Below, piece by piece: positions 1 to 64,000 of a stretch of 64,000 bases of DNA. The translations under genes were made by a program, and so were the position numbers. Source of the DNA: Clostridium manihotivorum (GTDB lineage: Bacteria > Bacillota > Clostridia > Clostridiales > Clostridiaceae). The stretch's first letter is position 1. Each line of letters starts with the position of its first letter. Location of the stretch: assembly GCF_004015185.1 (NCBI RefSeq), contig NZ_CP025746.1, positions 1,441,776-1,505,775 on the forward strand, in the 5' to 3' direction. Under the pieces are notes generated by a model. That model made no database searches. It was not told the origin of the DNA and was given only the letters and a program-made list of their open reading frames with translations.

Positions 1-2
1 AT

Positions 3-470
3 GAAATTGAAGAGAAAATAATTCAAAAGGAAAGTTTTGAAGATGAATCAAAAGAGCTTCCTGACTATGATTCTCTTAGAGTAGATCAAAATATACCTTA
101 TACGCTCTATGATGATTATACTCATAAAAGGCCAGCTGGGTTTGAAATTTTTGGAATGAGACAAGATGCAAAAGATTGGAAAGAAGTACTCATTAAAACT
201 TGTGAAATATTGGCTGAAAAGGACCCTGTGAAGTTTAATACTTTTGTAAATGACAAATCAATGCAGGGACGTAAAGTTTCCTACTTTTGCAATGATCAGA
301 AAGGTATTAGAGCTCCACGACATGTTAAAGGAACGGATATTTATCTGATGACAAATATGAGTGCCAATCAAGTTAGGAACGTTATCGAAAGAATGCTTAG
401 AAGATATGAGATTAAGATTAATAATTTTAAGATTTATTTGAAAGCAGATTATACTGCCAGACATGAGTGA
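3..470 (+). CDS. 3' end of a gene continuing upstream of the window; hypothetical protein, possibly restriction-associated C-terminal domain
   Basis: Frame 3 is open from base 3 to the stop at 468-470 (the ORF track shows only the Met-initiated part, 156..470). No recognisable catalytic motif. Confidence 0.4.
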   Translation, partial: EIEEKIIQKESFEDESKELPDYDSLRVDQNIPYTLYDDYTHKRPAGFEIFGMRQDAKDWKEVLIKTCEILAEKDPVKFNTFVNDKSMQGRKVSYFCNDQKGIRAPRHVKGTDIYLMTNMSANQVRNVIERMLRRYEIKINNFKIYLKADYTARHE

Positions 471-567
471 TTCTTCAAAGTGTAAAATATAAATTATTAT
501 TTTACACTAAGTAATTATAAAGAAAGAAAATAAAAGACTAATAATATTTGATTTATGGAGAATTTTA

Positions 568-3078
568 ATGTTAAAAGATAACAAAATATTAAAATATATT
601 GACGATGTTCAAGAAGTTTTAGAAAAAAATCAGTATAGAGTTCAAAGATATAGAAATAATTTAGAGTGGTTTAAGAATAGAAAAAAACAAATTAATAATA
701 GCATTATAAGAGTAGCTATTATGGGTATAACTAGCAGCGGAAAATCTACATTAGTAAATGCAATACTTGGAGAGCAGATTCTACCAGTAGCAATAAAACC
801 AAGTTCTAGTATTATAATTACTTGCTCTAAGGCAAATGATAGACAGGCTACTATATTTTTTGAAGATGGAACTTGCAATATATTAAAAGGTAAAGATTTA
901 AATGAGAAAAATATAGGAAAGTATGCTGATGAGTCTAATAATCCCAATAATAAATTCAAGGTGGTACAAATAGATATTACGACACCAGCGTTTTTATTAG
1001 GAGATAATATACATATAATAGATAGTCCAGGTTTAGATGCATGTAATCTAGATATGCATGAGAGACTTACTATTGAAGTATTATTACCAACAATAGATAT
1101 TTGCATTTTTTTAACTACAGTTAAAGCAAATAGTGATGCAGTAAATGTAGAGAAAATTAAAATTGTAAATAGTAAAGAAAAGCAAATTATTCTTGTGCAA
1201 AATATGATAGATTCCATTGAAGCTAAGATTGGAAAAAATGGAGTAGTTGTAGAAGATAAAAGAGAAATTTTAAAGAAGCATAAAAAAAGGGCTGAAAATC
1301 TTTTGAAAAGTGGAACAGGTACTAATAATAACTTTGAGGTTATTCAATTATCAGCACTTAATGCATTAAATGGAATAATGAGAAATGATAAAGCTTTATA
1401 TAATGAGTCCAATTTAGATAAATTTAATAAAGCAATTAAGTCATGTATAGTAAAGATTGCTCCTAAGCTAGAACAGCAAAGAATTGAAAGTATTTCAGAT
1501 AAAATTCATGAAATAATAAACCAGGAAGAAAAAATAATAGGTAAAAATCAAGCAGGAAATATAAGTAATATAATAGCTGTAAGTGATGATGAATTCAGAG
1601 AGTTTGTAATTGAGTTTGAGGATTCAAAGGAAAATATAAAATTGAAAATAGATGAAATAGATAAAATTACGAGAGATACAATTACGAAGATTAGTGAATC
1701 TAATTCAACTGAGATTGACGGATATGAGAGTATAATTGAAGAGATTAATAAAAAAAATAGACAAATCGAAAATAGCATTATAGATATAGTAAAAGGTAGG
1801 GAAGCAAATAAGCAAGAATTGTACAGAAAGCTTAATTTAGACATGAGACAGGATTATTCTTTGCCAAGTATGGAAAGTAAGAATTTAGAGGTAAAGCATA
1901 AGTATGAAACAAAAACAATATATCATGAAAAAAGTGGCTTATTAAATTGGATAAAAAGAAAAGCTGCTAGTCCTTTTGATGCTGACTGGGGATATGATGT
2001 AGAATACAAAGATGTGAAAGTTATAGATAAAGACTCTACAATAAAAATGGTTGAGAACATATGTAATCAAAATAAAGCTAAATATTTAAGTGTTTTAGAA
2101 CAGTGGAGAACTAACTATTATAGAGCAATAAATTTATTTAAGGAAGAGTTAAATAAACAAAAACAAGAGTATGAGGAAAAGTTAAAGAAAAAAGTTGAAA
2201 CTGATGAGATACAAGATGTAATTAAAAATCTTAAGAACTTGCTTAAAAGTTTAAAAGTAAAAAATAATAATGATGTAGAAGAATCAATAGCAGTTACAAT
2301 AAGTGAAGATAATAATGCGTGCGTTAAAGAAAATAAAGTTATAATTTCAAGGGCTCAGTATGACATGTATATATTAAGTAATCAAATTATTGAAAAAAAT
2401 TATTTAAAAATTGGAGAATATATTAAAGAAAATGGAAATGAAATTCTAAAAGTAAAAAGTAATCAAGTTTTTTGGACATGGGATCTAGAGCCATGTATTG
2501 AGTTCATTTCAAGAGTTTGTGGTATAAGTTTCACTGAAGAAGATTTGACTAATATTAGGAAAAAAGGAGTTCTACTTAAAGAAAGTATTTTTATTGTATA
2601 TGAATTATGTGAAAATAAAGAGCATTTATATATTGAGTTAAGCAATATAAAGAATCAAATATTTAATATGTATATTTTATTTAATGGTATTCAAATAGGA
2701 AATACAGAAAAGCAGATTATTAATAATAATATTCTTCAAGAATTTTCACATAATAATACAATTGTAGTTAATATGGTTATAGATTCTTATAAGGAATTTA
2801 TCAATGCTGATAATATAAGCGAGCTTTTATTAGAAGTTGAAGTATTAAAAAATAAGTTTCTAAAGAAAATGTATAAGGTTAAGGAAGGATATATATTAAT
2901 TAATTCTAAGAACCCAATGTATAATATTGCATTAATAGAATGCCAGGAACAAAAGAAGCTTATTTTAAGTTCTTATAGAACTCTAAAATTAAAATTATTT
3001 AAGAGTTCATTATTAAGGGGGAAAAATGATCAGGCAGTTGTAGAAAAGATACTAAAGCATTATGCAGATAAAAAATAA
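568..3078 (+). CDS. bacterial dynamin-like GTPase (DLP) 1
   Basis: P-loop GITSSGKST near the N-terminus, G3 DSPG and a long helical C-terminal region. It is 836 aa, a typical large-GTPase size. Confidence 0.75.
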   Translation: MLKDNKILKYIDDVQEVLEKNQYRVQRYRNNLEWFKNRKKQINNSIIRVAIMGITSSGKSTLVNAILGEQILPVAIKPSSSIIITCSKANDRQATIFFEDGTCNILKGKDLNEKNIGKYADESNNPNNKFKVVQIDITTPAFLLGDNIHIIDSPGLDACNLDMHERLTIEVLLPTIDICIFLTTVKANSDAVNVEKIKIVNSKEKQIILVQNMIDSIEAKIGKNGVVVEDKREILKKHKKRAENLLKSGTGTNNNFEVIQLSALNALNGIMRNDKALYNESNLDKFNKAIKSCIVKIAPKLEQQRIESISDKIHEIINQEEKIIGKNQAGNISNIIAVSDDEFREFVIEFEDSKENIKLKIDEIDKITRDTITKISESNSTEIDGYESIIEEINKKNRQIENSIIDIVKGREANKQELYRKLNLDMRQDYSLPSMESKNLEVKHKYETKTIYHEKSGLLNWIKRKAASPFDADWGYDVEYKDVKVIDKDSTIKMVENICNQNKAKYLSVLEQWRTNYYRAINLFKEELNKQKQEYEEKLKKKVETDEIQDVIKNLKNLLKSLKVKNNNDVEESIAVTISEDNNACVKENKVIISRAQYDMYILSNQIIEKNYLKIGEYIKENGNEILKVKSNQVFWTWDLEPCIEFISRVCGISFTEEDLTNIRKKGVLLKESIFIVYELCENKEHLYIELSNIKNQIFNMYILFNGIQIGNTEKQIINNNILQEFSHNNTIVVNMVIDSYKEFINADNISELLLEVEVLKNKFLKKMYKVKEGYILINSKNPMYNIALIECQEQKKLILSSYRTLKLKLFKSSLLRGKNDQAVVEKILKHYADKK

Positions 3079-4132
3079 AATTATTTTAAAAGATATAAAT
3101 TTGGGAGGAACTATGAAAGATAAATCAATTGCAATTCAATGTGATGAAATGACACAAGAAGTAATGAAAGACTTACAACAGACGATGGAAAGTTCATTTT
3201 GTAGAACATCAGAAAGTTTAAGTGAGGAAATTGTACAAAAGTTAGAACCAATCAGTAGTTCTTTAAGCAAGCTTAGAAATGATTTTTCTGATAGCAATGA
3301 AGAGAATATTGAAAAGTTAGATGAGTTAATTGAGGAGATAAGTAATATTTCAAAATCAATAAAAGAAAGTGTAGAACAACAGGTTAAAAGTATATTAATA
3401 GAGCAGGCTCAAGCCATAGAAAAAGTGTTAGTTGATAACACACAAGAGATAAAAGATATAATTGAAGAAAAGGATAATGTTGTTTCAGATAAATTAGGTC
3501 AATTTAAGAAGAATATATTAAATGAAATATTAAAGCTTAATGATAAAATCGATGATAAAACAGTTGTCGAAATAATAAACAAGCTTGAATCAAATTTTAA
3601 TGATAAATTTAATAGTATACAAGAAGAATTGCAATCTGGAAAAGAAGAAATAACAAGTTTAAATATGCAATCTGCAGAGGAAATAGTAAAAAAGATAGAA
3701 AATTCAATAGATAGAAATGTTACAACCAATAGAGAAGATATACTTAATGAGATATCAAAGCTAAATCAGAAAATCGATGATAAAACAGTTATCGAAATAA
3801 TAAACAAGCTTGAATCAAACTTTAGTGATAAATTTAATAGTATGCAAGAAGAATTGAAATCTGGAAAGGAAGAAATAACAAGTTTAAATATGCAATCTGC
3901 AGAGGAAATAGTAAAAAAGATAGAAAATTCAATAGATAAAAATGGGGAAACAAACAAGGAAGACATATTGAACGAGATATCGAAGCTAAATCAGAAAATC
4001 GATGATAAAACAGTTATAGAAATTATAAACAAGCTTGAATCAAGCTTGAATGATAGATTTAATAGTATGCAAGAAGAGATAGAGTGGGGCAATAAATCAT
4101 TTTTTGCTAGAATCTTTGGAAGGAAACGATAG
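3062..4132 (+). CDS. coiled-coil protein with tandem ~80-aa repeats
   Basis: Charged, heptad-like sequence. The block ...ISKLNQKIDDKTVIEIINKLESNF.DKFNSMQEELKSGKEEITSLNMQSAEEIVKKIENSID... is repeated about 2.4 times. The gene is embedded between dynamin-like genes and overlaps its neighbour by a few bases. Confidence 0.6.
   Translation: MQIKNKIILKDINLGGTMKDKSIAIQCDEMTQEVMKDLQQTMESSFCRTSESLSEEIVQKLEPISSSLSKLRNDFSDSNEENIEKLDELIEEISNISKSIKESVEQQVKSILIEQAQAIEKVLVDNTQEIKDIIEEKDNVVSDKLGQFKKNILNEILKLNDKIDDKTVVEIINKLESNFNDKFNSIQEELQSGKEEITSLNMQSAEEIVKKIENSIDRNVTTNREDILNEISKLNQKIDDKTVIEIINKLESNFSDKFNSMQEELKSGKEEITSLNMQSAEEIVKKIENSIDKNGETNKEDILNEISKLNQKIDDKTVIEIINKLESSLNDRFNSMQEEIEWGNKSFFARIFGRKR
3505..4080 (+). 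repeat. ~240-bp tandem direct repeat (about 2.4 copies) inside the coiled-coil gene
   Basis: Near-identical DNA blocks start at ~3505, ~3745 and ~3985. Antisense ORFs 3499..3729, 3766..3966 and 3991..4239 in the track echo the same repeat. Confidence 0.8.
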
Positions 4133-4138
4133 AGTAGG

Positions 4139-5899
4139 ATGAGATATATAGATTTAATTAACAATTCAAAGTTTAATGAATTAATTGAGAGGTATTTAAA
4201 CAATGTTATCGATGGAATAGATGCTAAAGAATATTTCAAGCATTTTACAGAAAACTTAAAGAATCAGGAAATAATTGTTCCAGTATTGGGGATACAAGGT
4301 GCAGGAAAAAGCAGTTTTCTTAATTCTATTTTAATGGATGATAATATTTTGCCTACAGATGTTGATGAAACAACTTGTGTTCCAGTAGAAGTGAGATATG
4401 GAACTAATACAAGTAAAGCTGAAATATATTTTCATGAAAAAGAAAAGGAATTAGTAGATGTAAGCACTTTAGAAAAATATGTACATAATGATTACAATCC
4501 AGCTAATGAATTAAGAGTTTCTAAAATAGTCTTATATAATGAAAGCGAAATTTTAAAGAATAATGTTGTGCTTGTTGATTTACCAGGGGTAGGAAGTTTA
4601 ACTCCAGAAAATCAGAAAACTACATTAGATTATGTAGAAAAGCTTGTTACTGCTATATTTATGATTAGAACAGTTCCACCTATAACAAGAACTGAAAAGA
4701 ATTTTATTAACGCATTATGGCCAAAGCTTAGTAATACTATTTTTGTTCAAAATAAATGGAATGATGAAAGTAATGAAGAGGCAGAGGATGCAAAAGAGCA
4801 TAATCAAAGTGTTTTACAAAGCATTAGCAATTCACATAATGATGAAAGAGATATTAATGTTAACATAGTTAATGTGTATGAGGCAATACAAGGAAAATTT
4901 TTAGATAATGATGAGAATTATAAGAATTCTGGAATATTGAATGTAATAAAAGAGATAAAGAATATTTCTACTGACTATAATAAAGATTTGGAAAGTACTT
5001 TAAACATGAGAGTAGAGGGAATATTGAATAATATAACTTCTATAATTGAAGATAACAAAAGAATATGTAATAACCAAAATAATCAAAATGAATTAGAAAA
5101 AGAGAAAAGAATTATTGAAATAAAGCAGATTCTTAAAGAAAATAAAAAAAATATTAGGCAAATAAAAAACTATGTTTATGATGAGATGGACATTATTATC
5201 AGTAGAGTTCTAAAGGATACAAAAGAAAATATTGAAAATACAAGAACAGAACTCAGAAGAATGATAAATACAGGAATAGTTGATGGTGAACTTCTTTCAA
5301 ATATATATAAAGAAGAAGCTGAAAAGGCAATTAATAATATAATGGAAAATCTGCTAATGAACATGGAAGATCTTACTAATACACTAAATGAAAAACTTGG
5401 ATTAATAAGAATAAAAGGTTTTGATGGAAAATATGAAAATAGATCATCTTTTAATAAAAAGGAAGCATTTAAATTTGAAAAGGCTGTAAATCCAATATTA
5501 AGTATTGGAGGTGGAATAGCAGCAGTTTTTATTGTTGGTGGAGGAATACCTGGAATTATTATAGGTGCTGGAATAGGAATTATATGTTCTATATTTGGAG
5601 GACTAATAAATAAAGGTATCAAAAATGTAAGAGTTAAAAGAACAATAGAAGATTTGGAGCCTATAATAACTCAATTGAAAAAAGACTTAGATAAACAAAT
5701 TGTTGATAGTTTAAGAGGAAAAAGGGACGAGATTGAAAGTGAATTAAATAAACTAAAAGATGATTTAGAAAATGAATGTGATAAGGATATTGAAAAAATA
5801 GAAGAACAATACTCAGGTAAATTTGATGAAAAAAATATTGCAGCGCTAGATATGGATTTAGAAGATGTAAAAAGAATGAAGGAGGCTATAAATGAATAA
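4139..5899 (+). CDS. bacterial dynamin-like GTPase 2 with a membrane paddle
   Basis: G1 GIQGAGKSS, G3 DLPGVGS and G4 NKWND (NKxD). A Gly-rich hydrophobic segment GGGIAAVFIVGGGIPGIIIGAGIGIICSIFGG is present. Confidence 0.75.
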   Translation: MRYIDLINNSKFNELIERYLNNVIDGIDAKEYFKHFTENLKNQEIIVPVLGIQGAGKSSFLNSILMDDNILPTDVDETTCVPVEVRYGTNTSKAEIYFHEKEKELVDVSTLEKYVHNDYNPANELRVSKIVLYNESEILKNNVVLVDLPGVGSLTPENQKTTLDYVEKLVTAIFMIRTVPPITRTEKNFINALWPKLSNTIFVQNKWNDESNEEAEDAKEHNQSVLQSISNSHNDERDINVNIVNVYEAIQGKFLDNDENYKNSGILNVIKEIKNISTDYNKDLESTLNMRVEGILNNITSIIEDNKRICNNQNNQNELEKEKRIIEIKQILKENKKNIRQIKNYVYDEMDIIISRVLKDTKENIENTRTELRRMINTGIVDGELLSNIYKEEAEKAINNIMENLLMNMEDLTNTLNEKLGLIRIKGFDGKYENRSSFNKKEAFKFEKAVNPILSIGGGIAAVFIVGGGIPGIIIGAGIGIICSIFGGLINKGIKNVRVKRTIEDLEPIITQLKKDLDKQIVDSLRGKRDEIESELNKLKDDLENECDKDIEKIEEQYSGKFDEKNIAALDMDLEDVKRMKEAINE

Positions 5900-7673
5900 T
5901 CTTAATAGTTGTATTGAAAGACAAAATAAAATTGATTCTGTTGTGAATAAGGTTAATGATAACAGCATTATAGCAAAAAACCTTCTTATTAAAGAGAGGA
6001 TAATGAATCCTGCTCATTATATTGTAATGCTTGGAGAGACAAGCGCTGGAAAAAGTGCGTTAATAAACAGTGCTTTAAATAATAATAAAATTTTAATTGA
6101 AAATGCAAAACCTACTACTGGAGTAATTACAGAAGTTGTGATTTCTAATAAGAGTGAAGATACATATTTAGCGATAAATAAAGATTCAAGCTTAGAGGAA
6201 TTAGATAAAGAAACTTTTGATGAACTTGTAGTAAATCCTGATGATAATTTGCATAGGCTAAGATATATTGGAAAATCTAAAGATAATATGTACGAGGGAA
6301 TGAGACTTTTTGATACACCTGGATATGGATCTTTGATTAGTTATCACGAAGAAGTATTAAAAGAATTCATACCTGAGAGTGATGTTGTTGTTTATGTGGT
6401 ATCCTACAAATCGGGATTAGGTGATGATGATTTTCAATTTTTAAAATATGTTGGAGAGATAATAAACGATAACGTAGAAGTTGTACTAGCCATCAATATG
6501 TGTCCATCTCAATTAAATTCTAGCAATAAAAGAATAAGTGAAATACATGATGCAGTTAATGATTGTATACATAAAGAAGTTAAAGTATTTCTTGTAGAGA
6601 GTAATAAAGAAAAGAACTTAGATACAAAAGAATTATGGGATTATATTTATAGAAGTGTAAATAGTGAAGAGAAGATAGAAGAACTTTGCAAAACACTATA
6701 TAATTATCAAAATTATATTTTAGATGAGTGTAAAATTCGAGTAACTTCACAAATTGCAAGGATAGAATCAGCAGAAGCAGATTTAGAAGAAAAGCTAAAT
6801 TTAGATAGAGAATTTTTAAATAATAGAAAAGAAATTTTAAAGCTAATAGAAGAGACATTTACTAAAATAGCAGATAAATCTTTAACTTTAATAATCAAAT
6901 CATCAGAAAAAATAAAGAAAGAAACATATGGATTCATAGATGATTCAGATAGATGGAGTAAGAAGGAAGAAACTTTTGCATATATGCAAAATTATCATAT
7001 TCCTAAATTAGTAGAAAAAGAAACAGAAAATTTAATGAATTATATTGAAGATGAAATATGTCAATTAGATCAGAAAATTGAAAACATATTAAATACTGCA
7101 ATTAAAAATTTGCAAACTAAAGTAAGCATAGAAATACCAATATATACAGAAGTGATAGAGAGTATTGTTAAAAAGCATGTTGGAGATGGCATTAAAGAAG
7201 GTTTAAAAGAAATGTTTATGAGTGTAGGTGGAAATGGAGGTGTTGGAGCAGGGGTTGCTAATGCGGCAAGTAAAGGACTGAAAAATTTAGGAAACTTATT
7301 TGGTAAGACCTTTAGTAGAGAAACTCATAATAATTTAAAACATTTTTTAAAAGTGATAAAAGCTACATCAATTAAAGGTATATCAGTGTATTTAGCTGTT
7401 TTTACAGAAGGCATATTCTATTTATATGATGCATTAACATGGCAAGGAAAGTTAAAGGATAGAACAGAGGAAGCAATTTCTGGGTGGAAAATTGATATTG
7501 AAAAATCTGTCATTAAAGAGTTGCAGAATTTAAAAGAAGCAAATGAAGATGAAATAAATGATTTATTTGATGATTTTGCAAGAAGCTTTAATAAAGATGA
7601 GGATGAGTTAGATAGTATTGAGATAGATGAATTAATTAAGTTAAAATTAGAAATTTTAGAGCTATATAAATAA
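5892..7673 (+). CDS. bacterial dynamin-like GTPase 3
   Basis: G1 GETSAGKSA, G3 DTPGYGS and a Gly-rich segment GGNGGVGAGVANAASKG. Its start overlaps the upstream stop, indicating an operon. Confidence 0.75.
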   Translation: MNNLNSCIERQNKIDSVVNKVNDNSIIAKNLLIKERIMNPAHYIVMLGETSAGKSALINSALNNNKILIENAKPTTGVITEVVISNKSEDTYLAINKDSSLEELDKETFDELVVNPDDNLHRLRYIGKSKDNMYEGMRLFDTPGYGSLISYHEEVLKEFIPESDVVVYVVSYKSGLGDDDFQFLKYVGEIINDNVEVVLAINMCPSQLNSSNKRISEIHDAVNDCIHKEVKVFLVESNKEKNLDTKELWDYIYRSVNSEEKIEELCKTLYNYQNYILDECKIRVTSQIARIESAEADLEEKLNLDREFLNNRKEILKLIEETFTKIADKSLTLIIKSSEKIKKETYGFIDDSDRWSKKEETFAYMQNYHIPKLVEKETENLMNYIEDEICQLDQKIENILNTAIKNLQTKVSIEIPIYTEVIESIVKKHVGDGIKEGLKEMFMSVGGNGGVGAGVANAASKGLKNLGNLFGKTFSRETHNNLKHFLKVIKATSIKGISVYLAVFTEGIFYLYDALTWQGKLKDRTEEAISGWKIDIEKSVIKELQNLKEANEDEINDLFDDFARSFNKDEDELDSIEIDELIKLKLEILELYK

Positions 7674-7719
7674 TAATGACAAATAGTCTAAAACGTAGAA
7701 GATAAGAATTGGAGATGTA

Positions 7720-8229
7720 GTGATGGACAATACAATTTTACCTGTTGCAAATAGCAGAAGAAGTAGAGTAAGTAATAAAGAAAGCCAGACTATAGTTAAT
7801 GGTGGATACCAAGAAGTATATACAGATATGAATTCTACAAGAGTTCATTCTGAGTCAAACAATAATGGCAATAAAGAAGTATTAAATAAATTTTTAACTA
7901 ATGAAAAAATAATAAGTTCGGTAGCTGATAATATGAGTACAGTTTTAGATATAGCAAAAGAAATAGTTAGAATTAAAGGTAGCAGGATTGAAACTCAAAA
8001 TACATTAGATATTATGGATAAAGAGATAGATAAATTACAAGCAGCTACAGATGATTATGTAAGACGTGTAAGTGAGGATATAAAGACTTTGGCAAATAGA
8101 GCTGAAGTAACTTTAGAACTAATGAATAATCTTACAAATTCATTAAAAGAAAATAACATGAGTGATGATATAAAGGCACTTTTAATTAATGCAGTTTCAA
8201 GTTCAATTGATAAGGTGTGGGAAAAGTGA
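7720..8229 (+). CDS. hypothetical protein
   Basis: ORF in operon position after the DLP genes; no recognised motif. Confidence 0.4.
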   Translation: MMDNTILPVANSRRSRVSNKESQTIVNGGYQEVYTDMNSTRVHSESNNNGNKEVLNKFLTNEKIISSVADNMSTVLDIAKEIVRIKGSRIETQNTLDIMDKEIDKLQAATDDYVRRVSEDIKTLANRAEVTLELMNNLTNSLKENNMSDDIKALLINAVSSSIDKVWEK

Positions 8230-8549
8230 TAGATAAAAAGGATATTATTGATATAGCAATTGCACTAGTTAAAGATGAGGAATATAAAAGGGCAAATAGG
8301 CTTATTATTGATAAGATGAATCAAGTTCTAGAAAAGAAAACTGAAAGTGACAGGGAGAAAATAAGAGAACTTAATAAAGAAATCTTTATGCTAAACAGAA
8401 CTATAGATAAATATATATTTAAATTAAAAGAAATAAAAGGTAAAGTATCAAATGATTTATCCTTAAAGAGATTAGAAGATTGTTTAGTGGAGATTGAAAA
8501 TGAACGCAAAAGAATAATAATAGAGAAGAGAAATATATCATTTAGATAA
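8217..8549 (+). CDS. hypothetical coiled-coil protein
   Basis: Overlaps the preceding ORF, suggesting translational coupling. Charged, helical composition. Confidence 0.4.
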   Translation: MGKVIDKKDIIDIAIALVKDEEYKRANRLIIDKMNQVLEKKTESDREKIRELNKEIFMLNRTIDKYIFKLKEIKGKVSNDLSLKRLEDCLVEIENERKRIIIEKRNISFR

Positions 8550-8786
8550 AGTAATTATTAATATAGAAAGTTATTCTAGTAATAGAAATGCAAATTATCT
8601 TGAATTTAGATAATAATTATTTATGAAACTTGATAATAAACTAATATTTCATTGGTCTATTAATTAAGCCTATAAATTGTCAAAGATTAAGTAGGCTAGA
8701 GAAAATTCTACTCAATGGTCTATACAAAGAAGAGTTAAAAACACTAAAAGATATTTTAAATAGTATGGAATTGTAAAATTGAAATG

Positions 8787-8830
8787 AGACATAGGGCTTA
8801 CCAATAAACCTATGTCTCATAATATTTTAA
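8787..8830. terminator. hairpin terminator, possibly bidirectional
   Basis: atgagacatagg-gcttaccaataaa-cctatgtctcat, a perfect 12-bp stem flanked by A/T-rich runs. It lies between the DLP operon and the convergent sigma gene. Confidence 0.5.
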
Positions 8831-8888
8831 GTATTTCTATACGTTTTTTATAAAATTTATATTTGTAGAGATCCTGTGTAATGATAGC

Positions 8889-9488
8889 TTAATTTGTGAA
8901 GTTACAATACTTGTCTACTTTAAATGCAAGCTTTAGTTTACTAAGAATACTTGTTTTCATATCAACAACCTTATAATAAGGAATCATTTTAAAATCGGAA
9001 TACTTCTTCATGGAATAGCCTTTAAAGAAAATATATAGTACAAGTTCCTTTTCTTTTTCATTTAGAGTATTAATGATAGAGCTTATCTGAGACTTTACTT
9101 GATTTTGGCAAATAATATCTTCAACATAATTCATATCGCAACAATCTATGTTCTCCAAGTTAGTATCTAACATAACTACCTTAGAACCATCAGTTAACTG
9201 TCTTCTTACAGATTTTCTTATAAGACAATTAACTGAATTCTTCATAGCATTAGTAGCATAAGCTACAAATCTATGTTTTTCTGGTTCATAAAGCTTTATA
9301 CAATTAAATAAAGTTTTATAGCATTCATTTCTTATATCATCAAATTCATATCCACTTACAAAAGATTTCTTACACAGATTTATTATAAAAGGGTTAAATT
9401 CTGAAACTAATGTTTCTTTAGCTTCTTCATTATCTTCCTTGCATAGCAGTACTAGATTTTCAATATGTTTATAATCCATAAATATCAC
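8889..9488 (-). CDS. sigma-70 family RNA polymerase sigma factor (small, TcdR/UviA- or ECF-like)
   Basis: 199 aa with the region 2/region 4 pattern of small sigma factors (...YATNAMKNSVNCLIRK..., C-terminal HTH-like segment). Divergent from a cell-wall hydrolase gene. Confidence 0.55.
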   Translation of the reverse strand: MIFMDYKHIENLVLLCKEDNEEAKETLVSEFNPFIINLCKKSFVSGYEFDDIRNECYKTLFNCIKLYEPEKHRFVAYATNAMKNSVNCLIRKSVRRQLTDGSKVVMLDTNLENIDCCDMNYVEDIICQNQVKSQISSIINTLNEKEKELVLYIFFKGYSMKKYSDFKMIPYYKVVDMKTSILSKLKLAFKVDKYCNFTN

Positions 9489-9546
9489 CTCTCAACTAAA
9501 ATATATGCCAGTCGGCATATATCTAAGGAAAAGGAGGTAGATACTC

Positions 9547-10248
9547 ATGAAAATATCAAAACTAGCTATAGATATAGGCCACAATGTTCAATTTGACGGG
9601 GGAGCAGTAGGTATAAGATCAGAAAATGAGCTTAATTATGAGGTAGGAACAAAGCTTATAGAAAAATGCAGAGCTGAAGGGCTAAATGTAATTAACTGCA
9701 CTCCTAAAAGTGCCACTAGCTTATATGATTCTTTAAATCAAAGAGTAAAAGCGGCTAATAATAACAATGCTGATTTCTTTATTTCCATTCATCATAATTT
9801 ATGTACTGGAGGCCATGGATCGGAGATATTATGTATTCCAGGAGGAAGAGCTGAAGAAGCTGCTAAAATAATTCTTACTGAGATCGCAAAGTTAGGTTTT
9901 ACGAATAGAGGAGTAAAAGCAAGAAATGATTTGTTTGTACTAAAAAATACTAATATGTCTGCGATACTTATAGAATGTGCTTTTTGTGATAGTCCAGTCG
10001 ATATGAATAATTATAATCCAGAGAGTATGGCAGAGGCAATATTTAAAGGGATATGCAAAGCATTTGAGCTAAATGTATCAGAAGATAATCGGTCTACTGA
10101 GCAAGCTAATTATTATATAGTAGTAAGAGGCGACACATTATATTCAATAGCTAAAAGGTATGGAACTACAGTTGAAAAAATAGCTTCACTGAATAATATT
10201 GCCAATGCTGATATTATCTATGAGGGACAGAAAATTAAGGTTAAGTAA
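9547..10248 (+). CDS. N-acetylmuramoyl-L-alanine amidase (Amidase_3) with C-terminal LysM domain
   Basis: DIGHN...ISIHHN...E motifs of the zinc amidase_3 family. The C-terminal [30 protein letters not shown]...GQKIKV is a LysM domain. Confidence 0.8.
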
Positions 10249-10440
10249 AAGTTTTAAGGAGATTGATAGAATAGATTATAATTAAAGAAAGTTGATATTT
10301 ACCAAGTTATACTAAGTGTCCACATAGCTGCAATCAAATAAAGTAAACAATAAGCTTAAATAGTAAGATAAGTAGAATATAAAGTAATATATATTTAATT
10401 AAATAGTCTATTTAGGAGATCAATTATATATACTGAATTG

Positions 10441-10478
10441 ATAAAGCCTGCAATTTTAATGGATTGCAGGCTTTTCTT
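10441..10478 (+). terminator. rho-independent terminator
   Basis: aaagcctgcaa-ttttaatggat-tgcaggcttttcttt: GC stem followed by a T-run. Confidence 0.6.
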
Positions 10479-10588
10479 TATGTGTCTATTTTATTGTAAA
10501 ACTTGAAGGAATTTATAATGGTATAAGTATATTTACTAATGTGCTTATGTGTGAATATATGACAAAGTCATAGAAGAGCAATTTTTTC

Positions 10589-11503
10589 TTAAGGTATATA
10601 AAATAATTTATAACAGTTGATATCCGAATCTAGCTCAATTCTAATTAAAGACTTAAAATCATTTTTTAAACGTTTTAAGATTATTTCATCTATATACTCT
10701 TGGGTTATCTCACTTGCAATAAACTTTCTTTTATTATTTATACAACTTACAATTTCACTACCAGTTCCTGCGAATGGGATATAAACTATTTGATCTTCTT
10801 TACTGCTAGCATCCAAAATTCTATCACACAGTTTGAGAGCTTTTACTGTGGGGTGCTTTTTACCATCTGACATGTAAAATCTTTGTTTTGAAGATTGAGA
10901 GGCTTCTGTAATATCTGACCAGATTTCATTACATAAAAGTTCATCTTCAAAATTCATATCTATCCAAACATCTGTACAACGTTTCTTATCATTCTTACGT
11001 GGTTTACCGTTCGCTCCTAAATCTTTACGATTAGTAGATTCATTTGTGTACTGTGGCTTAAAATAATAAGATGTTTCACATTTCCATGGGACCATAAAGA
11101 CTAGTTCTTCTCTACATGGAGGAAAACCTTTTTTAGTTCCGAATACATGAGTGTTTTTTTGAGTTATCCAGTTAATTACTTTGAAATATTGATTAGATTC
11201 AATCCAATCAGCAAGCTTTGGAAGGGAATATCCATTGCTATAACCGATTGCGCCCCATAGATAAAAGCTGCCAGTATTTTTTAAAATATCTCTAAATTGT
11301 AATATGCGTGTTTTGCTCCAAGCAATATATTCTTCTACATCTTCCCATTCGTAATCCCATTCAGCATCTTTTTTATTGGCTATTTTATAATAGGGTGGAT
11401 CTGCAATAATCAAATCTATTGAATGATTATTAATTAATTTACTAGTATAAAGGCAATCTTGGTTAAAAATATATCCTATCTCATTATTATTAAATAGGTC
11501 CAT
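10589..11503 (-). CDS. DNA methyltransferase, beta class (N6-adenine or N4-cytosine), type II/IV-associated
   Basis: Motif IV IIADPPY precedes motif I FAGTGSE, the beta-class order. Size is ~300 aa. Confidence 0.85.
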   Translation of the reverse strand: MDLFNNNEIGYIFNQDCLYTSKLINNHSIDLIIADPPYYKIANKKDAEWDYEWEDVEEYIAWSKTRILQFRDILKNTGSFYLWGAIGYSNGYSLPKLADWIESNQYFKVINWITQKNTHVFGTKKGFPPCREELVFMVPWKCETSYYFKPQYTNESTNRKDLGANGKPRKNDKKRCTDVWIDMNFEDELLCNEIWSDITEASQSSKQRFYMSDGKKHPTVKALKLCDRILDASSKEDQIVYIPFAGTGSEIVSCINNKRKFIASEITQEYIDEIILKRLKNDFKSLIRIELDSDINCYKLFYIP

Positions 11504-11716
11504 ATATACCTCTAAAAATTACTTTGATAAATATATATGAATGAATATTTTGTTAAAGAACATAATTAACTAGTACATTAATTATAAGTATAATTTTCAG
11601 GTTATATTATTAATAATGAGATGAAACTGGAATAAGTTATTTAATAAATTAAATTATTTCTAATTTTTTATTTTATTAATCCTAAAATTGGCCACAATTT
11701 ATATAGAGGTGATAGT

Positions 11717-13051
11717 ATGGCCAATAGGAAGAACAGAACAAATATTATGTATAAAAATCTTATAATGAAATCATTTATACAAAACAAAAGAAGAGAGCCA
11801 CTATACATAGTTATTAAATTATTAAGAAATATCAATGAAGAAGCTAAACAAGCTTTAAACTTAAATGAAGATGAGGAAAATATATTATTAAATGTTGAAG
11901 AAGAAGTTAAATTTCAGGTATATTTCGATGAGAAAGATGATGAGATATATGCAAGTATAGATGAAAATACAAATTTTATAAAGTTGGTGAGATTTGTTAA
12001 TAACAAATTTGATGAAATGAAGGAAAAAAAGTTGATTACTGGAGATTCGCAAAAAAATTGCTTAATAGGTACAATCAAATTTTTACGAGAAAAGTATGGA
12101 AGTGATTTAAGCGGTTTTCAGAGTAGAGTAAATTTTATGCTTGGTGATATTGTTTCATTTGAATTAACAAATAATCGAATCTTAAGTTCTAAAAAAATTT
12201 CAGGTACATTAACTACATATATATATAATGATATATACATGTATAAAGAAGACTATAAAAGATGTAAATTGGGAAACGTAGATCAAATATTTGAAGATCA
12301 AGATATATTACCTTGTGAAAATGTAGTAAATAGGTTTTTAGATATACTTCTTTTTGATAAAAGGATGCAATTGATTAGTGGTGAAAGGTTGAATTTTTTA
12401 TTAAAAGGTGTTCCTGGAACGGGGAAGTCGACCGCTGTTGATAACTATCTGCATAAAATTGGAGTTGTAAATACCGAAAATATTTGCAGAATAAATGTTC
12501 ATTCAGGTACTAGCAATAGTGATTTGATGCAAGGCATAGGAATAAGTTTAAAAGGAGTAGATATTTTATACACTGAAAAACAAGGTATGGTTCTTAGTTT
12601 TATTTTAAGTGCTATAAAAAATCCAGAACAAAAGTATGCATTAATATTAGAAGAAATACAGGAGAATAGTCTAAATGAAATTTTAGGAGATTTGATATAT
12701 TTGATCGAAGAGAGTAAGAGAGTGGATAATAGTTTTATTATCAAAATTAAAGAGACATTAGGTGATATAGAAACTTATGATCCGTTTAAAATTATTGATA
12801 CTTTATTAGAAAAATATCCATGGTTTTATTATATAAATATGCCTAAGTTAGTTGAAGATAATGATGATAGAAAATTTAATAAACTGATATTACCTAATAA
12901 TTTATTTGTTTTTTGTACTACTAATTACAGTGAAGAAAAAAATATATTAGAGGACAATTTATTTAGAAGATTTGAAGTTATTGATATTTTTCCAGATGAA
13001 GAACAAATAAAAGATAAATATATATATTTCAATAAAACTTCTACATTTTAA
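11717..13051 (+). CDS. McrB-like AAA+ GTPase restriction subunit (LlaJI R1-like); 3' end probably truncated or altered by IS insertion
   Basis: Walker A LLKGVPGTGKST. The ILEEIQENSLNEILGDLIYLIEESKR region resembles the McrB motif IIDEINRxNxSxxFGELxxLIE. The ORF ends inside or at the IS630 element. Confidence 0.65.
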   Translation: MANRKNRTNIMYKNLIMKSFIQNKRREPLYIVIKLLRNINEEAKQALNLNEDEENILLNVEEEVKFQVYFDEKDDEIYASIDENTNFIKLVRFVNNKFDEMKEKKLITGDSQKNCLIGTIKFLREKYGSDLSGFQSRVNFMLGDIVSFELTNNRILSSKKISGTLTTYIYNDIYMYKEDYKRCKLGNVDQIFEDQDILPCENVVNRFLDILLFDKRMQLISGERLNFLLKGVPGTGKSTAVDNYLHKIGVVNTENICRINVHSGTSNSDLMQGIGISLKGVDILYTEKQGMVLSFILSAIKNPEQKYALILEEIQENSLNEILGDLIYLIEESKRVDNSFIIKIKETLGDIETYDPFKIIDTLLEKYPWFYYINMPKLVEDNDDRKFNKLILPNNLFVFCTTNYSEEKNILEDNLFRRFEVIDIFPDEEQIKDKYIYFNKTSTF

Positions 13052-14215
13052 TGCATAGCCTGTCTATGATTTCTGTAGGGGTTTTATTTATATGTGTAAT
13101 AAACCTTTGCACTGCTTCGCTTACCCTAGATAAGGTAGGATAGAATGCATTATTAATTATTCTTGACTTAAGCCACCCCCATAACCCCTCTATCAAATTA
13201 AGTTCTGGACTATATGGTGGTAAAAATACTAACTCTAATCTATTTTTATTCTCATATAAAAAGGGCTCAAGTAGTTTTGCATGATGTATTCTTGCATTAT
13301 CTAGTATCATTACGATTTTACCCGTAGGGTATTGTTCTAGTATACACTTTAAGAATCTTTCAAATACAACTGCATCATACCTCTCATGCTCTTCACAATA
13401 TACTTTTCCTGTACCATAATCCAATATCCCTATTAATTTTACTCCAGCATTTTTACCGTAGGTTGGGATTTTACGACGCTGACCTTTCTTAAACCAAGTT
13501 TTCTGTATAGCTTGATAGTCTCTTATCATGGATTCATCTTCGAACAGAAGATGCGCTAGCTCCCCATTAATTAGTTTTTTTAGGTCTTCAAAAGTTACCT
13601 TAAATTCTTCTTGCTTTTCTTTATCAGCTTTTTTTAGTACGTAGGTTGGTCTTGTATAGCTTAGATTTAATCTATGCAAAATTTCATGGATTCCCCTGTG
13701 ACTCATGGTTATACAAAATGTTTTAATCACCCACTGCCTAATTATTTCAATAGTCCAGTTTTTTCTAGATTCAAACCCGACTTCGTCAGGAGTTTTATTT
13801 GTTACAATTTCAACTATCATGGCTTCTTGGTCTTTACTCAATTTTCTGGGAGCTCCTGTACTATGCTTCATTACTAAGCCTAGCAATCCTTTAGCTTTGT
13901 AGTTTTTAATGTAGTCTCCGACTGTATGTTGATCTAAAGAAACCATTTTAGCAATATCAACATTTGAAGCACCTTCCAAGTGCCTTAATATTACTAGGTA
14001 TCTTTTATACATTCGTACATTTTTAGTTTCCTTCATAATTGACTTTAATTCATTAATTTTTTCATTTAATTCTAATGTATTATTTGAATAAATATTATCC
14101 ATATAAATCACAACCTTTTAAATATTATTGTAATTATTTTGCACTTATTTGCGATTTATATATTTGGTAATATTCTACTATGAATTTTTATTATTGAAAT
14201 TTATATATATAAAAT
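13035..14215 (-). mobile_element. IS630-family insertion sequence (boundaries approximate)
   Basis: Contains a single DDE transposase gene with the IS630 signature LPPYSPELNLIEGLWGW. It lies between the two parts of a McrB-like reading frame. Terminal inverted repeats could not be defined confidently by eye. Confidence 0.5.
13041..14111 (-). CDS. IS630-family DDE transposase
   Basis: 356 aa with an HTH N-terminus and the DDE domain motif ...LDNARIHH...LPPYSPELNLIE... Confidence 0.9.
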   Translation of the reverse strand: MIYMDNIYSNNTLELNEKINELKSIMKETKNVRMYKRYLVILRHLEGASNVDIAKMVSLDQHTVGDYIKNYKAKGLLGLVMKHSTGAPRKLSKDQEAMIVEIVTNKTPDEVGFESRKNWTIEIIRQWVIKTFCITMSHRGIHEILHRLNLSYTRPTYVLKKADKEKQEEFKVTFEDLKKLINGELAHLLFEDESMIRDYQAIQKTWFKKGQRRKIPTYGKNAGVKLIGILDYGTGKVYCEEHERYDAVVFERFLKCILEQYPTGKIVMILDNARIHHAKLLEPFLYENKNRLELVFLPPYSPELNLIEGLWGWLKSRIINNAFYPTLSRVSEAVQRFITHINKTPTEIIDRLCIKM

Positions 14216-14580
14216 TATTTTTTAAAGCTCTGAATGAAGAAATTTCTGTTCAGTATAAAGAATATTTACATCCAGATAGATATCTAATAGGCCATGCAAA
14301 TTGGATGTTTATATATAATGTAAAAGAATTTTATCGAGCATTCATAAAACTAATAAATGAATTTAAAGAAATTAGAGAAATAGGATTTGAAGATTTTAGA
14401 ACAATTATTTGCAATATGAAATTTGAAGAAGAATGGAATTCAGAAGAAAATAAATTCAAAAAGGAATTTGTTAATATAAAGAATTGTTTAAGCAGTGATG
14501 ATACTAATTATTATGAAGTAATAAAAGCCATAATTCAAAAAGCGGAATATGAACTCTTAGAGGAAAGAGAAAATGGATGA
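14149..14580 (+). pseudogene. probable 3' remnant of the IS-split McrB-like gene; only the distal ~120 codons look genic
   Basis: The first ~20 codons are low-complexity IS-end sequence. Its stop overlaps the start of the McrC-like gene (ATGGATGA), which is the classical mcrB-mcrC coupling. Confidence 0.35.
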
Positions 14581-15931
14581 TCTAATTCTAATTAATGAAA
14601 CAGATAACATATATGAGCAACTTACTAATAAAGGAATAAATTATTCGAAATTCAAAGATAAATTAAAGATACTGAATAATACAAAATTAAATAATATGAT
14701 AGGATATTTTAAAATAAATTCAGATGGAAACTTCTATAAAATATGTATTTTGCCAAAAATAATTGATAAAAGAGCACAGAACTTAAGTGAAAATTTTGGT
14801 CAATACATTAATATTACATTAGGATTGATTTTGAAATATAAACTAAATAATTATAAATTGTTAAAAGATAATTATTTGGATTTAATTCATATGAATAGAT
14901 TAGGAAATATAGAAAAATTAGATTATTTATTAGAAAGTAAATATATTCAGGCTTTAAACTATATTGAGTTTTTCTTTAATCAATATAAAAAATATGACTA
15001 TATAGATATAAAGTTTTCAGACTTAATTATAAAAGGGAAAATCGATATACGAAGAAATATATTAGAAGTTAATAAAGCAAGGGTACACCAAATTAGACAA
15101 AAAGAAATTTTATACTCTAAAATAGCTGATATCACTATATCTGTTTTAAAGTATTTTGAGAATTTTAAGATGAAATTAATTCGCCATAATAAAAAGATAC
15201 AGTTAAAACTTCATGATTCAATAAGAACAATAAACCAAAAATTCTTGATAAAAGCTTTTCATTATACAATTGATATGATTCTATCAAATAAAAGTTATAA
15301 GTTATTTAATAAACCAGAGTTAAAACAACTATATTTGAGCCTATTAATATTATTAGATTTGGATGGATATTTTGAGTCGAATATAGGATATATAAATGTC
15401 AATAATGTATGCAAAATGGCAAGTATAGTGATTAATCCTTCTTATATTTTTGAATATTATGTATATGATTATTATATTAACCATACACAAAAATATAAAG
15501 ATATAAAATTTATAAAGATAGATAAGGAAGTAAAATTATCTATAAGATATTTAAAAAAGATTGAAAAGGACTCACTTGAAATTGAAAGTAAAATTGGTGA
15601 ACTAAATGATCAATGGAGAGAAAAGATGAGTAAGCTATGGATATTAACGACATCCGAACCGGATCTAGTTATAAAAGAACTTAGTAATAATGATATTTGG
15701 TATGATACAGTGGTGGATTGTAAGTGGAAGATATTGGATAAAAGTATTGACAAGAACGATTTGGAAAAATTGAAAATAGACTGCAAATCAAGGAATATAA
15801 ATAGAGGAAAACTAGTGTATCCATTGATAAAAACAGCAAAATATAAAAGTGTGGATTCTTTTGAAATAGATGATGAAAGATTTAGCGAAGGTATATTTCG
15901 TCTTACTATAGAAGAGTGTAAAATGATCTAA
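14573..15931 (+). CDS. McrC-like restriction nuclease subunit (PD-(D/E)xK)
   Basis: Partner position after a McrB-like gene. C-terminal EPD...D(T)VVDCKWK is consistent with a PD-(D/E)xK nuclease core. Size is 452 aa. Confidence 0.55.
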   Translation: MDDLILINETDNIYEQLTNKGINYSKFKDKLKILNNTKLNNMIGYFKINSDGNFYKICILPKIIDKRAQNLSENFGQYINITLGLILKYKLNNYKLLKDNYLDLIHMNRLGNIEKLDYLLESKYIQALNYIEFFFNQYKKYDYIDIKFSDLIIKGKIDIRRNILEVNKARVHQIRQKEILYSKIADITISVLKYFENFKMKLIRHNKKIQLKLHDSIRTINQKFLIKAFHYTIDMILSNKSYKLFNKPELKQLYLSLLILLDLDGYFESNIGYINVNNVCKMASIVINPSYIFEYYVYDYYINHTQKYKDIKFIKIDKEVKLSIRYLKKIEKDSLEIESKIGELNDQWREKMSKLWILTTSEPDLVIKELSNNDIWYDTVVDCKWKILDKSIDKNDLEKLKIDCKSRNINRGKLVYPLIKTAKYKSVDSFEIDDERFSEGIFRLTIEECKMI

Positions 15932-16078
15932 TCTGTTATAAATTAATTTGTATCAATAGTCAATTTGCAGTTATAAGCATAAAAGGCTTAATTAAAATTG
16001 TAGTTTTGAATAATATTCGTGCTAATTATAAGAGAATGGTTAATAGCGTTTAATTATATTTAGGTGATAGATTTTTAG

Positions 16079-16640
16079 AGTTTGTGCAAGCTTTGGGAGC
16101 CAGTAATAATCTGACCAGTGAGTAGTGCTGAAGAAGGATTATGGAAGTCTATTGAAGCTTGTACAAACTTTCATATTTGGCTTAAATGAAAATATAAATT
16201 TAAATATGTGTCAGCAATAGGAGAAGCTGGACCAGCTAAGCAATGCTTGTACTATATAAGTGGACCTGCATCGCGGCCAGTATGGCTTCTCTTTTTGCTG
16301 ATTTTGTTTATTGAAAATTGAAGTGATTATAATATGTCTTCAGCAAATTATATCATATGAGGTTATTAGGAAGAACGGGAAGGAAAGCAATAAAAATTAG
16401 AGAACAAAGAGTCAGGTAGGGGAGTCGCAGTATCATCTATACCTACAGTACATACGCTTGTCCATTTGGGCGTAGCCGCTAAACATTCTTTTGTGAAGTG
16501 TACAAGTAAGGACCACATAGGAAGACTTAAGAGCTTGCTTGTAAATAGGACTGGCGTTGACCTGATATAACTACTTAAGAGTTGCCTGTCCTATGTCATT
16601 TTCACAAAAGAGGGTGTTTAGCGAAGTGGACAAGCTACTT
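16079..16640 (+). ncRNA. candidate large structured noncoding RNA (unclassified)
   Basis: An ~850-bp ORF-free gap with locally elevated GC. There is a 15-bp helix 16079-16093/16155-16169 with one G.U. Nested helices 16456-16464/16627-16635 and 16477-16488/16612-16623 carry two U.G wobbles; those positions pair only on the + strand. Confidence 0.35.
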
Positions 16641-16777
16641 TAAAATAGGAAATAATAAATGTGTTCAATTAATATAAAGATCCAATCTGAATAATTTAAT
16701 ATTTTATTTATAAACGTAGAGAAGCAATGAAATAAATTTAAGTTTGTGCTAAAATTAAATTAAAGATTGGAGGAATT

Positions 16778-17674
16778 ATGGCAATGGTAATTAACTTTCC
16801 TAAAAATTTAAGAACAGATAAAAAAGGGATTGAATTTTTAGCTTTTTTGTGGGGAGTAAGTAAGAAAATCTATAAAGGCAGAATTATATGGAATTTGAAG
16901 TATACAAAAAAAATTGAAACCAATCTATTGTCTTTTTTAGGCTTAATTGCAAGAAGGATGGATAGTAGAAATAATATAATTGAAATGGTTATAAGGGATA
17001 GTAATGGAATGACAATAAAGGTATCTGATAATATATTGACTCGTTTATTTAAGAAGTATTCTTCTAATAAAAATAAATTATTAGAATATAATTTTTTAGA
17101 TGAAAACAATTCAAAAGAAGAAATAGAGATACTTTTACTTAAAAATTTAGAAGAGCTAAAATTACTATACTATTCAGACATTAAGATTTTATTAAGTGAA
17201 TTTATTGCCAACATATTTATGCATGCAACTGATAAAGAGGGGTCAATGTCTGGATATATGACAGATAAAGATGATATATTAATAAGTGTATGTAATATTG
17301 GGAGAACAATTAAACAAAATATAGAAAGTGTAAATGAATACAAATTTTTAAATGATAAAGATGCAATTTTGTGGGCTTTAAAAAAGAACAATTCCACAAG
17401 AAATAAAGAAGAAAGTGGAGGTTTAGGATTATATCTTCTTAGAAAATATATTAATAAGATTGATGCAGAAGCATATATTATTTCTGGAAAGTTTTTTATT
17501 AGCCTTTCTGGTGATAACTGCTTTGATGAAAATGATGTTAATAAATTTTATTTCAAGGAAGAATTTGAAATGAAAAGTTTTTTTCCCGGTAATTTGATAA
17601 CTTTAAAGTTTAAGAATGAGAGGAATTATGTGTTTAATAATAAAGTGTATTTACCACGAATAGATTTGTTGTGA
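16778..17674 (+). CDS. GHKL-type ATPase (HATPase_c; SpoIIAB/RsbW-like serine-kinase fold) with unknown N-terminal domain
   Basis: N-box EFIANIFMHA and G2-box ESGGLGLYLLRKYI resemble anti-sigma-factor kinases. It is the first gene of a tight three-gene operon. Confidence 0.55.
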   Translation: MAMVINFPKNLRTDKKGIEFLAFLWGVSKKIYKGRIIWNLKYTKKIETNLLSFLGLIARRMDSRNNIIEMVIRDSNGMTIKVSDNILTRLFKKYSSNKNKLLEYNFLDENNSKEEIEILLLKNLEELKLLYYSDIKILLSEFIANIFMHATDKEGSMSGYMTDKDDILISVCNIGRTIKQNIESVNEYKFLNDKDAILWALKKNNSTRNKEESGGLGLYLLRKYINKIDAEAYIISGKFFISLSGDNCFDENDVNKFYFKEEFEMKSFFPGNLITLKFKNERNYVFNNKVYLPRIDLL

Positions 17675-17691
17675 TTTGGAGGATTTAGCTA

Positions 17692-18957
17692 GTGGATTGT
17701 ATTATCGATTTTTTAAGTGATATTAAACAAAAAGACTTGAGGAGATTAGCACAGAATCAAAGTGAATGTTATGAAGATGCAATAGAGCTATATAAGGAAC
17801 TGTTTATATCGAATTTTTCACAAATTAAAGATGCTTGTAGTGATGAGAAATGTGATATAAAGAGTAAATGTAATGAATTAAGAGAAATAATTTTAGGCAT
17901 TGAAAATGCTGAAATTATAGATTTCTTTGATAAAATGAAATTAGTATATATAAATTGGATCGATGCAAAAATTAAAGATTCCTTGGAAGTATTTACAGAT
18001 ATTATGAATCAATATGAATTATGGTGTTTCTATGATACTGATATAAAAAAAGAAATATTTTTTAAAGGAAGAATAGAAAAAAATATATTAACAAGATGGG
18101 AAATGTTTCATATACCATTTAATAAAAGGTATTTAATTAAAAATCAGAGATATAGCTTAACTGGACAGCCAATAATATATTTAGGTAAATCGATTGTTGA
18201 TATAATTCATGAATTAGATATTAGTGATGAAAACATTGGTGACTTGAAGATATCTTCAATAAGAATTAAAGAAGATTTGAAAGTTTACGATTTAAGAAAT
18301 AATATATATGATTTACTTAATAAGACAGAATTCCTAGAAGTAATAGGTGGAGAAGGTATAGAAAAAAATTATAAACAAACGTTCTTTAAGATACTATTAG
18401 CATCGATATGTAGTTTCGAAAGAAAAAAAGAACATAAAGATTATACTTTTTGTGAGGAGTATGTAATACCACAAATTTTAGCTCAGACATTGAAAAATAA
18501 GGAGTATGATGGAATTATATATTTTTCAACTAAAAAATTTGAAGGTGTAAGTTTTGAAAATACTAAGGAGAATATTTCATTAACTAATAAAACTAAGTAT
18601 AAAGAAAATGTAGCTCTTTTTACTAATTTTAATAAGGATCATGTATATGATGAAGTTCTTTATAGTAAATTGGATATTAGTTCTCCAATAGATTTAACAA
18701 AATCACAGGATTTTAATATCAATCATCTTGATGAGACATGCAAGAAAATTGAATTTACAAAAAATCAAAAGGAAATTAATGATAGTCAAGTAATAGTAAC
18801 TATTTTTAAAAGGGAATTTGAAGGTATAAAAATTAATGATTCAAAATATATTGATAAAGATATGGGAAAAATGCATATATATCATTTATATTGTATTCTA
18901 AATAAAATTCTATGTAAAAGTAGTGAGGTGGTAATTAATGAAAGAAATAATAGTTAG
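17692..18957 (+). CDS. RES-domain protein (putative NAD+-targeting toxin/effector) with extra N- and C-terminal regions
   Basis: NQRYSLTGQPIIYLGKSIVDIIHEL matches the RES consensus R(F/Y)n..G.p.lYla.s...al.E. DGIIYFSTK...NVALF matches the G.l.PS...N.vlF block about 130 aa downstream. GTG start with RBS tggagga. Confidence 0.55.
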   Translation: MDCIIDFLSDIKQKDLRRLAQNQSECYEDAIELYKELFISNFSQIKDACSDEKCDIKSKCNELREIILGIENAEIIDFFDKMKLVYINWIDAKIKDSLEVFTDIMNQYELWCFYDTDIKKEIFFKGRIEKNILTRWEMFHIPFNKRYLIKNQRYSLTGQPIIYLGKSIVDIIHELDISDENIGDLKISSIRIKEDLKVYDLRNNIYDLLNKTEFLEVIGGEGIEKNYKQTFFKILLASICSFERKKEHKDYTFCEEYVIPQILAQTLKNKEYDGIIYFSTKKFEGVSFENTKENISLTNKTKYKENVALFTNFNKDHVYDEVLYSKLDISSPIDLTKSQDFNINHLDETCKKIEFTKNQKEINDSQVIVTIFKREFEGIKINDSKYIDKDMGKMHIYHLYCILNKILCKSSEVVINERNNS

Positions 18958-19249
18958 AGATATACTAAAATCTAATGTGGCTATTAGTAAAGATGACGGT
19001 GATATAGTATTTAATCAAATTAAGACTGAGATAGAGAATAAAAATAGTATTCTTATTGATTTTAAGAATATAGATTTAATAAATACAGCTTTTCTAAATA
19101 ATGCTATAGGCAAGATTTATTTTATCCCAATTGAGAAAAGAATGGATACAACTGTAAGAATAGTCAATTTCCCATTAGAAGTAATGGAGTTGCTTGAAGA
19201 AGTTATTAATACTGCTAAAGAGAAAGCTTCAATAACTGAAGATGCTTAA
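18938..19249 (+). CDS. STAS-like (SpoIIAA / anti-sigma antagonist fold, DUF4325-like) small protein
   Basis: ~100 aa, overlapping the upstream gene. Pattern ...ILIDFKNIDLINTAFLNNAIGKI... is typical of STAS/anti-anti-sigma proteins. Adjacent to a GHKL ATPase. Confidence 0.5.
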   Translation: MKEIIVRDILKSNVAISKDDGDIVFNQIKTEIENKNSILIDFKNIDLINTAFLNNAIGKIYFIPIEKRMDTTVRIVNFPLEVMELLEEVINTAKEKASITEDA

Positions 19250-19350
19250 TATACTTTTAATATATCTTTAAAGAGCTTTCATTTATGAAAGTTATATAAA
19301 AATATAAAAATATAAAATATAAAATATAAAAGTTTCTTTTAATTAATAAA

Positions 19351-19385
19351 TCATATGAAGACGCCATCTAATAGATGGCGTCTTT
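19351..19385. terminator. bidirectional rho-independent terminator
   Basis: aagacgccatct-aata-agatggcgtctttt, a perfect 12-bp stem with T-runs, between convergent genes. Confidence 0.7.
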
Positions 19386-19395
19386 TGTAAGTAAA

Positions 19396-19794
19396 CTAAA
19401 ATTCTACTATTTTTTTTAATTTTAAATACATCTCATAAGACAACCCAATCCTACCACTAATTAATCTTTTAAGGGTAGACTCACATACCCCAAGAAGCCT
19501 ACAGCACTTGCTATAAGTATATTTCTTCTTCTCCTTCCACCTCCTGACCATCTCACCAGGTTCATTAAAATAGAAATAATAATACTCATGAAAGTACTCA
19601 AGTGGTAAATCAAATTTATCACACACCTTTTTTATACTTTCAGGTTTAGGCATAACATCATGAGTCTCCCAATGAAGCACCGTATCAAAATGTTGACCTA
19701 TAATTTCAGCAAACTCTTTTTGATTTAAGCTATGTACTTTTCTTAGTTTAATTATTTTCTTACCAATAGTATCTTCTTCTAAATCCTTATACAT
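19396..19794 (-). CDS. XRE-family HTH transcriptional regulator
   Basis: N-terminal KIIKLRKVHSLNQKEFAEIIGQHFDTVLHWE is a Cro/C1-type HTH. Confidence 0.7.
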   Translation of the reverse strand: MYKDLEEDTIGKKIIKLRKVHSLNQKEFAEIIGQHFDTVLHWETHDVMPKPESIKKVCDKFDLPLEYFHEYYYFYFNEPGEMVRRWKEKKKYTYSKCCRLLGVCESTLKRLISGRIGLSYEMYLKLKKIVEF

Positions 19795-20407
19795 TTCAGC
19801 ATATAATTTTAATTGATAGGAAGAAAAGATCTTCTTAAATGTTGCACTTGAGTTCAGTTTGGTGGTGCAAACTTCGCCTCAAGTCCAAATCGCGTTTTAA
19901 TCCACTGCCTGGATCCTGTATTTGTATGTGAAAAGATAGCTTACACAAGAATAGATCAGGTAGTGTCCATAACTGATGTTATTGAGAATACAATAACAGG
20001 GATAAAGGGCATAGGTGGGCTTCAGACTAGGGGGAAGTATAGGGAAGGGTATCCTAAGTCGCCTTATGTGTAATAGAAGATAAGAAGATCATATATTATA
20101 GTATAAAGGTAGGAGTTAATGTAGCTCCTACCTTTATACTGCTTTAAAAGCATAGCATAAGTCAAAATAAGTATAGCAAATGTTAATACTTTATTAAAAA
20201 TTCGCAAATAGCTTTGGTGATTAATTTAGTTATAATAGCTACTGATTAAAATAAAATAGTATATTGCTTAATAATGTTGACGCACTGCGTCAAGAATTAA
20301 GTTGAGATTGCGATATATAAGAATATAGATATGCATCAATTAATGCATATTAATTTACATAATGGATGTAATACAGTACAATAAGAACAAAATATAGGAG
20401 TTGATGC

Positions 20408-20820
20408 AATGCCGGAATATTACAACCAGAAGTATACAAAAGAAGAGGTTGAAGTAATTTTGAAGAAGATTAAAGAGTGCATCAACGATAATTGCTATAC
20501 TATTTCAATAAATGGCAATAGAAAAAGAACATAAATTTTATTAACGAATATAGATTAAATACTAAAAAGCAGAAAGATATTTTACTTAGTATAGAGGTAA
20601 CAGATTTTTGTCATTCACTAAATAATATAAATCCTGGTTTTGAACATGAGGTTCTTTATGTTTTTTGTCTTCAAAGAGTTTTATTTAACATCTTTGGAGA
20701 AGAGGAATCTATTGATATTTATATTAAATTTAATATTATCGAATATACAGATAAAAAACGAGTAATTACAATTTCATTTCATAAAAGGAACAAGCCAATC
20801 CAGTATTTATTTAAATAATG
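20408..20820 (+). pseudogene. small ORF disrupted by a frameshift in an A-run; candidate toxin partner of the downstream Panacea-domain protein
   Basis: Frame 1 stops at ~20531. The reading frame continues in the -1 frame from ~20520 to 20817 (A5 run at agaaaaagaac). Immediately upstream of a DUF4065 gene. Confidence 0.4.
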
Positions 20821-20849
20821 GGTTGAGGTTTTGGAAGGAGGATTTCACA

Positions 20850-21854
20850 ATGGATATGAAAACAACATTTTGTGAACACTGTAGAAAAGATGTATTATAT
20901 ACAGAAAAAAATGAGCTAATGAATGCAGAGTTAAAAGGTGAGATTTATAACTATTATGGAAAATTAGCAGTTTGTAACGAATGTAATAACGAGATCTTTG
21001 TAAATGACATTAATGATTATAATTTGGAGCAGCTTTATAATGAATTTAGAAAGCAGAATAACATTATTTCTTTAACTAATATAATGGAGATACCTGAAAA
21101 GTACAACATTGGTAAAAGACCTTTATCATTACTTTTAGGTTGGGGAGAGCAGACCTTTAGCCGTTATTATGATGGAGATATGCCTACACAGCAGTACTCA
21201 GCAATTTTGCAGAGAATTTATGATGAGCCTAGTTTTTATCTTTCCATTTTGGAAAGTAATAAAGAGAAACTAAAATCAAAATCAGCTTATGAGAAGAGTA
21301 AATTGGCTACAGATAAACTTTTAGAAACTCAGAATGTTTCAAATGGTGAGAAGATAGATGTTGTTGGAAATTATCTTGTAAGCAAATGTGAAGATATTAC
21401 TCCATTAGCATTGCAAAAACTTTTGTATTATGTTCAGGGATTTTATTATGCTTTTACAAATCAATTTATATTTGAAGAAAACTGCGAAGCCTGGATTCAT
21501 GGACCAGTATACAGGGATATATATTTCAAATATAAAGAATATAAATTTGATCCAATGGGAATTTCTGAAGTTATAGATAATTTTAACTTAACAGTATCTG
21601 AGAAAGCTATTATTGATAGTGTGATTAAAAATTTAAGTTGCTATAGTGGAAAGGTTTTGGAAGCATTTACCCATGCTGAAACACCATGGTTAGAAACTCG
21701 TGGAGATTTGCCTATAGCTGCATCTTCAGATAGACAAATTGAAAAAAGGCTAATTGGAGATTATTTTTCAGCAGTTAAAGAGAAGACTAATATGTTAAAC
21801 CCATCTGATATCGGTGTTTATAGCAAAAAAATGTTTGAACAAATTTCTATGTAG
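20850..21854 (+). CDS. Panacea/DUF4065 (SocA-like) antitoxin-domain protein with N-terminal zinc ribbon
   Basis: C-terminal ...LQKLLYYVQGFYYAF...WIHGPVY... is the conserved core of DUF4065. N-terminal CEHC...CNEC zinc ribbon. RBS ggaaggagg before ATG 20850. Confidence 0.6.
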   Translation: MDMKTTFCEHCRKDVLYTEKNELMNAELKGEIYNYYGKLAVCNECNNEIFVNDINDYNLEQLYNEFRKQNNIISLTNIMEIPEKYNIGKRPLSLLLGWGEQTFSRYYDGDMPTQQYSAILQRIYDEPSFYLSILESNKEKLKSKSAYEKSKLATDKLLETQNVSNGEKIDVVGNYLVSKCEDITPLALQKLLYYVQGFYYAFTNQFIFEENCEAWIHGPVYRDIYFKYKEYKFDPMGISEVIDNFNLTVSEKAIIDSVIKNLSCYSGKVLEAFTHAETPWLETRGDLPIAASSDRQIEKRLIGDYFSAVKEKTNMLNPSDIGVYSKKMFEQISM

Positions 21855-21995
21855 TATAACTTTAAAATAATAACAGGAAAGAGCTCAATTTTAATATTTA
21901 AATTAAGATTGAGCTCTATTTTAATTAGAGAAAAACTCAACCTTAATATTAAATATTAGGGCTGAGTTTCTTCTAAATTAGTATGGAGTTTAAAA

Positions 21996-22211
21996 TTAAA
22001 GATCAAACTTAATAGTCTGTCTTTGAATCAGTTGTGCACTATACTTTGAAGCTAAAGAAACGCCTTTGTTTTCAAATACATCTTTAGATATGATGGTATC
22101 CATAAGACTATTTACTTCATCTTTAGTCATATTGGGTTTAACATCTGCTATGCTTAAGGATACCTTGTCTCCAGCAGCGTTAACGAAAGTTAAAGATAAT
22201 GTGTATTCCAT
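21996..22211 (-). CDS. DUF2922-family small protein
   Basis: 71 aa; ...LSLTFVNAAGDKVSLSIADVKPNMTKDEVNSLMDTIISKDVF... matches DUF2922 small proteins of Bacilli/Clostridia. Confidence 0.55.
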   Translation of the reverse strand: MEYTLSLTFVNAAGDKVSLSIADVKPNMTKDEVNSLMDTIISKDVFENKGVSLASKYSAQLIQRQTIKFDL

Positions 22212-22255
22212 GATTTTTCTCCTTTCTTTTAATTAGATTTGATGGTTAAAAATTA

Positions 22256-22480
22256 CTAAGCATTTACTATCTTTGATGCTTCGTTTAAGTAGTAGTCTCT
22301 AGTACTAACACTTAAAATGGCTTTGATAGCTTCAGCAACAGCATATACATTTTCAGGAGTTACACTGTTTTTTACTCCTGAGAAGTTCTTCTTTTTGTAG
22401 ATCTTTGCGCCTGTCTTATCTGTGCCACTTTCAACCTCTATTGCAAATGAAGTTGTGTCTAAAACTTTGCTTACTGCCAT
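22256..22480 (-). CDS. DUF1659-family small protein
   Basis: 74 aa; MAVSKVLDTTSFAIEVESGTDKTGAKIYKKKNFSGVKNSVTPENVYAVAEAI pattern of DUF1659. Confidence 0.55.
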   Translation of the reverse strand: MAVSKVLDTTSFAIEVESGTDKTGAKIYKKKNFSGVKNSVTPENVYAVAEAIKAILSVSTRDYYLNEASKIVNA

Positions 22481-22627
22481 AATGTTTTCCTCCTTGTAAG
22501 ATTTAGTTTTGAAGCTTAAAGCTCTCTGTCTTTAGCTTTCAATTAGTATATATGTCTTAGTTAAAAAGTTTTGGGGAACTTATAGTTTTTTTTCTTTGGA
22601 GCGTTTTGATGCATTTAAAAATGGTGT

Positions 22628-22837
22628 TTAAGCATTTTTATTTTCATCTGAATAGTCTACAACAACTCCAAGTTTAGTCGAGATTATGGTATTGAGTTTA
22701 TTGATAGATGCGCTTAATCCAACTATTTGCTTTTCAAGTCTTATAAGAAGATAACCGCTTATGACCACTGGAAAGGCAGTATTTGAGATCAAATTTACTA
22801 AATCATTAACTTCCATATTGAAATCACCTCCATTCAT
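22628..22837 (-). CDS. YvrJ-like small membrane protein
   Basis: ...LVNLISNTAFPVVISGYLLIRLEKQIVGLSASINKL resembles YvrJ (LISNVGFPIVVSLYLL...). Confidence 0.5.
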   Translation of the reverse strand: MNGGDFNMEVNDLVNLISNTAFPVVISGYLLIRLEKQIVGLSASINKLNTIISTKLGVVVDYSDENKNA

Positions 22838-22864
22838 AAGGTATATATGCCTGTGAATGAAAGA

Positions 22865-23365
22865 TTAAAGAAAAGTTCCACCTTCTTTGAAAATATAATC
22901 ATGATATTTTTTTATAGCAGAATCGATTATTGTGCTTAGGTAAGCATTAGGATCAGGATGAGCTGCTTTGATTTCATTTAGAATTCTTGCAGTAGATACT
23001 CTGAACTTAAAAGTACGAGTTATTACAAAAGCTTCTCCATCAATGGGAGGGGTTACTCCATTCGGTTGGGACTTTAAGGTTCTGTTATCTATAATAGTGT
23101 TATTATCATTTACATTATAAGAATTGGCTTTGGTTACGTTGGTGTTAGTAACATTTAAATGAATCTTATTATTAAGGTTATCTTTAGTTATAGAAACAAG
23201 TTCCCTATTATCAGATGGAGCATCCGAAGCCTCTTCACAAAAATTAAAGGTGGCAACTGGTGTGCCAACAACCGTATCTTCAATAAAACCGTTCATTTCT
23301 ACATCTTCTTCATAAGCTAAATCATCTTTATCTATAGCAAAGCTCTTTGATTTCTTTCTAGTCAT
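22865..23365 (-). CDS. hypothetical protein
   Basis: 166-aa ORF with N-rich central region. Confidence 0.45.
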   Translation of the reverse strand: MTRKKSKSFAIDKDDLAYEEDVEMNGFIEDTVVGTPVATFNFCEEASDAPSDNRELVSITKDNLNNKIHLNVTNTNVTKANSYNVNDNNTIIDNRTLKSQPNGVTPPIDGEAFVITRTFKFRVSTARILNEIKAAHPDPNAYLSTIIDSAIKKYHDYIFKEGGTFL

Positions 23366-23711
23366 TTATAAATCTTCCATTTTATATCTCGTGTACCAGC
23401 TTGCACAACGACTTATTTTATTTGTTTTATATAGATTCTTATATGCTTGAAGTCTATAAGGTTTAGAAAAATAAGTGACTGAAAATTAAGCGGAAATCTC
23501 TTAAACCCGCATATTTCCTATATATTTATATGTTTTTTTAAATATTTAATTTTATGTTTATATGAATTTTTAAATATATCTTTATATGAAGATATATTTT
23601 TTTGATTAAATAATTGTTTAAATAAACCCTAAAAATCAGCCTTTGAGGCATATAAGCTAATTAGAACAGTAAGAAATTGCTCAATTAATTAGTAATGGAA
23701 GGAATGATTTT

Positions 23712-23975
23712 ATGATTAAAGATTCTATTTTAATTAATTCAGAAGAGGTGCAGAGCTTTGATAAGATGCAAATTGCATTGGCAATACGAGACTCTACCTA
23801 TGGAGAGGAACTAAGCTGCTCACTACTTAAGAATGGAGTGATTAAAAATTGTGAAGGTTGCTCCTTAAAATATATCTGTGGCAGACTTGATAAGCTAGCT
23901 GATGATTATACTGAAATAACTACAAAGGTTGTAAATAGCTTCAGCTTTGAAGAAGAATTTGGTGAGGCAGAGTAG
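23712..23975 (+). CDS. hypothetical small protein (Cys-containing)
   Basis: 87-aa ORF; CEGC...C residues. Confidence 0.4.
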   Translation: MIKDSILINSEEVQSFDKMQIALAIRDSTYGEELSCSLLKNGVIKNCEGCSLKYICGRLDKLADDYTEITTKVVNSFSFEEEFGEAE

Positions 23976-24040
23976 CTCCTAAAAGGTAGGAGAGTATCTA
24001 AAGTTTTGAACACTAAAAGCTATGAGAGGAGGTGACAAGG

Positions 24041-24262
24041 ATGGCAACAGCAATATTAAGCGGTAATGCAATGATCTTAAAGTATAAGACTGGAACAAAT
24101 GACAAAGGAGACGATACCTTTGGAAGTCAAAGATTTTCTAATGTGAGACTAGACTTAACTGATGATGATTTATATACCGTTGGAAAAGCTCTAGAAGGTC
24201 TAATGAGCTCGGATATAGTTTATATAAGAAAGAAGCAGGATTATTTAGTGGAAGATATATAA
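24041..24262 (+). CDS. DUF1659-family small protein (paralogue)
   Basis: RBS gaggaggtg 8 nt before ATG 24041. ...ILKYKTGTNDKGDDTFGSQRFSNVRLDLTDDDLYTVGKAL pattern. Confidence 0.5.
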   Translation: MATAILSGNAMILKYKTGTNDKGDDTFGSQRFSNVRLDLTDDDLYTVGKALEGLMSSDIVYIRKKQDYLVEDI

Positions 24263-24326
24263 ACTTAGGATTATTGTTTAGTACAAATAGTAAGAGGAAG
24301 ATCTTTATAGGAAGGAGGCGAGGATC

Positions 24327-24548
24327 GTGGAAACAAAATATTTAGTTCTTACATTTAAGAATGAAAGTGGAGATAAAGTTAATCTATCGCTAAAAGGTAT
24401 CAAGGATACTTTAACTGCAGCTGAAATATCAAATGCTATGGATATAATAATAAGTAAAGATGCATTCTTTAGTTCTGGTGGTAAGCTTATGCAGAAATCT
24501 GGAGCTCAAATTATAACTAAGAATGTTGATGAATATAAGGTGGGGTAG
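24327..24548 (+). CDS. DUF2922-family small protein (paralogue)
   Basis: ...LVLTFKNESGDKVNLSLKGIKDTLTAAEISNAMDIIISKDAF..., about 40% identical to the 21996..22211 product. Confidence 0.55.
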   Translation: METKYLVLTFKNESGDKVNLSLKGIKDTLTAAEISNAMDIIISKDAFFSSGGKLMQKSGAQIITKNVDEYKVG

Positions 24549-24746
24549 AAGCAAGGTAATCTGAAATTTAAGTGCACTCCAAATATTGGGGGAGCATCCT
24601 TAGATTTGTGTAAATCAAATCTAAGGATGCTCCCTAAGGAGTAGAATTAAACTAAGTGAAAGCAACTTATAGTTTATGTGGCAGAAAACTTATTAAATCA
24701 TCCATTAAAGCAGGCTTATCTAAGTTTTCAGGAACTTTAATGAATC

Positions 24747-25040
24747 TTAATATCTTAAAGTTCCATTAGTAATTTCCATATCTCTTAAATCATGCATGTA
24801 TGAACCAAAAGCTAAGAAGGCAATTATCATAAGAAAAAAACTAATTAAAATAATTATCTTCTTATTTTTAGTAATACCTTGGCCGTTATCAATAATATTC
24901 CTGTTTGCAATACCTACGAAGGTTAGTAGAGGCAAAAAGTAGATGGAATTATTTATTATCAAGTATATACTTATAATTAGAGTTGTTGTATTTATTATGA
25001 TTGCTGATATTAATGGATTATTATATACTAATGATTTCAT
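24747..25040 (-). CDS. small hydrophobic membrane protein
   Basis: 97 aa with three hydrophobic segments. Confidence 0.4.
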   Translation of the reverse strand: MKSLVYNNPLISAIIINTTTLIISIYLIINNSIYFLPLLTFVGIANRNIIDNGQGITKNKKIIILISFFLMIIAFLAFGSYMHDLRDMEITNGTLRY

Positions 25041-25159
25041 ATTAGTTCCCCTTAGCTAATCTTAATTATAATGGGACAATTACATAAAAAACTGTACATA
25101 TCAGTGTTCTTTAAACAGTGGTGTGAGCTAAATTAAGTCTCTTCAACAATCATTGACAA

Positions 25160-25708
25160 TCAATCATTAATTAAATCAAACCTATTAATGAGTCTAAATG
25201 GGATTTCATAAACTTCAAGAGCAACTATTCTTCCACTTGTGGCAATAAAATTATCTCTTAAGTAATCAAAGACATTATTAAAGTCGTTTTTATTGCAAAT
25301 TGATAGGGTTGAGTGAAAAACAGGATTTCCGCATTTAGCTGAATATTCAAATCCTAAGGTTCCACAATATTCATCGAGTTTTTCATGGAATCCATAATAA
25401 AAGTCAACTAAAGATAGTGAACTACATGGGTTTACATAGATTACATCTGTATCTAAAGCTTCTCCGTGAGTATATACGCCAAGTGAATTAAACTGAATTG
25501 GTAACTGGCGCTTAGCTTTAACATATTCCATTGTCCAACTACAAAGCACTATTTCATCAATATCCTCATAGGCAGCAATAGTCATATGAGGTGGCCACGG
25601 CTTATCTGCATAATGATTTTTTTGCATTGAATATGCTTTATCTTTCCATTTAGAAAATAAACTATCGGTTTCTTCATCGAACCTAGCAATTACGCAATAT
25701 CTCTTCAT
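25160..25708 (-). CDS. 2H phosphoesterase superfamily protein (LigT / 2'-5' RNA ligase-like)
   Basis: Two H-x-T/S-x motifs (HMTIA and HSTLS) spaced about 90 aa apart. Confidence 0.55.
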   Translation of the reverse strand: MKRYCVIARFDEETDSLFSKWKDKAYSMQKNHYADKPWPPHMTIAAYEDIDEIVLCSWTMEYVKAKRQLPIQFNSLGVYTHGEALDTDVIYVNPCSSLSLVDFYYGFHEKLDEYCGTLGFEYSAKCGNPVFHSTLSICNKNDFNNVFDYLRDNFIATSGRIVALEVYEIPFRLINRFDLIND

Positions 25709-25981
25709 GTCTTTTCCTCCATACTAAATATAAATAATCTTCATTGCAGGAGTTCTATATATTTACATTAAGCCCTAATAACAGTATTAACTCAATGAAC
25801 TTAAAAACAGTTTAGTGAGTTAATAAATAGTTCTATATTAATTTTACAAAGTTATCACTTATACTCAAATTTTATGCCTTCTTATATCGGCACATAATAC
25901 AAACACTTTCTATTGGTAATACGTATAGTCTCAGTAAAAAGTACCTTGGTCAATTACTAAATGGGACACTAGCTCCGTTCC

Positions 25982-26767
25982 CTAGTCCCCATTAATTATG
26001 CTAAGTCTATTAAATAATTTATCATATCTATGCAGTGCATTTATATCAGTAACCTTGACACCTGAATTGTAGAAAGTAATTTTACCGTTACCTTTATTTA
26101 AGGAATCAGTTTCCATTAAGGTTCTTTTTAGATTAGTTGCAGTGCCTATGTTTCCATCTATAAGGTTAACGTGGGATGGAGCTAATTTTCTAAACATATC
26201 TTTAAAGTAAGAAAAATGAGTACATCCTAAAACAATAGTTCCGTAACTATTCAAATCATATTTAGAAAGCTGTTCTTTAAGATAAGGCAATACTACTTCT
26301 TCATCAAACTCAAGCTTTTCAGAAAATTGGACTAGATCTGGGAGTGGTAATAAATCAACAATATTTTCATTATCTAGCTTTGCGATAAGGTTATGGAGTT
26401 TTTCTTCCTTTAGAGTCAATGCTGTAGCAGTGACCAAGACACGTTTATCCATATCTTTATTTATTTCAACAGCAGGTTTTACAGCAGGCTCCATGCCAAT
26501 GATTGGAATACTGTATGTATTTCTTAAATCTTCTATTGCTACGCTTGTAGCAGTATTACAAGCAATAACTACTGCGCTAACTCCTTGTTTTATAATAAAA
26601 TCTACGGCATTAAATATATATTTTCTAACCTCATCTTTAGGTTTTGGTCCATATGGAACATTTTCCGTATCTGCATAATATATATAATCTTCGTTAGGTA
26701 GCACTTTTAATGTATCATACAATACAGTAATACCTCCGATACCAGAGTCAAAAAAACCTATTTTCAT
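25982..26767 (-). CDS. murI: glutamate racemase
   Basis: MKIGFFDSGIGGITV...VIACNTAT...GCTHF, the canonical MurI motifs. Confidence 0.9.
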   Translation of the reverse strand: MKIGFFDSGIGGITVLYDTLKVLPNEDYIYYADTENVPYGPKPKDEVRKYIFNAVDFIIKQGVSAVVIACNTATSVAIEDLRNTYSIPIIGMEPAVKPAVEINKDMDKRVLVTATALTLKEEKLHNLIAKLDNENIVDLLPLPDLVQFSEKLEFDEEVVLPYLKEQLSKYDLNSYGTIVLGCTHFSYFKDMFRKLAPSHVNLIDGNIGTATNLKRTLMETDSLNKGNGKITFYNSGVKVTDINALHRYDKLFNRLSIINGD

Positions 26768-27120
26768 TTCGTCTATTCCTCCAATTACTAAGTTCTACAT
26801 ATAATTTTAACATATATAGATTTATGTTTCATCTGTAAGGTGGGATTATTACTGATTCATAATTGAACACATTTTGTATAATTATCCATAGCAAAACTTT
26901 GATGCTATTGATTGTATAGTACTTTGGATTTCTAACATTACTAACTTATTTATAATAGTTACGATAATAAGTGATTTTTAGAGCTAAAGAAAGACATAGA
27001 TCATAATAAAATATATAGCAGATATAAATAAAAACACCACAAGCTTCAAAGATCAATAATGTGGTGTAATAAAAATATATTAGATTTATTTACAAGACCG
27101 ATTTATTAAAACCTTCAAAA

Positions 27121-28152
27121 TCAAATCTTAAACTGACCATACCCAATTTTATCTAAGGCTTTATTAAATACTACAGGAAAGCTATCAGGATTTCTTAAGG
27201 TTTCAAAAACTGTATTCTTTCCGAAGCAATCGTGAATTACTCCCCAGATATCATTTCCAAAAGTGTATACTCTAAAATGTCTTAGTTTTGGAATTTCACT
27301 TTTATTTTGTTCTTCTGTATAAGGATTAGTCCAATATTCTGACATAAGCTTATTTAAGTCATCTGGCGATTTTATAATACCAGCTCTTATATCGCTAACT
27401 GTCTTTCTAAAGTTGTCCATTGTGTTATAAAAATCATCATTTAGATATTTCCAAGTGAAGGCATCTAAACCTTGGTTTTTAGTAGCATTATATATACTTT
27501 TGGACAATACTCCTTCAGCGTTGTTACAATATTTTACTGCTAAACCTTCTCCAGAAAAATAAAGGTAGAACAATCCTTCAAGAGATAGGTTTTCTCCATC
27601 AATTTGTTGTAGAATTGTATTTAATCCAACGTGATGTACTTCATGAGCAATAGTTGAACAGAAAGCACTGATAGATTGATCTTTTACTAGTTGTAAGAAA
27701 TCAAAGTGGGTGCAATTTTCATAAACATAGCCAAAGCTTCTTCCTATGCTAATTGTAAAGATGAATTTTATATCTGGAAGAATTATATCGTCAGGTAATC
27801 CTTTTAGGGCTATAGAAACTTGTTCTTCAATAAGCTCTGGTGTTAGTATACTTTCTAGTTCCTTTAATTTTTCAAAATAGTAATCCACATTAGCTAATAA
27901 ATCTTTATAGTAACTGTGGTGGCTCTTTAAGTCAATATTTGTAATATCATCTTCCTCTATATTGTTTATTTGTAGGAAGTAATCTACAAACTCATCCTTT
28001 GATAATCTTCCACTATATCTTTCTAATTCAAATTTATAGTCTTCGTGATCTAGTAGGCTCTCGACATCACTTCTCATAACCTGTCCATTTGTAAGTCTTT
28101 TGCACAACTGAAGCATACTATTTATACTTGAAAAACTAATTGAAAAACTCAT
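27121..28152 (-). CDS. putative zinc metalloprotease-like protein (HExxH)
   Basis: STIAHEVHHVG motif; 343 aa, no signal peptide. Confidence 0.5.
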   Translation of the reverse strand: MSFSISFSSINSMLQLCKRLTNGQVMRSDVESLLDHEDYKFELERYSGRLSKDEFVDYFLQINNIEEDDITNIDLKSHHSYYKDLLANVDYYFEKLKELESILTPELIEEQVSIALKGLPDDIILPDIKFIFTISIGRSFGYVYENCTHFDFLQLVKDQSISAFCSTIAHEVHHVGLNTILQQIDGENLSLEGLFYLYFSGEGLAVKYCNNAEGVLSKSIYNATKNQGLDAFTWKYLNDDFYNTMDNFRKTVSDIRAGIIKSPDDLNKLMSEYWTNPYTEEQNKSEIPKLRHFRVYTFGNDIWGVIHDCFGKNTVFETLRNPDSFPVVFNKALDKIGYGQFKI

Positions 28153-28581
28153 TTTAATCCCCCTTATTTAATGCCTAATTTTCCATATGAATTATTTGTA
28201 AAATTATATCATATATGGATTGAGAACAGGGCTATAAATTAAAATAATTCACAGTTTCTTAATGGTTTTCTACTGAATTATTTGCTTAGTATAAGACTTA
28301 TGAAGAATATAGAATGCCGTGGCATAAGGTATATATTGACTGAGAGAATATCCAGCATTAAAATGATGATATGTTTATTTAGGTAACATTTTTACTGGAG
28401 GTGATAATTATATAAGGTAAGTCTATATAGTTGGTTTAAATAAGAAGGTTAATTACTTAATTTCAACAAGATAATTTAACAGAGGCATACAACAGTTTTA
28501 AAACACCTACTAAAACCCACTAAAATATATTGGAATATTGTTAGTTTTATGTTGTCATAATATGTGTAAAGAGGTGATAGC

Positions 28582-29044
28582 ATGAAGTATTATACAATTG
28601 GTCAATTCTCAAAATTAATGGGAAAAAGTATTCAAACTTTAAGATTGTGGGATAATGAAGGAAAGTTAAAACCACATCATATAACAGAAGGTGGACACCG
28701 TTATTATTCTGAACAACAAATTAATCAAGTTTTGCAAGTGCCACTTGTTAAGAGAACTAAAAAAGTAATTGGATATTGTAGAGTATCAAGTAATAAACAA
28801 AAAGATGATTTAGCAAGACAGGTTGCTGAGATTTGGGTTTGAAATAATAGAAAATCTATGTAATAAGTATGGGACTGACATCGAAATCATAGATAACACT
28901 GAAAAAACAGAAGAACAGGAATTAGTTGAGGATTTAATTCAAATTGTTACAGTTTTTAGTTGTAGGTTGCAAGGCAAAAGAGCCAATAAAGCAAAGAAAA
29001 TGATTAAGGAGCTGTTAGAGAATGATACTGGCGAAGAAAGTTAG
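28582..29044 (+). pseudogene. tnpA: IS607-type tnpA (MerR-HTH + serine recombinase) with internal deletion and frameshift
   Basis: MerR-like HTH MKYYTIGQFSKLMGKSIQTLRLW, catalytic-Ser motif IGYCRVSSNKQKDDLARQ, then a frame break. The RFGFEII...ELVEDLIQ tail resumes in another frame, with ~50 aa of recombinase core missing. Confidence 0.7.
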
Positions 29045-30167
29045 AATTATTCCGAATATAGAGCAAGAACAAAAATTATGGCAGTCTGTTGGTACTGCAA
29101 GATATATTTATAATTGGACACTTGCAAGACAAGAAGAAAATCACAAAAATGGTGGCAAGTTTATAAAAGATGGAGATTTAAGAAAAGAATTAACTATTTT
29201 AAAGAAATCAGAACTTAACTGGCTTAATGAAGTATCTAATAATGTAGCAAAACAGGCTGTAAAAGATGGTTGTAGTGCTTATAAAAATTTCTTTAAAGGG
29301 TTAGCTGATAAACCAAGATTTAAGAGCAGAAGAAAAAGCAAACCTTCATTCTATAATGATACAGATAAACTAAAAGTTAAAGAAAATTTAGTATTAATTG
29401 AAAAAGTAGGTTGGATTAAAACAGTAGAGCAAATACCTACAGATATTAAATATATTAATCCAAGAATAAGTTTTGACGGTAAGTTTTGGTATATATCTAT
29501 AGGCATAGAAAAAGAAGAAACTATATCAGAAAATACAGATATATCAATAGGTGTGGATTTAGGATTAAAAGATTTAGCAATAGTTTCAAATATAGATAAA
29601 CCATTTAAAAATATTAATAAAGCTAAAGAAGTGAAAAGACTAAAAAAGAAGTTAAAAAGAAAGCAGAAACAAGTTTCAAGAAAATATGAAGATGGAAAAA
29701 TTCGAATAGGAAAGGAAGGTGAAAACCGTTATAAATTTACTAAAACTAATAATATTAAAAAACTCGAAAGAGAATTAAAACTTATTCAAAGAAGGCTTTC
29801 AAATATACGTTTAAATCATATTCATCAAACAACAACTGCAATAGTGAAAACCAAGCCAAGCAGAATAGTTGTTGAAGATTTAAATGTAAAGGGTATGCTT
29901 AAAAATAAACACTTATCAAAGGTTATACAAGAACAATGTTTCCATAAGTTTATTAGTATCTTAGAATATAAGAGTAAATTTAATGGCATTGAATTTGTAA
30001 AAGCAGATAGGTTTTATCCTTCAAGCAAAACTTGTTCTTGTTGTGGAGCAATAAAGAAAGATTTAAAACTTAAAGACAGAGTTTTTGTTTGTCCATCATG
30101 TAATGCTCGGATGGATAGGGACAAAAATGCGTCAATAAATCTTTCAAGGTATAAAAAATCAGCATAA
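29022..30167 (+). CDS. tnpB: TnpB (IS605 OrfB-family RNA-guided nuclease, RuvC + zinc finger), apparently intact
   Basis: 381 aa; ...IGVDLGLKDLA... (RuvC-I D), ...VVEDLNVKGM... (RuvC-II E), CSCCG...CPSCN zinc finger, ...MDRDKNASINL (RuvC-III D). Confidence 0.85.
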   Translation: MILAKKVRIIPNIEQEQKLWQSVGTARYIYNWTLARQEENHKNGGKFIKDGDLRKELTILKKSELNWLNEVSNNVAKQAVKDGCSAYKNFFKGLADKPRFKSRRKSKPSFYNDTDKLKVKENLVLIEKVGWIKTVEQIPTDIKYINPRISFDGKFWYISIGIEKEETISENTDISIGVDLGLKDLAIVSNIDKPFKNINKAKEVKRLKKKLKRKQKQVSRKYEDGKIRIGKEGENRYKFTKTNNIKKLERELKLIQRRLSNIRLNHIHQTTTAIVKTKPSRIVVEDLNVKGMLKNKHLSKVIQEQCFHKFISILEYKSKFNGIEFVKADRFYPSSKTCSCCGAIKKDLKLKDRVFVCPSCNARMDRDKNASINLSRYKKSA

Positions 30168-30326
30168 TATCACTAACAAGATAGTGCTGATATGTACTGT
30201 GCGTTACGCAGGATTTTAAGCCTTTGGAGCAACATATCAAACTGGAGTAGTCTTATGACAAAACAGGTTGCGTTGAATAAGGAATAAATCTCTAAACATT
30301 AGATTTTAGTAGATTTTATGTAACGG
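30168..30326 (+). ncRNA. predicted omega (right-end) RNA scaffold of TnpB
   Basis: ~160-nt segment between the tnpB stop and the element end, conserved with only a few substitutions in copy B (51490..51648). Established TnpB biology places the guide scaffold here. Confidence 0.5.
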
Positions 30327-30348
30327 CTAAATTTAAATAAGGATAACT

Positions 30349-30777
30349 ATGATGAAGAACTATTATGAAGACAAACTCTTAGCTTTTAAGATAGAAGGAA
30401 AGTTACATAACAAGATAGTTTTATATGATGATAATTACAAAAAACATATTAAAGTCAGGCATCCAGAAATGAGTATGGAGAACATAGAAGATATCTTAAA
30501 AACACCTGACTATGTATACAAGCCATCCAGAAATAGCACTATTTTTTATTATGAAAAGCTATATGAGAGAGATACATATAGGGTGGTAATAGAAAGCTGT
30601 AAGAAGCATACTAAGGAAGTAGTCACTGCCTATAAGGTTGGTAATGAGGAAGGATATACTGTAAAGCATATATATTGTGTTTATGACAAGGAAACCTTTA
30701 TTGAATATGAAGATATGAATAAAGAATTGGAAGATGACTTTGATTACTTTTATGGCATATTTAATAAAGCTGAATAG
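30349..30777 (+). CDS. hypothetical protein
   Basis: 142-aa ORF immediately downstream of the IS right end. Confidence 0.45.
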   Translation: MMKNYYEDKLLAFKIEGKLHNKIVLYDDNYKKHIKVRHPEMSMENIEDILKTPDYVYKPSRNSTIFYYEKLYERDTYRVVIESCKKHTKEVVTAYKVGNEEGYTVKHIYCVYDKETFIEYEDMNKELEDDFDYFYGIFNKAE

Positions 30778-30782
30778 GAGAG

Positions 30783-30820
30783 GCAAACGTAAATTTGTGA
30801 AAATTTATGTTTGCCTTTTT
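30783..30820 (+). terminator. rho-independent terminator
   Basis: aggcaaacg-taaatttgtgaaaatttat-gtttgcctttttatt. Confidence 0.6.
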
Positions 30821-31412
30821 ATTACTTTATCGAAAAGATATACACCTAGACAAGGTTAGCAATATCAAGGTCGTACAATAGTCTGTTAGGATATACATTA
30901 TAAAAAATTTGTTCGGCTGCCAGGGGGCATTCACACACCTTCAGAAAACTTAATTTTTCTAACAGGAATTGCTTGCTTTGCACCAATTTCTTTTTAAGCA
31001 CCATAGTTATAGTGTGGTGCTAGCTCAGATGCATATTGCTTAGGATTGCATTTTTTGAACAGCATTTATCTTTTCCAAGTGTTCCATTTTATCCCTCAAA
31101 ATACAATATACCAATTATGTAAGTTAGTTTCTTGACCTAAAAAGACAGATATCAATTAATGGTGCTTAAATTCAAATAATTAATTACAATTATATAACTT
31201 TAAATTTCAATATGGTACTTTAACTGAGTCTTAATTTATATAGAAATACAGTTGGTTATTAAAAATATATTGTTATGGAATCGAATAGTAAATTATTAGT
31301 AGTTATTGTTGGTATCTATACTTTAAGATAACATATTGACAAAAAATATAAAAAAATGAAGGAATAAATAAAATTATGTAGAATATTATATTTTGCTAAT
31401 AATTTTCTATTT

Positions 31413-32573
31413 TTGGAGGAACATAAATTGGCTATTATAGACGTTATTAAATTTAATGGCATATTGAACAGAGATTGGTTAGTTTATAGGTATCCTGGCG
31501 AAAGTTTTGTATTTGGAACACAGCTTATTGTAGGGGAAGGTCAGATTGCAGTTTTTGTTAAAGGTGGAAGGGCCTTAGACTATTTCTCAGCAGGTACTTA
31601 CACTCTTAATACTCAAAATATCCCGTTATTGCAATCATTAATTAACATTCCATTTGGTGGAAGAACACCTTTTACAGCAGAAGTATTTTTTATTAATAAA
31701 ACTGCTAAACTTGATATTCTGTGGGGGACTACAGATCCAATTAGTCTAATAGATCCCAAATATGCAGTTAGATTAAGAGTACGTGCCTTTGGTCAATTTG
31801 CAATTAGAATTTCTGATTATCGTGTCTTCTTAACTGAACTAATAGGTGCATTAGGAGATAGTCAAGTCATAAAGTATGACCTTGTAATTAAATATTTCAA
31901 GGGAGTTCTTGTTACAAAGATTAAGACAATTATTGCTGATATAATAATCAATCAGAAAATCTCTGCACTAGAAATAACACCGCATTTGGAAGAGCTTTCT
32001 GAGATAGCGAAGCAACGTCTTTCATCAGAATTTGATCGTTTTGGAATAGAAATTATTAATTTATTCATAACCTCAATTAATTTTCCAGACGAAGATTTTG
32101 ATATGATAAATAAGATACTTGGAGAAAAAGCGGCTTTCGATATTATTGGGGATAGTCGTTACAATGTTAAGAGATCTTTTGATGTTATGGAAACAGCAGC
32201 AGGAAATGAAGGCTCAGGTAATTTGGTTTCAGCTGGAATTGGTGTAGGTCTAGGTGCAGGTGCAGGAATAGCTGTTGGCAACAATTTTATGGCTACTGCT
32301 GAGAATAACATTAATACATCTGGAAAGTCAGTAGCTTGTAGGAAGTGTAATACTCTAAATAGAGAAGGGGATAAGTTTTGCTCCAACTGTGGAGAGAAAC
32401 TTTCTACCGAAAAGATTGAATGTTATTCATGTAAGACATTGATAGATGGAAACATGAAATTCTGTCCTAATTGTGGATGCTCAATGATGAAAAGAATATG
32501 TTCAAACTGTTCAAAAGAAAATCTACCAGGGACAAAGTTCTGTTCAGAATGCGGAACTAAATTGGAGGGATGA
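31413..32573 (+). CDS. SPFH/band-7 domain protein with C-terminal multiple zinc ribbons (YdjI-like)
   Basis: N-terminal SPFH-like region, Gly-rich linker, then repeated CxxC...CxxC ribbons (CRKCN...CSNCG, CYSCK...CPNCG, CSNCS...CSECG). Confidence 0.55.
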   Translation: MEEHKLAIIDVIKFNGILNRDWLVYRYPGESFVFGTQLIVGEGQIAVFVKGGRALDYFSAGTYTLNTQNIPLLQSLINIPFGGRTPFTAEVFFINKTAKLDILWGTTDPISLIDPKYAVRLRVRAFGQFAIRISDYRVFLTELIGALGDSQVIKYDLVIKYFKGVLVTKIKTIIADIIINQKISALEITPHLEELSEIAKQRLSSEFDRFGIEIINLFITSINFPDEDFDMINKILGEKAAFDIIGDSRYNVKRSFDVMETAAGNEGSGNLVSAGIGVGLGAGAGIAVGNNFMATAENNINTSGKSVACRKCNTLNREGDKFCSNCGEKLSTEKIECYSCKTLIDGNMKFCPNCGCSMMKRICSNCSKENLPGTKFCSECGTKLEG

Positions 32574-33316
32574 TCATGAATAATAGTAAAGATTCATCTT
32601 TAACACTATTAAAAGTTATTGGATGCTTAATTTTTGATTTAGGAGCAATATTAGCTTACTATAACCTATTGGGATTATTTGTTTTTGTTTTTCCTATTAA
32701 ATCTATACTAATACTTTCTACATTAATAATAGGTCTTATAATATTAAATATTTCAATTATTATACCTAATTTAGTATTTGATAAAATAGGAATACCATAT
32801 TCTGCAGCGATCGTAACTATAGCTACATTATATTTCTTAGTAGCTAATATAAGTTCAATTCTGTTAGTATCAATAAGTGCAGTTGGATATATATCATGGG
32901 AATTGATTGTCTTTGCGATTTTTGTAGTTATAGTTTCTTCTGTGGCTGCATTCTCAAAGAGATCAGTGATAGATAGAGACATGTTTGAAAAAGAACAAGT
33001 TGAAAAGAGTTTTATATTGCTACAATTACAAGAAATTGAAGCAATGCTTCTTGAGAGAGAAGGACAATCAAAGAATTCTCAATCAATTAAGCTATTTAAA
33101 ATTCTGAAAGAAAGAATCCAAGCCTCAACTCCTTTTGGTAGGATTACTGGAAATGTGTTAGTTTCACAAGCAGAGGATAAAATTAAAAATAATATAACAT
33201 CCTTAAAATTGTGCCTTGAAAGTAATGTATCTGATAAAAGCTTAGATGAGGTGGATACATTAATTGAGGATACAAGAAAGCTTGTAATTAATAGAGAAAA
33301 GTTAAACATTAGATAA
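32570..33316 (+). CDS. integral membrane protein
   Basis: Multiple hydrophobic helices followed by a charged C-terminal domain. Start overlaps the upstream stop. Confidence 0.45.
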   Translation: MIMNNSKDSSLTLLKVIGCLIFDLGAILAYYNLLGLFVFVFPIKSILILSTLIIGLIILNISIIIPNLVFDKIGIPYSAAIVTIATLYFLVANISSILLVSISAVGYISWELIVFAIFVVIVSSVAAFSKRSVIDRDMFEKEQVEKSFILLQLQEIEAMLLEREGQSKNSQSIKLFKILKERIQASTPFGRITGNVLVSQAEDKIKNNITSLKLCLESNVSDKSLDEVDTLIEDTRKLVINREKLNIR

Positions 33317-33357
33317 GTGAAAAAATAATAATTATAAACATAAAATAAGGAGAGATT

Positions 33358-33774
33358 TTGATGAACGAAAAGAAATGTCCATGCTGCGGGGCTTCAATAA
33401 GCTTTAATGCAACTGAATGTAAATACTGCGGGGAAACAATAGCTGTGGAGACTCCACAATACCAACAAGCTCCACAATACCAACAGGCTCCACAATATCA
33501 ACAAGCACCTCAATATCAACAAGCTCCACAATATCAAGCACAACCGCAAAGTACTATTCCTCCTTATTCAAAGAGCAAAACTACTGCTGGAATACTTGCA
33601 ATTCTGCTTGGAGGACTTGGAATACATAAGTTTTATTTAGGTAGGATTGGTATGGGGATTTTATATATAGTTTTCTGCTGGACTTATATACCTGCAATAT
33701 TAGGTATTATAGAAGGTATAATTTACTTAACATCAAGCAATGAAAAGTTTTACTACAAGTATGTAAAGAGATAA
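33358..33774 (+). CDS. zinc-ribbon / PQYQQA-repeat / TM2-domain membrane protein
   Basis: N-terminal CPCCG...CKYCG zinc ribbon, five PQYQQA repeats, and C-terminal TM2-domain pattern GILAILLGGLGIHKFYLGR. Confidence 0.55.
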   Translation: MMNEKKCPCCGASISFNATECKYCGETIAVETPQYQQAPQYQQAPQYQQAPQYQQAPQYQAQPQSTIPPYSKSKTTAGILAILLGGLGIHKFYLGRIGMGILYIVFCWTYIPAILGIIEGIIYLTSSNEKFYYKYVKR

Positions 33775-33905
33775 TAAGAGCTAAGTAACTTCTAAAAGAA
33801 CGTATATATAATGAATAATATATATTGGTTTTGTGTATATAACAAAAATATCTCTTAGTGCTATTAGTACTAAGAGATGTATACATGCTAATATCGATGT
33901 AAATA

Positions 33906-33945
33906 AGGCAGGATAAGTGTAGAGCTTATCCTGTCTTTTATGTTT
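33906..33945 (+). terminator. rho-independent terminator
   Basis: aggcaggataag-tgtagagc-ttatcctgtcttttatgtttt. Confidence 0.6.
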
Positions 33946-34059
33946 TATAATGAGCTTTTTATTAAAAAACACCTTAGCAAATTATTATTAGCGGGACATT
34001 AGCTCCGTCCCCCTGTCCCTACTAATTTGCGATATAATGTAGTTAATAAATAGTGAAAC

Positions 34060-35571
34060 TTGTATACAAAGGATGTGGACAGAAATTTGAACAGAAGATA
34101 TAGAGATATTTTAAGCATAATTTTAAATACAGAGGAAGCTATTACTGGAAGTGAGCTAGCTAAGTTTTGTAAGGTAAGTGTGAGAACTATAAGACAGGAT
34201 ATTAAGGATATTAATATATTGCTTAAAGAATATGAGGTTGAAATTAGTTCTAACGTAAAAAAGGGATATTTTTTTGATGATAAAAGTAAGTCCATTATGA
34301 AGGAAAGCAATATCATAAGAAAGGTATTAGATTATCAATATATAATTGAAACACCAAGTATTCCAATAGATAGACAGATGTACATACTACTAAAACTTAT
34401 AGTTAAAGAAAATATGGAAATAGAAGAAGTTGCAGAGGTACTTTATGTTTCCTCAGCGACTATTAATAATGATATAGCTGCCATTAATAAGTGGCTTAAG
34501 AAAGAACTAAACCTTAGAATAAGTTACTCCTTAAATGAGGGCATTAGTCTTAATGCAGAAGAAGTAGAAAGAAGGAATATAATAAGCTGGGTTTTATCTA
34601 AAAAAACTAATGTAAGTACTATTGCGAAGTATTGGAACTACATATTTGAAGAAAGTGATGTTATAGAAAGGGCAAGACAGCTCTATCATATAGTAAGTAA
34701 TAATGCAAAAAAGCATAACTACTATTTATCCGGACATAGCTATCAACTTCTGTGCTATGAGATATTGGTAGCGATTAAACGCTGTGAGAATGGCTTTAGT
34801 TTGAAGGAAGAAGATATTACAAAGGAATGTCTTGTTTCAGTATTGCCAGTATTAATGGATATAAGGGTAGAGGTAGAAAAGCTCTTAAAGATGAAGCTGT
34901 CAGAGTTAGAATGGCTTAATATACAGTGCTACTTCAAATCAAAGCAATTTCTTAAGCAAACTAGTATTACAAACTTTGAAAATGAAGAAGCTATGGAAAT
35001 AGTGGATGAATTCATACAAGTTTTAAAGCATAAATTCAAGATTGATATAAGCTCTAATAAAGAAACACTATTACTATATGTAAATCCAATGATCAATCGG
35101 TTAAGATACAAACACTGCATAGCAGAGCAGATAAATGATGGGGTTACTAAGACTTATAAAAGACAGTTTGAAATGGCAGGTGAAATAGCTGGCATTATAA
35201 AAAGAAGGCTAAAACTAAATGTGGAGCTTATAGAGTTAGCTTACATAACAGTTCATTTAGTAGCTATCTGTGAAACAGAAGAAAGTAAATTAAAAACAGC
35301 CATAGTATGTGATTATGATGAGGCTATAATAAGCTTGATAAAATATAAGCTAAAGAAGCTTTTTGGAGAAAGAGTGGAGCTTTTAAGAGTTTTCGACTAT
35401 CAAGAATTTATGTTTGAAGAGGAAGAAAACCTTAAGGATATAGAGTTTATAGTTACTACATCAACTATAGCAGATCTTACGGATATTCCTTTTGTTAAGA
35501 TAAATCCAGAGTTTGAGCAGAATGATATCAATATGCTTAGTGAGCACTTTAATAATCATATCAATAAGTAA
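34060..35571 (+). CDS. PRD-domain transcriptional regulator (BglG/MtlR/Mga-like HTH)
   Basis: N-terminal HTH (ITGSELAKFCKVSVRTIRQDI) and ~500-aa architecture typical of PRD regulators. TTG start as listed; the true start is uncertain. Confidence 0.5.
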   Translation: MYTKDVDRNLNRRYRDILSIILNTEEAITGSELAKFCKVSVRTIRQDIKDINILLKEYEVEISSNVKKGYFFDDKSKSIMKESNIIRKVLDYQYIIETPSIPIDRQMYILLKLIVKENMEIEEVAEVLYVSSATINNDIAAINKWLKKELNLRISYSLNEGISLNAEEVERRNIISWVLSKKTNVSTIAKYWNYIFEESDVIERARQLYHIVSNNAKKHNYYLSGHSYQLLCYEILVAIKRCENGFSLKEEDITKECLVSVLPVLMDIRVEVEKLLKMKLSELEWLNIQCYFKSKQFLKQTSITNFENEEAMEIVDEFIQVLKHKFKIDISSNKETLLLYVNPMINRLRYKHCIAEQINDGVTKTYKRQFEMAGEIAGIIKRRLKLNVELIELAYITVHLVAICETEESKLKTAIVCDYDEAIISLIKYKLKKLFGERVELLRVFDYQEFMFEEEENLKDIEFIVTTSTIADLTDIPFVKINPEFEQNDINMLSEHFNNHINK

Positions 35572-36171
35572 GGATGCATTATATAAATATGTACCACTTC
35601 AATCTGATAGCTATTTTCAAGACTCATCTGGTTTCAGAGAGGAGAACTTGAAAATAGATAGATCAATAAAACTACCATTAATAATAAAAATGATTGTGGT
35701 ATTTTTCAAGATTATAGAGCTGGAATATCTATAATTCATATTAAATTTTGGCTATATTTAATTTCAACACAGTGCTTTAACAGAATCTAAAGTTTAGGGC
35801 AATAAGGTACTGTAGGTTAATAAAATAAAGTATTTCACAGTATAGGGTGAAATATTATAGTTTGTACTAATAAGAAGCAATTTATTATAATTAAGTCATA
35901 CAAGCATAAAGCAATTCAATGAGAAATTGAAGATACGAATTCAATTATTGAGCTAAATATCTTTGAAAGATTAAGGCCCTAAATAGAATCGACTTAAATA
36001 TTAATTAAATAGTCTCTCGGAATTATGAGTGATTATTATAGTCCTATCGGGGTAGCGTACATTAAAAAGTGAATATTATCCAAAGATTTACAGAGAATGT
36101 GGAATATTAATAAAAATGAGCATAACTAATAGACATAGCTGCCGCTATGTTTTAAAATAATTATGTATTGA

Positions 36172-37654
36172 TTAAGCGGCTTGCAAAATCAATTTTTTGA
36201 GATCTGACTCAAAAGGCAGATCCCAGGCATCGAGATGTTGTAGCATCAAGATGTTATAGAGGCGGCAGTACCACATCTTAGTAGAGCGGTGTCTGCCGCT
36301 TTCTAATAGAAAGTCTATTTTTTGTCGTTTATTAGAACGTTCTACGGAAGTTCTTGAATTATATTCTACTTTCCATTCTTTACTATCCCTTGGTGGGATG
36401 TTTATCAATCTTGGATTATCTTTCATTGCCAGATGCACCGTTCTCCCGTATTTGGAATCAGAACAAGGGTGTTCGCAGGAACATCCATACTTTCTACTTG
36501 TTAGAGGACAATGGAATTTGATACGGTGTTTCTTTTTTTCAACACCATCACGATTCATCTTACGGCCTGCTTTGCAGACGGGAATACCATCTTTACCAAT
36601 GATAAAATCATCTTTATATTTAACTTTGATGCCACGTTTCTCATTCAAGTCAATAAACGGAGTTATTCCTTATTGCTTGAAGTATTCATAAAATGGCATG
36701 GCATCATGAGCAGAGTCGAGAATAATTTTGTCTATTTTAAAGTCATGAAGTAAACTTTTCATGAAAAAACGCATGGAGAAATCCATGGGAGTCATGCCTT
36801 GAGGCTGGCCCAAACAAAGGGAATACTGGAAGATCACTATCAGAATCAGATGCAACAAACATGTAGAGATCATATCCATGATAAAAACAGTCTCTTGATG
36901 AATCCCAGCCGATGTCACAGTCAGGCTGAGAAAAGAATCTATCGCAAGTACAGTCAGTAATACCTTTGGAAATACAATCACATACACGGTGTTTTCGTTC
37001 TCTTGCAGAGGTAGCGACTGGTGTGCCATCACCTGCAAGAGCTAAGTTCTCTGTATTGATCAGTCCCTTTTGTATAGAAAGATTAAGAAACTCATTTTTA
37101 TATAAATTAAAAAGGGAACTATAAGGTTGTTCATCACTTAAAAAAGATACTCCTTGTAATTCTTTTAATAGTTGTTCTACTGTTGTCTTTTCAACTGGAT
37201 CAGCTTTTAAACCTTTCTTTTTAGGTTTTTTTACAGAAGTTTTTAAAGGTTGTAACTGAGATGAAAGATTGTTATTATCAGAATCCCATAAGCGGCTAAA
37301 GAAGTCATAAAAAGTACCAACACCAGGAGTGTCGCCTACTTCAAATCCGCTCAATATAGCATAAAGAGGGTTGATCTTAAGTTGTGCAACCCAATCAGTT
37401 ACTGAAGTAACTTTAAAATCAATAGATAAAAGATATGATCTATGCATACAAGAAGGATTTCTCGGCTTCGGACCGAAAATGGAATATTTATTTTTCAGAT
37501 GTATTTCAGTATATGAGAGGTCTAGGTTCCAGAAACGATCAATGATATCCCAGGTAGAACGCGCGATAGCATCCGGATTAGGATAATATTTACGAAGCAT
37601 TTCAACAACAAATTTTTGATAGGCGGAATGGCCGCCAGAGTAAACAGGTAACAT
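36172..37654 (-). pseudogene. IS1182-family (InsH/DDE) transposase, fragmented by frameshifts
   Basis: Three collinear minus-strand ORFs (36172..36648, 36670..37038, 36743..37654) share one transposase. N-terminal MLPVYSGGHSAYQKF... and ...LAGDGTPV... DDE region. Local GC is clearly higher than surroundings. Confidence 0.6.
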
Positions 37655-37843
37655 TAAAAATCTCCTCCAATCGAAAAATATACCTTGTATTTAAGGGGCG
37701 CGTAGCGCCGCATTTTTCGATATTTTTGTCAAGTGCTTTTAACAAAAAAGTGGGGGATTTCAATAAAAAAGGAATCTTTAAGCCAGATAAATCAAGGCTT
37801 AAAGATTCCGAGAGATTATTTAAGCTTTAAGGAGTGATACATT

Positions 37844-38650
37844 ATGTATAAGCTTATAGCTATAGATATGGATGGTACTTTATTAAAAGATGATAAGACA
37901 ATTACCTTGAAGAATAAAGAGGCTTTAGCTAAAGCAAATAGCTTAGGGGTAAAGATAGTTCTAACATCAGGACGACCTGTTCAAGGCATAAAGAATTACT
38001 TGGAGGAATTAAACCTTATAGGAAAAGATGATTATGTAATAAGCTTAAATGGAGCTCTTATATGCAGATGTGAAGACTACTCAGTGCTAAGCAGTAATGA
38101 AACTTTGAATGGAAAAGATTTAAAATATATCTTCAATAAGGTTAAAGACTTAGGTGCCTACGTTCATGCCTTCAAAGAAAGAGAGGACTTAGTAAATGTT
38201 GAAAGTAAGTTCTCTAAAAATGAGGAAAAGAGAATAAACCTTAAGGTAAGAGCAGTTGACTTTATGAAAGATGTTCAGGATGATGAGGAGATTCTTAAGG
38301 TGGTTTTAGAAGAAGAAAAGGAAGTATTGGACAGAGTTCAGGGTCAACTTCCTAAAGAATTATTTGAAGAGTTTTCGGTAATTAGAAGCCTTGACTTCAT
38401 GATAGAGTTTATGAAAAAGGGTTGTAATAAAGCTACTGGAATAGAAAAGTTGGCTCAGCATCTAGGCATTGATAGTTCTGAAATAATTGCCATAGGTGAT
38501 GCGGTAAATGACAAAGAGATGATAGGGTATGCTGGCCTTGGAGTGGCTATGGGCAATGCTGAAGAAGATATTAAGAATATAGCGGACTTTGTCACAAAGA
38601 GTAATGAGGAAGATGGCGTAGCCTATGCAATTGAAAAGTTTATAGGCTAA
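37844..38650 (+). CDS. Cof-type HAD-IIB phosphatase
   Basis: N-terminal IAIDMDGTLL and C-terminal IAIGDAVND...GLGVAMGNA motifs. Confidence 0.85.
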   Translation: MYKLIAIDMDGTLLKDDKTITLKNKEALAKANSLGVKIVLTSGRPVQGIKNYLEELNLIGKDDYVISLNGALICRCEDYSVLSSNETLNGKDLKYIFNKVKDLGAYVHAFKEREDLVNVESKFSKNEEKRINLKVRAVDFMKDVQDDEEILKVVLEEEKEVLDRVQGQLPKELFEEFSVIRSLDFMIEFMKKGCNKATGIEKLAQHLGIDSSEIIAIGDAVNDKEMIGYAGLGVAMGNAEEDIKNIADFVTKSNEEDGVAYAIEKFIG

Positions 38651-38773
38651 TCTCAATTTAGAGGTACAAAGGATATGAAAGTAATTTAAGTAAATAAGAA
38701 GTATAATCTTTGATAGAAAGTTAAATAGTTTTTTATTAATAGATAGAGCTTCATTAAACAAGGAGGATTTATT

Positions 38774-39766
38774 ATGAAACTAGGTATTGTTGGATCAGGT
38801 GTGATAGTTAAAGACTTTTTATCCACTGCTCATGAAATAAAGGATTTAGAATTAGCAGCTATTTGTGGGAGAGAAAGCTCTAAGGATGCTATGGAAGAGC
38901 TAAAAAATAAATATGGTATTGGAAATATATTTTTAAACTATGAGGAGTTTCTTGCATCAGATTTGGATGCTATCTACATAGCGTTGCCTAACAATCTACA
39001 CTTTTCTTATGCAAAAGAGGCACTAGAAGCTAATAAAAATGTAATAGTTGAAAAGCCTTTTACAACAACTTATAAGGAAGCACAGATATTAAGTGATATG
39101 GCAAGAGAAAGAAAGTTGTTCTTATTTGAAGCTATAACAACTCAGTATCTTCCTAATTACAAAAAAATAAAAGAGTTAGTTCCGAGCTTAGGAAATATAA
39201 AAATTGTTCAATGCAATTACTCACAGTATTCAAGTAGATATAATAGCTTTAAGGAAGGCAAAATATTACCTGCCTTTGATCCTAAGTTCTCAGGTGGAGC
39301 ACTTATGGACTTGAATATTTACAATGTACACTATGTAGTAGGGTTGTTTGGAAAGCCTGTAAATGTTGAGTATTATCCCAATATAGATAAGGGAATAGAT
39401 ACCTCTGGAATACTTATGCTAGACTATGGAAAGTTTAAAGCGGTATGTGTAGGTGCAAAGGACTGTAAGGCACCTATAGCAAACAATATTCAAGGGGATG
39501 AAGGCTGTATCTATCAAGATTCTCCTGCCAATACTTGCTTGAAATTTGAAGTTCTAATGAATGATGGTACTAGTTCCACAGTAAATGAAAATAATTATAA
39601 TCACCGCATGGTCAATGAGTTTATCGAGTTTTCAGATATGATAAAAAATAATGACTTAGAAGGCTGTTATAAGATGTTAGATCATAGTTTAATTGTTTGT
39701 GAGGTACAAAATACTGCTAGAAACAAAGCTGGATTGATATTCCCTGCAGATAAAGAGGTAGAATAA
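38774..39766 (+). CDS. Gfo/Idh/MocA-family NAD(P)-dependent oxidoreductase
   Basis: MKLGIVGSGVI Rossmann start and ...EKPF... motif. Confidence 0.8.
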   Translation: MKLGIVGSGVIVKDFLSTAHEIKDLELAAICGRESSKDAMEELKNKYGIGNIFLNYEEFLASDLDAIYIALPNNLHFSYAKEALEANKNVIVEKPFTTTYKEAQILSDMARERKLFLFEAITTQYLPNYKKIKELVPSLGNIKIVQCNYSQYSSRYNSFKEGKILPAFDPKFSGGALMDLNIYNVHYVVGLFGKPVNVEYYPNIDKGIDTSGILMLDYGKFKAVCVGAKDCKAPIANNIQGDEGCIYQDSPANTCLKFEVLMNDGTSSTVNENNYNHRMVNEFIEFSDMIKNNDLEGCYKMLDHSLIVCEVQNTARNKAGLIFPADKEVE

Positions 39767-39859
39767 GCTTATAACTATTTAATAACTGTTTAGCTGTATT
39801 TATAAAAATATTATTGAAGTGAGTTGCTTTATTGAGTATCTAGTAGTAGGAATGTATTA

Positions 39860-40672
39860 CTAGATACATTTATTTATAATAAAATCAAATAGAAAATCAG
39901 GTCCTTCTTGAAATAAACTTCTAAATGAAGTTATATCTTTATTAGTATCATTGTAGTAGTCTATTATTGCAAATAACCCTGAAATAGCTCCGAACTTGTC
40001 CCAAAACGCTCCACTGTTAGCTCGTTCTAGTATACTTTCCTTATAAGTATTATTGTTAGTGTTGAGCTCAGAAATTAATGTGTCGTACGAGTTTTTTCTA
40101 TGGAGAATCATATCAGCACTATACCAGTTAAGTGTTAACACATCTTCTTTGAAGGATAATAAGTGAGCAATGCCCTCATCAAACACAATATGTTTTAGTA
40201 TATCAGTTGTAGAGGCATCCTTACACGGAAGCGGATAGATTTCATTAGTAATAATATGAGATATTTCGTGAGTTAAAAAGCTTATGACTATTTCAGATAA
40301 TCTATTAATATCATCAGTGTAGCTACTAATTCTATTTAGATCTAGTATTATTGCATTACTGCCTAGAGGAGATTTTCTTACCATTGCATCGAAAGGATAA
40401 GGGGAACCTACAATTAAGTATATATAAGTGTATTCTGGTATGCAGGCATCTTGAAAAAATTCTTTCCATAATGTGTGGTTAAGAGGTTTGAAGTTTTTTA
40501 TTTTTTCTAAAACAATATCATATACATACCTTAATTTATCTATATTTGTATTTTCTAAATCATCCATTAGGTATTTACCTTCTACAATAGAGGTGAATAT
40601 CCAATGATCTTTTATAGAGTTCAAGGACTTTTCTTCTAGATAGACATCTATTATTTCTGTATCAATTATCAT
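39860..40672 (-). CDS. hypothetical protein with HExxH motif
   Basis: LTHEISHII motif; 270 aa. Confidence 0.4.
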   Translation of the reverse strand: MIIDTEIIDVYLEEKSLNSIKDHWIFTSIVEGKYLMDDLENTNIDKLRYVYDIVLEKIKNFKPLNHTLWKEFFQDACIPEYTYIYLIVGSPYPFDAMVRKSPLGSNAIILDLNRISSYTDDINRLSEIVISFLTHEISHIITNEIYPLPCKDASTTDILKHIVFDEGIAHLLSFKEDVLTLNWYSADMILHRKNSYDTLISELNTNNNTYKESILERANSGAFWDKFGAISGLFAIIDYYNDTNKDITSFRSLFQEGPDFLFDFIINKCI

Positions 40673-41113
40673 ATATATCCTCCTAATTAATTACAGCAAT
40701 GAACTTATTTGTTTATTATATAAATACCATTATAGCAGCATAAAACCACTTTTGAAATCTATGCAGCTAAATAATATATTTTATATCAGTGACTTTAAGG
40801 CTAAGAATAAACTGGAATCAATGGCAGTAATACATCCTTTCATTTTAGCCATCAGTATATTAGTATAAGGGTGAGCATCATACTACTGCATCCCCCTAAA
40901 TAGATAAATATGCTTAGTTATAATTTTCTGCTATTATGATTTGTAATCGATGGCAGTTCGTAATAGCAGAGTTTTTCCTAGGTGTAGTAACCAAAACTGT
41001 ATCACTTATATATTGAGGCTATTTTTAAAGCAAGTTCTATCTACTATATAAAGCTTTGAAAGATAGCAACAAGTGCAAACTGATACACTATAAAATGGAG
41101 AAAAGGAGTACTT

Positions 41114-41992
41114 ATGATGAAAATGCCGAAAAAGTTAATGATGTTTGCAGTATCCTTTAGTACTGTGTTATGCATTACAAGTGCCATTAACTTTAAAACA
41201 GCTTTCGCAGCTACCTTACCAGAAAAGGTTTTAATAATAAATGAGAGGACAGGCCTTCAGCTTCATATGGATGCTAATAATAACATAGGTTCTTGGAATG
41301 ATCCAAAGAATACAGCAAATCAGTGGATTCTAAGACCTATAGGTAATTATTATAATATAATAAATGTTAAGTCAAACTTACAGCTTCATTTAGATTCAAG
41401 TAACAATTTTAGAGCATATAATGATGAACAAAATACATCAAACATGTGGGATATAGTCAGTGTAGGTAATGATTATTATGTTATAAAAAATGTTAGGACA
41501 GGTCTTCAACTTCATCTTACTAGTACAAATAAGATAGGGGCTTATAATGATGATCAAAATAAGTCTAATCACTGGAAGCTAGAAGATAATCTTGATGCAG
41601 AGGTAAAGGTTCACGATATTGATACTCCAGCTGTGCAGCAAAAGCAAGAAGATAACAGAGGTCAAAATGTTATTGATTATGCAAAGAACTTTTTAGGAAC
41701 TCCTTATGCATATGGAGGTACAACCCCTAGAGGCTTTGATTGCTCTGGGTTTACTCAATACGTATACAATAACTTTGGACAAACTATAGGAAGAACAACT
41801 TATAATCAAGTAAATTCTGGACAAGCAGTTTCTAGAGATAACCTAAAACCAGGAGATTTAGTTTTTACTGATCCTGGACATGTTGGGATGTATGTAGGAG
41901 ATAATCAAATGATACATGCACCGTACCCTGGAGCTAAGATTAGAATAGAAGGTATATGGAAGTTTTATGCTGGAAGAAGAATTATGAATTAG
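41114..41992 (+). CDS. secreted NlpC/P60-family cell-wall peptidase with ricin-B (beta-trefoil) lectin repeats
   Basis: Signal peptide. Three TGLQLH...N.W repeats. C-terminal GFDCSGFTQYVY...H catalytic Cys/His block. Confidence 0.75.
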   Translation: MMKMPKKLMMFAVSFSTVLCITSAINFKTAFAATLPEKVLIINERTGLQLHMDANNNIGSWNDPKNTANQWILRPIGNYYNIINVKSNLQLHLDSSNNFRAYNDEQNTSNMWDIVSVGNDYYVIKNVRTGLQLHLTSTNKIGAYNDDQNKSNHWKLEDNLDAEVKVHDIDTPAVQQKQEDNRGQNVIDYAKNFLGTPYAYGGTTPRGFDCSGFTQYVYNNFGQTIGRTTYNQVNSGQAVSRDNLKPGDLVFTDPGHVGMYVGDNQMIHAPYPGAKIRIEGIWKFYAGRRIMN

Positions 41993-42085
41993 TTTAAGCT
42001 GCAAGTTTTATATCAATAGTCAGGTAACCTATTTCTCTTCAGTAAATATAATAAAGGGACACTTAATTTACTGGAGGAAGAAAAA

Positions 42086-42709
42086 ATGCACTTGTTATCG
42101 GCGATTCTATTTGCTTTCTCATCCAATATAGACAACCTTACCGTTGGGATAGCATATGGGATAAAGAAAACTAAAATTCAATTGAGCAGCAATATACTTA
42201 TAGCTATAATTACATCCATAGGAACCTTTCTATCCATGACCATAGGTAGATTAATAACTAGTATAATATCAGTAAGAGTTGCAAACTCCTTAGGAAGTAT
42301 AATACTCGTAGCTATAGGTTTATGGTTCATTTTTGACTTTATAAGAAATGAAAGAAAAAATTATAATAAGTCACTAAATACGGAAAGTTCTGAGGTATCA
42401 GGCTATAAAAAGATAATGGAATCACCTGAAATTGCAGATGTAGACCATTCAGGTTATATAGATGTTAAAGAGGCTGTATCACTGGCTCTTGCACTAACTA
42501 TCAACAATCTTGGGACTGGGGTTGCAGCTAGTATAACTGGTATCAATATACCTATTACCGTAGCAGCAACCTTTATATTTAGTATATTTACTCTAGAAGC
42601 TGGAGGCATAATAGGTAATAGCGCCTTCTCTAAAATCTTTGGCAAATATGCTAATTTTGTTTCAGGTGTTATTATAGTTATTCTTGGAGTATATGAGATG
42701 TTTGTATAA
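42086..42709 (+). CDS. MntP/YtaF-family (DUF204) membrane protein
   Basis: SSNIDNLTVGIAYGI and second-half TINNLGTGVAASITG repeats typical of DUF204. Confidence 0.6.
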   Translation: MHLLSAILFAFSSNIDNLTVGIAYGIKKTKIQLSSNILIAIITSIGTFLSMTIGRLITSIISVRVANSLGSIILVAIGLWFIFDFIRNERKNYNKSLNTESSEVSGYKKIMESPEIADVDHSGYIDVKEAVSLALALTINNLGTGVAASITGINIPITVAATFIFSIFTLEAGGIIGNSAFSKIFGKYANFVSGVIIVILGVYEMFV

Positions 42710-43050
42710 AATATAGTAATTGAATAGGCACTAAACTATAGGGTTCTACTATGAAGACTTAAGTTTGCATGTTGAAAAATAATGAACCTATGAACTTTAA
42801 GCGTGCATAATTCAATAGTTGAAGTTTGAGACCTATATATGGAACCTTTATGAAAAATAAAATTATACTTGTTATAAAATCCAGGCTTCTGGGGATTTTG
42901 TGGCATGTATAAATTAATAGTTAAAGTTGGTTCCCTATACTTGTACCGAGATAAGTTATTTCTTTAAGCATTCTTGTTAAAGTATCTTATGACTGAATAC
43001 TTAAGTTCAGCAGGGGACATTAATAGAGCCTAAATAAAAGCCATGCATAT

Positions 43051-43095
43051 AAGGAATATAGTTTTCCTTATATGCATGGCTCTCATTTTTATATT
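43051..43095. terminator. bidirectional terminator
   Basis: gccatgcatataagg-aatatagttttc-cttatatgcatggc, a perfect 15-bp stem with T-runs on both sides. Confidence 0.65.
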
Positions 43096-43290
43096 AGGGT
43101 TTTAGTAAGTGTTAAAGATTCTAATCATGTAGTAAGTAATATTTTATAGTTTGGCTATGTTTAATAATATTGTTGAAATTAAGTGGTTGTGAAGGAGAGG
43201 CTATATGAGAAAGCTACTATAATTAAAGCCTCGGATGGCTGACCACTTAATTTCAGCACAGTACTTTACTACTTTAACAGCGCCTATAGT

Positions 43291-44190
43291 CTATGACCCT
43301 ACAAATTGTCCGCCATCTACATGAATTATTTGTCCAGTAGTATAAGTGGAGTCTTCTGAAGCTAGGTATACATAAGTTGGACCGAGCTCCACAGGCTGAC
43401 CGGCTCTTTTCATAGGTGTATCTAAGCCAAAGGAGGTGATTTGCTCCGCTGACCAGCTAGAGGGTTGAAGTGGAGTCCAGAAGGGGCCAGGTGCGACACC
43501 ATTTACTCTTATTCCTTTATCTACAAGTGAAAGAGCTAAGGACCTTGTAAAGCTTGCAATAGCACCTTTTGTACTTGAGTAGTCAATAAGTTCCTTGTTG
43601 CCTGCATAAGCGGTTACAGAAGTAGTATTTATTATTGTACTTCCACTGTTTAGATGAGGCAGTACTGCTTTGGTTAAGTAAAACATGGAGTATATATTTG
43701 TCCTAAAGGTGTCGTCAAGTTGCTGGGCACTTATATCTAATATGCTTTCTTGTGGAAACTGAACTCCAGCATTGTTAACAAGTATGTCTATATGTCCTAA
43801 CTTATCTAGTGTTATATTAACTATATCTTTTGAAAAAGCTTCTTCTCTTAGGTCACCAGGAATTAAGATACATCTTCTTCCCTTAGACTCTATAATTGTT
43901 TTTATCTCATTTGCGTCTTGATGCTCATTAAAATATACTATGGCAATGTCAGCGCCTTCTTTAGCAAAGGCTAGAGCAACAGCTCTTCCTATACCACTAT
44001 CACCGCCGGTTATTATAGCAACCTTATCCTTAAGCTTGCAGCTTCCTACATAATCAGGATTGTCAAATATAGGTCTAGGATGCATAAGGTATTCTAACCC
44101 TGGCTGTACTGGCTGATGTTGTGGTGGAAAAGTTATTGGGACTTGCTTGCACTGAACTTTTTGTCCCATGTACGGATAATAAAGAATCAA
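43291..44190 (-). CDS. SDR-family oxidoreductase (YhdF/general-stress-protein-39-like)
   Basis: TGGDSGIGRA cofactor motif and the YxxxK region (YSSTKGA). Confidence 0.85.
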   Translation of the reverse strand: MILYYPYMGQKVQCKQVPITFPPQHQPVQPGLEYLMHPRPIFDNPDYVGSCKLKDKVAIITGGDSGIGRAVALAFAKEGADIAIVYFNEHQDANEIKTIIESKGRRCILIPGDLREEAFSKDIVNITLDKLGHIDILVNNAGVQFPQESILDISAQQLDDTFRTNIYSMFYLTKAVLPHLNSGSTIINTTSVTAYAGNKELIDYSSTKGAIASFTRSLALSLVDKGIRVNGVAPGPFWTPLQPSSWSAEQITSFGLDTPMKRAGQPVELGPTYVYLASEDSTYTTGQIIHVDGGQFVGS

Positions 44191-44256
44191 GTTTCTACCT
44201 CCAAAAAAAACGTGCTTACAATATCATATGTAAGACACGTCAAAATGGAATAATAT

Positions 44257-47031
44257 TTATGCTTTTTTAATAAGCCTTCTTGATAGATGTATAATCTCAG
44301 AAAATACTATTACTGAGAAAGTATATCCTATTATCTTTAGCCACATAACTATTGATAGAGGAGAGGTCTTAAATAGTTCTCCACCAAATTGAGTTATTAA
44401 TATCTGTAGTACAAAAGTCCCACTCATCATTATCAGCATAGGTTTATTATTAAGCAAGTTAGTAAATATGCTTTCATCTCCTAGTTCTCTTGAGTTAAAG
44501 GAGTTGAACAGTTGGAACATTACAAAGGTGGTAAAGATTATACTAGGTTGCTCACTTACAGTACCACCAAGTACTTTTTTATCTATAAGCAATGCAAGCA
44601 TGAGTACTATATAAAGTCCATTGGTAAGTATGGTTGTAAGCATGTTTTTTGTTATTATGCTAGCATCTCTTTTTACTGGTTCCTTATCCATTAGGTGTTT
44701 TCTTAGGGCCTCAAGACCTAAAGATAATGCTGGAGGACCATCCATTATTAGGTTAACCCATAAAAGTTGTATAGTAGTAAAGGGTAGTGGTAGTTCTAAT
44801 ATTTCGCAGATAATTACTATAAGTACCGCAACTAGATTTACAGTTAACTGAAATTGAATGAACCTTTGGAAGTTTTCGTAGATGCCGCGTCCCCATTCAA
44901 TGGCTTTAACTATGGTTGAGAAGGAATCATCTAAAAGTACTATATCACTAGCTTCTTTGGATACTTCAGTGCCCGTAATTCCCATGGCTATTCCTACGTC
45001 AGCATTTTTTAAAGCTGGAGCATCGTTTATTCCATCGCCTGTAACAGCAACAACCCCTCCAACTTTCTTTATGAGATTTACTATTCTCATTTTTGTGATA
45101 GGTTTACTTCTAGCAATTACCACTATATTATCTAATATTTTAATAAGCTCATCATCTGACATTTCATCAATATCCTGAGCATCGATGATTATGCTGTCTT
45201 CTTTTACTACATCTAACTGCTTAGCAATAGAAGTAGCAGTTACTATATTGTCTCCAGTAAGTATTTTTAAGCTTATTCCTGATTTCTTACATTTCTCAAC
45301 AGCTTCAAACACATCTTCTCTTAAAGGGTCAGCTATGGAAACAAAGCCATCAAAGATCATAGCTTGTTCTATCTTGTTCTGAACAGAAGACCAATCATCA
45401 TGATTATTTAAATATGTTCTATGGGAAAAGGCTAATATTCTTTTAGCTTCTTTTTGTAATTTAGTTATTTCACTGGTTATCTTTTCTCTTAGTTCTTCAG
45501 TTAAAATCTCTACCTTATCGTTTATGATGATTTTATTACATAAAGAAATAATTTTTTCAGGACTTCCTTTGGAGTATATATTATAATTGTTATCTTCTAA
45601 TGTTACCGTAGTCATAGATTTCTTTTCAGAACTAAAAGGATATTGAAAAACTATGCTAGAGGCATTACGTATATCTGTATAACTTATATATTCGCTTTCC
45701 TGCGAACTGTATTTTGAACATTTGCCTTGGCATACAGAGCTGTGAAGCTCATAGTGTGGGCAGCGTTTTGGATTTACAGAGCAAACAGTGTCAGTAAATG
45801 CTTTTAAAAGAGAGCATTCTGTTGGGTTACCTATGAATTTTATTTGTCCATCTTTTATGTTGATATCGGCAGTGCTGTTTACAGTAAAGTTTTCTATCAT
45901 AAATCTGCTTTTAAGTTCAGTTGGTGTCATTAGATTTCCATTATTCCAAACATCTATAACAGACATCTGATTTTTTGTAAGTGTTCCAGTTTTATCAGAA
46001 CAAATAACGTTTATACAGCCTACAGTTTCACAAGCTACTAGTTTCTTTACTAGAGCATTGGTTCTGGCCATCTTAATTATATTTAAAGCTAAGGTCATAG
46101 CTACTATTGTTGGAAGACCTTCAGGTACAGCCGCAACAATAAGTGCTACACTTGTCATAAATGCATTTTGAACTGTATCAAAAGAGATATTGTTATGGAC
46201 ATATATTTTAAAAATCTCATAGAAAAATATTAATGCAGATATCACCACTCCTATTACTGATATAGCCTTAGCTAGTTTATCAAGTTTTTCTTGAAGTGGA
46301 GTAGACTTGGACATGGTCTTTTTTAGCTCTGAGGCTATATTACCCATCTCAGTACTATCTCCAACTGCAGTTACGATTGCAGTAGCTTGTCCATAGTTAA
46401 CAAAGGTACCAGCAAAGATCATATTGCTTCTCTCTGAAAGTGGCACTTTTGAGTTAGAGGAGATTTCATCATAATGCTTACTTACAGCTATGCTTTCACC
46501 TGTTAGCATTGATTCATCAACTTTTAATTGGAGACATTCTATTATTCTAGCATCGGCAGGTATCTTGTCTCCAGTTTCTACTTTTATAATATCTCCGACT
46601 ACTATATCTTTTTTATTTATGTATTGAATAATACCATTTCTTAATACCTTAACTTTTATATCTTCATTGATATTGTTAAGGGCTTCAAAGGCTTTTTCAG
46701 ATCTTCCTTCCATGATAATTTGGATGCTTACAGAAAGGGTTATGGCAACTAATATACCAATACTTTCAGTAAACTCTGCATGTAAGCCTTGAAGGTGTTT
46801 ATAGATATTCATACCTATAGTTATCATAGCTGCTATCATAAGTATAAATATCATCGGCTCTGATAGTGCTTCCAGTATCTTTTTTGAAAGAGATACCTTT
46901 TCAGTAGGTGAAAATTGATTTTTACCGTACTTTTCTTCGCTTTTAATTACTTGGGTGTCAGTAAGTCCCTGATCGCTGTTCAAGTTAAAGTGATCAAGGA
47001 TTTCTTCAACTGGTTCTTGGAAAAACTCCAT
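44257..47031 (-). CDS. P-type cation-transporting ATPase (Ca2+/Mg2+ type IIA-like)
   Basis: DKTGTLT phosphorylation motif, TGES, GDGINDAPAL; 924 aa with about 10 TM segments. Confidence 0.9.
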   Translation of the reverse strand: MEFFQEPVEEILDHFNLNSDQGLTDTQVIKSEEKYGKNQFSPTEKVSLSKKILEALSEPMIFILMIAAMITIGMNIYKHLQGLHAEFTESIGILVAITLSVSIQIIMEGRSEKAFEALNNINEDIKVKVLRNGIIQYINKKDIVVGDIIKVETGDKIPADARIIECLQLKVDESMLTGESIAVSKHYDEISSNSKVPLSERSNMIFAGTFVNYGQATAIVTAVGDSTEMGNIASELKKTMSKSTPLQEKLDKLAKAISVIGVVISALIFFYEIFKIYVHNNISFDTVQNAFMTSVALIVAAVPEGLPTIVAMTLALNIIKMARTNALVKKLVACETVGCINVICSDKTGTLTKNQMSVIDVWNNGNLMTPTELKSRFMIENFTVNSTADINIKDGQIKFIGNPTECSLLKAFTDTVCSVNPKRCPHYELHSSVCQGKCSKYSSQESEYISYTDIRNASSIVFQYPFSSEKKSMTTVTLEDNNYNIYSKGSPEKIISLCNKIIINDKVEILTEELREKITSEITKLQKEAKRILAFSHRTYLNNHDDWSSVQNKIEQAMIFDGFVSIADPLREDVFEAVEKCKKSGISLKILTGDNIVTATSIAKQLDVVKEDSIIIDAQDIDEMSDDELIKILDNIVVIARSKPITKMRIVNLIKKVGGVVAVTGDGINDAPALKNADVGIAMGITGTEVSKEASDIVLLDDSFSTIVKAIEWGRGIYENFQRFIQFQLTVNLVAVLIVIICEILELPLPFTTIQLLWVNLIMDGPPALSLGLEALRKHLMDKEPVKRDASIITKNMLTTILTNGLYIVLMLALLIDKKVLGGTVSEQPSIIFTTFVMFQLFNSFNSRELGDESIFTNLLNNKPMLIMMSGTFVLQILITQFGGELFKTSPLSIVMWLKIIGYTFSVIVFSEIIHLSRRLIKKA

Positions 47032-47589
47032 TTCATCCTCTCCTTAATGACTATTTGTGGTGTTGTATTTATGAAAGCTGGGACTTTAATAAATACAATA
47101 AATTTAGATTGGGCAAACAAAAAATATATGATTAAGCTTATTATTTAAATAGGAAACCTACCACTACCTTAAATAATAGCACTTAACATAGACAAAATAA
47201 AAAAGACTCATAATACAATAATCCATCTAAAAAAGATGGTCTCGTATTAAAAGTCTCACAGTGACAAACGTCATGATAAAGCCAGGTTAAAAGAAACCAT
47301 TATGTTGACTTTATCTCCCTTACGGGTAGTTACTCCCTTTTAAAGATATTAACTTTTAAGAATATAGCTTTACTTTTATAAAATAAATAGCAATAAAGCT
47401 AAGAATTTAGTGATATTTTATAACCACTTCTATTATTATATTTAATTAATTTGTAACTGTCAACGAAATGTAAATCTTTTCGCGCATATTTATGCATAGT
47501 TTTATTTTTTACTATTTACCACAAATAGCTACTGAAAAGCCTTTATATTGCTAGGTTTAGCTAAGAAAAAATAATTTCATAAACAGTAA

Positions 47590-47630
47590 AAAAAAAGCCG
47601 CATTTATAAAAAATATAAATGCGACCTATT
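47590..47630 (-). terminator. rho-independent terminator (minus strand)
   Basis: On the minus strand: gcatttata-ttttt-tataaatgc followed by ggcttttttttt. Confidence 0.55.
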
Positions 47631-47774
47631 AATGCGAATATATACTAAATATCACTAATATTTAAAAAGACCTTTTAAACAAAAATCTTTCCAAATTACT
47701 TCGTAGCAGTGATAAGTAGTTAATCACTAAAACTGTGAAACATATTTCTAAAAAGAAGCAATAAAACGCTCAGA

Positions 47775-48386
47775 TTAAAAAGAACTTGTATGTCCGTGGC
47801 TATGTGAGTTCATGAATGATGCTCCAGTTGATCCTAGATTTGAGCCCATATTTGAACTTCCTTGTTGCTGTCCGCCATATTGTTGTTGCTGTTGTTGCTG
47901 TTGTTGCTGCTGAGTTTGTTGAAGTTGTTGAAGTTGTTGCTGTTGTTGTTGTTCTCCTTGGCTCATTTGATTTAATTGTTGTTGAGTTTGCTCTATTAGC
48001 TGACTCATCTGTGCAAGGGTCTGATTTGATTGTAAGAACTGGCTAGCCTTGCTTAAATCGTTCATAGCACTTGTTATTGAAGATTGTAACTGTTGTTGAG
48101 TTTGCATTTGTTGTTGCTGAGTTTGTTGTTTGAAATCCTTTATTTGTTGTTGTAGATCAGTTATAACTTTATTTCCTTGATTGCTTTGTTGGCTACTTTG
48201 AGACTGACCACCTTGAGATTGTTGTGATCCAGACATTGAGCTTTGTTGTTTTAATTGATTTAAAGTGCTTGACATAGCGCTTAATTGATCTTTTAAGCCT
48301 GTGATTTCAGCACCTATTTCAGCATCATTTTTTTTGCTATCAACATAGTTCTCTATTACTTTTTTACTTTTTTCGTCCATCACCAA
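47775..48386 (-). CDS. glutamine-rich coiled-coil protein (low complexity)
   Basis: Long poly-Q/QQL runs encoded by CAA/CAG/TTG repeats at ~47860-47960. Confidence 0.5.
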   Translation of the reverse strand: MVMDEKSKKVIENYVDSKKNDAEIGAEITGLKDQLSAMSSTLNQLKQQSSMSGSQQSQGGQSQSSQQSNQGNKVITDLQQQIKDFKQQTQQQQMQTQQQLQSSITSAMNDLSKASQFLQSNQTLAQMSQLIEQTQQQLNQMSQGEQQQQQQLQQLQQTQQQQQQQQQQQYGGQQQGSSNMGSNLGSTGASFMNSHSHGHTSSF

Positions 48387-48497
48387 TCACTCCTTTTAAT
48401 TATTTGCTACGAAAATATCTTAACCACTATAAAATACAAATATACTGGTGTTGTTTCTACTAATTAAATGAGTATATTGGTAAATTTAAAAAAATTA

Positions 48498-49223
48498 TTA
48501 AATTTCACATTTGCCGTCAGAACAGCTTCCTGCATCAGTTTCTTCATCATCAGATTTTTTTGAAAGGAACTCTATAACTGGTGAGGAAAGTTCTTCTTTT
48601 CTTACTTTTTCAAGAACATCTAAAAATAACTCAGATGGTTGTGCTCCAGATACAGCATATTTATTATTAAATACAAAGAAAGGTACTCCAGTTATTCTTA
48701 AATTAGAAGTTCTTTCTTCATCTCTTCTAACTTCTGAAGAATATTTATCAGATGAAAGAACTTCTAAAGCTTCTTTATAGTTTAAACCAACTTCTTCTGC
48801 AAGTGTTGCCAATACTTGATGATCAGATATTAAAAGTGAGTCTACGAAGTAGGCTTTTAATATTCTTTCTGATAACTCATTCATTTTTCCTTCAGTGTTT
48901 GCATAGTGACATAATCTATGAGCATCAAAAGTATTAGTTGGTTTTAGAGCTTCAAAATTATAATTTAAACCAAGAGTTTTAGCTTGTTCTATTAATTGAT
49001 TATTTGATCCTTTAGCTTGTTCAACTGATATTCCATATTTTTTAGCTATTAACTGATCAATATTTTCCTCATAGCTTTTCTTTGCAGATGGGTCAAGCTC
49101 GAAGCTTTTAAAAACTAATTCAACCTCATCCTTATATTCAAATTTATCTAATGCATTTTCTAGCCTTCTTTTTCCTATATAACAAAATGGACATGCAAAA
49201 TCAGACCATATTTCTATTTTCAT
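48498..49223 (-). CDS. DsbA-family thiol:disulfide oxidoreductase (FrnE-like)
   Basis: MKIEIWSDFACPFCYIG (CxxC). RBS aggagg before ATG at 49223. The ORF-track N-terminal extension to 49436 is rejected. Confidence 0.75.
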   Translation of the reverse strand: MKIEIWSDFACPFCYIGKRRLENALDKFEYKDEVELVFKSFELDPSAKKSYEENIDQLIAKKYGISVEQAKGSNNQLIEQAKTLGLNYNFEALKPTNTFDAHRLCHYANTEGKMNELSERILKAYFVDSLLISDHQVLATLAEEVGLNYKEALEVLSSDKYSSEVRRDEERTSNLRITGVPFFVFNNKYAVSGAQPSELFLDVLEKVRKEELSSPVIEFLSKKSDDEETDAGSCSDGKCEI

Positions 49224-49904
49224 TTCTATTCCTCCTATTGTCCTCATAGCTACTATTTTAATTTTCTTAAAATTAAGATATACAGGTCTTATAAAAGATG
49301 TATGGATGTTAAAGAGTAAAACTGTACTGTTCGAACGTAGTGAGTTTACAGTTTTAGCCGTGGAATATGAAAAAATCATATTAATTCTTTGTGTAAGCTC
49401 ATCTAAGCATCGGAATACTAACCACTTAATTAACATGGTAGTTTAACAGAGCCGAAATTAAAAGTATACATGAGGTTTATTTATAATTTAATGATATTAT
49501 AGTCCATTAAATTTCAATACTCAATGGTATAAAAAGGAACCCATAGGGGGTATATTATTTTAATAATATTTTTGAAGATAGTCCTTGGAACTAATTAGTG
49601 ACAATATAAATTAATGGTAAATTATAGATAGTTCAATTTGTATATAAAGTTCAAAGGTTCATATGATAAGGTTATTGACGTAAAAAAACAAATTTTATAA
49701 AGTAAGCAAATTTTGTTAGGAGTTGAGATAAATCAATTAGTTTCTTCAAAATAGATATCCATTGATGTATAATTTATAAATAGATATTTAGTTTTAAATT
49801 GGGGAAGGCATACAACAGTTTTAAAACACCTACTAAAACCCACTAAAATATATTGGAATATTGTTAGTTTTATGTTGTCATAATATGTGTAAAGAGGTGA
49901 TAGC

Positions 49905-50367
49905 ATGAAGTATTATACAATTGGTCAATTCTCAAAATTAGTGGGAAAAAGTATTCAAACTTTAAGATTGTTGGATAATGAAGGAAAGTTAAAACCACAT
50001 CATATAACAGAAGGTGGACACCGTTATTATTCTGAACAACAAATTAATCAAGTTTTGCAAGTGCCAATTGTTAAGAGAACTAAAAAAGTAATTGGATATT
50101 GTAGAGTATCAAGTAATAAACAAAAAGATGATTTAGCAAGACAGGTTGCTGAGATTTGGGTTTGAAATAATAGAAAATCTATGTAATAAGTATGGGACTG
50201 ATATCGAAATAATAGATAACACTGAAAAAACAGAAGAACAGGAATTAGTTGAGGATTTAATTCAAATTGTTACAGTTTTTAGTTGTAGGTTGCAAGGCAA
50301 AAGAGCCAATAAAGCAAAGAAAATGATTAAGGAGCTGTTAGAGAATGATACTGGCGAAGAAAGTTAG
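49905..50367 (+). pseudogene. tnpA: IS607-type tnpA remnant (same internal deletion as copy A)
   Basis: Same two-ORF structure as 28582..29044. Confidence 0.7.
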
Positions 50368-51489
50368 AATTATTCCGAATATAGAGCAAGAACAAAAATT
50401 ATGGCAGTCTGTTGGTACTGCAAGATATATTTATAATTGGACGCTTGCAAGACAAGAAGAAAATCACAAAAATGGTGGCAAGTTTATAAAAGATGAAGAT
50501 TTAAGAAAAGAATTAACTATTTTAAAGAAATCAGAACTTAACTGGCTTAATGAAGTATCTAATAATGTAGCAAAACAGGCTGTAAAAGATGGTTGTAATG
50601 CTTATAAAAATTTCTTTAAAGGGTTAGCTGATAAACCAAGATTTAAGAGCAGAAGAAAAAGCAAACCTTCATTCTATAATGATACAGATAAACTAAAAGT
50701 TAAAGAAAATTTAGTATTAATTGAAAAAGTAGGTTGGATTAAAACAGTAGAGCAAATACCTACAGATATTAAATATATTAATCCAAGAATAAGTTTTGAC
50801 GGTAAGTTTTGGTATATATCTATAGGCATAGAAAAAGAAGAAACTATATCAGAAATACAGATATATCAATAGGTGTGGATTTGGGATTAAAAGATTTAGC
50901 AATAGTTTCAAATATAGATAAACCATTTAAAAATATTAACAAAGCTAAAGAAGTGAAAAGACTAAAAAAGAAGTTAAAAAGAAAGCAGAAACAAGTTTCA
51001 AGAAAATATGAAGATGGAAAAATTCGAATAGGAAAGGAAGGTGAAAACCGTTATAAATTTACTAAAACTAATAATATTAAAAAACTCGAAAGAGAATTAA
51101 AACTTATTCAAAGAAGGCTTTCAAATATACGTTTAAATCATATTCATCAAATAACAACTGCAATAGTGAAAACCAAGCCAAGCAGAATAGTTGTTGAAGA
51201 TTTAAATGTAAAGGGGATGCTTAAAAATAAACACTTATCAAAGGCTATACAAGAACAATGTTTCCATAAGTTTATTAGTATCTTAGAATATAAAAGTAAA
51301 TTTAATGGCATTGAATTTGTAAAAGCAGATAGGTTTTATCCTTCAAGCAAAACTTGTTCTTGTTGTGGCGCAATAAAGAAAGATTTAAAACTTAAAGACA
51401 GAGTTTTTGTTTGTCCATCATGTAATGCTCAGATGGATAGGGACAAAAATGCTTCAATAAATCTTTCAAGGTATAAAAAATTAGCATAA
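50345..51489 (+). pseudogene. tnpB: tnpB with single-base frameshift
   Basis: Two overlapping ORFs that together equal the 381-aa TnpB of copy A. Confidence 0.75.
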
Positions 51490-51661
51490 TATCACTAACA
51501 AGATAGTGCTGATATGTACTGTGCGTTACGCAGGATTTTAAGCCTTTGGAGCAACATATCAAACTGGAGTAGTCTTATGACAAAACAGGTTGCGTTGAAT
51601 AAGGAATAAATCTCTAAATATTAGATTTTAGTAGATTTTATGTAACGGAATAATTTAATAT

Positions 51662-62333: not shown

Positions 62334-63137
62334 TTGATTGAATTGAAAAACATATCTAAGTCTTTTAAAGTCTTTAGAAGGAGTCCAGGATTTACAAAGG
62401 CTTTTAAATCACTTTTTAAAAGAGAGTATGATTTGGTTAGAGCACTGGAGGATGTATCTTTTAAAATTGATGAAGGAGAGATGGTAGCTTATATTGGACC
62501 TAATGGTGCAGGAAAAAGTACTACTATTAAGATAATGAGCGGCATATTAAATCCCGATAGTGGTAGTTGTGTCATAAATGGGAAGGTGCCTTGGAAAAAT
62601 AGAATCGATTATGTAAAGGACATCGGAGTTGTTTTTGGACAGAGGTCTCAACTTTGGTGGGATGTACCTGTTGAGGATTCCTTCGAATTGCTTAAGGACA
62701 TATATAAAATTCCCTATAACCAGTATAAAAGTAATAAAGCTATGCTTACTGATTTGTTAAAGCTTGAGGATATAATAAAAACTCCTACTAGGCAGCTGAG
62801 CCTAGGTCAAAGAATGCGCTGTGAGATAGCAGCATCACTTCTTCATAGTCCAAAGATATTATTTCTAGATGAACCAACCATAGGTTTGGATGCAGTTTCT
62901 AAAATAGCAGTAAGAGATTTTATAAAGACAATAAATAAGGAAAAGAAGACTACTGTTATACTTACCACCCATGATACCCAGGATATTGAGGCTCTATGCA
63001 AAAGGATGATACTTATAGGAAAAGGAAAAGTGCTTTTGGATGGCAATTTTGAAGAGTTAAAGCATGAGTTCAGTGAAGGCGGAGAACTGAACATAGATGA
63101 AGTTGTAGTAAAGATGTATAAGGAGTACAACGTATGA
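62334..63137 (+). CDS. ABC transporter ATP-binding protein
   Basis: Walker A GPNGAGKST, signature LSLGQRMR, Walker B ILFLDEPT. TTG start after RBS gggagggctgag. Confidence 0.85.
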   Translation: MIELKNISKSFKVFRRSPGFTKAFKSLFKREYDLVRALEDVSFKIDEGEMVAYIGPNGAGKSTTIKIMSGILNPDSGSCVINGKVPWKNRIDYVKDIGVVFGQRSQLWWDVPVEDSFELLKDIYKIPYNQYKSNKAMLTDLLKLEDIIKTPTRQLSLGQRMRCEIAASLLHSPKILFLDEPTIGLDAVSKIAVRDFIKTINKEKKTTVILTTHDTQDIEALCKRMILIGKGKVLLDGNFEELKHEFSEGGELNIDEVVVKMYKEYNV

Positions 63138-63937
63138 GACCCTATATATCTTTCTTAAAAATAAGATTTATCAATGGTCTTCAATACAGATCTGCAGCTT
63201 ACGCAGGTATAGTAACTCAGTTTGCTTGGGGCTTTATGTATATAATGCTGTATCAAGCTTTTTATAAAAGCGGTTCTTCAAAAGTGCCTATGGATTTTAA
63301 GGAGCTTTCTAGTTATATATGGCTTCAACAAGGCTTTTTAGCACTATTTATGACTTGGTTTCTAGAAAACGATATCTTTGATTTGATAAGTAGTGGCAAT
63401 GTGGCTTATGAACTAATAAGACCTCTTGACTTGTATAATATATGGTTTACTAGAAATTGCGCTACTAGATTGGCTAAGGCAGTGCTTAGATGCTTCCCGA
63501 TTCTTATTATTGCATTATTTTTACCAGAGCCCTATAGATTCCATGGTCCATATTCAATGGAGAGTGCAATATTCTTCTTTATATCGATGACATTGGCTTT
63601 CATATTAGTGGTTGCTTATTGTATGCTTATATATATTTTTACCATGTATACTATATCTCCGATGGGTATACGAATGGTTTTAGTAATGCTGGCTGATTTT
63701 CTCGCAGGTGGTCTTGTTCCGTTGCCTTTATTACCAGATTATTTTACAAAATATATTAATTTATTGCCTTTTGCATTTATGCAAAATACTCCCTTTAGAA
63801 TATATAGTGGTAATCTTCCTGCAACAGATTGTTTAAAAAGTATATTGCTCCAGCTAGTTTGGTTAGGGTTATTAGTTATTCTAGGTAAAGTAATAATCTC
63901 AAGAGCCCTAAAGCATGTAGTAGTACAAGGAGGTTAA
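63134..63937 (+). CDS. ABC-2-type transporter permease
   Basis: Overlapping start and six hydrophobic helices. Confidence 0.65.
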   Translation: MRPYISFLKIRFINGLQYRSAAYAGIVTQFAWGFMYIMLYQAFYKSGSSKVPMDFKELSSYIWLQQGFLALFMTWFLENDIFDLISSGNVAYELIRPLDLYNIWFTRNCATRLAKAVLRCFPILIIALFLPEPYRFHGPYSMESAIFFFISMTLAFILVVAYCMLIYIFTMYTISPMGIRMVLVMLADFLAGGLVPLPLLPDYFTKYINLLPFAFMQNTPFRIYSGNLPATDCLKSILLQLVWLGLLVILGKVIISRALKHVVVQGG

Positions 63938-63939
63938 AA

Positions 63940-64000
63940 GATGAAGTTATATTTTAAATACTTCTTTATGCACTTAAAATCTGCAATGCAGTACAAGACT
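63940..64000 (+). CDS. 5' end of a further ABC permease gene (continues beyond window)
   Basis: ATG at 63940 (MKLYFKYFFMHLKSAMQYKT...) directly after the upstream stop. Confidence 0.4.

What the first reader, a model, noticed from the sequence alone, without database searches (positions are those of the whole stretch)
568..8549. Operon of three separate bacterial dynamin-like GTPases plus a tandem-repeat coiled-coil protein
Three consecutive large GTPases (836, 586 and 593 aa) each carry a P-loop and DxxG motif (GITSSGKST/DSPG; GIQGAGKSS/DLPGVGS/NKWND; GETSAGKSA/DTPGYGS). The second has a Gly-rich membrane-paddle-like segment. They are interleaved with a 356-aa coiled-coil protein built from 240-bp tandem repeats and followed by two small coupled ORFs. 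Bacterial DLPs usually occur as pairs or fusions (B. subtilis DynA, E. coli LeoABC). DynA has a reported role in limiting phage spread, and here the cluster lies in a region that also carries restriction/modification genes. A triple-DLP plus repeat-protein arrangement is unusual.
Basis: partly seen in the sequence, partly recalled or inferred. Interest (0 to 1): 0.7.

Follow-up and report, generated by a model that had tools for sequence, protein, structure and literature searches.

The report
Mobile six-gene triple-dynamin cassette
Three dynamin-like GTPases, a variable-length coiled-coil protein and two small proteins form a conserved six-gene cassette that moves between bacterial defence islands, so it is probably an undescribed membrane-based anti-phage system, related to but distinct from the known two-dynamin system Eleos.

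Summary
Window 568-8549 (Clostridium manihotivorum) encodes three full dynamin-like proteins (all Pfam Dynamin_N above threshold), a coiled-coil protein with a tandem repeat, and two small coupled ORFs. Corrections: the repeat is 225 bp x 2.5, not 240 bp, and the coiled-coil gene most likely starts at 3113 (339 aa).

The same order, DLP1-CC-DLP2-DLP3-S1-S2, recurs in Paenibacillus, Lysinibacillus, Tumebacillus and dozens of metagenome contigs (25-62% GC). Window 492-8650 is a discrete ~8.1 kb module, 88-91% identical in four other contexts.

Neighbours of six-gene copies include Hachiman, GmrSD, Dpd, AbiC/KAP, BREX and type I R-M genes, and adjacent WYL regulators. A four-gene sister lineage (no S1/S2) in 21 Clostridium species lies among housekeeping genes.

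New anatomy:
- DLP1 ends in a P-loop-less pseudo-GTPase domain found only in this family.
- DLP2 has a Gly-rich hydrophobic hairpin.
- CC varies from 105 to 430 aa and nearly always ends in an aromatic-basic tail.

It fails membership tests for Eleos and DynA. I found no description in the literature searched.

Best reading: a membrane-bound multi-dynamin machine used for phage defence. This is a new variant of a known kind and is untested experimentally.

The parts
480..567 (+). Left edge of the mobile module and upstream untranslated region. It includes the palindrome GTGTAAAATA...TATTTTACAC (480-508).
   Evidence: DNA similarity to L022, L023 and L024 starts sharply at window 492. The sequence was read. 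The consensus scan singled out no promoter.
568..3078 (+). DLP1, 836 aa. It comprises a G domain (residues ~45-270), a helical neck/trunk (283-421 and 488-561), a beta-hairpin tip with conserved basic and aromatic residues (444-486), a disordered linker (565-592) and a C-terminal pseudo-GTPase domain.
2350..3075 (+). C-terminal domain of DLP1 (residues 595-836). It has a G-domain-like alpha/beta fold without a P-loop (WTWDLEPC where Walker A would sit), so it is a pseudo-GTPase.
3113..4132 (+). CC, a 339-aa acidic helical/coiled-coil protein. The listed ORF 3062-4132 starts too early.
   Evidence: GGGAGG ribosome-binding site before ATG 3113. Homologues start at MKDKS. A gene is present between DLP1 and DLP2 in every complete cassette; it ranges from 105 to 430 aa over 70 loci.
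3506..4077 (+). In-frame tandem repeat, 225 bp (75 aa) x 2.5.
   Evidence: TRF score 918, 89% matches. Close relatives differ by whole repeats: 189, 263/264 and 339 aa. Other lineages carry independent in-frame repeats of 237, 132/66/33 and 102 bp.
4082..4129 (+). Conserved aromatic-basic C-terminal tail of CC (EWGNKSFFARIFGRKR). It is inferred to be a membrane-targeting amphipathic helix.
   Evidence: Conserved in all Clostridium copies. Equivalent tails (LPFYKKWF, TPFWKKW, IPFWRFK, IWQRLFGGRR) occur in most of 70 loci. The resemblance to the MinD membrane-targeting sequence is my own knowledge, not a test. A crude Kyte-Doolittle hydrophobic-moment check did not single the tail out.
4139..5899 (+). 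DLP2, 586 aa, a BDLP/mitofusin-type DLP.
   Evidence: Pfam Dynamin_N 81.3 bits. The family profile hits Nostoc BDLP 2j68 at E 3.7e-18 over residues 38-343, and the mitofusins. G1-G4 are invariant.
5480..5614 (+). Gly-rich hydrophobic hairpin of DLP2 (residues 448-492), the predicted membrane anchor or paddle.
   Evidence: Hydropathy up to 2.3 over 19 residues. G459, G469, G472, G476 and G478 are invariant in the family.
5892..7673 (+). DLP3, 593 aa. It overlaps the DLP2 stop by 8 nt.
   Evidence: Pfam Dynamin_N 53.4 bits and MMR_HSR1 38.2 bits. The profile hits Fzo1, mitofusins and IniA at E 2e-5 to 4e-3. P-loop and DTPGYGS are invariant.
7723..8229 (+). S1, 168 aa, with a low-complexity N-terminus and a conserved helical C-terminal part.
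   Evidence: Conserved in five window-type loci. Positional and weak sequence homologues occur in Paenibacillus, Tumebacillus and Lysinibacillus. An HMM detects it after DLP3 in 37 loci. No Pfam, PADLOC, PHROG or NCBIfam match reaches significance.
8226..8549 (+). S2, 107 aa, helical and basic. Its GTG start overlaps the S1 stop (GTGA).
   Evidence: The S1-S2 gap is at most 20 nt in 27 of 27 loci.
8550..8650 (+). Right edge of the mobile module.
   Evidence: DNA similarity ends at 8562 (L022) and 8650 (L023).

Best explanation
Window 492-8650 is one copy of a conserved, horizontally mobile six-gene operon (DLP1-CC-DLP2-DLP3-S1-S2). It most likely encodes a membrane-bound, hetero-oligomeric dynamin machine.

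Proposed working (all inferred):
- DLP2 is fixed in the cytoplasmic membrane by its Gly-rich hydrophobic hairpin.
- DLP1 and DLP3 join it through G-domain and stalk contacts. The P-loop-less G-like domain at the end of DLP1 offers a fourth, inactive G-interface.
- The coiled-coil protein CC is held at the membrane by its aromatic-basic C-terminal tail. It acts as a scaffold or spacer whose length changes by whole repeats.
- S1 and S2 are small helical accessory subunits present only in the island-borne form.

By analogy with B. subtilis DynA and the Eleos system, GTP-driven assembly during phage infection would tether, seal or remodel the membrane and so limit phage production or spread.

Shown here: gene content and order, motif integrity, folds, mobility as a unit and defence-island neighbourhoods.

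Inferred: complex formation, membrane binding, the trigger and the anti-phage role.
For: Conserved unit:
- The same six genes in the same order occur in Clostridium (L022-L026), Paenibacillus sp. 37 megaplasmid (L027/L110), Tumebacillus (L028), Lysinibacillus (L029) and metagenome contigs of 25-62% GC.
- Among non-Clostridium-survey loci (L022-L109) with sequence after DLP3, 37 are six-gene and 12 are four-gene.
- Genes are tightly packed or overlapping. Median gaps run from -4 to 5 nt.

Mobility:
- 88-91% nucleotide identity stops sharply at window 492 and at 8562/8650 in four other contexts.
- The window-type copies form a tight clade that spans C. manihotivorum, C. beijerinckii and metagenome contigs.

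Defence neighbourhood of six-gene copies:
- Hachiman HamA/HamB on a phage-like backbone.
- GmrSD.
- dpdJ/DpdD, an abortive-infection protein and a KAP NTPase.
- A reverse transcriptase, PLD and helicases.
- Among 144 non-redundant flank ORFs: WYL in 7-8, GmrSD_N in 5, plus BrxL, PglZ, type I S/M and SspE-like. That is 346 PADLOC families, against 9 generic ones for 88 flank ORFs of the four-gene Clostridium lineage.
- A WYL regulator sits close beside the cassette, within about 1 kb and mostly on the same strand, in about 10 loci.

Machine:
- All three DLPs pass Dynamin_N.
- P-loop and DxxG are invariant across 67-79 sequences each.
- The DLP1 model matches mitofusin, IniA, Cj-DLP and BDLP structures.
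- The DLP2 hydrophobic hairpin is conserved.
- The CC tail is conserved in most of 70 loci.

Precedent:
- The two-DLP Eleos operon protects against jumbo phages and needs both P-loops (bioRxiv 10.1101/2022.05.11.491447).
- DynA limits phage spread (PMC8844932, listed).
Against: - There is no experimental evidence for any member.
- The window's own neighbours carry few recognised defence genes.
- One six-gene copy (Tumebacillus) lies among cox, opuA and transporter genes.
- The four-gene Clostridium sister lineage lies among housekeeping genes in at least five synteny groups that follow its phylogeny. That pattern fits a general membrane-maintenance role.
- No canonical effector (nuclease, TIR, protease or similar) is present.
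- The flank comparison uses one internal control and no genome-wide background. The tool output did not let me count defence neighbours per locus exactly.
- PADLOC matches to LeoA, LeoB and LeoBC are weak (38-54 bits).
Confidence: 0.55

Rival explanations
1. It is a general membrane-stress repair or maintenance machine, like DynA against pore-formers or IniBAC under cell-wall stress, with no dedicated anti-phage role. The defence-island neighbours would then only reflect that accessory cargo accumulates in the same hotspots.
For: The four-gene lineage in 21 Clostridium species sits among housekeeping genes (rsmH/mraZ, pabABC-alr, RNase J, DAHP synthase, spoIIIAA). Its tree follows the synteny groups, which suggests vertical inheritance. 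PADLOC finds only generic hits in those flanks. The Tumebacillus six-gene copy is also in a metabolic context. No effector domain other than membrane-active DLPs is present.
Against: The six-gene form moves as a discrete module between unrelated contexts. It is repeatedly flanked by Hachiman, GmrSD, Dpd, Abi/KAP, BREX and type I R-M genes and by WYL regulators. The family is rare and patchy rather than core.
Confidence: 0.27
2. It is simply a member of the known Eleos (LeoA + LeoBC) defence system with extra neighbouring genes.
For: PADLOC models give LeoA for DLP3 (E 4.7e-15, 53.7 bits), LeoBC and LeoB for DLP2 (E 7e-11 and 2e-10), and LeoBC for DLP1 (E 7.5e-11). Automatic annotators might therefore label it Eleos.
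Against: The scores are far below what a 560-600 position family model gives its members, and they mostly cover helical regions. Profiles of DLP2 and DLP3 do not retrieve LeoA (4AUR) from the PDB even at E<=1, while they do retrieve BDLP1, mitofusins, Fzo1 and IniA. Eleos is a two-DLP operon, or a split first gene. Here there are three complete DLPs that are homologous to each other only in the G domain. There are also three conserved non-DLP genes and a family-specific pseudo-GTPase domain.
Confidence: 0.1
3. It is a developmental membrane-remodelling system of Bacillota, acting in sporulation, engulfment or cytokinesis like Streptomyces DynA/DynB.
For: Named hosts are mostly endospore formers: Clostridium, Paenibacillus, Lysinibacillus, Tumebacillus, Niallia, Neobacillus and Priestia. 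One four-gene copy lies next to spoIIIAA and another before the dcw cluster.
Against: The distribution is sparse and patchy within these genera. The cassette also occurs on a megaplasmid and on a phage-like element. Contigs reach 62% GC. The flanking positions differ between clades.
Confidence: 0.06

Closest known systems
Eleos (formerly 'Dynamins'; LeoA + LeoBC; ETEC LeoABC)
   Same: An operon of several dynamin-like GTPases, found in defence islands, with weak PADLOC model matches. In Eleos the P-loops of both DLPs are needed for defence against jumbo phages. One partner carries a hydrophobic membrane element.
   Different: Eleos has two DLPs, or one of them split. Here there are three complete, deeply diverged DLPs, a variable coiled-coil protein with an aromatic-basic tail, two small proteins and a pseudo-GTPase domain. 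LeoA is not retrieved by the DLP2 or DLP3 profiles.
Bacillus subtilis DynA
   Same: A multi-headed DLP system of a Bacillota host that acts at the cytoplasmic membrane. It is implicated in limiting phage spread and in membrane repair (PMC8844932, PMC12998192).
   Different: DynA is a single-polypeptide fusion of two DLPs and a housekeeping gene. The NCBIfam DynA equivalog scores 36.7 and 22.9 bits against a cut-off of 1600.
Campylobacter jejuni DLP1/DLP2 heterotetramer (5OWV)
   Different: It is a pair rather than a trio. Its assembly domain is N-terminal and not G-like. It has no coiled-coil or small partners.
Mycobacterial IniBAC (IniA/IniC DLPs)
   Same: A stress-linked operon with two DLPs plus a non-DLP partner. 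IniA is hit by sequence and structure.
   Different: It has two DLPs and a different partner (IniB). It belongs to a different phylum, and no mobility or defence context is known for it (my knowledge).
Nostoc BDLP1 / mitofusin class
   Same: These are the best sequence and structure matches of DLP2 and DLP1: G domain, helical neck/trunk and a membrane paddle or hairpin.
   Different: The resemblance is one of fold and class only. There is no shared operon architecture.

Membership tests
Dynamin superfamily / bacterial dynamin-like proteins | Large G domain with G1 P-loop and G3 DxxG (plus G2 and G4) that matches the Dynamin_N model | tested here: met
   All three proteins score above the Pfam gathering score. 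Motifs are invariant over 67-79 sequences. The G4 of DLP3 is atypical (NMCP, no Asp).
Dynamin superfamily / bacterial dynamin-like proteins | Helical neck/trunk (stalk) following the G domain | tested here: met
Dynamin superfamily / bacterial dynamin-like proteins | Membrane-binding element and nucleotide-dependent oligomerisation | not testable with these tools
   Only sequence indicators are available: the DLP2 hydrophobic hairpin 448-492 and the basic/aromatic tip of DLP1.
Eleos (LeoA + LeoBC) | Operon of two DLPs (LeoBC sometimes split), with no other conserved genes | tested here: not met
   Six conserved genes with three complete DLPs.
Eleos (LeoA + LeoBC) | Proteins belong to the LeoA and LeoBC sequence families | tested here: inconclusive
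Eleos (LeoA + LeoBC) | Co-localisation with known defence systems | tested here: met
   Met for the six-gene form. Not met for the four-gene Clostridium lineage.
Eleos (LeoA + LeoBC) | Experimentally shown, P-loop-dependent phage protection | not testable with these tools
   No experiment was possible.
B. subtilis DynA | Two DLP units fused in one ~1190-aa polypeptide that matches the DynA equivalog model | tested here: not met
   The genes are separate. NF052648 scores 36.7 and 22.9 bits against a cut-off of 1600.
Phage-encoded gene family (PHROG) | Match to a PHROG family or presence in phage genomes | tested here: not met
   No PHROG hit for any of the six proteins apart from coiled-coil noise. 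No tblastn hit in 50,697 phage records. No confirmed relative in the IMG/VR scan, which used only two peptide patterns.

The most novel reading that the evidence does not exclude
This is a new family of anti-phage defence system, a 'triple-dynamin' machine. Three active DLPs, a built-in pseudo-GTPase interface, a length-variable membrane-tethered coiled-coil 'ruler' and two small adaptor or sensor proteins would recognise a phage-induced membrane event and answer it by GTP-driven membrane remodelling. Candidate events are genome entry, holin lesions, or early vesicles and replication compartments. The four-gene chromosomal form in Clostridium would be its domesticated or ancestral membrane-repair counterpart.
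Probability: 0.4. Interest if true: 0.8.

Novelty: new variant of a known kind. Interest (0 to 1): 0.68.

Why it matters
Dynamin-based immunity (Mx proteins in animals, Eleos and DynA in bacteria) is known, but how it works is not understood. This cassette offers a richer and more dissectable version:
- three non-redundant GTPases
- an inactive G-like domain that may act as a built-in dimerisation partner
- a scaffold whose length varies naturally by whole repeats
- two accessory proteins whose presence or absence separates island-borne copies from chromosomal ones.

If it defends against phages, it would add a defence family that current catalogues either miss or mislabel as Eleos. It would also give a natural pair of forms, six-gene mobile and four-gene resident, for asking how a membrane-repair machine becomes an immune system.

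Tried and rejected
- **Near-identical DNA.** Megablast of the region found nothing in the phage or plasmid collections.
- **Exact-protein look-ups.** Look-ups of DLP2 and of a window P-type ATPase found nothing. The organism was identified only through DLP1.
- **tRNA attachment site.** The window contains no tRNA gene.
- **Promoter and terminator scans.** Both were at chance level and uninformative.
- **CC matches to ZorA, LmuB, DndD, apolipoprotein, PRESAN and tape-measure models.** Rejected as coiled-coil or compositional similarity. They cover low-complexity helical regions and, in Pfam, lie below or barely at the cut-offs.
- **Upstream ORF 156-470.** Weak SeqA_C and DRT matches fall below thresholds. 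It lies outside the mobile module.
- **The window's cassette as part of a bona fide phage.** No PHROG, phage-genome or IMG/VR relatives were found. Two relatives do sit on a phage-like backbone with YqaJ, RecT, a replication organiser, a DnaC-like gene and Bro/ANT.
- **Hydrophobic moment of the CC tail.** A crude Kyte-Doolittle calculation did not single it out. The amphipathic reading rests on the residue pattern and its conservation.
- **Literature.** Six searches found DynA, Eleos, LeoABC, Cj-DLP, SynDLP and IniA, but no description of a three-DLP operon.

Full report
**1. What is in the window**

The window is low-GC (about 28%). It comes from Clostridium manihotivorum: DLP1 is 100% identical to an NCBI 'dynamin family protein' on a 6.36 Mb contig.

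Six same-strand ORFs fill 568-8549. The three large products each match Pfam Dynamin_N above the gathering score (59.9, 81.3 and 53.4 bits).

TRF finds one strong repeat at 3506-4077, with a 225-bp period and 2.5 copies. The period is not 240 bp.

Ribosome-binding sites and homologue alignments move three starts:
- CC starts at 3113, giving 339 aa.
- S1 starts at 7723.
- S2 starts at 8226.

Apart from a segment buried in the G-domain core of DLP1, only DLP2 has a transmembrane-like hydrophobic stretch, the Gly-rich residues 448-492.

**2. The unit is six genes and it is conserved far beyond this genome**

A scan of one genome per species returned 21 Clostridium loci with DLP2 at 49-60% identity. 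All show the order DLP1-CC-DLP2-DLP3.

Protein searches then found closer relatives at 83-88% identity. Their contigs carry all six genes.

An exhaustive search with the C-terminal domain of DLP1, followed by a profile search, led to distant DLP1 homologues at about 27% identity. These are in Paenibacillus, Tumebacillus, Lysinibacillus, Niallia, Neobacillus, Planococcus, Priestia and Anaeromusa.

The three contexts I fetched again show DLP1 (838-856 aa), a 187-355 aa protein, DLP2 (583-608 aa), DLP3 (597-613 aa), and then proteins of about 140-162 aa and 106-110 aa. The small proteins and CC align colinearly with the window's at 17-28% identity, with shared end motifs.

A metagenome scan gave 80 more loci. 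HMMs of the six components map the same order throughout. Among non-Clostridium-survey loci with sequence downstream of DLP3, 37 are six-gene and 12 are four-gene. None of the 21 Clostridium species loci has S1 or S2.

Genes are tightly packed or overlapping. Host GC ranges from 25 to 62%.

**3. It moves as a module**

blastn shows 88-91% identity from window 492 to 8562/8650 with L022, L023 and L024, and nothing beyond those points. Each of the five window-type copies sits in a different context:

| Copy | Context |
|---|---|
| Window | Followed by a sigma factor, an endolysin-like amidase and a methyltransferase |
| C. beijerinckii L022 | Phage-like backbone with a DnaC-like gene, MazE, Bro/ANT, then GGDEF and WYL genes. 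DLP1 is frameshifted here. |
| L023/L024 | Same backbone (YqaJ, RecT, replication organiser) with Hachiman HamA/HamB just upstream |
| L025 | A GmrSD-type gene immediately upstream |
| L026 | Short contig |

In a neighbour-joining tree the window-type copies form a tight clade on a long branch. The four-gene copies group by synteny class.

**4. Genomic neighbourhoods split the family**

*Four-gene Clostridium copies.* They lie between housekeeping genes that differ by clade:
- TrxB-like/AsnC and mraZ-rsmH
- pabA-pabB-pabC and alr
- RNase J and DegT
- DAHP synthase and spoIIIAA or an NlpC/P60 hydrolase.

Among 88 non-redundant flank ORFs, PADLOC hits only 9 families, and these are generic.

*Six-gene copies.* The Paenibacillus megaplasmid copy lies between dpdJ/DpdD plus a UvrD helicase on one side and an abortive-infection protein plus a KAP NTPase on the other. 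The Lysinibacillus copy lies between a helicase, a reverse transcriptase and two GmrSD genes on one side and a PLD protein plus a large helicase on the other.

Among 144 non-redundant flank ORFs, Pfam and PADLOC report WYL (7-8), WCX (4), GmrSD_N (5), type I S and M subunits, BrxL, PglZ, SspE-like and Cas3-like helicases. That is 346 PADLOC families in all. A WYL regulator lies close to the cassette (within about 1 kb, mostly same strand) in about 10 loci.

*Exceptions.* The Tumebacillus copy is in a metabolic context. The window's own neighbours show little recognised defence content.

The cassette is absent from 50,697 phage records, and the IMG/VR pattern scan confirmed no relative. It is present on one of 72,556 plasmids.

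**5. Anatomy**

*DLP1.* The AF2 model (pLDDT 77.7) shows five parts:
- a G domain
- a helical bundle
- a beta-hairpin tip with conserved Lys/Arg and Trp/Tyr/Phe residues
- a disordered linker
- a confident C-terminal alpha/beta domain.

*DLP2 and DLP3.* The DLP2 profile hits Nostoc BDLP1 at E 3.7e-18. The DLP3 profile hits Fzo1, mitofusins and IniA weakly. Neither finds LeoA.

*The three paralogues.* They are alignable to each other only in the G domain. All three keep their P-loop and DxxG across the family.

*CC.* Its length ranges from 105 to 430 aa. Close relatives differ by whole 75-aa repeats. Other lineages carry independent in-frame repeats of 237, 132/66/33 and 102 bp. It nearly always ends in an aromatic-basic tail. 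From my own knowledge, this tail resembles the MinD membrane-targeting helix.

**6. Interpretation**

The evidence supports a dedicated multi-subunit, membrane-associated dynamin machine. For the six-gene, island-borne form I judge phage or mobile-element defence the most likely role (about 0.55). The reasons are its mobility, its neighbours, the adjacent WYL regulators, and the precedents of Eleos and DynA.

The main rival is a general membrane-repair function. That may well be the role of the four-gene chromosomal lineage.

The cassette is not a member of Eleos or DynA by the tests I could run. PADLOC's Leo models do give weak matches, so automatic tools may label it Eleos.

Six literature searches found no description of a three-DLP operon. 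NCBI annotation of the Paenibacillus copy reads 'dynamin family protein' three times plus 'hypothetical protein' for the other three genes.

**7. Limits**

- There are no experiments.
- DLP2, DLP3, CC, S1 and S2 were not modelled, and no complex was predicted.
- The flank statistics rest on ORF calls of my own and on aggregated family counts, with one internal control and no genome-wide background.
- No tree with authentic Leo sequences could be built.
- The rest of the C. manihotivorum genome was not available, so I could not check for a second, four-gene copy.

Noticed in passing
window 30221-30284 and 51543-51606: Two RAGATH-18 RNA matches (RF03064, 68.6 bits each). The first lies 54 nt downstream of a TnpB/IS605-OrfB gene (29022-30167). 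The second follows ORFs 50345-51489. This suggests the RNA is tied to IS605-type elements here.
   Followed up: no
window 11717-14111: An IS630-type DDE_3 transposase gene (13041-14111, minus strand) overlaps the 3' end of an AAA_5 ATPase gene (11717-13051). The ATPase has no PADLOC match. It sits beside an N6/N4 DNA methyltransferase (10589-11503).
   Followed up: partly
window 16778-19249: A coupled trio: a weak, sub-threshold HATPase_c-like protein (298 aa), an unknown 421-aa protein and a DUF4325/STAS-like protein (103 aa). None matches PADLOC. This may be an uncharacterised island cargo system.
   Followed up: partly
window 20823-21854: A single protein that combines an MqsA-like zinc-ribbon antitoxin region with a SocA/Panacea domain.
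   Followed up: no
window 8889-10248: A divergent gene pair directly after the cassette. One is a sigma-70-like factor (phrog_351). The other is an Amidase_3 + LysM protein that looks like an endolysin (phrog_435, E 4.5e-54).
   Followed up: partly
window 31413-33316: An SPFH/Band-7 protein with a C-terminal double zinc ribbon, coupled to a 248-aa protein of unknown family.
   Followed up: no
window 55650-59909: A DnaK-like Hsp70 paralogue (566 aa, well below the DnaK cut-offs) is translationally coupled to an 852-aa TPR-rich protein with a weak N-terminal DnaJ-like match.
   Followed up: no
L022 9468-11977 (C. beijerinckii GCA_013295565): In this close relative DLP1 is split into 181-aa and 658-aa ORFs, an apparent frameshift. 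The other five genes are intact.
   Followed up: no
L022, L034, L039, L047, L060, L066, L072, L073, L090, L100: A WYL (often WYL+WCX) regulator gene lies close to the cassette (within about 1 kb, mostly on the same strand), upstream or downstream, and in L047 and L073 on both sides. The window copy has none within its 567 bp of upstream sequence.
   Followed up: partly
CC genes of L055, L076, L005, L007, L011, L012, L037, L040: Independent in-frame tandem repeats occur in the coiled-coil gene of other lineages, with periods of 237, 132/66/33, 102 and 33 bp. Several periods are multiples of 33 bp (11 residues), a periodicity known from lipid-surface-binding amphipathic helices (that interpretation is my own knowledge).
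   Followed up: partly

What the first reader, a model, noticed from the sequence alone, without database searches (positions are those of the whole stretch)
10589..15931. Methyltransferase + McrB-like/McrC-like (LlaJI-type) restriction locus, with the McrB-like GTPase gene apparently split by an IS630 insertion
A beta-class DPPY methyltransferase lies divergent from an AAA+ protein with a Walker A and a McrB-type ...LILEEIQENSLNEILGDLIYLIE... block. Its reading frame runs straight into an IS630-family transposase gene (13041..14111, minus). Downstream, a 120-codon ORF (14149..14580) ends in ATGGATGA, overlapping the start of a McrC-like PD-(D/E)xK protein. That is exactly how mcrB and mcrC are coupled. 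The simplest reading is a McrBC/LlaJI-like restriction system inactivated by an IS.
Basis: partly seen in the sequence, partly recalled or inferred. Interest (0 to 1): 0.55.

Follow-up and report, generated by a model that had tools for sequence, protein, structure and literature searches.

The report
IS-disrupted methylase-linked McrBC-like restriction locus
A three-gene restriction-modification module in Clostridium manihotivorum (DNA methylase, McrB-like motor, McrC-like nuclease) has had its motor gene cut in two by an IS630-family insertion sequence, which is an ordinary way for such systems to be switched off.

Summary
The genes are: a beta-class DPPY methyltransferase (10589..11503, minus), a divergent McrB-like AAA+ gene, and a McrC-like gene (14573..15931) whose start overlaps the upstream stop in ATGGATGA.

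A 1185-bp IS630-family element splits the AAA+ gene. Its best-fit coordinates are 13021..14205, with 14/15 terminal inverted repeats and a TA duplication. Deleting 1187 bp restores one 558-codon frame. The two fragments align to consecutive parts of a 622-aa homologue (residues 4-498 and 497-613).

The only solved structures the AAA+ protein matches by sequence are McrB. The 452-aa partner has no family hit of its own. Its AlphaFold model (pLDDT 86.8) matches McrC best, its family keeps PD...DxK invariant, and 31 of 91 relatives hit Pfam McrBC.

In 8 of 9 related loci the pair sits beside a methyltransferase, and these belong to four different classes. This favours a LlaJI-like logic, in which methylation protects the host DNA, over a methyl-dependent Type IV enzyme.

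It is not a sequence-level member of the LlaJI family. It is absent from PADLOC.

Verdict: a real, disrupted, untested member of the already noted methylase-associated McrBC group. Interest is modest.

The parts
10589..11503 (-). Beta-class (DPPY) N6/N4 DNA methyltransferase, 304 aa, apparently intact
   Evidence: Pfam PF01555 E 1.1e-27. PADLOC MTase_II 2.4e-34. NCBIfam adenine-specific MTase PRK11524 2.5e-23, below its cut-off. It is 72% and 55% identical to the MTases in the homologous loci L001 and L002, with DPPY and the FxGxG motif invariant.
11504..11716 (.). 213-bp divergent intergenic region between the MTase and McrB-like genes; presumed promoters
   Evidence: The sequence was read directly. 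GGAGG-like AGAGGTGAT lies just upstream of the ATG at 11717. One promoter-like match is at 11566-11594, but the scan found fewer sites than shuffled controls, so it is not evidence.
11717..13020 (+). 5' part of the McrB-like AAA+ gene (codons 1 to about 435): unique N-terminal domain (about aa 1-215) plus the AAA+ core with Walker A, Walker B/EEIQEN block, consensus loop and RR finger
   Evidence: The annotated ORF runs on to 13051 through about 10 IS-encoded codons.
13019..13020 (.). TA target-site duplication, left copy
   Evidence: The exact position is ambiguous by 2-4 bp inside a (TA)n run.
13021..14205 (-). IS630-family insertion sequence, 1185 bp. TIRs are 13021-13035 TATATATTTCAATAA and 14191-14205 (reverse complement TATAAATTTCAATAA), matching 14/15
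   Evidence: Inverted repeat found. DNA similarity to related IS copies (L014 is 80% identical, also L018, L005, L021, L020) ends at window positions about 13015-13019 and 14207-14214. Length plus TSD is 1187, which is 2 mod 3, exactly the frame offset between the two gene halves.
13041..14111 (-). IS630-family DDE transposase ORF, 356 aa from GTG (353 aa from ATG 14102), intact
   Evidence: NCBIfam NF033545 255 bits against a cut-off of 100, covering model positions 1-299 of 299. Pfam DDE_3 8.4e-40 plus HTH_33, HTH_32 and HTH_29.
14206..14207 (.). TA target-site duplication, right copy
14208..14580 (+). 3' part of the McrB-like gene (about 123 native codons). It carries the family-invariant N444, H456, D458, R459, G463, H464 and W467
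   Evidence: BLASTP to P0002 residues 497-613, E 2e-24. Column conservation in 87 homologues.
14573..15931 (+). McrC-like subunit, 452 aa: N-terminal McrC-type domain plus C-terminal PD-(D/E)xK nuclease (P363-D364 ... D382-x-K384), intact. Its start overlaps the McrB-like stop by 8 nt

Best explanation
The locus is a three-gene restriction-modification module made of a beta-class N6/N4 DNA methyltransferase, a McrB-like AAA+ NTPase with its own N-terminal domain, and a McrC-like PD-(D/E)xK nuclease.

Inferred mechanism when intact. The N-terminal domain of the McrB-like subunit reads a DNA site. The AAA+ domain forms a ring whose NTP hydrolysis is stimulated by the McrC-like subunit and drives translocation. 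The McrC-like nuclease cuts. The methyltransferase marks the host's own sites so that they are not attacked. This is the LlaJI logic, not the methyl-dependent EcoKMcrBC logic.

State in this genome. An IS630-family element, 1185 bp plus a TA duplication, has inserted at codon ~435 of 558 in the McrB-like gene.
- This separates the AAA+ core from about 123 C-terminal codons that carry family-invariant residues.
- It places a transposase gene in the opposite orientation between the promoter and the McrC-like gene.
- The restriction arm is therefore most probably dead, while the methyltransferase remains as a functional orphan.

Shown: the gene split, the IS identity and ends, the McrB and McrC homology, and the methyltransferase linkage across the family. 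Inferred: methylation-protected site-specific cleavage, loss of activity, and the role of the N-terminal domain.
For: Split gene.
- The fragments align consecutively to P0002.
- Deleting 1187 bp gives a 558-aa ORF.
- 87 homologues carry the C-terminal part contiguously, with invariant residues.

Insertion sequence.
- NCBIfam IS630 255 bits against a cut-off of 100.
- TIRs and TA duplication.
- Similarity to related IS copies ends at the same positions.

McrB-like.
- Only McrB chains are hit in the PDB (6hz4 at 2.5e-10). The match covers Walker A, the Walker B signature block, the consensus loop and RRF.
- NCBIfam best hit is McrB.

McrC-like.
- PD...DxK is invariant in 91 sequences.
- hhalign puts these residues on E. 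coli McrC D244/D257/K259.
- 31 of 91 relatives hit PF10117.
- Partners from all nine loci match the family profile at E <= 1e-87.

Methyltransferase linkage.
- 8 of 9 distinct loci have an adjacent MTase.
- The MTases fall into four classes: N6_N4 (window, L001, L002), Eco57I-type (L004), C5 (L087), and N6_Mtase with or without Methylase_S (L086, L089, L090).
- The window MTase is 72% identical to that of L001.

Literature.
- LlaJI restricts unmethylated DNA using a McrB-like R1 and a PD..D/ExK R2 (PMC1459862).
- Methyltransferase-associated McrBC clades are noted in the census of PMC11090510.
Against: - No experiment and no methylome data are available.
- The recognition mode of the N-terminal domain (aa 1-215) is unknown.
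- One related locus, L091, has no adjacent methyltransferase.
- Loss of function is inferred from the truncation and from polarity, not measured.
- The exact IS ends are ambiguous by 2-4 bp inside TA runs.
- No IS-free allele of this species was available for comparison.
Confidence: 0.8

Rival explanations
1. The McrB-like/McrC-like pair is, or was, a conventional modification-dependent Type IV enzyme. On this view the neighbouring methyltransferase is an unrelated orphan or belongs to another system.
For: The closest solved relatives, EcoKMcrBC and TgMcrBC, are modification-dependent. One related locus, L091, lacks an adjacent methyltransferase. PF10117 is named for the 5mC restriction system.
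Against: Eight of nine loci, carrying four unrelated methyltransferase classes, keep a methyltransferase immediately next to the pair, often in one operon with overlapping genes. The window and L001/L002 share the same divergent MTase arrangement at 72% and 55% identity. A methyl-dependent nuclease tightly linked to a methyltransferase would risk attacking its own host.
Confidence: 0.12
2. The split is tolerated or regulatory. The 444-aa N fragment and a C fragment translated from the TTG at 14149 would reassemble, or the IS would excise precisely and act as an on/off switch for restriction.
For: Both halves, the McrC-like gene, the transposase, the TIRs and the TSD are all intact, so the insertion looks recent and the frame is restorable. 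A TTGAAA-16-TATTTT match spans the right IS end at 14194-14221.
Against: The in-frame start is a TTG inside the IS, with no evident ribosome-binding site, and it adds about 19 foreign residues. The promoter scan performs worse than shuffled controls in this AT-rich DNA. Three residues that are invariant in 87 homologues are changed in the catalytic consensus loop (R405S, D407E, K409N), which points towards relaxed constraint. No evidence of excision is available.
Confidence: 0.04
3. The IS sits in an intergenic spacer between a full-length 444-aa AAA+ gene and an unrelated small gene.
For: GenBank annotates the 444-aa product as a complete 'AAA family ATPase'.
Against: The 14149..14580 product aligns to the C terminus of the same homologues that the 444-aa product matches. 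Full-length homologues are about 560-700 aa with a contiguous, highly conserved C-terminal region. Deletion of the IS restores the frame.
Confidence: 0.01

Closest known systems
LlaJI (Lactococcus lactis pNP40; O'Driscoll et al. 2006, PMC1459862)
   Same: Restriction is carried out by two subunits. One has a unique N-terminal specificity half fused to a McrB-type NTPase. The other is a PD-(D/E)xK nuclease. Both are linked to methyltransferase gene(s), so the expected behaviour is restriction of unmethylated DNA.
   Different: LlaJI has two co-oriented 5mC methyltransferases, whereas this locus has one divergent beta-class N6/N4 (DPPY) methyltransferase. No member of the partner family hits Pfam RE_LlaJI. 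There is no sequence match to the solved LlaJI.R1 N-terminal domain or to any other non-McrB chain. A direct comparison with the pNP40 proteins could not be run.
EcoKMcrBC / Thermococcus gammatolerans McrBC (canonical Type IV)
   Same: A hexameric McrB-type AAA+ core. The Walker A motif, the DEINRAN-like block (EEIQENS here), the N of the consensus loop and the RR finger all align. The partner has a McrC fold and a PD...DxK site. The two genes are translationally coupled by overlap.
   Different: The canonical systems lack a cognate methyltransferase and cut modified DNA. The N-terminal domain here is unrelated. NCBIfam McrB scores 43 bits against a cut-off of 637. The consensus loop is NYSEEKN (family NYRDDKK) where E. 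coli McrB has NTADRS.
LlaI / BsuMI non-canonical McrBC systems (bioRxiv 10.64898/2026.08.31.748284)
   Same: Methyltransferase-accompanied McrBC homologues that act site-specifically. One chain of the B. subtilis YdjA-YdiS model (9a5m_A) is among the top Foldseek hits of the partner.
   Different: Those systems use three restriction genes, with a separate R1 DNA binder, an R2 motor and an R3 nuclease. Here the N-terminal domain is fused to the motor, giving a two-gene arrangement as in LlaJI and canonical McrB.
Methyltransferase-associated McrBC clades in the census of Bell et al. 2024 (PMC11090510)
   Same: That paper reports branches of McrB-like GTPases with a conserved association with predicted DNA methyltransferases and calls the association probably ancestral. 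The family found here fits that description.
   Different: The census deferred description of these clades to a later paper. Which of its branches this family belongs to was not determined here.
IS630 family insertion sequences
   Same: A single DDE_3 transposase with N-terminal HTH domains, a length of about 1.2 kb, short TIRs and a TA target duplication.
   Different: The element could not be named because ISfinder was not available. The nearest copy found is 80% identical in DNA (Clostridium sp. CS001, L014).

Membership tests
McrB-type AAA+ NTPase | P-loop / Walker A GxxGxGK[ST] | tested here: met
   GVPGTGKS at aa 231-238 aligns to E. coli GPPGVGKT 201-208 and is invariant in 87 homologues.
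McrB-type AAA+ NTPase | Walker B with the McrB signature block (E. coli IIDEINRANLSKVFGEV) | tested here: met
   LILEEIQENSLNEILGDL aligns to E. coli residues 277-294. E312, E313, Q315, E316 and N317 are present in 87 of 87 homologues.
McrB-type AAA+ NTPase | [quoted passage not shown] | tested here: inconclusive
   N403 aligns to E. coli N333. The family loop is N-Y-R-D-D-K-K, which fits NxxD. The window copy reads N-Y-S-E-E-K-N, with R405S, D407E and K409N, changes found in none of the 87 homologues.
McrB-type AAA+ NTPase | Arginine finger pair (E. coli R348, R349) | tested here: met
   R417 and R418 are invariant and align to E. coli R348/R349.
McrB-type AAA+ NTPase | Curated equivalog score (NCBIfam PRK11331, EcoKMcrB) | tested here: not met
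   43 bits against a cut-off of 637, and only aa 225-339 match. The protein is a McrB-like relative, not an EcoKMcrB equivalog.
McrB-type AAA+ NTPase | GTP specificity and McrC-stimulated hydrolysis | not testable with these tools
   This needs biochemistry. Non-canonical R2 proteins are reported to be nucleotide-promiscuous (10.64898/2026.08.31.748284).
McrC | C-terminal PD-(D/E)xK nuclease with catalytic D...(D/E)xK | tested here: met
   P363, D382 and K384 are invariant and D364 is at least 90% conserved in 91 sequences. hhalign places these residues on E. coli D244 and D257-A-K259.
McrC | Overall McrC fold, including the N-terminal domain | tested here: met
McrC | Pfam PF10117 (McrBC) sequence match | tested here: not met
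   The window protein has no Pfam hit. However, 31 of 91 family members hit PF10117, best E 3e-10, and the L087 partner carries it. The window protein is therefore a divergent member reached by transitivity.
McrC | Gene immediately downstream of, and coupled to, the McrB-like gene | tested here: met
   The overlap is 8 nt in the window. The pair is adjacent in all nine loci.
LlaJI-type R-M | R1 = unique N-terminal specificity half plus McrB-like NTPase; R2 = PD-(D/E)xK subunit | tested here: met
   The architecture is as described, with no family hit for aa 1-215. Whether that domain determines specificity was not tested.
LlaJI-type R-M | Two 5mC methyltransferases in the same operon | tested here: not met
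   The locus has a single divergent PF01555 beta-class N6/N4 methyltransferase.
LlaJI-type R-M | R2 belongs to Pfam RE_LlaJI | tested here: not met
   No such hit was found for the window protein or for any of the 91 relatives.
LlaJI-type R-M | Restricts unmethylated DNA, with protection by the cognate methyltransferase | not testable with these tools
   This is inferred only, from methyltransferase linkage in 8 of 9 loci.
IS630 family | DDE_3 transposase above the curated family cut-off | tested here: met
   NF033545 scores 255 bits against a cut-off of 100 over the full model.
IS630 family | Terminal inverted repeats and TA target-site duplication | tested here: met
   TIRs match 14/15 and are flanked by TA on both sides. 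The ends agree with where similarity to five related IS copies stops. There is an ambiguity of 2-4 bp inside the (TA)n runs.
Beta-class N6/N4 DNA methyltransferase | Motif IV (D/S)PPY N-terminal to motif I FxGxG; PF01555 | tested here: met
   DPPY at aa 35-38 and FAGTGSE at aa 244-250. PF01555 scores 97.9 bits against a cut-off of 26.7. The target base and target site were not determined.

The most novel reading that the evidence does not exclude
The McrB-like/McrC-like pair found here may belong to a portable restriction cassette that is blocked by methylation and can be coupled to any kind of methyltransferase. The partners seen are beta N6/N4, Eco57I-type, C5, and HsdM+HsdS in place of HsdR. 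If so, the family would include 'Type I-like' systems that lack HsdR, such as the one reported in hypervirulent Klebsiella (PMC12456054). The window's unmatched N-terminal domain would then be a new site-specific reader of unmodified DNA.
Probability: 0.35. Interest if true: 0.5.

Novelty: new member of a known kind. Interest (0 to 1): 0.3.

Why it matters
For this genome, it means the strain probably carries an orphan methyltransferase and has lost one restriction barrier. That is useful to know for genetic work with C. manihotivorum and for reading its methylome.

More generally, the locus gives a clean, restorable example of a methyltransferase-linked McrBC clade. Deleting 1187 bp would restore it. 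The clade is missing from PADLOC, and its nuclease subunit escapes Pfam. Defence-system annotation pipelines would therefore miss the system and label its parts 'AAA family ATPase' and 'hypothetical protein'.

Tried and rejected
- Megablast of the IS region, and blastn of the ORF-free 15932..16777 stretch, against plasmids: no match.
- tblastn of the repaired protein against plasmids: only distant AAA or DUF3578 hits below 35% identity.
- Second IS copy in the window: none.
- Genome-collection scan with the transposase: 80 related loci returned, but not the source genome itself, so no identical IS copy or empty site was available.
- Exact-protein look-ups of the transposase with either start codon: not on record.
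- phmmer and two profile searches of the McrC-like protein against PDB sequences: nothing. Homology showed only in hhalign and in the fold searches.
- First AF2 model built from 6 sequences: too poor at pLDDT 65. It was replaced by the 91-sequence model.
- PADLOC: no hit for either restriction subunit.
- Promoter scan: fewer hits than shuffled controls, so uninformative.
- Rfam on 10000..19500: nothing.
- pNP40 (DQ534432) for direct LlaJI comparison: not in the collection.
- The idea that the window copy is globally decayed was rejected. It has 6 of 86 conserved-column violations, within the range of its close relatives, which have 2 to 12.


Full report
**Source and layout**

The window comes from Clostridium manihotivorum. 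The 444-aa and 452-aa products are 100% identical to NCBI entries on a 6.36-Mb contig, where they are annotated 'AAA family ATPase' and 'hypothetical protein'.

- a 304-aa ORF on the minus strand (10589..11503);
- a divergent 444-aa ORF (11717..13051);
- a 356-aa minus-strand ORF (13041..14111) that overlaps the end of the 444-aa ORF;
- an ORF at 14149..14580;
- a 452-aa ORF (14573..15931) whose ATG lies in ATGGATGA together with the upstream TGA.

**Methyltransferase**

The protein matches Pfam N6_N4_Mtase (E 1.1e-27) and PADLOC Type II MTase models. DPPY sits at residues 35-38 and FAGTGSE at 244-250. That order is motif IV before motif I, the beta arrangement. It is full length and keeps all shared motifs relative to the methyltransferases of the two closest homologous loci, to which it is 72% and 55% identical. 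It therefore looks functional.

**The split gene**

A database search with the 444-aa fragment found about 500 relatives. Most are 560-700 aa long.

Against the nearest intact relative, P0002 (622 aa, 43% identity):
- the N fragment aligns to residues 4-498;
- the 14149..14580 product aligns to residues 497-613 (E 2e-24).

These are consecutive parts of one protein. Removing 1187 bp restores a single 558-codon frame, reading ...FPDEEQIKDKYIKLFFKALNEE.... The spacing of this junction matches P0003 and P0004.

The lost C-terminal portion is not dispensable. In an alignment of 87 homologues it carries invariant or nearly invariant residues: N444, H456, D458, R459, G463, H464 and W467. Of the 143 codons of the downstream ORF, the first ~19-20 are IS sequence, from a TTG start. 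About 123 codons are native.

**The insertion sequence**

The transposase scores 255 bits on NCBIfam's IS630 model, against a cut-off of 100, over the whole model. It also has DDE_3 and three HTH Pfam domains.

An inverted repeat brackets the element. DNA similarity to five related elements from other clostridia (up to 80% identity) ends at window positions about 13015-13019 and 14207-14214.

The only solution that keeps both ends in register is:
- IS = 13021..14205 (1185 bp);
- TIRs TATATATTTCAATAA and TATAAATTTCAATAA, matching 14 of 15;
- TA at 13019-20 and at 14206-07.

Because the ends lie in (TA)n runs, the boundary is uncertain by 2-4 bp. The total of 1187 bp is fixed by the reading frames.

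There is only one copy in the window. No identical copy or empty site could be retrieved.

**McrB-like identity**

The repaired protein hits only McrB chains among all PDB sequences (6hz4 at 2.5e-10, 6ut6, 7vsr, 6ut3). McrB is also its best NCBIfam hit, though far below the equivalog cut-off.

The Walker A motif, the Walker B/signature block, the asparagine of the consensus loop and the arginine pair all align with E. coli McrB.

PADLOC has no model that matches. Residues 1-215 match nothing. Only the closest relatives share that N-terminal region. More distant family members carry other N-terminal domains, including LRRs.

**McrC-like identity**

The 452-aa protein has no Pfam, NCBIfam, PADLOC or PDB sequence hit, even when searched as a profile.

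A profile search of 1.84 billion representative proteins found about 260 relatives. In 91 of them P363, D382 and K384 are invariant and D364 and W385 are nearly so.

Further evidence:
- hhalign against E. coli McrC gives a weak match (E 9e-4, probability 22%) that places these residues on D244 and D257-A-K259.
- An AlphaFold model built on the 91-sequence alignment reached pLDDT 86.8 and pTM 0.83.
- Four of its five significant Foldseek hits are McrC chains, at 1e-9 to 4e-6. The fifth is the B. subtilis YdjA-YdiS model.
- 31 of the 91 relatives hit Pfam PF10117 directly, and none hits RE_LlaJI.

**Is the methyltransferase part of the system?**

Gene neighbourhoods were retrieved for nine distinct loci that encode family members. 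In all nine, the AAA+ gene is followed by a member of the same partner family (E <= 1e-87), usually with overlapping stop and start.

Eight of the nine have a methyltransferase directly adjacent:

| Loci | Adjacent methyltransferase |
|---|---|
| window, L001, L002 | N6_N4, divergent |
| L004 | Eco57I-type |
| L087 | C5 |
| L086, L089, L090 | HsdM-type N6_Mtase with an S-subunit-like gene |

Only L091 lacks one.

Linkage to four unrelated methyltransferase classes argues that methylation is functionally coupled to the nuclease. The simplest coupling is protection of self DNA, as shown experimentally for LlaJI (PMC1459862) and described for LlaI and BsuMI (10.64898/2026.08.31.748284). The McrBC census of Bell et al. 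already noted methyltransferase-associated McrB clades and deferred their description (PMC11090510).

This step is inference. No methylome or cleavage data exist for this system.

**Consequence of the insertion**

The N fragment keeps the N-terminal domain and the nucleotide-binding core. It loses the conserved C-terminal region and ends in about 10 IS-encoded residues.

The McrC-like gene is now separated from its promoter by an oppositely oriented transposase gene, and it loses its translational coupling to a translated upstream gene. Restriction is therefore most probably abolished, while modification persists.

The intact state of both halves, of the McrC-like gene (1 of 25 conserved-column violations), of the transposase and of the TSD suggests a fairly recent event.

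One oddity remains. Three residues that are invariant in 87 homologues are changed in the catalytic consensus loop: R405S, D407E and K409N. Each is a single-nucleotide change. This may reflect relaxed constraint, but the protein as a whole is no more divergent than its close relatives.

**Comparison and verdict**

| Question | Answer |
|---|---|
| What it most likely works like | LlaJI, with a fused reader-motor subunit plus a nuclease subunit, protected by a methyltransferase |
| Sequence-level family membership | A divergent McrB/McrC branch. It is not an EcoKMcrBC equivalog, not in the LlaJI Pfam family, and not of the three-gene LlaI/BsuMI type |

The finding is a real but ordinary event, an IS knocking out a restriction gene, in an uncharacterised member of a group that has already been flagged. 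Interest is modest.

Noticed in passing
window 12919-12942 (codons 402-409 of the repaired McrB-like gene): The catalytic consensus loop reads TNYSEEKN. All 87 homologues have N-Y-R-(D/E/S)-D-K-K. R405S, D407E and K409N are unique to this copy, and each is a single-nucleotide change. This may be decay after inactivation, or a pre-existing defect.
   Followed up: partly
window 568-7673: Three tandem dynamin-family GTPase genes (836, 586 and 593 aa; PF00350), with a 356-aa helical ORF between the first two. This is a bacterial dynamin-like cluster, possibly a defence system, just upstream of the R-M locus.
   Followed up: no
window 16778-18957: A closely spaced gene pair: a 298-aa protein with a weak HATPase_c / anti-sigma-kinase-like match and a 421-aa protein with no family. 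Neither has a PADLOC hit. It could be another uncharacterised defence pair in the same island.
   Followed up: partly
window 15932-16777: An 846-bp stretch with no ORF above 50 aa and with higher G+C (about 0.35 against 0.22-0.27 around it). It has no Rfam match and no plasmid match. Its nature is unknown.
   Followed up: partly
window 19396-21854: An HTH_3 regulator (minus strand) and a 343-aa SocA/Panacea-domain antitoxin-like protein with a MqsA-like N terminus. Together with the items above, this suggests a defence or mobile-element island.
   Followed up: no
L086 3014-9988; L089 2032-8964; L090 2077-9288: In Arcobacter-group genomes the same McrB-like/McrC-like family follows HsdM (PF02384) and an HsdS-like gene (PF01420 in L089), with no HsdR. 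The McrC-like partner there is about 730 aa, with an extra C-terminal region. This resembles the 'Type I-like R-M without HsdR next to McrBC' reported in Klebsiella (PMC12456054).
   Followed up: partly
L002 6001-9076 (also L003): The homologue P0003 is only 501 aa. It ends soon after the point that corresponds to the window's IS site, and a 245-bp gap precedes its McrC-like gene. This may be another independently truncated copy of the motor gene.
   Followed up: no
window 8889-10248: A sigma-70 region-2 protein (minus strand) and an Amidase_3+LysM cell-wall hydrolase. A strong bidirectional terminator-like hairpin at 10443-10474 separates them from the methyltransferase gene.
   Followed up: no
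alignment A4 (N-terminal regions of distant AAA+ family members): The majority consensus of the N-terminal regions of the more distant homologues contains FGSGNLT ... NPxxGG. These resemble methyltransferase motifs I and IV, so some family members might be methyltransferase-motor fusions. This was not verified.
   Followed up: no

Follow-up and report, generated by a model that had tools for sequence, protein, structure and literature searches.

The 846-nt spacer at positions 15932-16777 of a 64-kb stretch of Clostridium manihotivorum DNA (analyzed in full and hereafter called the window) harbors three separate structured modules, which we term D1, D2, and D3, rather than one ~600-nt fold. Most likely, D1 and D2 are orphan terminator or small-RNA hairpins and stand beside one unexplained element, D3. 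The spacer belongs to a defence-island-like stretch and is bordered by a McrBC-like cassette on one side and a GHKL/DUF4325 cassette on the other; the gene order of this stretch is given in Table 1 together with the coordinates of the structural features. None of the genes adjoining the spacer, including the cassette encoding the GHKL ATPase, a ~420-aa protein, and the DUF4325 protein, matched any model in PADLOC 2.0. Since Pfam scans of ~50 ORFs of at least 90 aa across the window contained no reverse transcriptase (RT) domain, a retron msr-msd or other RT-linked ncRNA was ruled out for this set of ORFs.

Table 1 Gene order around the spacer and predicted features within it (positions count from the first nucleotide of the window; empty cells, no value reported)
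Feature	Position	Strand	Description
Three tandem dynamin-like GTPase genes and DNA methylase gene			Start of the island gene order
AAA_5 (McrB-like) gene			Overlapped at its 3' end by an oppositely oriented IS630-type DDE_3 transposase gene
ORF preceding 14573-15931	14149-14580		No Pfam match
452-aa ORF ("McrC-like" gene of the earlier note)	14573-15931		No Pfam match; borders the spacer; stop codon at 15931
Extended -10-like TGATAGATT	16065-16073	+	Read from the sequence; no good -35; missed by the consensus scan
D1	16077-16171	+	Irregular 91-95-nt hairpin
D1 apical sub-stem	16106-16112/16136-16142		
D1-D2 linker	16172-16209	+	AU-rich; no excess structure
D2	16210-16302	not assigned	93-nt hairpin; A-tract, stem, U-tract
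D2-D3 spacer	16304-16455	+	Purine-rich; no excess structure; contains run AGGAAGAACGGGAAGGAAAG
D3	16456-16635	+	180-nt Y-shaped element
D3 P1	16456-16467/16624-16635		12 bp; extends 16456-16464/16627-16635 of the earlier note
D3 mini-hairpin	16469-16477		GGC-GUA-GCC
D3 P3	16478-16498/16600-16622		Bulged, ~21 bp; continues 16477-16488/16612-16623 of the earlier note
D3 arm A stem	16501-16510/16534-16543		
D3 arm A loop	16511-16533	+	Motif copy 1, GACCACAUAGGAAGACUUAAGAG; contains self-complementary CUUAAG
D3 arm B stem	16545-16555/16584-16594		
D3 arm B loop	16559-16581	+	Motif copy 2, GACCUGAUAUAACUACUUAAGAG
Promoter-like TGGACA-18-AATAAT	16627-16656	+	Overlaps the 3' arm of P1; candidate GHKL operon promoter
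Promoter-like ATGAAA-17-TAAAAT with TG	16727-16755	+	Candidate GHKL operon promoter
GHKL ATPase gene	16778-17674		First gene of the three-gene operon 3' of the spacer
421-aa protein gene, then DUF4325 STAS-like protein gene			Second and third genes of the GHKL operon
HTH regulator and SocA/Panacea antitoxin-like gene			Follow the GHKL operon

As an earlier note on this DNA had observed, the spacer contains no ORF of note and its GC content rises. No ORF within 15932-16777 exceeds 50 aa, the longest being a 50-aa frame on the minus strand that lacks a Shine-Dalgarno sequence. No such sequence accompanies any of the other short ORFs of the spacer, and the missing ribosome-binding sites ruled out a type I toxin-antitoxin RNA or a small protein; a type III toxin-antitoxin RNA was likewise ruled out on account of the tandem repeat absent from the spacer. 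Every reading frame of 16040-16690 is dense in stop codons, and a concatenated six-frame translation of this segment (with stops entered as X) retrieved nothing at E <= 10 from 5.8 billion proteins. A recognizable decayed protein-coding gene, which the earlier note had named as a finding that would refute its proposal, is ruled out by this lack of protein similarity in any frame. The core of the spacer (16079-16640) reaches 38.3% GC compared to 30.2% for the whole window and ~20-26% for the flanking genes, with 38-43% in 200-nt windows and a peak of 43-44% in 160-200-nt windows. Similar GC bumps were observed in other long spacers of the window.

A sliding 160-nt z-score scan restricted the excess structure to D1, D2, and D3. 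Minimum free energies (MFEs) of the modules were compared to 200 dinucleotide shuffles each, and on the plus strand none of the 200 folded as well as the native sequence (D1: MFE -30.9, z -4.1; D2: -41.0, z -4.5; D3: -69.5, z -6.2). The corresponding minus-strand values were -20.4 (z -2.9), -38.6 (z -5.0), and -57.0 (z -4.9), and the MFEs of the whole 601-nt core were -175.3 kcal/mol (plus; z -6.3) and -135.8 kcal/mol (minus; z -5.8). Windows covering 16240-16559 gave z-scores of only -0.6 to +1.6 (plus) and -0.2 to +2.1 (minus). The helices described in the earlier note were all recovered at their positions, listed independently by a repeat finder, but its picture of nested long-range helices spanning ~600 nt did not hold: all nested helices fall within the 180-nt D3, and D1 and D2 are independent hairpins. 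Contiguous helices of at least 9 bp (G.U allowed) numbered 28, compared to 29 +/- 6 in shuffles, and by helix length alone only the D1 helix, with 20 contiguous pairs, surpassed all 60 shuffles. The sole complementarity between modules, 9 bp at 16126-16134/16337-16345, is at chance level. Because structure is limited to three modules, and ~150 nt between D2 and D3 show no excess of it, we rejected one ~600-nt fold; the region is three separate modules.

These modules are also not very unusual within this genome. In a composition-regression scan of the window, D2 ranked 11th and D1 16th among 100-nt hairpin loci after composition correction; D3 ranked 11th among 200-nt loci by the same measure, yet has the lowest raw MFE. 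Most of the higher-ranked loci occupy short spacers or the ends of genes, and by position and form, with A/U-flanked stems, many of them look like intrinsic terminators (by form, for example, 20101-20140, 21876-21975, and 24573-24645).

We weighed these results against the reading closest to the original proposal, a single new large (~560-nt) plus-strand structured ncRNA comparable in kind to ROOL, GOLLD, OLE, or raiA. The stability of the 601-nt core, the absence of a coding signal, and the long GC-enriched spacer in an AT-rich genome (the signature exploited by GC/IGR pipelines; PMC8723152, PMC11109978) speak for such an RNA, and ROOL, GOLLD, OLE, raiA, and HEARO are likewise GC-enriched non-coding RNAs that occur in Firmicutes, often close to mobile or defence genes. 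The spacer differs from these large ornate RNAs in that it is not one continuous fold and has no homologues that we could find: 16304-16455 is devoid of excess structure, no significant helix joins the modules, no Rfam family matches, the collections searched returned no homologue, and D1 and D2 rank beside the other strong gene-end hairpins of the genome. We therefore consider a single large RNA very improbable. The earlier designation of a candidate large structured RNA stands insofar as this non-coding region is enriched in GC and significantly structured; it falls with respect to size and kinship, as the structure is modular and neither relatives nor a family were found. The spacer also resembles the orphans of the GC/IGR pipelines (DIMPL; Breaker laboratory), which are also long, GC-enriched, ORF-free regions of predicted structure in AT-rich Firmicutes with no Rfam assignment (PMC8723152, PMC8632094, PMC11109978). 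In such pipelines a candidate becomes a motif only once homologues with covariation are found (PMC8723152, PMC8632094, PMC11109978), and the spacer element, for which no homologue was found, differs from their motifs and stays at the level of an unassigned candidate.

D1 is built on a basal helix of 15 bp with one G.U (16079-16093/16155-16169), which lengthens with G.U allowed to the 20 contiguous pairs noted above (16077-16096/16152-16171), and is followed by a U-rich tract, UUUCAUAUUUGG (UUUCAUAUUU). At the base of D2, CAGCAA/AGGAGAAGC pairs with GCUUCUC/UUUUUGCUG; the lower stem is GC-rich over 8-9 bp (GGAGAAGC/GCUUCUC) and leads into UUUUUG...AUUUUGUUU, and the hairpin runs out into U-rich AUUUUGUUUAUU. 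D2 is terminator-like with about equal stability on both strands, although its interior is atypically long, and a scan flagged a terminator-like site at 16275-16287 inside it, plus a T-run. The z-score scan found no other hairpin between the stop codon at 15931 and D1.

We hypothesize that D1 and D2 serve as tandem intrinsic terminators or 3'-end stabilizers of the upstream operon. Supporting this hypothesis, no hairpin precedes the pair after the upstream stop codon and each is followed by a U-rich tract, so that they share with Firmicutes intrinsic terminators and 3'-UTR hairpins a stable stem and U-rich tract located after an operon. In addition, D2 shows the same A-tract, stem, and U-tract symmetry as bidirectional terminators, and the composition-corrected stability of D1 and D2 falls in the range of the other strong hairpins in the window. 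Classic intrinsic terminators have a small loop of 3-8 nt. Against the terminator hypothesis, the interiors of D1 and D2 measure 50-57 nt, and 38% GC over 560 nt exceeds the usual need of isolated terminators; the arrangement further departs from intrinsic terminators in placing two hairpins in tandem, together with D3 (which lacks a U-tract), within a GC enrichment of ~560 nt. Alternatively, the extended -10-like TGATAGATT would, if it fires, place a transcription start at ~16079-16081, at the first base of D1, and D1-D2 would then delimit a ~230-nt small RNA (16079 to ~16310) in which an AU-rich linker connects a 5' hairpin to a terminator. The account that we favor, tentatively, accommodates both possibilities: a strain-specific junction with plus-strand, transcript-level hairpins, in which D1 and D2 would be terminators, 3'-end stabilizers, or a small RNA, and D3 would be separate.

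D3 is distinguished by its two arm loops, which are identical at 17 of 23 positions (common motif, GACCnnAUAnnAnnACUUAAGAG); in the flanking stem halves of these 48-nt units, only 4/12 and 5/13 positions agree. Shuffling D3 alone produced a 17/23 direct repeat 7 times in 1000 trials, whereas shuffling the whole spacer did so 57 times in 300, and the repeat is thus only suggestive. The loop motif does not recur in the window. Loop-loop pairing between the arms through the self-complementary CUUAAG is possible, and the near-identical loops would suit either such a contact or the binding of a dimeric factor; self-association has been reported for ROOL, GOLLD, and OLE (PMC12286853), and D3 could in principle do the same by way of its palindromic loops. 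D3 has neither a U-tract nor a convincing promoter of its own, and ends 142 nt 5' of the GHKL start codon. We see it as a separate element just upstream of candidate GHKL promoters, although promoter-like sites were found in the number expected by chance and are weak evidence. There is a slim chance that D3, by itself or jointly with D1 and D2, founds an undescribed kind of structured RNA in defence islands. Such a Y-shaped RNA, with its twin CUUAAG-core loops, would associate with itself or engage a dimeric partner, and would modulate or insulate the GHKL/STAS-like cassette.

The earlier note had argued from G.U wobbles, which would be C.A mismatches on the opposite strand, that the helices point to a plus-strand transcript. 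This argument proved weak, as flanking coding DNA likewise folds better on the plus strand, by 10-13 kcal/mol (e.g., -22.6 vs -9.2 at 16800-16959), which indicates that the difference reflects G+U composition. Composition-normalized z-scores are similar for the two strands. G.U pairs in the MFE structures number 17 on the plus strand vs 8 on the minus strand, where composition alone predicts a ratio of ~1.45, and in the long helices six interior wobbles favor plus against one A.C mismatch that favors minus (estimated P-value ~0.06-0.15). The plus strand is nonetheless the more natural prediction because both flanking operons lie on it, and we presume that the modules are transcribed in that direction; termination at D1 and D2 is likewise presumed.

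In a second alternative, the structures are a DNA- or ssDNA-level feature or a relic of a mobile element or earlier cassette (IS200/IS605 hairpin ends, an sso/oriT-like origin, or MITE-like palindromes), and the hairpins would act, or would once have acted, as DNA. Folded with DNA (ssDNA) parameters, D3 reaches z-scores of -7.0 and -6.0 on the two strands and is as exceptional as with RNA parameters. The setting is also suggestive: the element is strain-specific and sits where two horizontally acquired cassettes meet, the island also carries one IS630-type and two IS605-type elements, and the GHKL cassette of another genome (context L004) is flanked by Y1 transposase fragments. On the other hand, no transposase, relaxase, or Rep gene adjoins the spacer, and neither blastn nor a D3 covariance model run with filters off located within the window a second copy of the element, such as would mark a MITE or REP-like palindromic repeat. 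The element is bracketed by neither terminal inverted repeats nor significant target duplications, a 9-nt direct repeat (AGTTTGTGC, at 16079 and 16741) being at chance level, and a Y-shaped, branched fold whose arms are not palindromic is more typical of RNA. We regard a DNA-level feature or relic as unlikely, though less so than the other alternatives weighed here.

Comparison to known RNA families placed the spacer in none of them. The Rfam/Infernal scan that the earlier note had proposed (Rfam 15, whole window, gathering thresholds) yielded only two RAGATH-18 matches, both outside the spacer, and permissive scans (E <= 10) of 15800-16900, 16440-16650, and 16050-16460 gave nothing below E 0.06. 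The spacer thus matches no Rfam 15 family, including riboswitches, ribozymes, and group I and II introns, and covariance models of ROOL, GOLLD, OLE, HEARO, and raiA produced no match even at E <= 10. ARAGORN detected no tRNA or tmRNA, and the expectation that the region is not tmRNA, RNase P, 6S, or a group II intron was confirmed by these two tools.

The best Rfam match, SSRC30 (RF02525) on the minus strand, reached 22.5 bits at E 0.061 (cut-off 100 bits), raising the prospect that D3 is a minus-strand sRNA related to this Streptococcus family. With D3 alone as the search space, SSRC30 model positions 1-151 align full length to 16452-16638, and the overall topology matches that of the D3 minus strand in having an outer helix and a long second one, a pair of inner hairpins, and also a small 3' hairpin. 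The match vanished from the 1.1-kb search, however, and a control in which the reverse complement of D3 was scored against a covariance model built from D3 itself gave 22.9 bits, which indicates that ~22 bits is the yield of shared topology alone. Membership in SSRC30 was rejected, since 22.5 bits is far under the 100-bit gathering threshold and indistinguishable from this control. The minus strand of D3 moreover folds less well (-57.0 vs -69.5), and no minus-strand gene lies upstream of it; SSRC30 is described as a 3'-UTR-derived RNA from a housekeeping locus of S. pyogenes (PMC3675131, PMC6431027), a genomic setting that differs from that of D3. A relationship to SSRC30 is scarcely credible.

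Searches for relatives elsewhere gave a similar outcome. In distant mode, blastn returned a single 50-nt AT-rich chance match among plasmids and nothing among phages. Exact and degenerate patterns for D1, D2, the D3 junction, and the twin loops were matched against viral contigs, 185,579 species genomes, and metagenomes, and gave no hits or chance hits only, the latter in coding DNA and tandem repeats. These pattern scans demand 17-24 specified bases and are of low sensitivity to diverged copies; the species-genome collection also did not return the window's own sequence, so that the source genome is absent or masked there. Provisionally, then, no homologous region was found in plasmids, phages, viral contigs, genomes, or metagenomes by searches that are insensitive to diverged copies, an outcome that the earlier note had counted against a large RNA. 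As for the neighboring proteins, the nearest non-self relative of the GHKL protein is 68% identical and that of the 452-aa upstream protein 40% identical, and on this sequence evidence no closely related island is present in the databases.

The flanking cassettes do have relatives, and these allowed the element to be evaluated as part of either one. The GHKL / ~420-aa / DUF4325 genes recur together as a compact module of three genes in six unrelated contexts (L001, L004, L005, L095, L097, and L098), C. perfringens being represented among them, with upstream spacers of 145-371 nt. This cassette is uncharacterised and moves between Clostridia. Three of these upstream spacers were inspected and proved AT-rich (18-30% GC). 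The first three contexts share no sequence similarity with the element, and the D3 covariance model detected no D3-like fold in the six GHKL contexts or in two McrC-homologue loci. Given no co-occurrence in six contexts, the element was rejected as a component of the GHKL cassette. It was likewise rejected as a component of the McrBC-like cassette, since the regions 3' of McrC-like homologues (<=40% identical) are unrelated to it: one such locus (L008) carries an AT-rich, 914-nt gene-free tail, and in three others (L009-L011) a 178-nt spacer is followed by a Macro-domain gene.

The same contexts bear on a further alternative, that the spacer is a long cis-acting 5' leader (riboregulator or attenuator) of the GHKL/DUF4325 operon. 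The element has the orientation of this operon and D3 ends close to its start codon, as described above, and the terminator-like D2 could be opposed by pairings at 16126-16142/16329-16345 and 16283-16292/16418-16427. These alternative pairings are at chance level, however, the candidate promoters lie inside the 3' edge of D3 or downstream of it, and none of the six homologous cassettes has a D3-like structure in its spacer. A leader function is thus distinctly unlikely. The probability that these several readings leave over belongs to spacer hairpins without any function.

If the ordinary reading favored here, of orphan terminator or small-RNA hairpins beside D3, is right, the spacer is one more hairpin-rich junction between defence cassettes, and its main lesson is a caution: in AT-rich Clostridia, nested helices and local rises in GC do not suffice for calling a large RNA. 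The GHKL / ~420-aa / DUF4325 cassette is perhaps a more rewarding target than the spacer element itself. Should D3 prove to be a genuine, conserved RNA, the defence island would gain a non-coding component.

The two RAGATH-18 RNAs of the window, which are identical in sequence, each lie immediately 3′ of an IS605-type TnpB gene (Table). The elements that carry them share 98.7% identity across at least 1.84 kb, and the RAGATH-18 sites look like the TnpB guide (omega) RNA regions of one duplicated insertion sequence.

Features in the window discussed in this part, by position
Feature	Position	Strand	Remark
225-nt repeat unit	3506-4077		2.5 repeats, 89% identity; inside 356-aa gene
IS630-type DDE_3 transposase gene	13041-14111	opposite to AAA_5 gene	
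ORF after DDE_3 gene	14149-14580		143 aa
Three-gene cassette	16778-19249		GHKL ATPase, ~410-440-aa protein, DUF4325 STAS-like protein
Branched structured segment, then terminator hairpin	19876-20140	+	
Terminator hairpin	~20101-20140	+	perfect, 19 bp
Toxin-antitoxin-type gene	20823-21854		343 aa; MqsA-antitoxin-like region, SocA/Panacea domain
IS605-type element	28500-30339		with RAGATH-18
TnpB gene	29022-30167		IS605-type, intact
RAGATH-18 RNA, copy 1	30221-30284	+	68.6 bits
Structured stretch	36121-36320	both	strongly structured; within 35572-36742
IS605-type element	49823-51662		with RAGATH-18
TnpB gene	50345-50872, 50809-51489		IS605-type, split in two ORFs
RAGATH-18 RNA, copy 2	51543-51606	+	68.6 bits

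Structure was also predicted at two further places. Spacer 19795-20822, a second long one in the window, holds the branched segment and the terminator hairpin listed in the Table. It had no match in Rfam, its 601-nt fold gave a z of -4.3, and it may be another small RNA. Its longest ORF is at most 47 aa, and its GC content shows a bump that peaks at 0.43. A PRD/Mga-type regulator gene (34060-35571) is followed downstream by the other stretch, which on either strand folds at about -66 kcal/mol per 200 nt and whose GC content is as high as 50% over 100 nt; the only ORFs predicted in it overlap one another and are doubtful. As for the species-genome collection, the genome set scanned for relatives of hairpin modules D1-D3, a verbatim window pattern found no match in it, source genome included; the source genome is thus absent from the collection or masked in it, and negative scans therefore carry limited meaning.

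The dynamin family of GTPases is represented by three genes within 568-7673; two of these are neighbours, and a 356-aa gene sits between the first and second. Further along (region 11717-14580), the AAA_5 (McrB-like) gene has its 3′ end at 13051, where it overlaps the end of the DDE_3 transposase gene by 11 nt; the ORF that follows has no Pfam match. It may be that this IS630-type insertion disrupted the McrBC-like system.

The GHKL/DUF4325 cassette, near which lies a gene of toxin-antitoxin type, encodes a GHKL ATPase of ~300 aa, a middle protein with a weak DUF4276-like match and a DUF4325 STAS-like protein of ~100 aa. Y1 transposase fragments flank it in one of the six contexts in which it was seen, and SIR2-like, SMC-like or JetD-like genes adjoin it in others. 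Found as a compact module in these six unrelated Clostridia contexts (L001, L004, L005, L095, L097 and L098) and without a match in PADLOC, the cassette appears to be a mobile, hitherto uncharacterised system of defence type.

Follow-up and report, generated by a model that had tools for sequence, protein, structure and literature searches.

The closest described relative of the operon reported here is VapKSC, an anti-phage system in which the kinase VapK, the STAS antitoxin VapS and the PIN toxin VapC act together (Chambers et al., EMBO J 2026, PMC13373217). VapS neutralises the toxin, an inhibition for which its longer C-terminal helix is needed, and the phosphomimetic substitution S48E abolishes both binding and neutralisation (PMC13373217). 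[quoted passage not shown] The protection that VapKSC conferred against one phage amounted to about 2 logs, and its authors stress that the line between defence and stress response is blurred (PMC13373217).

Within a window of 64,000 nucleotides (the whole stretch of Clostridium manihotivorum DNA that was analysed) lies an operon for a kinase-like protein (P1, or K), a RES-fold protein (P2, or RES) and a STAS protein (P3, or S). Like VapKSC, it comprises three genes: a K protein of about 300 residues, in which the STAS and GHKL domains are homologous to those of VapK over the full length; an S protein of the 100-120 residue class, formed by a STAS domain only and carrying Ser/Thr at the aligned phospho-acceptor position; and a toxin from a classic type II toxin-antitoxin family. 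Both systems are found on mobile elements and near defence genes. Unlike VapC, which has the PIN RNase fold, P2 has the RES fold, an ADP-ribosyltransferase-like, NAD+-consuming fold, in a large protein with extra helical domains. The earlier note on this DNA saw no named system with such an arrangement, a statement overtaken by VapKSC, of whose VapK and VapS the proteins P1 and P3 are sequence homologues; judged by that homology, the arrangement is an effector-swapped variant of VapKSC and not one without precedent. The wiring of a kinase/STAS pair to a RES toxin was not found in the literature searched.

Other known systems share parts of this design. CapK/CapS follows the same kinase and STAS-substrate logic with related domains, but CapK has an N-terminal HTH and CapS a C-terminal wHTH as repressor, whereas P1 and P3 have neither. 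The Xre-RES systems (Res-Xre, MbcT-MbcA, ParT-ParS and NatT-NatR) differ in that K-RES-S lacks an Xre/COG5642 antitoxin; the part of antitoxin presumably falls to a STAS protein whose gene follows that of P2, with a kinase as an additional component. Directly upstream of P2 stands the kinase gene, an HTH gene lies within about 600 nt upstream in only two K-RES-S loci, and an upstream Xre/COG5642 antitoxin is present in YopB-YopC and L022/L023, which are distant solo relatives. Solo relatives occupy moron positions in temperate phages. A convergent XRE gene (19396-19794) was considered as a cognate regulator and set aside, since relatives do not regularly have it beside the module. The P1 kinase domain, finally, finds its best structural matches among the kinases of SpoIIAB-SpoIIAA, RsbW-RsbV and SiaB-SiaC, and the P1 N-terminal domain matches STAS antagonists; unlike those modules, the operon contains neither a sigma factor nor a PP2C phosphatase gene, and its output is a toxin.

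Layout and conservation of the operon

The three open reading frames are co-directional, with a gap of 17 nt between P1 and P2 and an overlap of 20 nt between P2 and P3 (Table 1); this tight coupling had been described in the earlier note, and the list of open reading frames confirms its coordinates. The overlap suggests translational coupling of the P2 and P3 genes. All motifs quoted from the proteins (EFIANIFMHA, SGGLGLYLL, RYSLTGQPIIYLGKSIVDIIHEL, DGIIYFSTK and NVALF) were found in the translations. A hairpin beyond P3 is probably a terminator; that it marks the end of the operon is only likely, the consensus scan overall being not above chance, and a promoter scan likewise gave nothing above chance in this AT-rich DNA.

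Table 1. Features of the K-RES-S operon, in window coordinates.
Feature	Position	Strand	Description
Ribosome-binding site GGAGG	16769..16773	+	4 nt 5' of the P1 start codon; read from the sequence
P1 (K)	16778..17674	+	298 aa, ATG start; STAS-like domain and GHKL kinase domain
P2 (RES)	17692..18957	+	421 aa, GTG start; RES/ART-fold core
P3 (S)	18938..19249	+	103 aa, ATG start; single STAS-like (DUF4325) domain, presumed antitoxin
Hairpin, perfect 12-bp stem	19358..19384		between the convergent P3 and XRE genes; placed on the minus strand by the scan

The K-RES-S order recurs in about 25 loci from Bacillota and virus-like contigs. Among 32 loci fetched through homologues of P2, a P1 homologue accompanies the RES gene in 19 and a P3 homologue in 21, with order and strand unchanged; when loci were fetched independently through P1, the RES gene was adjacent in at least 9 of 13. 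In a blastn comparison with a C. perfringens chromosome, 74% nucleotide identity extends across window positions 16784-19231, which is exactly the three genes, with the flanks unmatched; the encoded proteins are 65-67% identical to those of the window. The three-gene arrangement is far beyond chance, and the P1, P2 and P3 genes are conserved as one mobile unit. Among the patterns that the earlier note had named as telling against its reading were genes scattered in relatives or accompanied there by a sigma factor, and its reading withstands them; the genes were found to stay together in loci anchored on either P2 or P1, and no operon, here or in any relative, contains a sigma-factor gene. In many C. 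perfringens genomes the module adjoins the tmRNA gene (ssrA), and it is also present on IMG/VR contigs.

Departures from the full set are informative as to the roles of the parts. The kinase gene is missing in locus L014 and disrupted in loci L010 and L040-42, all of which keep RES and S intact, and RES without S was not seen in any complete locus of the K-RES-S clade. This loss of K with retention of RES and S is what one would predict for an antitoxin S and a trigger K that the module can do without. In the metagenomic protein P0192, a RES core is fused to a STAS-like domain (hhalign probability 90%), an arrangement that speaks for a VapKSC-type reading. A Macro-domain neighbour in C. perfringens was rejected as a fourth component because neither the window nor any other locus has it. 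Neither PADLOC v2 nor NCBIfam has a model for P1, P2 or P3, of which the PADLOC gap counts against a VapKSC-type reading, and in PHROGs all three proteins fall into families of unknown function.

Domain assignments of the three proteins

The domains of P1-P3 are settled by structure comparison together with family-level comparison. P1 begins with a STAS-like domain of about residues 1-110, followed by a GHKL kinase domain of the SpoIIAB/RsbW kind; in the model, the C-terminal half matches SpoIIAB and RsbW and the N-terminal half matches STAS antagonists. The GHKL, anti-sigma-kinase-like character given to P1 in the earlier note is borne out by these matches, and the STAS domain is an addition that had escaped it. 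Against Pfam HATPase_c, P1 does find a match (E 9.4e-5), though at 23.3 bits it falls under the cut-off of 26.4. A profile-profile comparison of the P1 N-terminal domain with P3 was not significant (probability 0.7%), though the two are in register, with T48 opposite T50. In full-length hhalign comparison, P1 aligns with a VapK-type kinase carried in a K-S-PIN operon on plasmid P5 of Deinococcus gobiensis (probability 98.9%, E 1.2e-17), which argues for a VapKSC-type reading.

The ATP-binding motifs of P1 are conserved in part. E141, N145 and H149 of the N-box are invariant in the family, as are G214, G215 and G217 of the G2 box (GGxG). The G1 box, in contrast, reads N173-x-G175-x-T177 where DxGxG is canonical: in every member of the P1 family Asn takes the place of the adenine-binding Asp, and Thr or Ser that of the second Gly. 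The equivalent change from Asp to Asn abolishes ATP binding in Hsp90 and GyrB, and kinase activity of P1 is therefore not assured. The VapK-like protein retains DxGxG at this place, a difference that counts against a VapKSC-type reading.

For P3, the assignment as a STAS-like protein made in the earlier note is upheld by a DUF4325 match of 34.8 bits (cut-off 23) and by homology to VapS. The P3 family profile matches the Escherichia VapS crystal chain PDB 9z7o (E 1.1e-14), which favours a VapKSC-type reading, and hhalign pairs P3 with the VapS-like protein of Deinococcus (probability 98.8%). T50 of P3 aligns with the serine in FASPFFN of VapS, at position 66 of the 134-residue 9z7o chain; with 18 extra residues on the chain, as deduced from a native length of 116, this would be native S48. 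T50 is nearly invariant, being kept in 90% or more of the family, and the few exceptions in the printed alignment are Ser. T50 is the presumed phospho-acceptor and P3 the presumed antitoxin. The tail that follows the conserved NA motif of P3 is about 10 residues long and variable in the family; VapS differs in its longer C-terminal helix, which again weighs against a VapKSC-type reading.

P2 consists of an N-terminal helical domain (about residues 1-110), a RES/ART core (about 120-335) and a C-terminal helical region (about 340-420), and the core includes a helical insert (about 205-270) bearing the invariant motif FCEEYVxPQ. Structure comparison gives a RES/ART-like fold, which, with the conserved polar residues R127, R146, R153, Y163, E174 and S279, sustains the description of P2 as a RES-domain protein. 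The P2 family keeps R127, Y163 and E174 without exception, and R153 and S279 at 90% or more. In order and spacing, R127, R153, Y163, E174 and S279 resemble R27, R47, Y58, E69 and S126 of MbcT, in which R27, R47 and Y58 are essential; the mapping is one of order and spacing because sequence profiles reach no solved RES toxin. The profile check proposed in the earlier note gave weaker support than the note had hoped for: Pfam RES (PF08808) has no match on P2 itself at E up to 1 and finds 21 of 51 relatives, all below threshold, with a best E of 0.0015. No solved RES chain was reached at E up to 10 with profiles of the full P2 family or of the N-terminal RES half, and no PIN domain was matched in P2. 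Canonical RES toxins differ from P2, which is more than twice their size and lies under the Pfam RES threshold; its chemistry, by analogy with them, would be NAD+ consumption.

A probable kinase-controlled RES toxin-antitoxin and its alternatives

We consider it probable that the operon is a VapKSC-type, kinase-controlled toxin-antitoxin of an abortive-infection-like kind, in which a RES-domain toxin takes the place of the PIN toxin. In an unstressed cell, P3 would be bound to P2 and hold it inactive. A stress signal would activate P1 as a serine/threonine kinase, P1 would phosphorylate T50 of P3, and phospho-P3 would release P2. The freed P2 would then use up NAD+, whether by hydrolysis, by phosphorolysis or by ADP-ribosylation of a target, which would stop the growth of the cell and of any phage inside it. 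This account rests directly on what the domains were identified as, on P1 and P3 being homologues of VapK and VapS, on a RES fold with conserved polar residues, on the structure of the operon and on the conservation of its genes as one mobile unit; the role of P3 as antitoxin, the phosphorylation of T50, the nature of the signal, the chemistry of P2 and a protective role of the module are read by analogy with the described systems. The earlier note had described a partner-switching pair wrapped around a RES effector. Its kinase, STAS and RES parts stand, but classic partner switching, in which the kinase itself holds the output protein, gives way to a likelier kinase-controlled toxin-antitoxin, where the toxin would be inhibited by S and set free once S is phosphorylated.

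The gene order, K-toxin-S here and in all related loci as opposed to K-S-toxin in VapKSC, does not favour this reading, and neither does the position of the sensing aromatic residue. Opposite W53 of the Deinococcus VapK-like protein, P1 has K45, followed by I46, and the aromatic linked to single-stranded DNA (F54 of VapK) appears not to be conserved in the P1 of the window; several relatives have Phe at the place of I46. Since that residue falls on K45/I46, the signal sensed by P1 may differ from the single-stranded DNA of VapK. Taken with the G1 box, this leaves some room for K-RES-S as a mechanistically distinct branch of the kinase/STAS-controlled immune modules, in which a kinase with Asn for Asp and without the aromatic could respond to another signal, could use another nucleotide or sequester its partner without phosphorylation, and would free an NAD+-destroying RES toxin; we hold this to be unlikely.

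A second alternative concerns what the module does for its carrier and would leave the proposed molecular mechanism as it is: the module may mainly serve addiction or stabilisation, or a general stress response, of the mobile elements that carry it and not dedicated anti-phage defence. Its occurrence on variable islands and ICE- or prophage-like elements is consistent with such a role, as are its heterogeneous neighbours, with recognised defence genes in few loci only, and the blurred line stressed by the VapKSC authors. Against it stand the phage protection conferred by VapKSC, the moron positions of the solo relatives and a neighbourhood in the window that is rich in defence-like genes, and we judge it unlikely.

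Somewhat less probable still is a partner switch that needs no phosphorylation, in which P1, as a pseudokinase, would bind and sequester P3 on a signal and so free the RES toxin. SpoIIAB and SpoIIAA offer a precedent in their ADP-bound complex. In another version, P1 would use a nucleotide other than ATP. N173 in place of the DxGxG Asp across the P1 family, with Thr/Ser for the second Gly, fits this proposal, and so does the conservation of the remaining fold and of the STAS partner. The invariant N-box and G2 residues would, however, be unexpected in a dead enzyme, and the near invariance of T50 as Thr/Ser suggests its use as an acceptor.

The remaining possibilities fare much worse. Unphosphorylated SiaC activates the cyclase SiaD, and P3 could by that model be an activator of P2 that the kinase keeps off, but the kinase-less or broken loci that retain RES and S would then be constitutively toxic and there is no phosphatase gene in the operon, so we regard it as very unlikely. 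A transcriptional switch of the CapK/CapS type, in which P3 would repress the RES gene until phosphorylated, draws on the kinship of CapK/CapS with VapKSC and on a weak match of the P3 profile (E 0.012) to the STAS part of PDB 9z72 ('MarR family transcriptional regulator'), a 185-residue chain that we take to be CapS from its matching length. It is more doubtful again, as P3 has no wHTH, P1 starts directly with STAS where CapK has its HTH, and the P3 gene follows the RES gene, with an overlap, rather than preceding it at a promoter. A common sigma-factor module for sporulation or stress, like SpoIIAB/SpoIIAA or RsbW/RsbV, can practically be dismissed: SpoIIAB is the best structural match of P1, but the NCBIfam SpoIIAB and RsbW equivalog models score only 14.7-17.9 bits against cut-offs of 135-155, about 100 bits short, the RES gene separates kinase and STAS genes, the distribution is patchy and on mobile elements, and there is no sigma gene, results that already contradict it.

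Genomic setting and implications

Within the window, the module lies downstream of an Eleos-like dynamin trio, a methyltransferase gene and an McrB-like gene. The 'McrBC-like' locus of the earlier note is sound as regards an McrB-like AAA_5 protein, which abuts an IS630-family transposase gene; the rest of McrBC is unsupported. Elsewhere, the module adjoins type I R-M genes in three loci (L010, L012 and L020) and in another (L049) stands between ImmA/XRE genes and FtsK with a serine recombinase. The genomic contexts of the module are mobile or defence-like, which we count for a VapKSC-type reading, while the heterogeneity of the neighbourhoods, housekeeping genes included, counts against it.

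The region of about 850 bp upstream of P1, at 15932-16777, which the earlier note thought might belong to the module, does fold unusually well (z -5.4 and -4.9). It was rejected as part of the module, as blastn and nhmmer detected no conservation in 45 related loci and the block in common with C. perfringens does not reach it; in related loci the space before K usually measures 0-200 nt. No Rfam family matched it at gathering score or at E up to 10, and it had no similarity to phage records. This structured region is a separate feature.

If the kinase-controlled toxin-antitoxin reading is true, the kinase and STAS trigger that governs a PIN toxin in VapKSC and transcription in CapKS would be a portable control unit that has also been wired to a RES toxin, connecting two toxin-antitoxin and defence themes so far separate. 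We looked for pairs of K and S with further effectors, for which the P1 profile met nothing in a scan of viral contigs and a protein-database profile search gave essentially the same 26 proteins. Little is understood of how antitoxins let go of RES toxins in vivo, and activation through a defined site, T50, would be directly testable; the C. perfringens genomes that carry the module provide a tractable and medically relevant host for such experiments. The unusual G1 box of P1 poses a specific question about nucleotide use in GHKL kinases. Should K-RES-S instead prove to be a distinct branch, it would represent the first RES toxin under the post-translational control of a signalling kinase and not of an Xre antitoxin, in a module carried by clostridial islands, those of C. 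perfringens included, and by virus-like contigs.

The operon as a unit of inheritance

The three ORFs of the module were reproduced as claimed in the earlier note, at the same positions and all on the + strand, with a 17-nt gap between P1 and P2 and a 20-nt overlap between P2 and P3. GGAGG lies upstream of P1, the relatives of P2 start at the same residue as its GTG start, and a 12-bp perfect hairpin separates P3 from the convergent gene. Among 32 loci found via P2, in Clostridium, Romboutsia, Anaerosporobacter, Lachnospiraceae, Megamonas and four IMG/VR contigs, the kinase-like gene (K) is present in 19 and the STAS-like gene (S) in 21, always on one strand and in the order K-RES-S; an independent locus search based on P1 again found RES and S. 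Because blastn similarity to C. perfringens (74% identity) is limited to 16784-19231, the unit of inheritance is exactly these three genes. The ~850 bp upstream, proposed as a possible part of the module, folds much more strongly than shuffled versions of it (z-scores of -5.4 for the + and -4.9 for the - strand) and contains a terminator-like site at 16275-16287 (+). It gave no Rfam or phage match, had no counterpart found upstream of the module in relatives and is not reached by the C. perfringens similarity. It does not belong to the module.

Features of the module and the surrounding window
Feature	Position	Strand	Details
Three dynamin-like GTPases	568-7673		836, 586 and 593 aa; PADLOC LeoA and LeoBC (Eleos) matches, E 1e-10 to 5e-15
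Coiled-coil protein	3062-4132		Beside the GTPases; 225-nt tandem repeats at 3506-4077
McrB-like AAA_5 gene	11717-13051		End overlaps end of IS630-family transposase gene
IS630-family transposase	13041-14111	opposite to McrB-like gene	DDE_3 and HTH domains
ORF-poor intergenic region	15932-16777		Raised G+C; core 16060-16650; three long hairpin modules
P1	16778-17674	+	298 aa
P2	17692-18957	+	421 aa; GTG start
P3	18938-19249	+	103 aa
XRE-type protein	19396-19794	-	Two HTH domains; convergent with module
MqsA-like zinc-ribbon/HTH and SocA/Panacea antitoxin-domain protein	20823-21854		343 aa; downstream of module
IS605-type OrfB/TnpB copies	28483-30284; 49806-51606		99% identical
RAGATH-18 RNAs	30221-30284; 51543-51606		End each OrfB/TnpB copy; 68.6 bits
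ORFs of second TnpB copy	50345-50872; 50809-51489		Copy apparently split
Degenerate 9-nt repeats	47861-48151		GTTGTTGCT-like; within - strand ORF 47775-48386

Genomic surroundings

The region is defence-island-like, as had been suggested, since the dynamin-like trio, a type II-like methyltransferase and the McrB-like gene lie upstream of the module and the XRE-type and antitoxin-like MqsA/Panacea genes downstream. The McrBC-like locus of the earlier note stands as regards its McrB-like gene; given the adjoining IS630 transposase, this system may be disrupted by the insertion sequence. Two ORFs after the transposase (143 and 452 aa, in the stretch to 15931) had no family matches. Beyond the XRE gene, ~1 kb contains no ORF of at least 50 aa, and no obvious toxin partner was identified within 19396-21854.

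Across all loci the neighbours of the module are heterogeneous. The closest homologue, in C. perfringens (locus L050, 6037-10481), lies directly behind a tmRNA gene (6037-6397), and the gene of a 424-aa Macro-domain protein (6480-7754) separates the tmRNA from K. Only the C. perfringens lineage shows this ADP-ribose-related gene, which the window lacks. Another locus (L049) is flanked by ImmA/XRE genes and by FtsK and a serine recombinase, and type I R-M genes adjoin the module in a few loci.

Domain content of the three proteins

Profile searches alone are marginal for the domain assignments, for which family-level and structural evidence is decisive. Of the three domains read from the sequence in the earlier note, the STAS-like one scored above cut-off (P3 against DUF4325, 'STAS-like'), HATPase_c in P1 fell under the Pfam cut-off (E 9.4e-5), and P2 had no match to Pfam RES, its profiles reaching no solved RES chain. 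Within the P2 family R127, R146, Y163 and E174 are invariant and R153 and S279 are kept in at least 90%; in order and spacing the conserved residues resemble R27, R47, Y58, E69 and S126 of MbcT, to which they may correspond; the toxicity of MbcT depends on R27, R47 and Y58 (PMC6436930). P2 is far larger than canonical RES toxins. Its N-terminal domain and C-terminal region are both helical, as is an insert that bears the invariant motif FCEEYVxPQ. Its chemistry would be that of an NADase, NAD+ phosphorylase or ADP-ribosyltransferase, among which the fold cannot discriminate.

At E<=1e-3 the wider P2-like family counts 2448 cluster representatives; a limit of E<=1e-30 gives 207. More distant P2 relatives stand solo or behind an HTH gene (e.g. 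YopB-YopC of Bacillus phage SPbeta, L046, 2222-3885, and loci L022 and L023). YopC (442 aa) is a distant full-length relative (probability 99.4%) preceded by the HTH protein YopB, an Xre-RES-like layout. Solo relatives occur in P2-like coliphages and Salmonella phages, among them a 401-aa protein of Escherichia phage Cartapus (L048, 2623-3828), a RES moron directly behind the integrase gene of this P2-like coliphage.

The P3 family profile gave one strong solved match, PDB 9z7o 'Escherichia VapS' (E 1.1e-14). T50 of P3 is paired by HMMER with the serine in the FASPFFN stretch of VapS, which is residue 66 of a 134-residue chain; it would be native S48 if the chain has 18 extra residues, as we deduce from the native length of 116. 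T50 is kept in at least 90% of the P3 family, the exceptions seen in the printed alignment being Ser.

Relation to VapKSC and proposed mechanism

Chambers et al. (EMBO J 2026; PMC13373217) describe CapK/CapS, an ssDNA-activated kinase and STAS-wHTH repressor, and the three-gene vapKSC operon, in which VapK combines STAS and GHKL and the STAS antitoxin VapS binds the PIN toxin VapC; VapS S48E loses both toxin binding and neutralisation, and the operon protects against one phage by ~2 logs. Plasmid P5 of Deinococcus gobiensis carries a vapKSC-type operon (ATP-binding, 300 aa; STAS-like, 121 aa; PIN, 179 aa). Compared with the kinase of this operon, the P1 family gives an alignment of 261 columns that takes in both domains (probability 98.9%, E 1.2e-17); for the P3 family and the STAS-like protein the probability is 98.8% (E 6e-17). 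The K and S counterparts are homologous to P1 and P3, whereas the toxin differs, a PIN protein there and a RES effector here. The GHKL region of the Deinococcus kinase (L047, 3033-3935) matches the PADLOC DrmA model (DISARM; E 1.4e-10), which the P1 family does not match.

We consider it reasonably probable, from the combined analysis, that the module works on the VapKSC principle, RES being the effector: S would bind the RES toxin and keep it silent until a stress signal caused K to phosphorylate S at T50, and the toxin so freed would consume NAD+. K is absent from one locus (L014) and broken in others (L010, L040-42) in which RES and S are intact, and in the K-RES-S clade RES never occurs without S except at contig ends. 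The pattern is consistent with an antitoxin role for S and with K as a trigger that can be lost; it speaks against S as an activator of RES. A 585-aa metagenomic protein (P0192) joins a P2-like RES core (3-322) to a STAS/DUF4325-like domain (362-465; hhalign probability 90%) with Phe in place of the T50-equivalent Thr, and may be a natural toxin-antitoxin fusion. Real caveats to a VapKSC-type mechanism are the G1 box of the kinase, NxGxT and not DxGxG throughout the P1 family, the aromatic residue associated with the sensing of ssDNA, which is not kept in the window P1, and the short, variable C-terminal tail of S. The defining features of a CapKS-type transcriptional switch are missing, as are those of the standard sporulation-type sigma regulator that the earlier note had named as the case against its interpretation, which overall was essentially right.

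PADLOC v2 and NCBIfam returned nothing for P1, P2 or P3, and PHROGs places all three in function-unknown families. In the literature searched, VapKSC appears only in the preprint and journal versions of Chambers et al., whose main text has no word starting 'NAD' or 'ADP-ribos' and whose supplements have no 'RES domain', and no description of a RES version was found. K-RES-S represents a new version, with the effector exchanged, of a kind of system whose first publication dates from 2026.

What the first reader, a model, noticed from the sequence alone, without database searches (positions are those of the whole stretch)
28483..51648. Two direct-orientation IS607-family copies bracket ~19.5 kb; both carry the same internally deleted tnpA
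Elements 28483..30326 and 49806..51648 are collinear and near-identical. In both, tnpA is a remnant that retains the MerR-HTH and the catalytic-serine motif (IGYCRVSSNKQ) but loses ~50 aa of recombinase core with a frame change. Copy A has an intact 381-aa TnpB. Copy B has a 1-bp deletion in an A4 run that splits tnpB. A non-autonomous element present twice implies mobilisation in trans or TnpB-assisted retention/homing. The two direct repeats also make the intervening 19.5 kb prone to deletion, inversion or circle formation. That interval holds an SPFH/TM2 membrane module, a PRD regulator, an IS1182 remnant, sugar enzymes, a P-type ATPase and a DsbA-like gene.
Basis: seen in the sequence. Interest (0 to 1): 0.6.

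Follow-up and report, generated by a model that had tools for sequence, protein, structure and literature searches.

The report
Two crippled IS607 copies with TnpB
Two copies of a small jumping gene in Clostridium manihotivorum share one deletion that killed their own transposase but kept an RNA-guided nuclease, and intact sister copies in the same genome probably moved them; this is an ordinary, already described way of life for this transposon family.

Summary
Window 28484-30326 and 49807-51648 are two direct IS607-family copies, 98.9% identical (19 substitutions, 1 indel), with unrelated flanks. Both lack the same 161 nt of tnpA (TnpA residues ~82-135, with a frameshift). The deletion lies between A(A/G)GTTG microhomologies. 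Copy A keeps an intact 381-aa TnpB (D179/E286/D367) and a RAGATH-18 guide-RNA scaffold. In copy B, tnpB is split by an A4-to-A3 change. The window is Clostridium manihotivorum. That genome also encodes at least four intact 207-aa TnpA proteins that are 97-100% identical in the retained segments, so a trans-acting transposase exists. The same deletion junction occurs in two independent assemblies, one with a third, different flank, so the deleted derivative has moved repeatedly. A ~91%-identical syntenic relative shows the precise empty site of copy B (…GGGGAA-GG-AATAATTT…), with no target duplication. TnpB is under purifying selection (pN/pS ~0.13), while the tnpA remnant is decaying. The 19.5-kb interval is ancestral chromosome, not transposon cargo. 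Direct repeats allow deletion or circle formation, not inversion. This is a new member of a known kind: a non-autonomous IS607 with TnpB and reRNA. Side lead: this subfamily inserts at Shine-Dalgarno-like GGAGG sites just upstream of co-oriented start codons.

The parts
28484..30326 (+). Copy A of the IS607-family element (1843 nt including both GG core dinucleotides, 28484-28485 and 30325-30326)
   Evidence: 98.9% identical to copy B, with unrelated flanks. LE GG|CATACAACAG and RE TGTAAC|GG are shared with relatives.
28484..28581 (+). Left end (non-coding) with direct subterminal repeats CTACTAAAA/CCACTAAAA (28507-28525). These are presumed TnpA-binding sites.
   Evidence: motif scan; the inverted copy TTTTAGTAG lies in the right end at 30304-30312. 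Binding is inferred from what is known of IS607 ends, not tested.
28582..28842 (+). tnpA remnant, 5' part: 86-aa ORF. Residues 1-81 are homologous to TnpA (MerR HTH plus catalytic-Ser motif IGYCRVSSNKQ), followed by an out-of-frame tail.
   Evidence: PF00376 MerR; Resolvase positions 1-23; NF033518 positions 2-77.
28814..28825 (+). Junction of the 161-nt deletion (28819|28820), with AGGTTG microhomology at 28820-28825
   Evidence: alignment with L001; with L002. The same junction is in copy B, L084 and L085.
28823..29044 (+). tnpA remnant, 3' part: 73-aa ORF in another frame, homologous to TnpA residues ~134-207
   Evidence: (NF033518 positions 131-186).
29022..30167 (+). tnpB copy A: intact 381-aa RNA-guided endonuclease (RuvC D179, E286, D367; CxxC at 338 and 357). 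Identical to QAA31349.1. Has its own AAGGAG ribosome-binding site 9 nt upstream.
   Evidence: NF040570, 297 bits; 8IAZ, E 7.6e-74.
30168..30326 (+). reRNA (omega RNA) scaffold region of copy A. The RAGATH-18 motif lies at 30221-30284.
   Evidence: RF03064, 68.6 bits against a gathering score of 44.9. The same position is seen in 17 of 19 related loci.
30327..30346 (+). Predicted guide/target of copy A (CTAAATTTAAATAAGGATAA). The donor-joint TAM would be AGAGG. The start codon of the downstream gene is at 30349.
   Evidence: Inference from the published reRNA architecture (PMC11061315) and the element boundary.
49807..51648 (+). Copy B of the element (1842 nt including both GG). Precise insertion relative to the empty site in L082.
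49905..50367 (+). tnpA remnant of copy B: 86-aa ORF (49905-50165) and 73-aa ORF (50146-50367), with the same 161-nt deletion at 50142|50143. Carries derived W23L and L55I changes.
50345..51489 (+). tnpB of copy B, split by a 1-nt deletion (A3 run at 50853-50855) into 175-aa and 226-aa ORFs
   Evidence: A homopolymer sequencing error cannot be excluded.
51490..51668 (+). reRNA scaffold of copy B (RAGATH-18 at 51543-51606) plus predicted guide 51649-51668 (AATAATTTAATATATGGGGA). The donor-joint TAM would be GAAGG. The downstream start codon is at 51662.
30327..49806 (.). 19,480-nt interval between the copies: ordinary chromosomal genes. The part from 38.7 kb onwards is syntenic with relatives that lack the IS.

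Best explanation
Both loci are copies of one non-autonomous derivative of an IS607-family insertion sequence. It is ISCbo6-like, and its TnpB belongs to the RAGATH-18/reRNA class.

A single 161-nt microhomology-mediated deletion removed the core of the serine-recombinase domain (residues ~82-135, including the DR of the DRLLR motif) and shifted the frame. TnpA is therefore dead. Both ends, tnpB and the guide-RNA scaffold stayed intact.

The deleted element was then moved at least twice by TnpA supplied in trans from intact sister copies in the same Clostridium manihotivorum chromosome. Movement would follow the normal IS607 route: excision as a dsDNA circle, then integration at a GG core without target duplication. 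The targets here are purine-rich, Shine-Dalgarno-like sites 13 and 22 nt upstream of co-oriented start codons.

TnpB from copy A, loaded with reRNAs whose guides are the right-flank sequences, would cut the scarless donor joint left after any excision and restore the element by recombinational repair. Copy B has since lost its own tnpB reading frame, but it could still be served in trans because its scaffold differs at one base.

Shown here: the anatomy, the shared deletion, the precise insertion, intact TnpA genes in the genome, additional insertion sites, and selection on tnpB. Inferred: trans-mobilisation, reRNA expression, and TnpB cleavage and homing.
For: - Shared deletion: identical junction in A and B, and in two independent assemblies, L084 (ENA ERZ27254857) and L085 (Logan SRR29828349).
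- Third site: L084 has a third, different left flank, TTAATTGGA[GG].
- Flanks of A and B are unrelated.
- Empty site of copy B in the syntenic relative L082 reads GGGGAA-GG-AATAATTT, with no IS and no duplication. C. zeae L083 is also empty.
- Source genome identified by exact protein matches: QAA31349.1, QAA31365.1 and the DUF5700 protein.
- The same genome has intact 207-aa TnpA proteins QAA31535.1, QAA31593.1, QAA33666.1 and QAA34405.1. They differ from the remnants at 0-2 residues per retained segment.
- TnpB: NF040570 at 297 bits; homologous to the solved ISFba1 TnpB 8IAZ (E 7.6e-74), with D/E/D and the zinc finger intact.
- RAGATH-18: 68.6 bits in both copies and present in 17 of 19 relatives.
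- Inferred TAMs AGAGG, GAAGG and GGAGG fit the published AGGAG/GAGGG TAMs (PMC11061315).
- Selection: tnpB pN/pS is 0.12-0.15 across the family, including loci with deleted tnpA. In the tnpA 5' remnant, 6 of 7 changes are non-synonymous or nonsense.
- The mechanism (GG core, scarless excision, TnpB homing) was shown experimentally for IS607 in bioRxiv 10.1101/2023.11.20.567912.
Against: - No direct evidence that these two copies are still mobile, that the reRNA is made, or that this TnpB cuts.
- DNA of the intact sister copies could not be fetched, so identity of their ends to those of A and B is inferred from protein identity only.
- The empty site for copy A was not found.
- The copies differ by 1%, so the transposition events are not recent.
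- Shared polymorphisms among A, B, L084 and L085 are mosaic, so some gene conversion between copies has occurred.
- The deletion junction was absent from the JGI metagenome, viral and 80 genome loci searched, so the lineage is narrow.
Confidence: 0.85

Rival explanations
1. The deletion was not inherited through transposition. Two originally intact copies acquired it separately, either by recurrent slippage at the same A(A/G)GTTG microhomology or by gene conversion from one copy to the other.
For: The deletion is bounded by a 5-6-nt direct repeat present in undeleted relatives, which is a possible slippage hotspot. Mosaic sharing of variants among A, B, L084 and L085 shows that copies exchange sequence.
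Against: The junction is identical in four sequences. Every other tnpA lesion in about 15 related loci has different endpoints. Undeleted relatives with the same microhomology are common (L001, L002, L005, L009). The nearest A/B differences lie 75 nt and 60 nt from the junction, and differences are spread evenly (longest identical run 254 nt), so there is no sign of a recent conversion tract.
Confidence: 0.08
2. A + interval + B is a composite transposon, or a recently acquired island: the two IS copies brought in the 19.5 kb, or now move it as a unit.
For: The direct IS607 copies have intact outer ends (LE of A, RE of B), so TnpA could in principle circularise the whole 23 kb. The interval holds accessory-type genes and an IS1182 remnant.
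Against: Gene order from window 38.7 kb through the copy B site to 60 kb is conserved at about 91% nt identity in L082, with DsbA and the oxidoreductase adjacent and no IS. C. zeae L083 keeps the same adjacency. Each copy sits at its own SD-like site upstream of a gene, as solitary relatives do. The copies differ by 1%.
Confidence: 0.04
3. The retained N-terminal fragment (MerR HTH plus Ser motif, 86 aa) is a functional product. It could be an end-binding repressor or a dominant-negative regulator of transposition, which would explain why many relatives keep exactly this part.
For: Many independent tnpA deletions in relatives retain residues 1-49 to 1-82. HTH-only ORFs of 63-82 aa are annotated as MerR regulators, and one of 76 aa is seen on 30 contigs.
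Against: Within this deletion lineage, 6 of 7 changes in the fragment are non-synonymous or nonsense. These include W23L in the HTH of copy B and two stop codons in L084. Other relatives keep only the C-terminal end (L038, L045, L067). Retention can be explained by cis-acting left-end sequences.
Confidence: 0.05

Closest known systems
IS607-family TnpB elements guided by RAGATH-18-derived reRNA (ISFba1 TnpB, PDB 8IAZ; Cell Res 2024, PMC11061315)
   Same: A ~380-aa TnpB aligns end to end with 8IAZ (E 7.6e-74) with an intact RuvC D/E/D and zinc finger. A RAGATH-18 motif lies in the non-coding stretch between tnpB and the right end. The TAM inferred from the flanks is G-rich and purine-rich. K77 and N112 align with the ISFba1 residues that read TAM -1G and -4G.
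   Different: Spacing differs: 53 nt from the stop codon to RAGATH-18 and 42 nt from the motif to the end, against 13 and 64 nt reported for ISFba1. Two TAM-contacting positions differ (N74 for K, D113 for N). The inferred TAM ends in GG (GGAGG-like) rather than AGGAG. No activity was tested here.
IS607-family elements and IStrons of Clostridium botulinum and C. senegalense (ISCbo6; bioRxiv 10.1101/2023.11.20.567912)
   Same: Serine-recombinase TnpA with an N-terminal MerR HTH; tnpB overlapping the tnpA 3' end; GG core dinucleotide at both junctions; no inverted repeats; no target duplication. Genomes carry several copies, including some without tnpA. Best plasmid hit is ISCbo6 on NC_015417.1, about 75% nt identity.
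   Different: No group I intron (Rfam finds only RAGATH-18; the left end is 98 nt). The target motif is SD-like RRRGG in intergenic 5' leaders rather than TGGG inside genes. At about 75% nt identity it would count as a different IS.
Non-autonomous tnpB-only IS200/IS605 elements and PATEs mobilised in trans (Meers et al., PMC10055086)
   Same: Conserved ends and a guide RNA module, no working transposase of their own, an intact transposase elsewhere in the genome, and multiple insertion sites.
   Different: The transposase here is a serine recombinase, not a Y1 HUH enzyme. The tnpA gene is still recognisable as an internally deleted pseudogene, so the origin of the non-autonomous lineage can be dated to one event.

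Membership tests
IS607 family insertion sequence | Serine-recombinase TnpA with an N-terminal MerR-type HTH and the catalytic Ser near residue 68 | tested here: met
   The two fragments match NF033518 at positions 2-77 (74.9 bits) and 131-186 (71.7 bits). They are 90% identical to intact 207-aa TnpA. The gene is a pseudogene: 161 nt are missing.
IS607 family insertion sequence | No terminal inverted repeats, no target-site duplication, identical GG core dinucleotide at both junctions | tested here: met
   No inverted repeats were found. The ends are GG|CATAC… and …GTAAC|GG. The L082 empty site equals left flank + one GG + right flank.
IS607 family insertion sequence | tnpB downstream of tnpA and overlapping it, on the same strand | tested here: met
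   The tnpB start at 29022 lies 23 nt before the tnpA stop at 29044.
IS607 family insertion sequence | Transposition through a circular dsDNA intermediate catalysed by TnpA | not testable with these tools
   Needs excision or circle-junction PCR, or long reads.
RAGATH-18/reRNA-guided IS607 TnpB | TnpB with an intact RuvC triad and zinc finger | tested here: met
   Copy A has D179, E286, D367, and CxxC at 338 and 357, aligned to 8IAZ. Copy B is frameshifted.
RAGATH-18/reRNA-guided IS607 TnpB | RAGATH-18 RNA motif between tnpB and the right end | tested here: met
   RF03064 scores 68.6 bits (gathering score 44.9) at 30221-30284 and 51543-51606.
RAGATH-18/reRNA-guided IS607 TnpB | G-rich 5' TAM (AGGAG or GAGGG) next to the guide-matching target | tested here: inconclusive
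   Reconstructed donor joints give AGAGG (A), GAAGG (B), GGAGG (L084, L006, L009, L010) and GAGGG (L005). These are consistent, but they are inferred from insertion sites, not from cleavage.
RAGATH-18/reRNA-guided IS607 TnpB | reRNA-guided dsDNA cleavage | not testable with these tools
   Biochemical or interference assay required.
Non-autonomous (trans-mobilised) IS derivative | Own transposase inactive while both ends are intact | tested here: met
   The 161-nt frameshifting deletion removes the catalytic core. LE and RE are identical between the copies apart from one base, and they match relatives.
Non-autonomous (trans-mobilised) IS derivative | A cognate intact transposase encoded elsewhere in the same genome | tested here: met
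   Four 207-aa TnpA proteins of C. manihotivorum are 97-100% identical in the retained segments. That their element ends are cognate was not tested.
Non-autonomous (trans-mobilised) IS derivative | The same defective derivative at several independent insertion sites | tested here: met
   Sites A, B and L084 have three different left flanks and the same junction.
Composite transposon | The bracketed segment is absent from, or located elsewhere in, relatives and moves with the flanking IS copies | tested here: not met
   L082 and L083 keep the interval's right half contiguous with the DNA beyond copy B, without any IS. The left half was not testable.

The most novel reading that the evidence does not exclude
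This IS607/TnpB subfamily uses the ribosome-binding site itself (GGAGG-like, ending in the GG crossover core) as both integration site and TAM. It inserts co-oriented a few nucleotides upstream of start codons, so every reRNA guide matches a host translation-initiation region.

Defective-tnpA derivatives such as the one here then persist and spread as TnpB/reRNA-maintained passengers of a few autonomous copies. If general, it would mean systematic interference with host gene expression at insertion. It would also provide a ready pool of guides aimed at 5' ends of genes, a plausible stepping stone to RNA-guided regulators.
Probability: 0.4. Interest if true: 0.5.

Novelty: new member of a known kind. 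Interest (0 to 1): 0.25.

Why it matters
This is a clean, datable example of how a TnpB-carrying IS607 becomes non-autonomous. One microhomology deletion kills the transposase. The derivative still reaches new sites while its RNA-guided nuclease stays under selection and the transposase remnant decays.

That supports the published model but adds no new principle. For genome annotation, it identifies the two 86-aa "MerR-like" ORFs as transposase debris. It also flags 1.84-kb direct repeats that could delete 21 kb by homologous recombination.

The side observation could matter more. If the subfamily truly inserts at Shine-Dalgarno sites, that would explain the G-rich TAMs of RAGATH-18 TnpBs in biological terms and predict polar effects on host genes.

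Tried and rejected
- Exact-protein look-ups for window proteins and for the intact C. manihotivorum TnpA returned nothing. That genome is not in the contig index, so sister copies and their ends could not be read.
- The deletion junction was searched in metagenome contigs twice (exact, then degenerate) and in viral contigs: 0 hits. It was also absent from the 80 genome loci. It was found only through the exact 73-aa ORF look-up.
- Empty site of copy A: the nearest DUF5700 homologue with DNA (P0242, 75% identical) lies in a different context. Not resolved.
- The promoter/terminator scan of the element gave no more sites than shuffles.
- The MFE fold of the reRNA region is not better than shuffles (z = -0.88). 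Support for the RNA rests on the Rfam covariance model and its conservation in relatives.
- No further IS607 TnpA, TnpB or RAGATH-18 copy is in the window.
- Group I intron (IStron) was considered and rejected: no Rfam hit, and the left end is only 98 nt.
- The composite transposon, functional HTH fragment and independent-deletion readings were rejected or down-weighted, as set out under the rival explanations.


Full report
**1. The observation**

The repeat search and a global alignment confirm two collinear direct repeats: 28483/4-30326 (1844 nt) and 49806/7-51648 (1843 nt). They differ by 19 substitutions and one 1-nt indel (98.9% identity). Identity falls to background immediately outside both ends, so the flanks are unrelated.

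- An 86-aa ORF with a MerR HTH and the motif IGYCRVSSNKQ.
- An overlapping 73-aa ORF in another frame.
- In copy A, a 381-aa tnpB.
- In copy B, an A4 run (29530-29533) that is A3 (50853-50855), which splits tnpB into 175-aa and 226-aa ORFs.

**2. The tnpA lesion is a real deletion**

The two fragments match the NCBIfam IS607 transposase model at positions 2-77 and 131-186 of 187. Homologues in the protein database are almost all 207 aa, and about 54 residues are missing here.

DNA alignment with an intact relative (L001, about 97% identical) shows exactly 161 nt absent from both copies at the same position (28819|28820 and 50142|50143). In the relative the missing stretch is bounded by AAGTTG…AGGTTG. 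Because 161 is not a multiple of three, the frame shifts. The lost residues (~82-135) include the DR of the conserved DRLLR motif. The protein would therefore be inactive whatever the frame.

**3. Source genome and a trans-acting transposase**

Exact protein matches identify the window as Clostridium manihotivorum, a 6,364,326-nt chromosome:
- TnpB of copy A is QAA31349.1.
- The downstream oxidoreductase is QAA31365.1.
- The DUF5700 protein is 100% identical.

Cluster membership shows that the same genome encodes four full-length 207-aa IS607 TnpA proteins: QAA31535.1, QAA31593.1, QAA33666.1 and QAA34405.1. It also encodes a 183-aa truncated form and an 82-aa in-frame-deleted form annotated as a MerR regulator. 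In the segments retained by the window's remnants, the intact proteins differ at 0-2 residues. A cognate transposase is therefore available in trans.

I could not read the DNA of those copies, because the genome is not in the contig index. That their ends match those of A and B is inferred from protein identity.

**4. The deleted derivative has moved repeatedly**

The exact 73-aa ORF is also carried by an ENA metagenome contig (L084) and a Logan contig (L085). Both are collinear with copy A across the junction (99.0% and 99.5% identity) and have the same 161-nt deletion.

L084 has a third, different left flank, …TTAATTGGA[GG]. One deletion event was therefore followed by at least three integrations. 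The junction was not found in the JGI metagenome or viral collections, or in 80 related genome loci, so the lineage is narrow.

**5. Precise insertion**

A JGI metagenome contig (L082) is about 91% identical and syntenic with window 38723-60038. It lacks copy B. Its sequence at the site is TTTTAAATTGGGGAA-GG-AATAATTTATATATG, which equals left flank + one GG + right flank. C. zeae (L083) is also empty at this site.

This is the IS607 signature: a GG crossover core, no duplication and no inverted repeats. It was demonstrated experimentally for a Clostridium IS607 in bioRxiv 10.1101/2023.11.20.567912.

No empty site for copy A could be found.

**6. The TnpB and guide-RNA module**

TnpB of copy A scores 297 bits on the guided_TnpB model. 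It aligns over its whole length with the solved ISFba1 IS607 TnpB (8IAZ, E 7.6e-74). D179, E286, D367 and both CxxC pairs are present.

Rfam finds RAGATH-18 at 30221-30284 and 51543-51606 (68.6 bits against a threshold of 44.9). The same motif follows tnpB in 17 of 19 related loci.

RAGATH-18-derived reRNAs guide IS607 TnpBs to targets next to 5'-AGGAG or 5'-GAGGG TAMs (PMC11061315). The donor joints reconstructed here would present AGAGG (A), GAAGG (B) and GGAGG (L084) next to the right-flank guide. The element's own right end presents AACGG, which would spare the occupied allele.

A simple MFE fold is not better than shuffles, so the RNA call rests on the covariance model and its conservation.

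**7. Selection**

Across the family, tnpB has pN/pS of 0.12-0.15. That includes loci whose tnpA is deleted (L004, L006, L010) or frameshifted (L002).

In the 5' tnpA remnant of the deleted lineage, 6 of 7 changes are non-synonymous or nonsense: M13V, W23L, G-to-R, L55I, and two stop codons in L084. The remnant is a decaying pseudogene, which argues against a retained regulatory HTH peptide in this lineage.

With outgroups, copy B carries about 11 derived changes and copy A about 6.

**8. Relatives**

Of 80 related loci, many have independent tnpA lesions with different endpoints and an intact tnpB:
- L002 (Clostridium sp. C8-1-8) is 98.9% identical and has two frameshifts.
- L004, L006, L008, L010, L026, L031, L033, L038, L045, L064 and L078 have deletions.

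tnpA decay with tnpB retention is thus the rule in this clade. This agrees with the published view that most tnpB elements are non-autonomous and moved in trans (PMC10055086). The closest named element is ISCbo6-like on C. botulinum plasmid NC_015417.1, at about 75% nt identity.

**9. The bracketed interval**

The DsbA-oxidoreductase adjacency and the gene order on both sides of copy B are conserved in relatives without the IS. The interval is therefore ancestral chromosome, not cargo.

The copies are co-oriented because each lies upstream of a + strand gene. They share identical tracts of up to 254 nt, so RecA-dependent deletion of 21.3 kb, or TnpA-mediated circularisation from the LE of A to the RE of B, is possible. 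Neither has been observed. Inversion is not expected.

With roughly ten family members in 6.4 Mb, two falling within 21 kb is unremarkable (inference).

**10. Side observation: Shine-Dalgarno-like targets**

In 18 of 20 related elements with a recognisable right end, the terminal GG lies 1-22 nt (mostly 5-11) upstream of a start codon that opens a long co-oriented ORF. A loose background for random GG sites is 25%.

Reconstructed joints read as canonical Shine-Dalgarno + spacer + ATG, for example GAGGA[GG]TCATAACATG and GGGA[GG]GTGAATATG. No paper in the library connects IS607 with Shine-Dalgarno sites.

**11. Verdict**

This is a new member of a known kind: a non-autonomous IS607 derivative that carries a TnpB/reRNA module and is served by intact sister copies.

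Noticed in passing
window 28476-28485 / 30325-30351 and 49799-49808 / 51647-51664; loci L002-L012, L020, L035, L038, L044, L046, L060, L084: This IS607 subfamily inserts at Shine-Dalgarno-like purine motifs (GGAGG/GAGGG, with the last GG as the crossover core), co-oriented with a start codon mostly 5-11 nt downstream. This holds for 18 of 20 elements, against about 25% for random GG sites. Insertion separates the host gene from most of its ribosome-binding site. No paper in the library mentions this.
   Followed up: partly
L008 (Clostridium liquoris) and protein P0377: A different tnpA deletion leaves a 76-aa HTH-only ORF annotated as 'HTH-type transcriptional repressor YcgE'. That exact protein is recorded on 30 contigs, which suggests a highly amplified non-autonomous derivative. 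L008 also lacks the RAGATH-18 scaffold (no Rfam hit; the match ends at query position 3170).
   Followed up: no
L002 3400-4020 (Clostridium sp. C8-1-8): The closest undeleted relative (98.9% nt identity) has a +1 insertion near TnpA residue 51 and a -1 deletion near residue 190. The whole catalytic domain is therefore out of frame, while tnpB is intact.
   Followed up: partly
protein P0021 (Logan, 1849-nt contig) and P0384 (QAA33994.1, C. manihotivorum): Two further in-frame tnpA deletions. P0021 lacks residues ~59-107, including the catalytic serine. P0384 joins residue 67 to residue 193, giving an 82-aa 'MerR regulator'. The second is another decayed copy in the same genome as the window.
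   Followed up: no
window 39836-40773: A 938-nt segment carrying a 270-aa ORF (39860-40672, minus strand, no Pfam or NCBIfam hit) is absent from the syntenic relative L082. It is an indel unrelated to the IS copies.
   Followed up: no
window 30349-30777: The gene immediately downstream of copy A, whose 5' leader is the predicted reRNA guide, encodes a 142-aa protein with weak similarity to PBECR3/PBECR2 (phage barnase/EndoU/colicin/RelE-like nuclease domains; E 8.5e-07, just below the Pfam cut-off).
   Followed up: no
window 47861-48151: A GTTGTTGCT-type 9-nt periodic repeat lies inside the 203-aa minus-strand ORF (47775-48386), giving a low-complexity Q/N-rich coiled-coil-like protein with only weak SMC/OmpH-like hits.
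   Followed up: no
window 36172-37654: The 'IS1182 remnant' is supported only weakly. One 158-aa ORF matches NF033551 positions 356-451 at 25 bits (cut-off 270). Neighbouring ORFs have no hits.
   Followed up: partly
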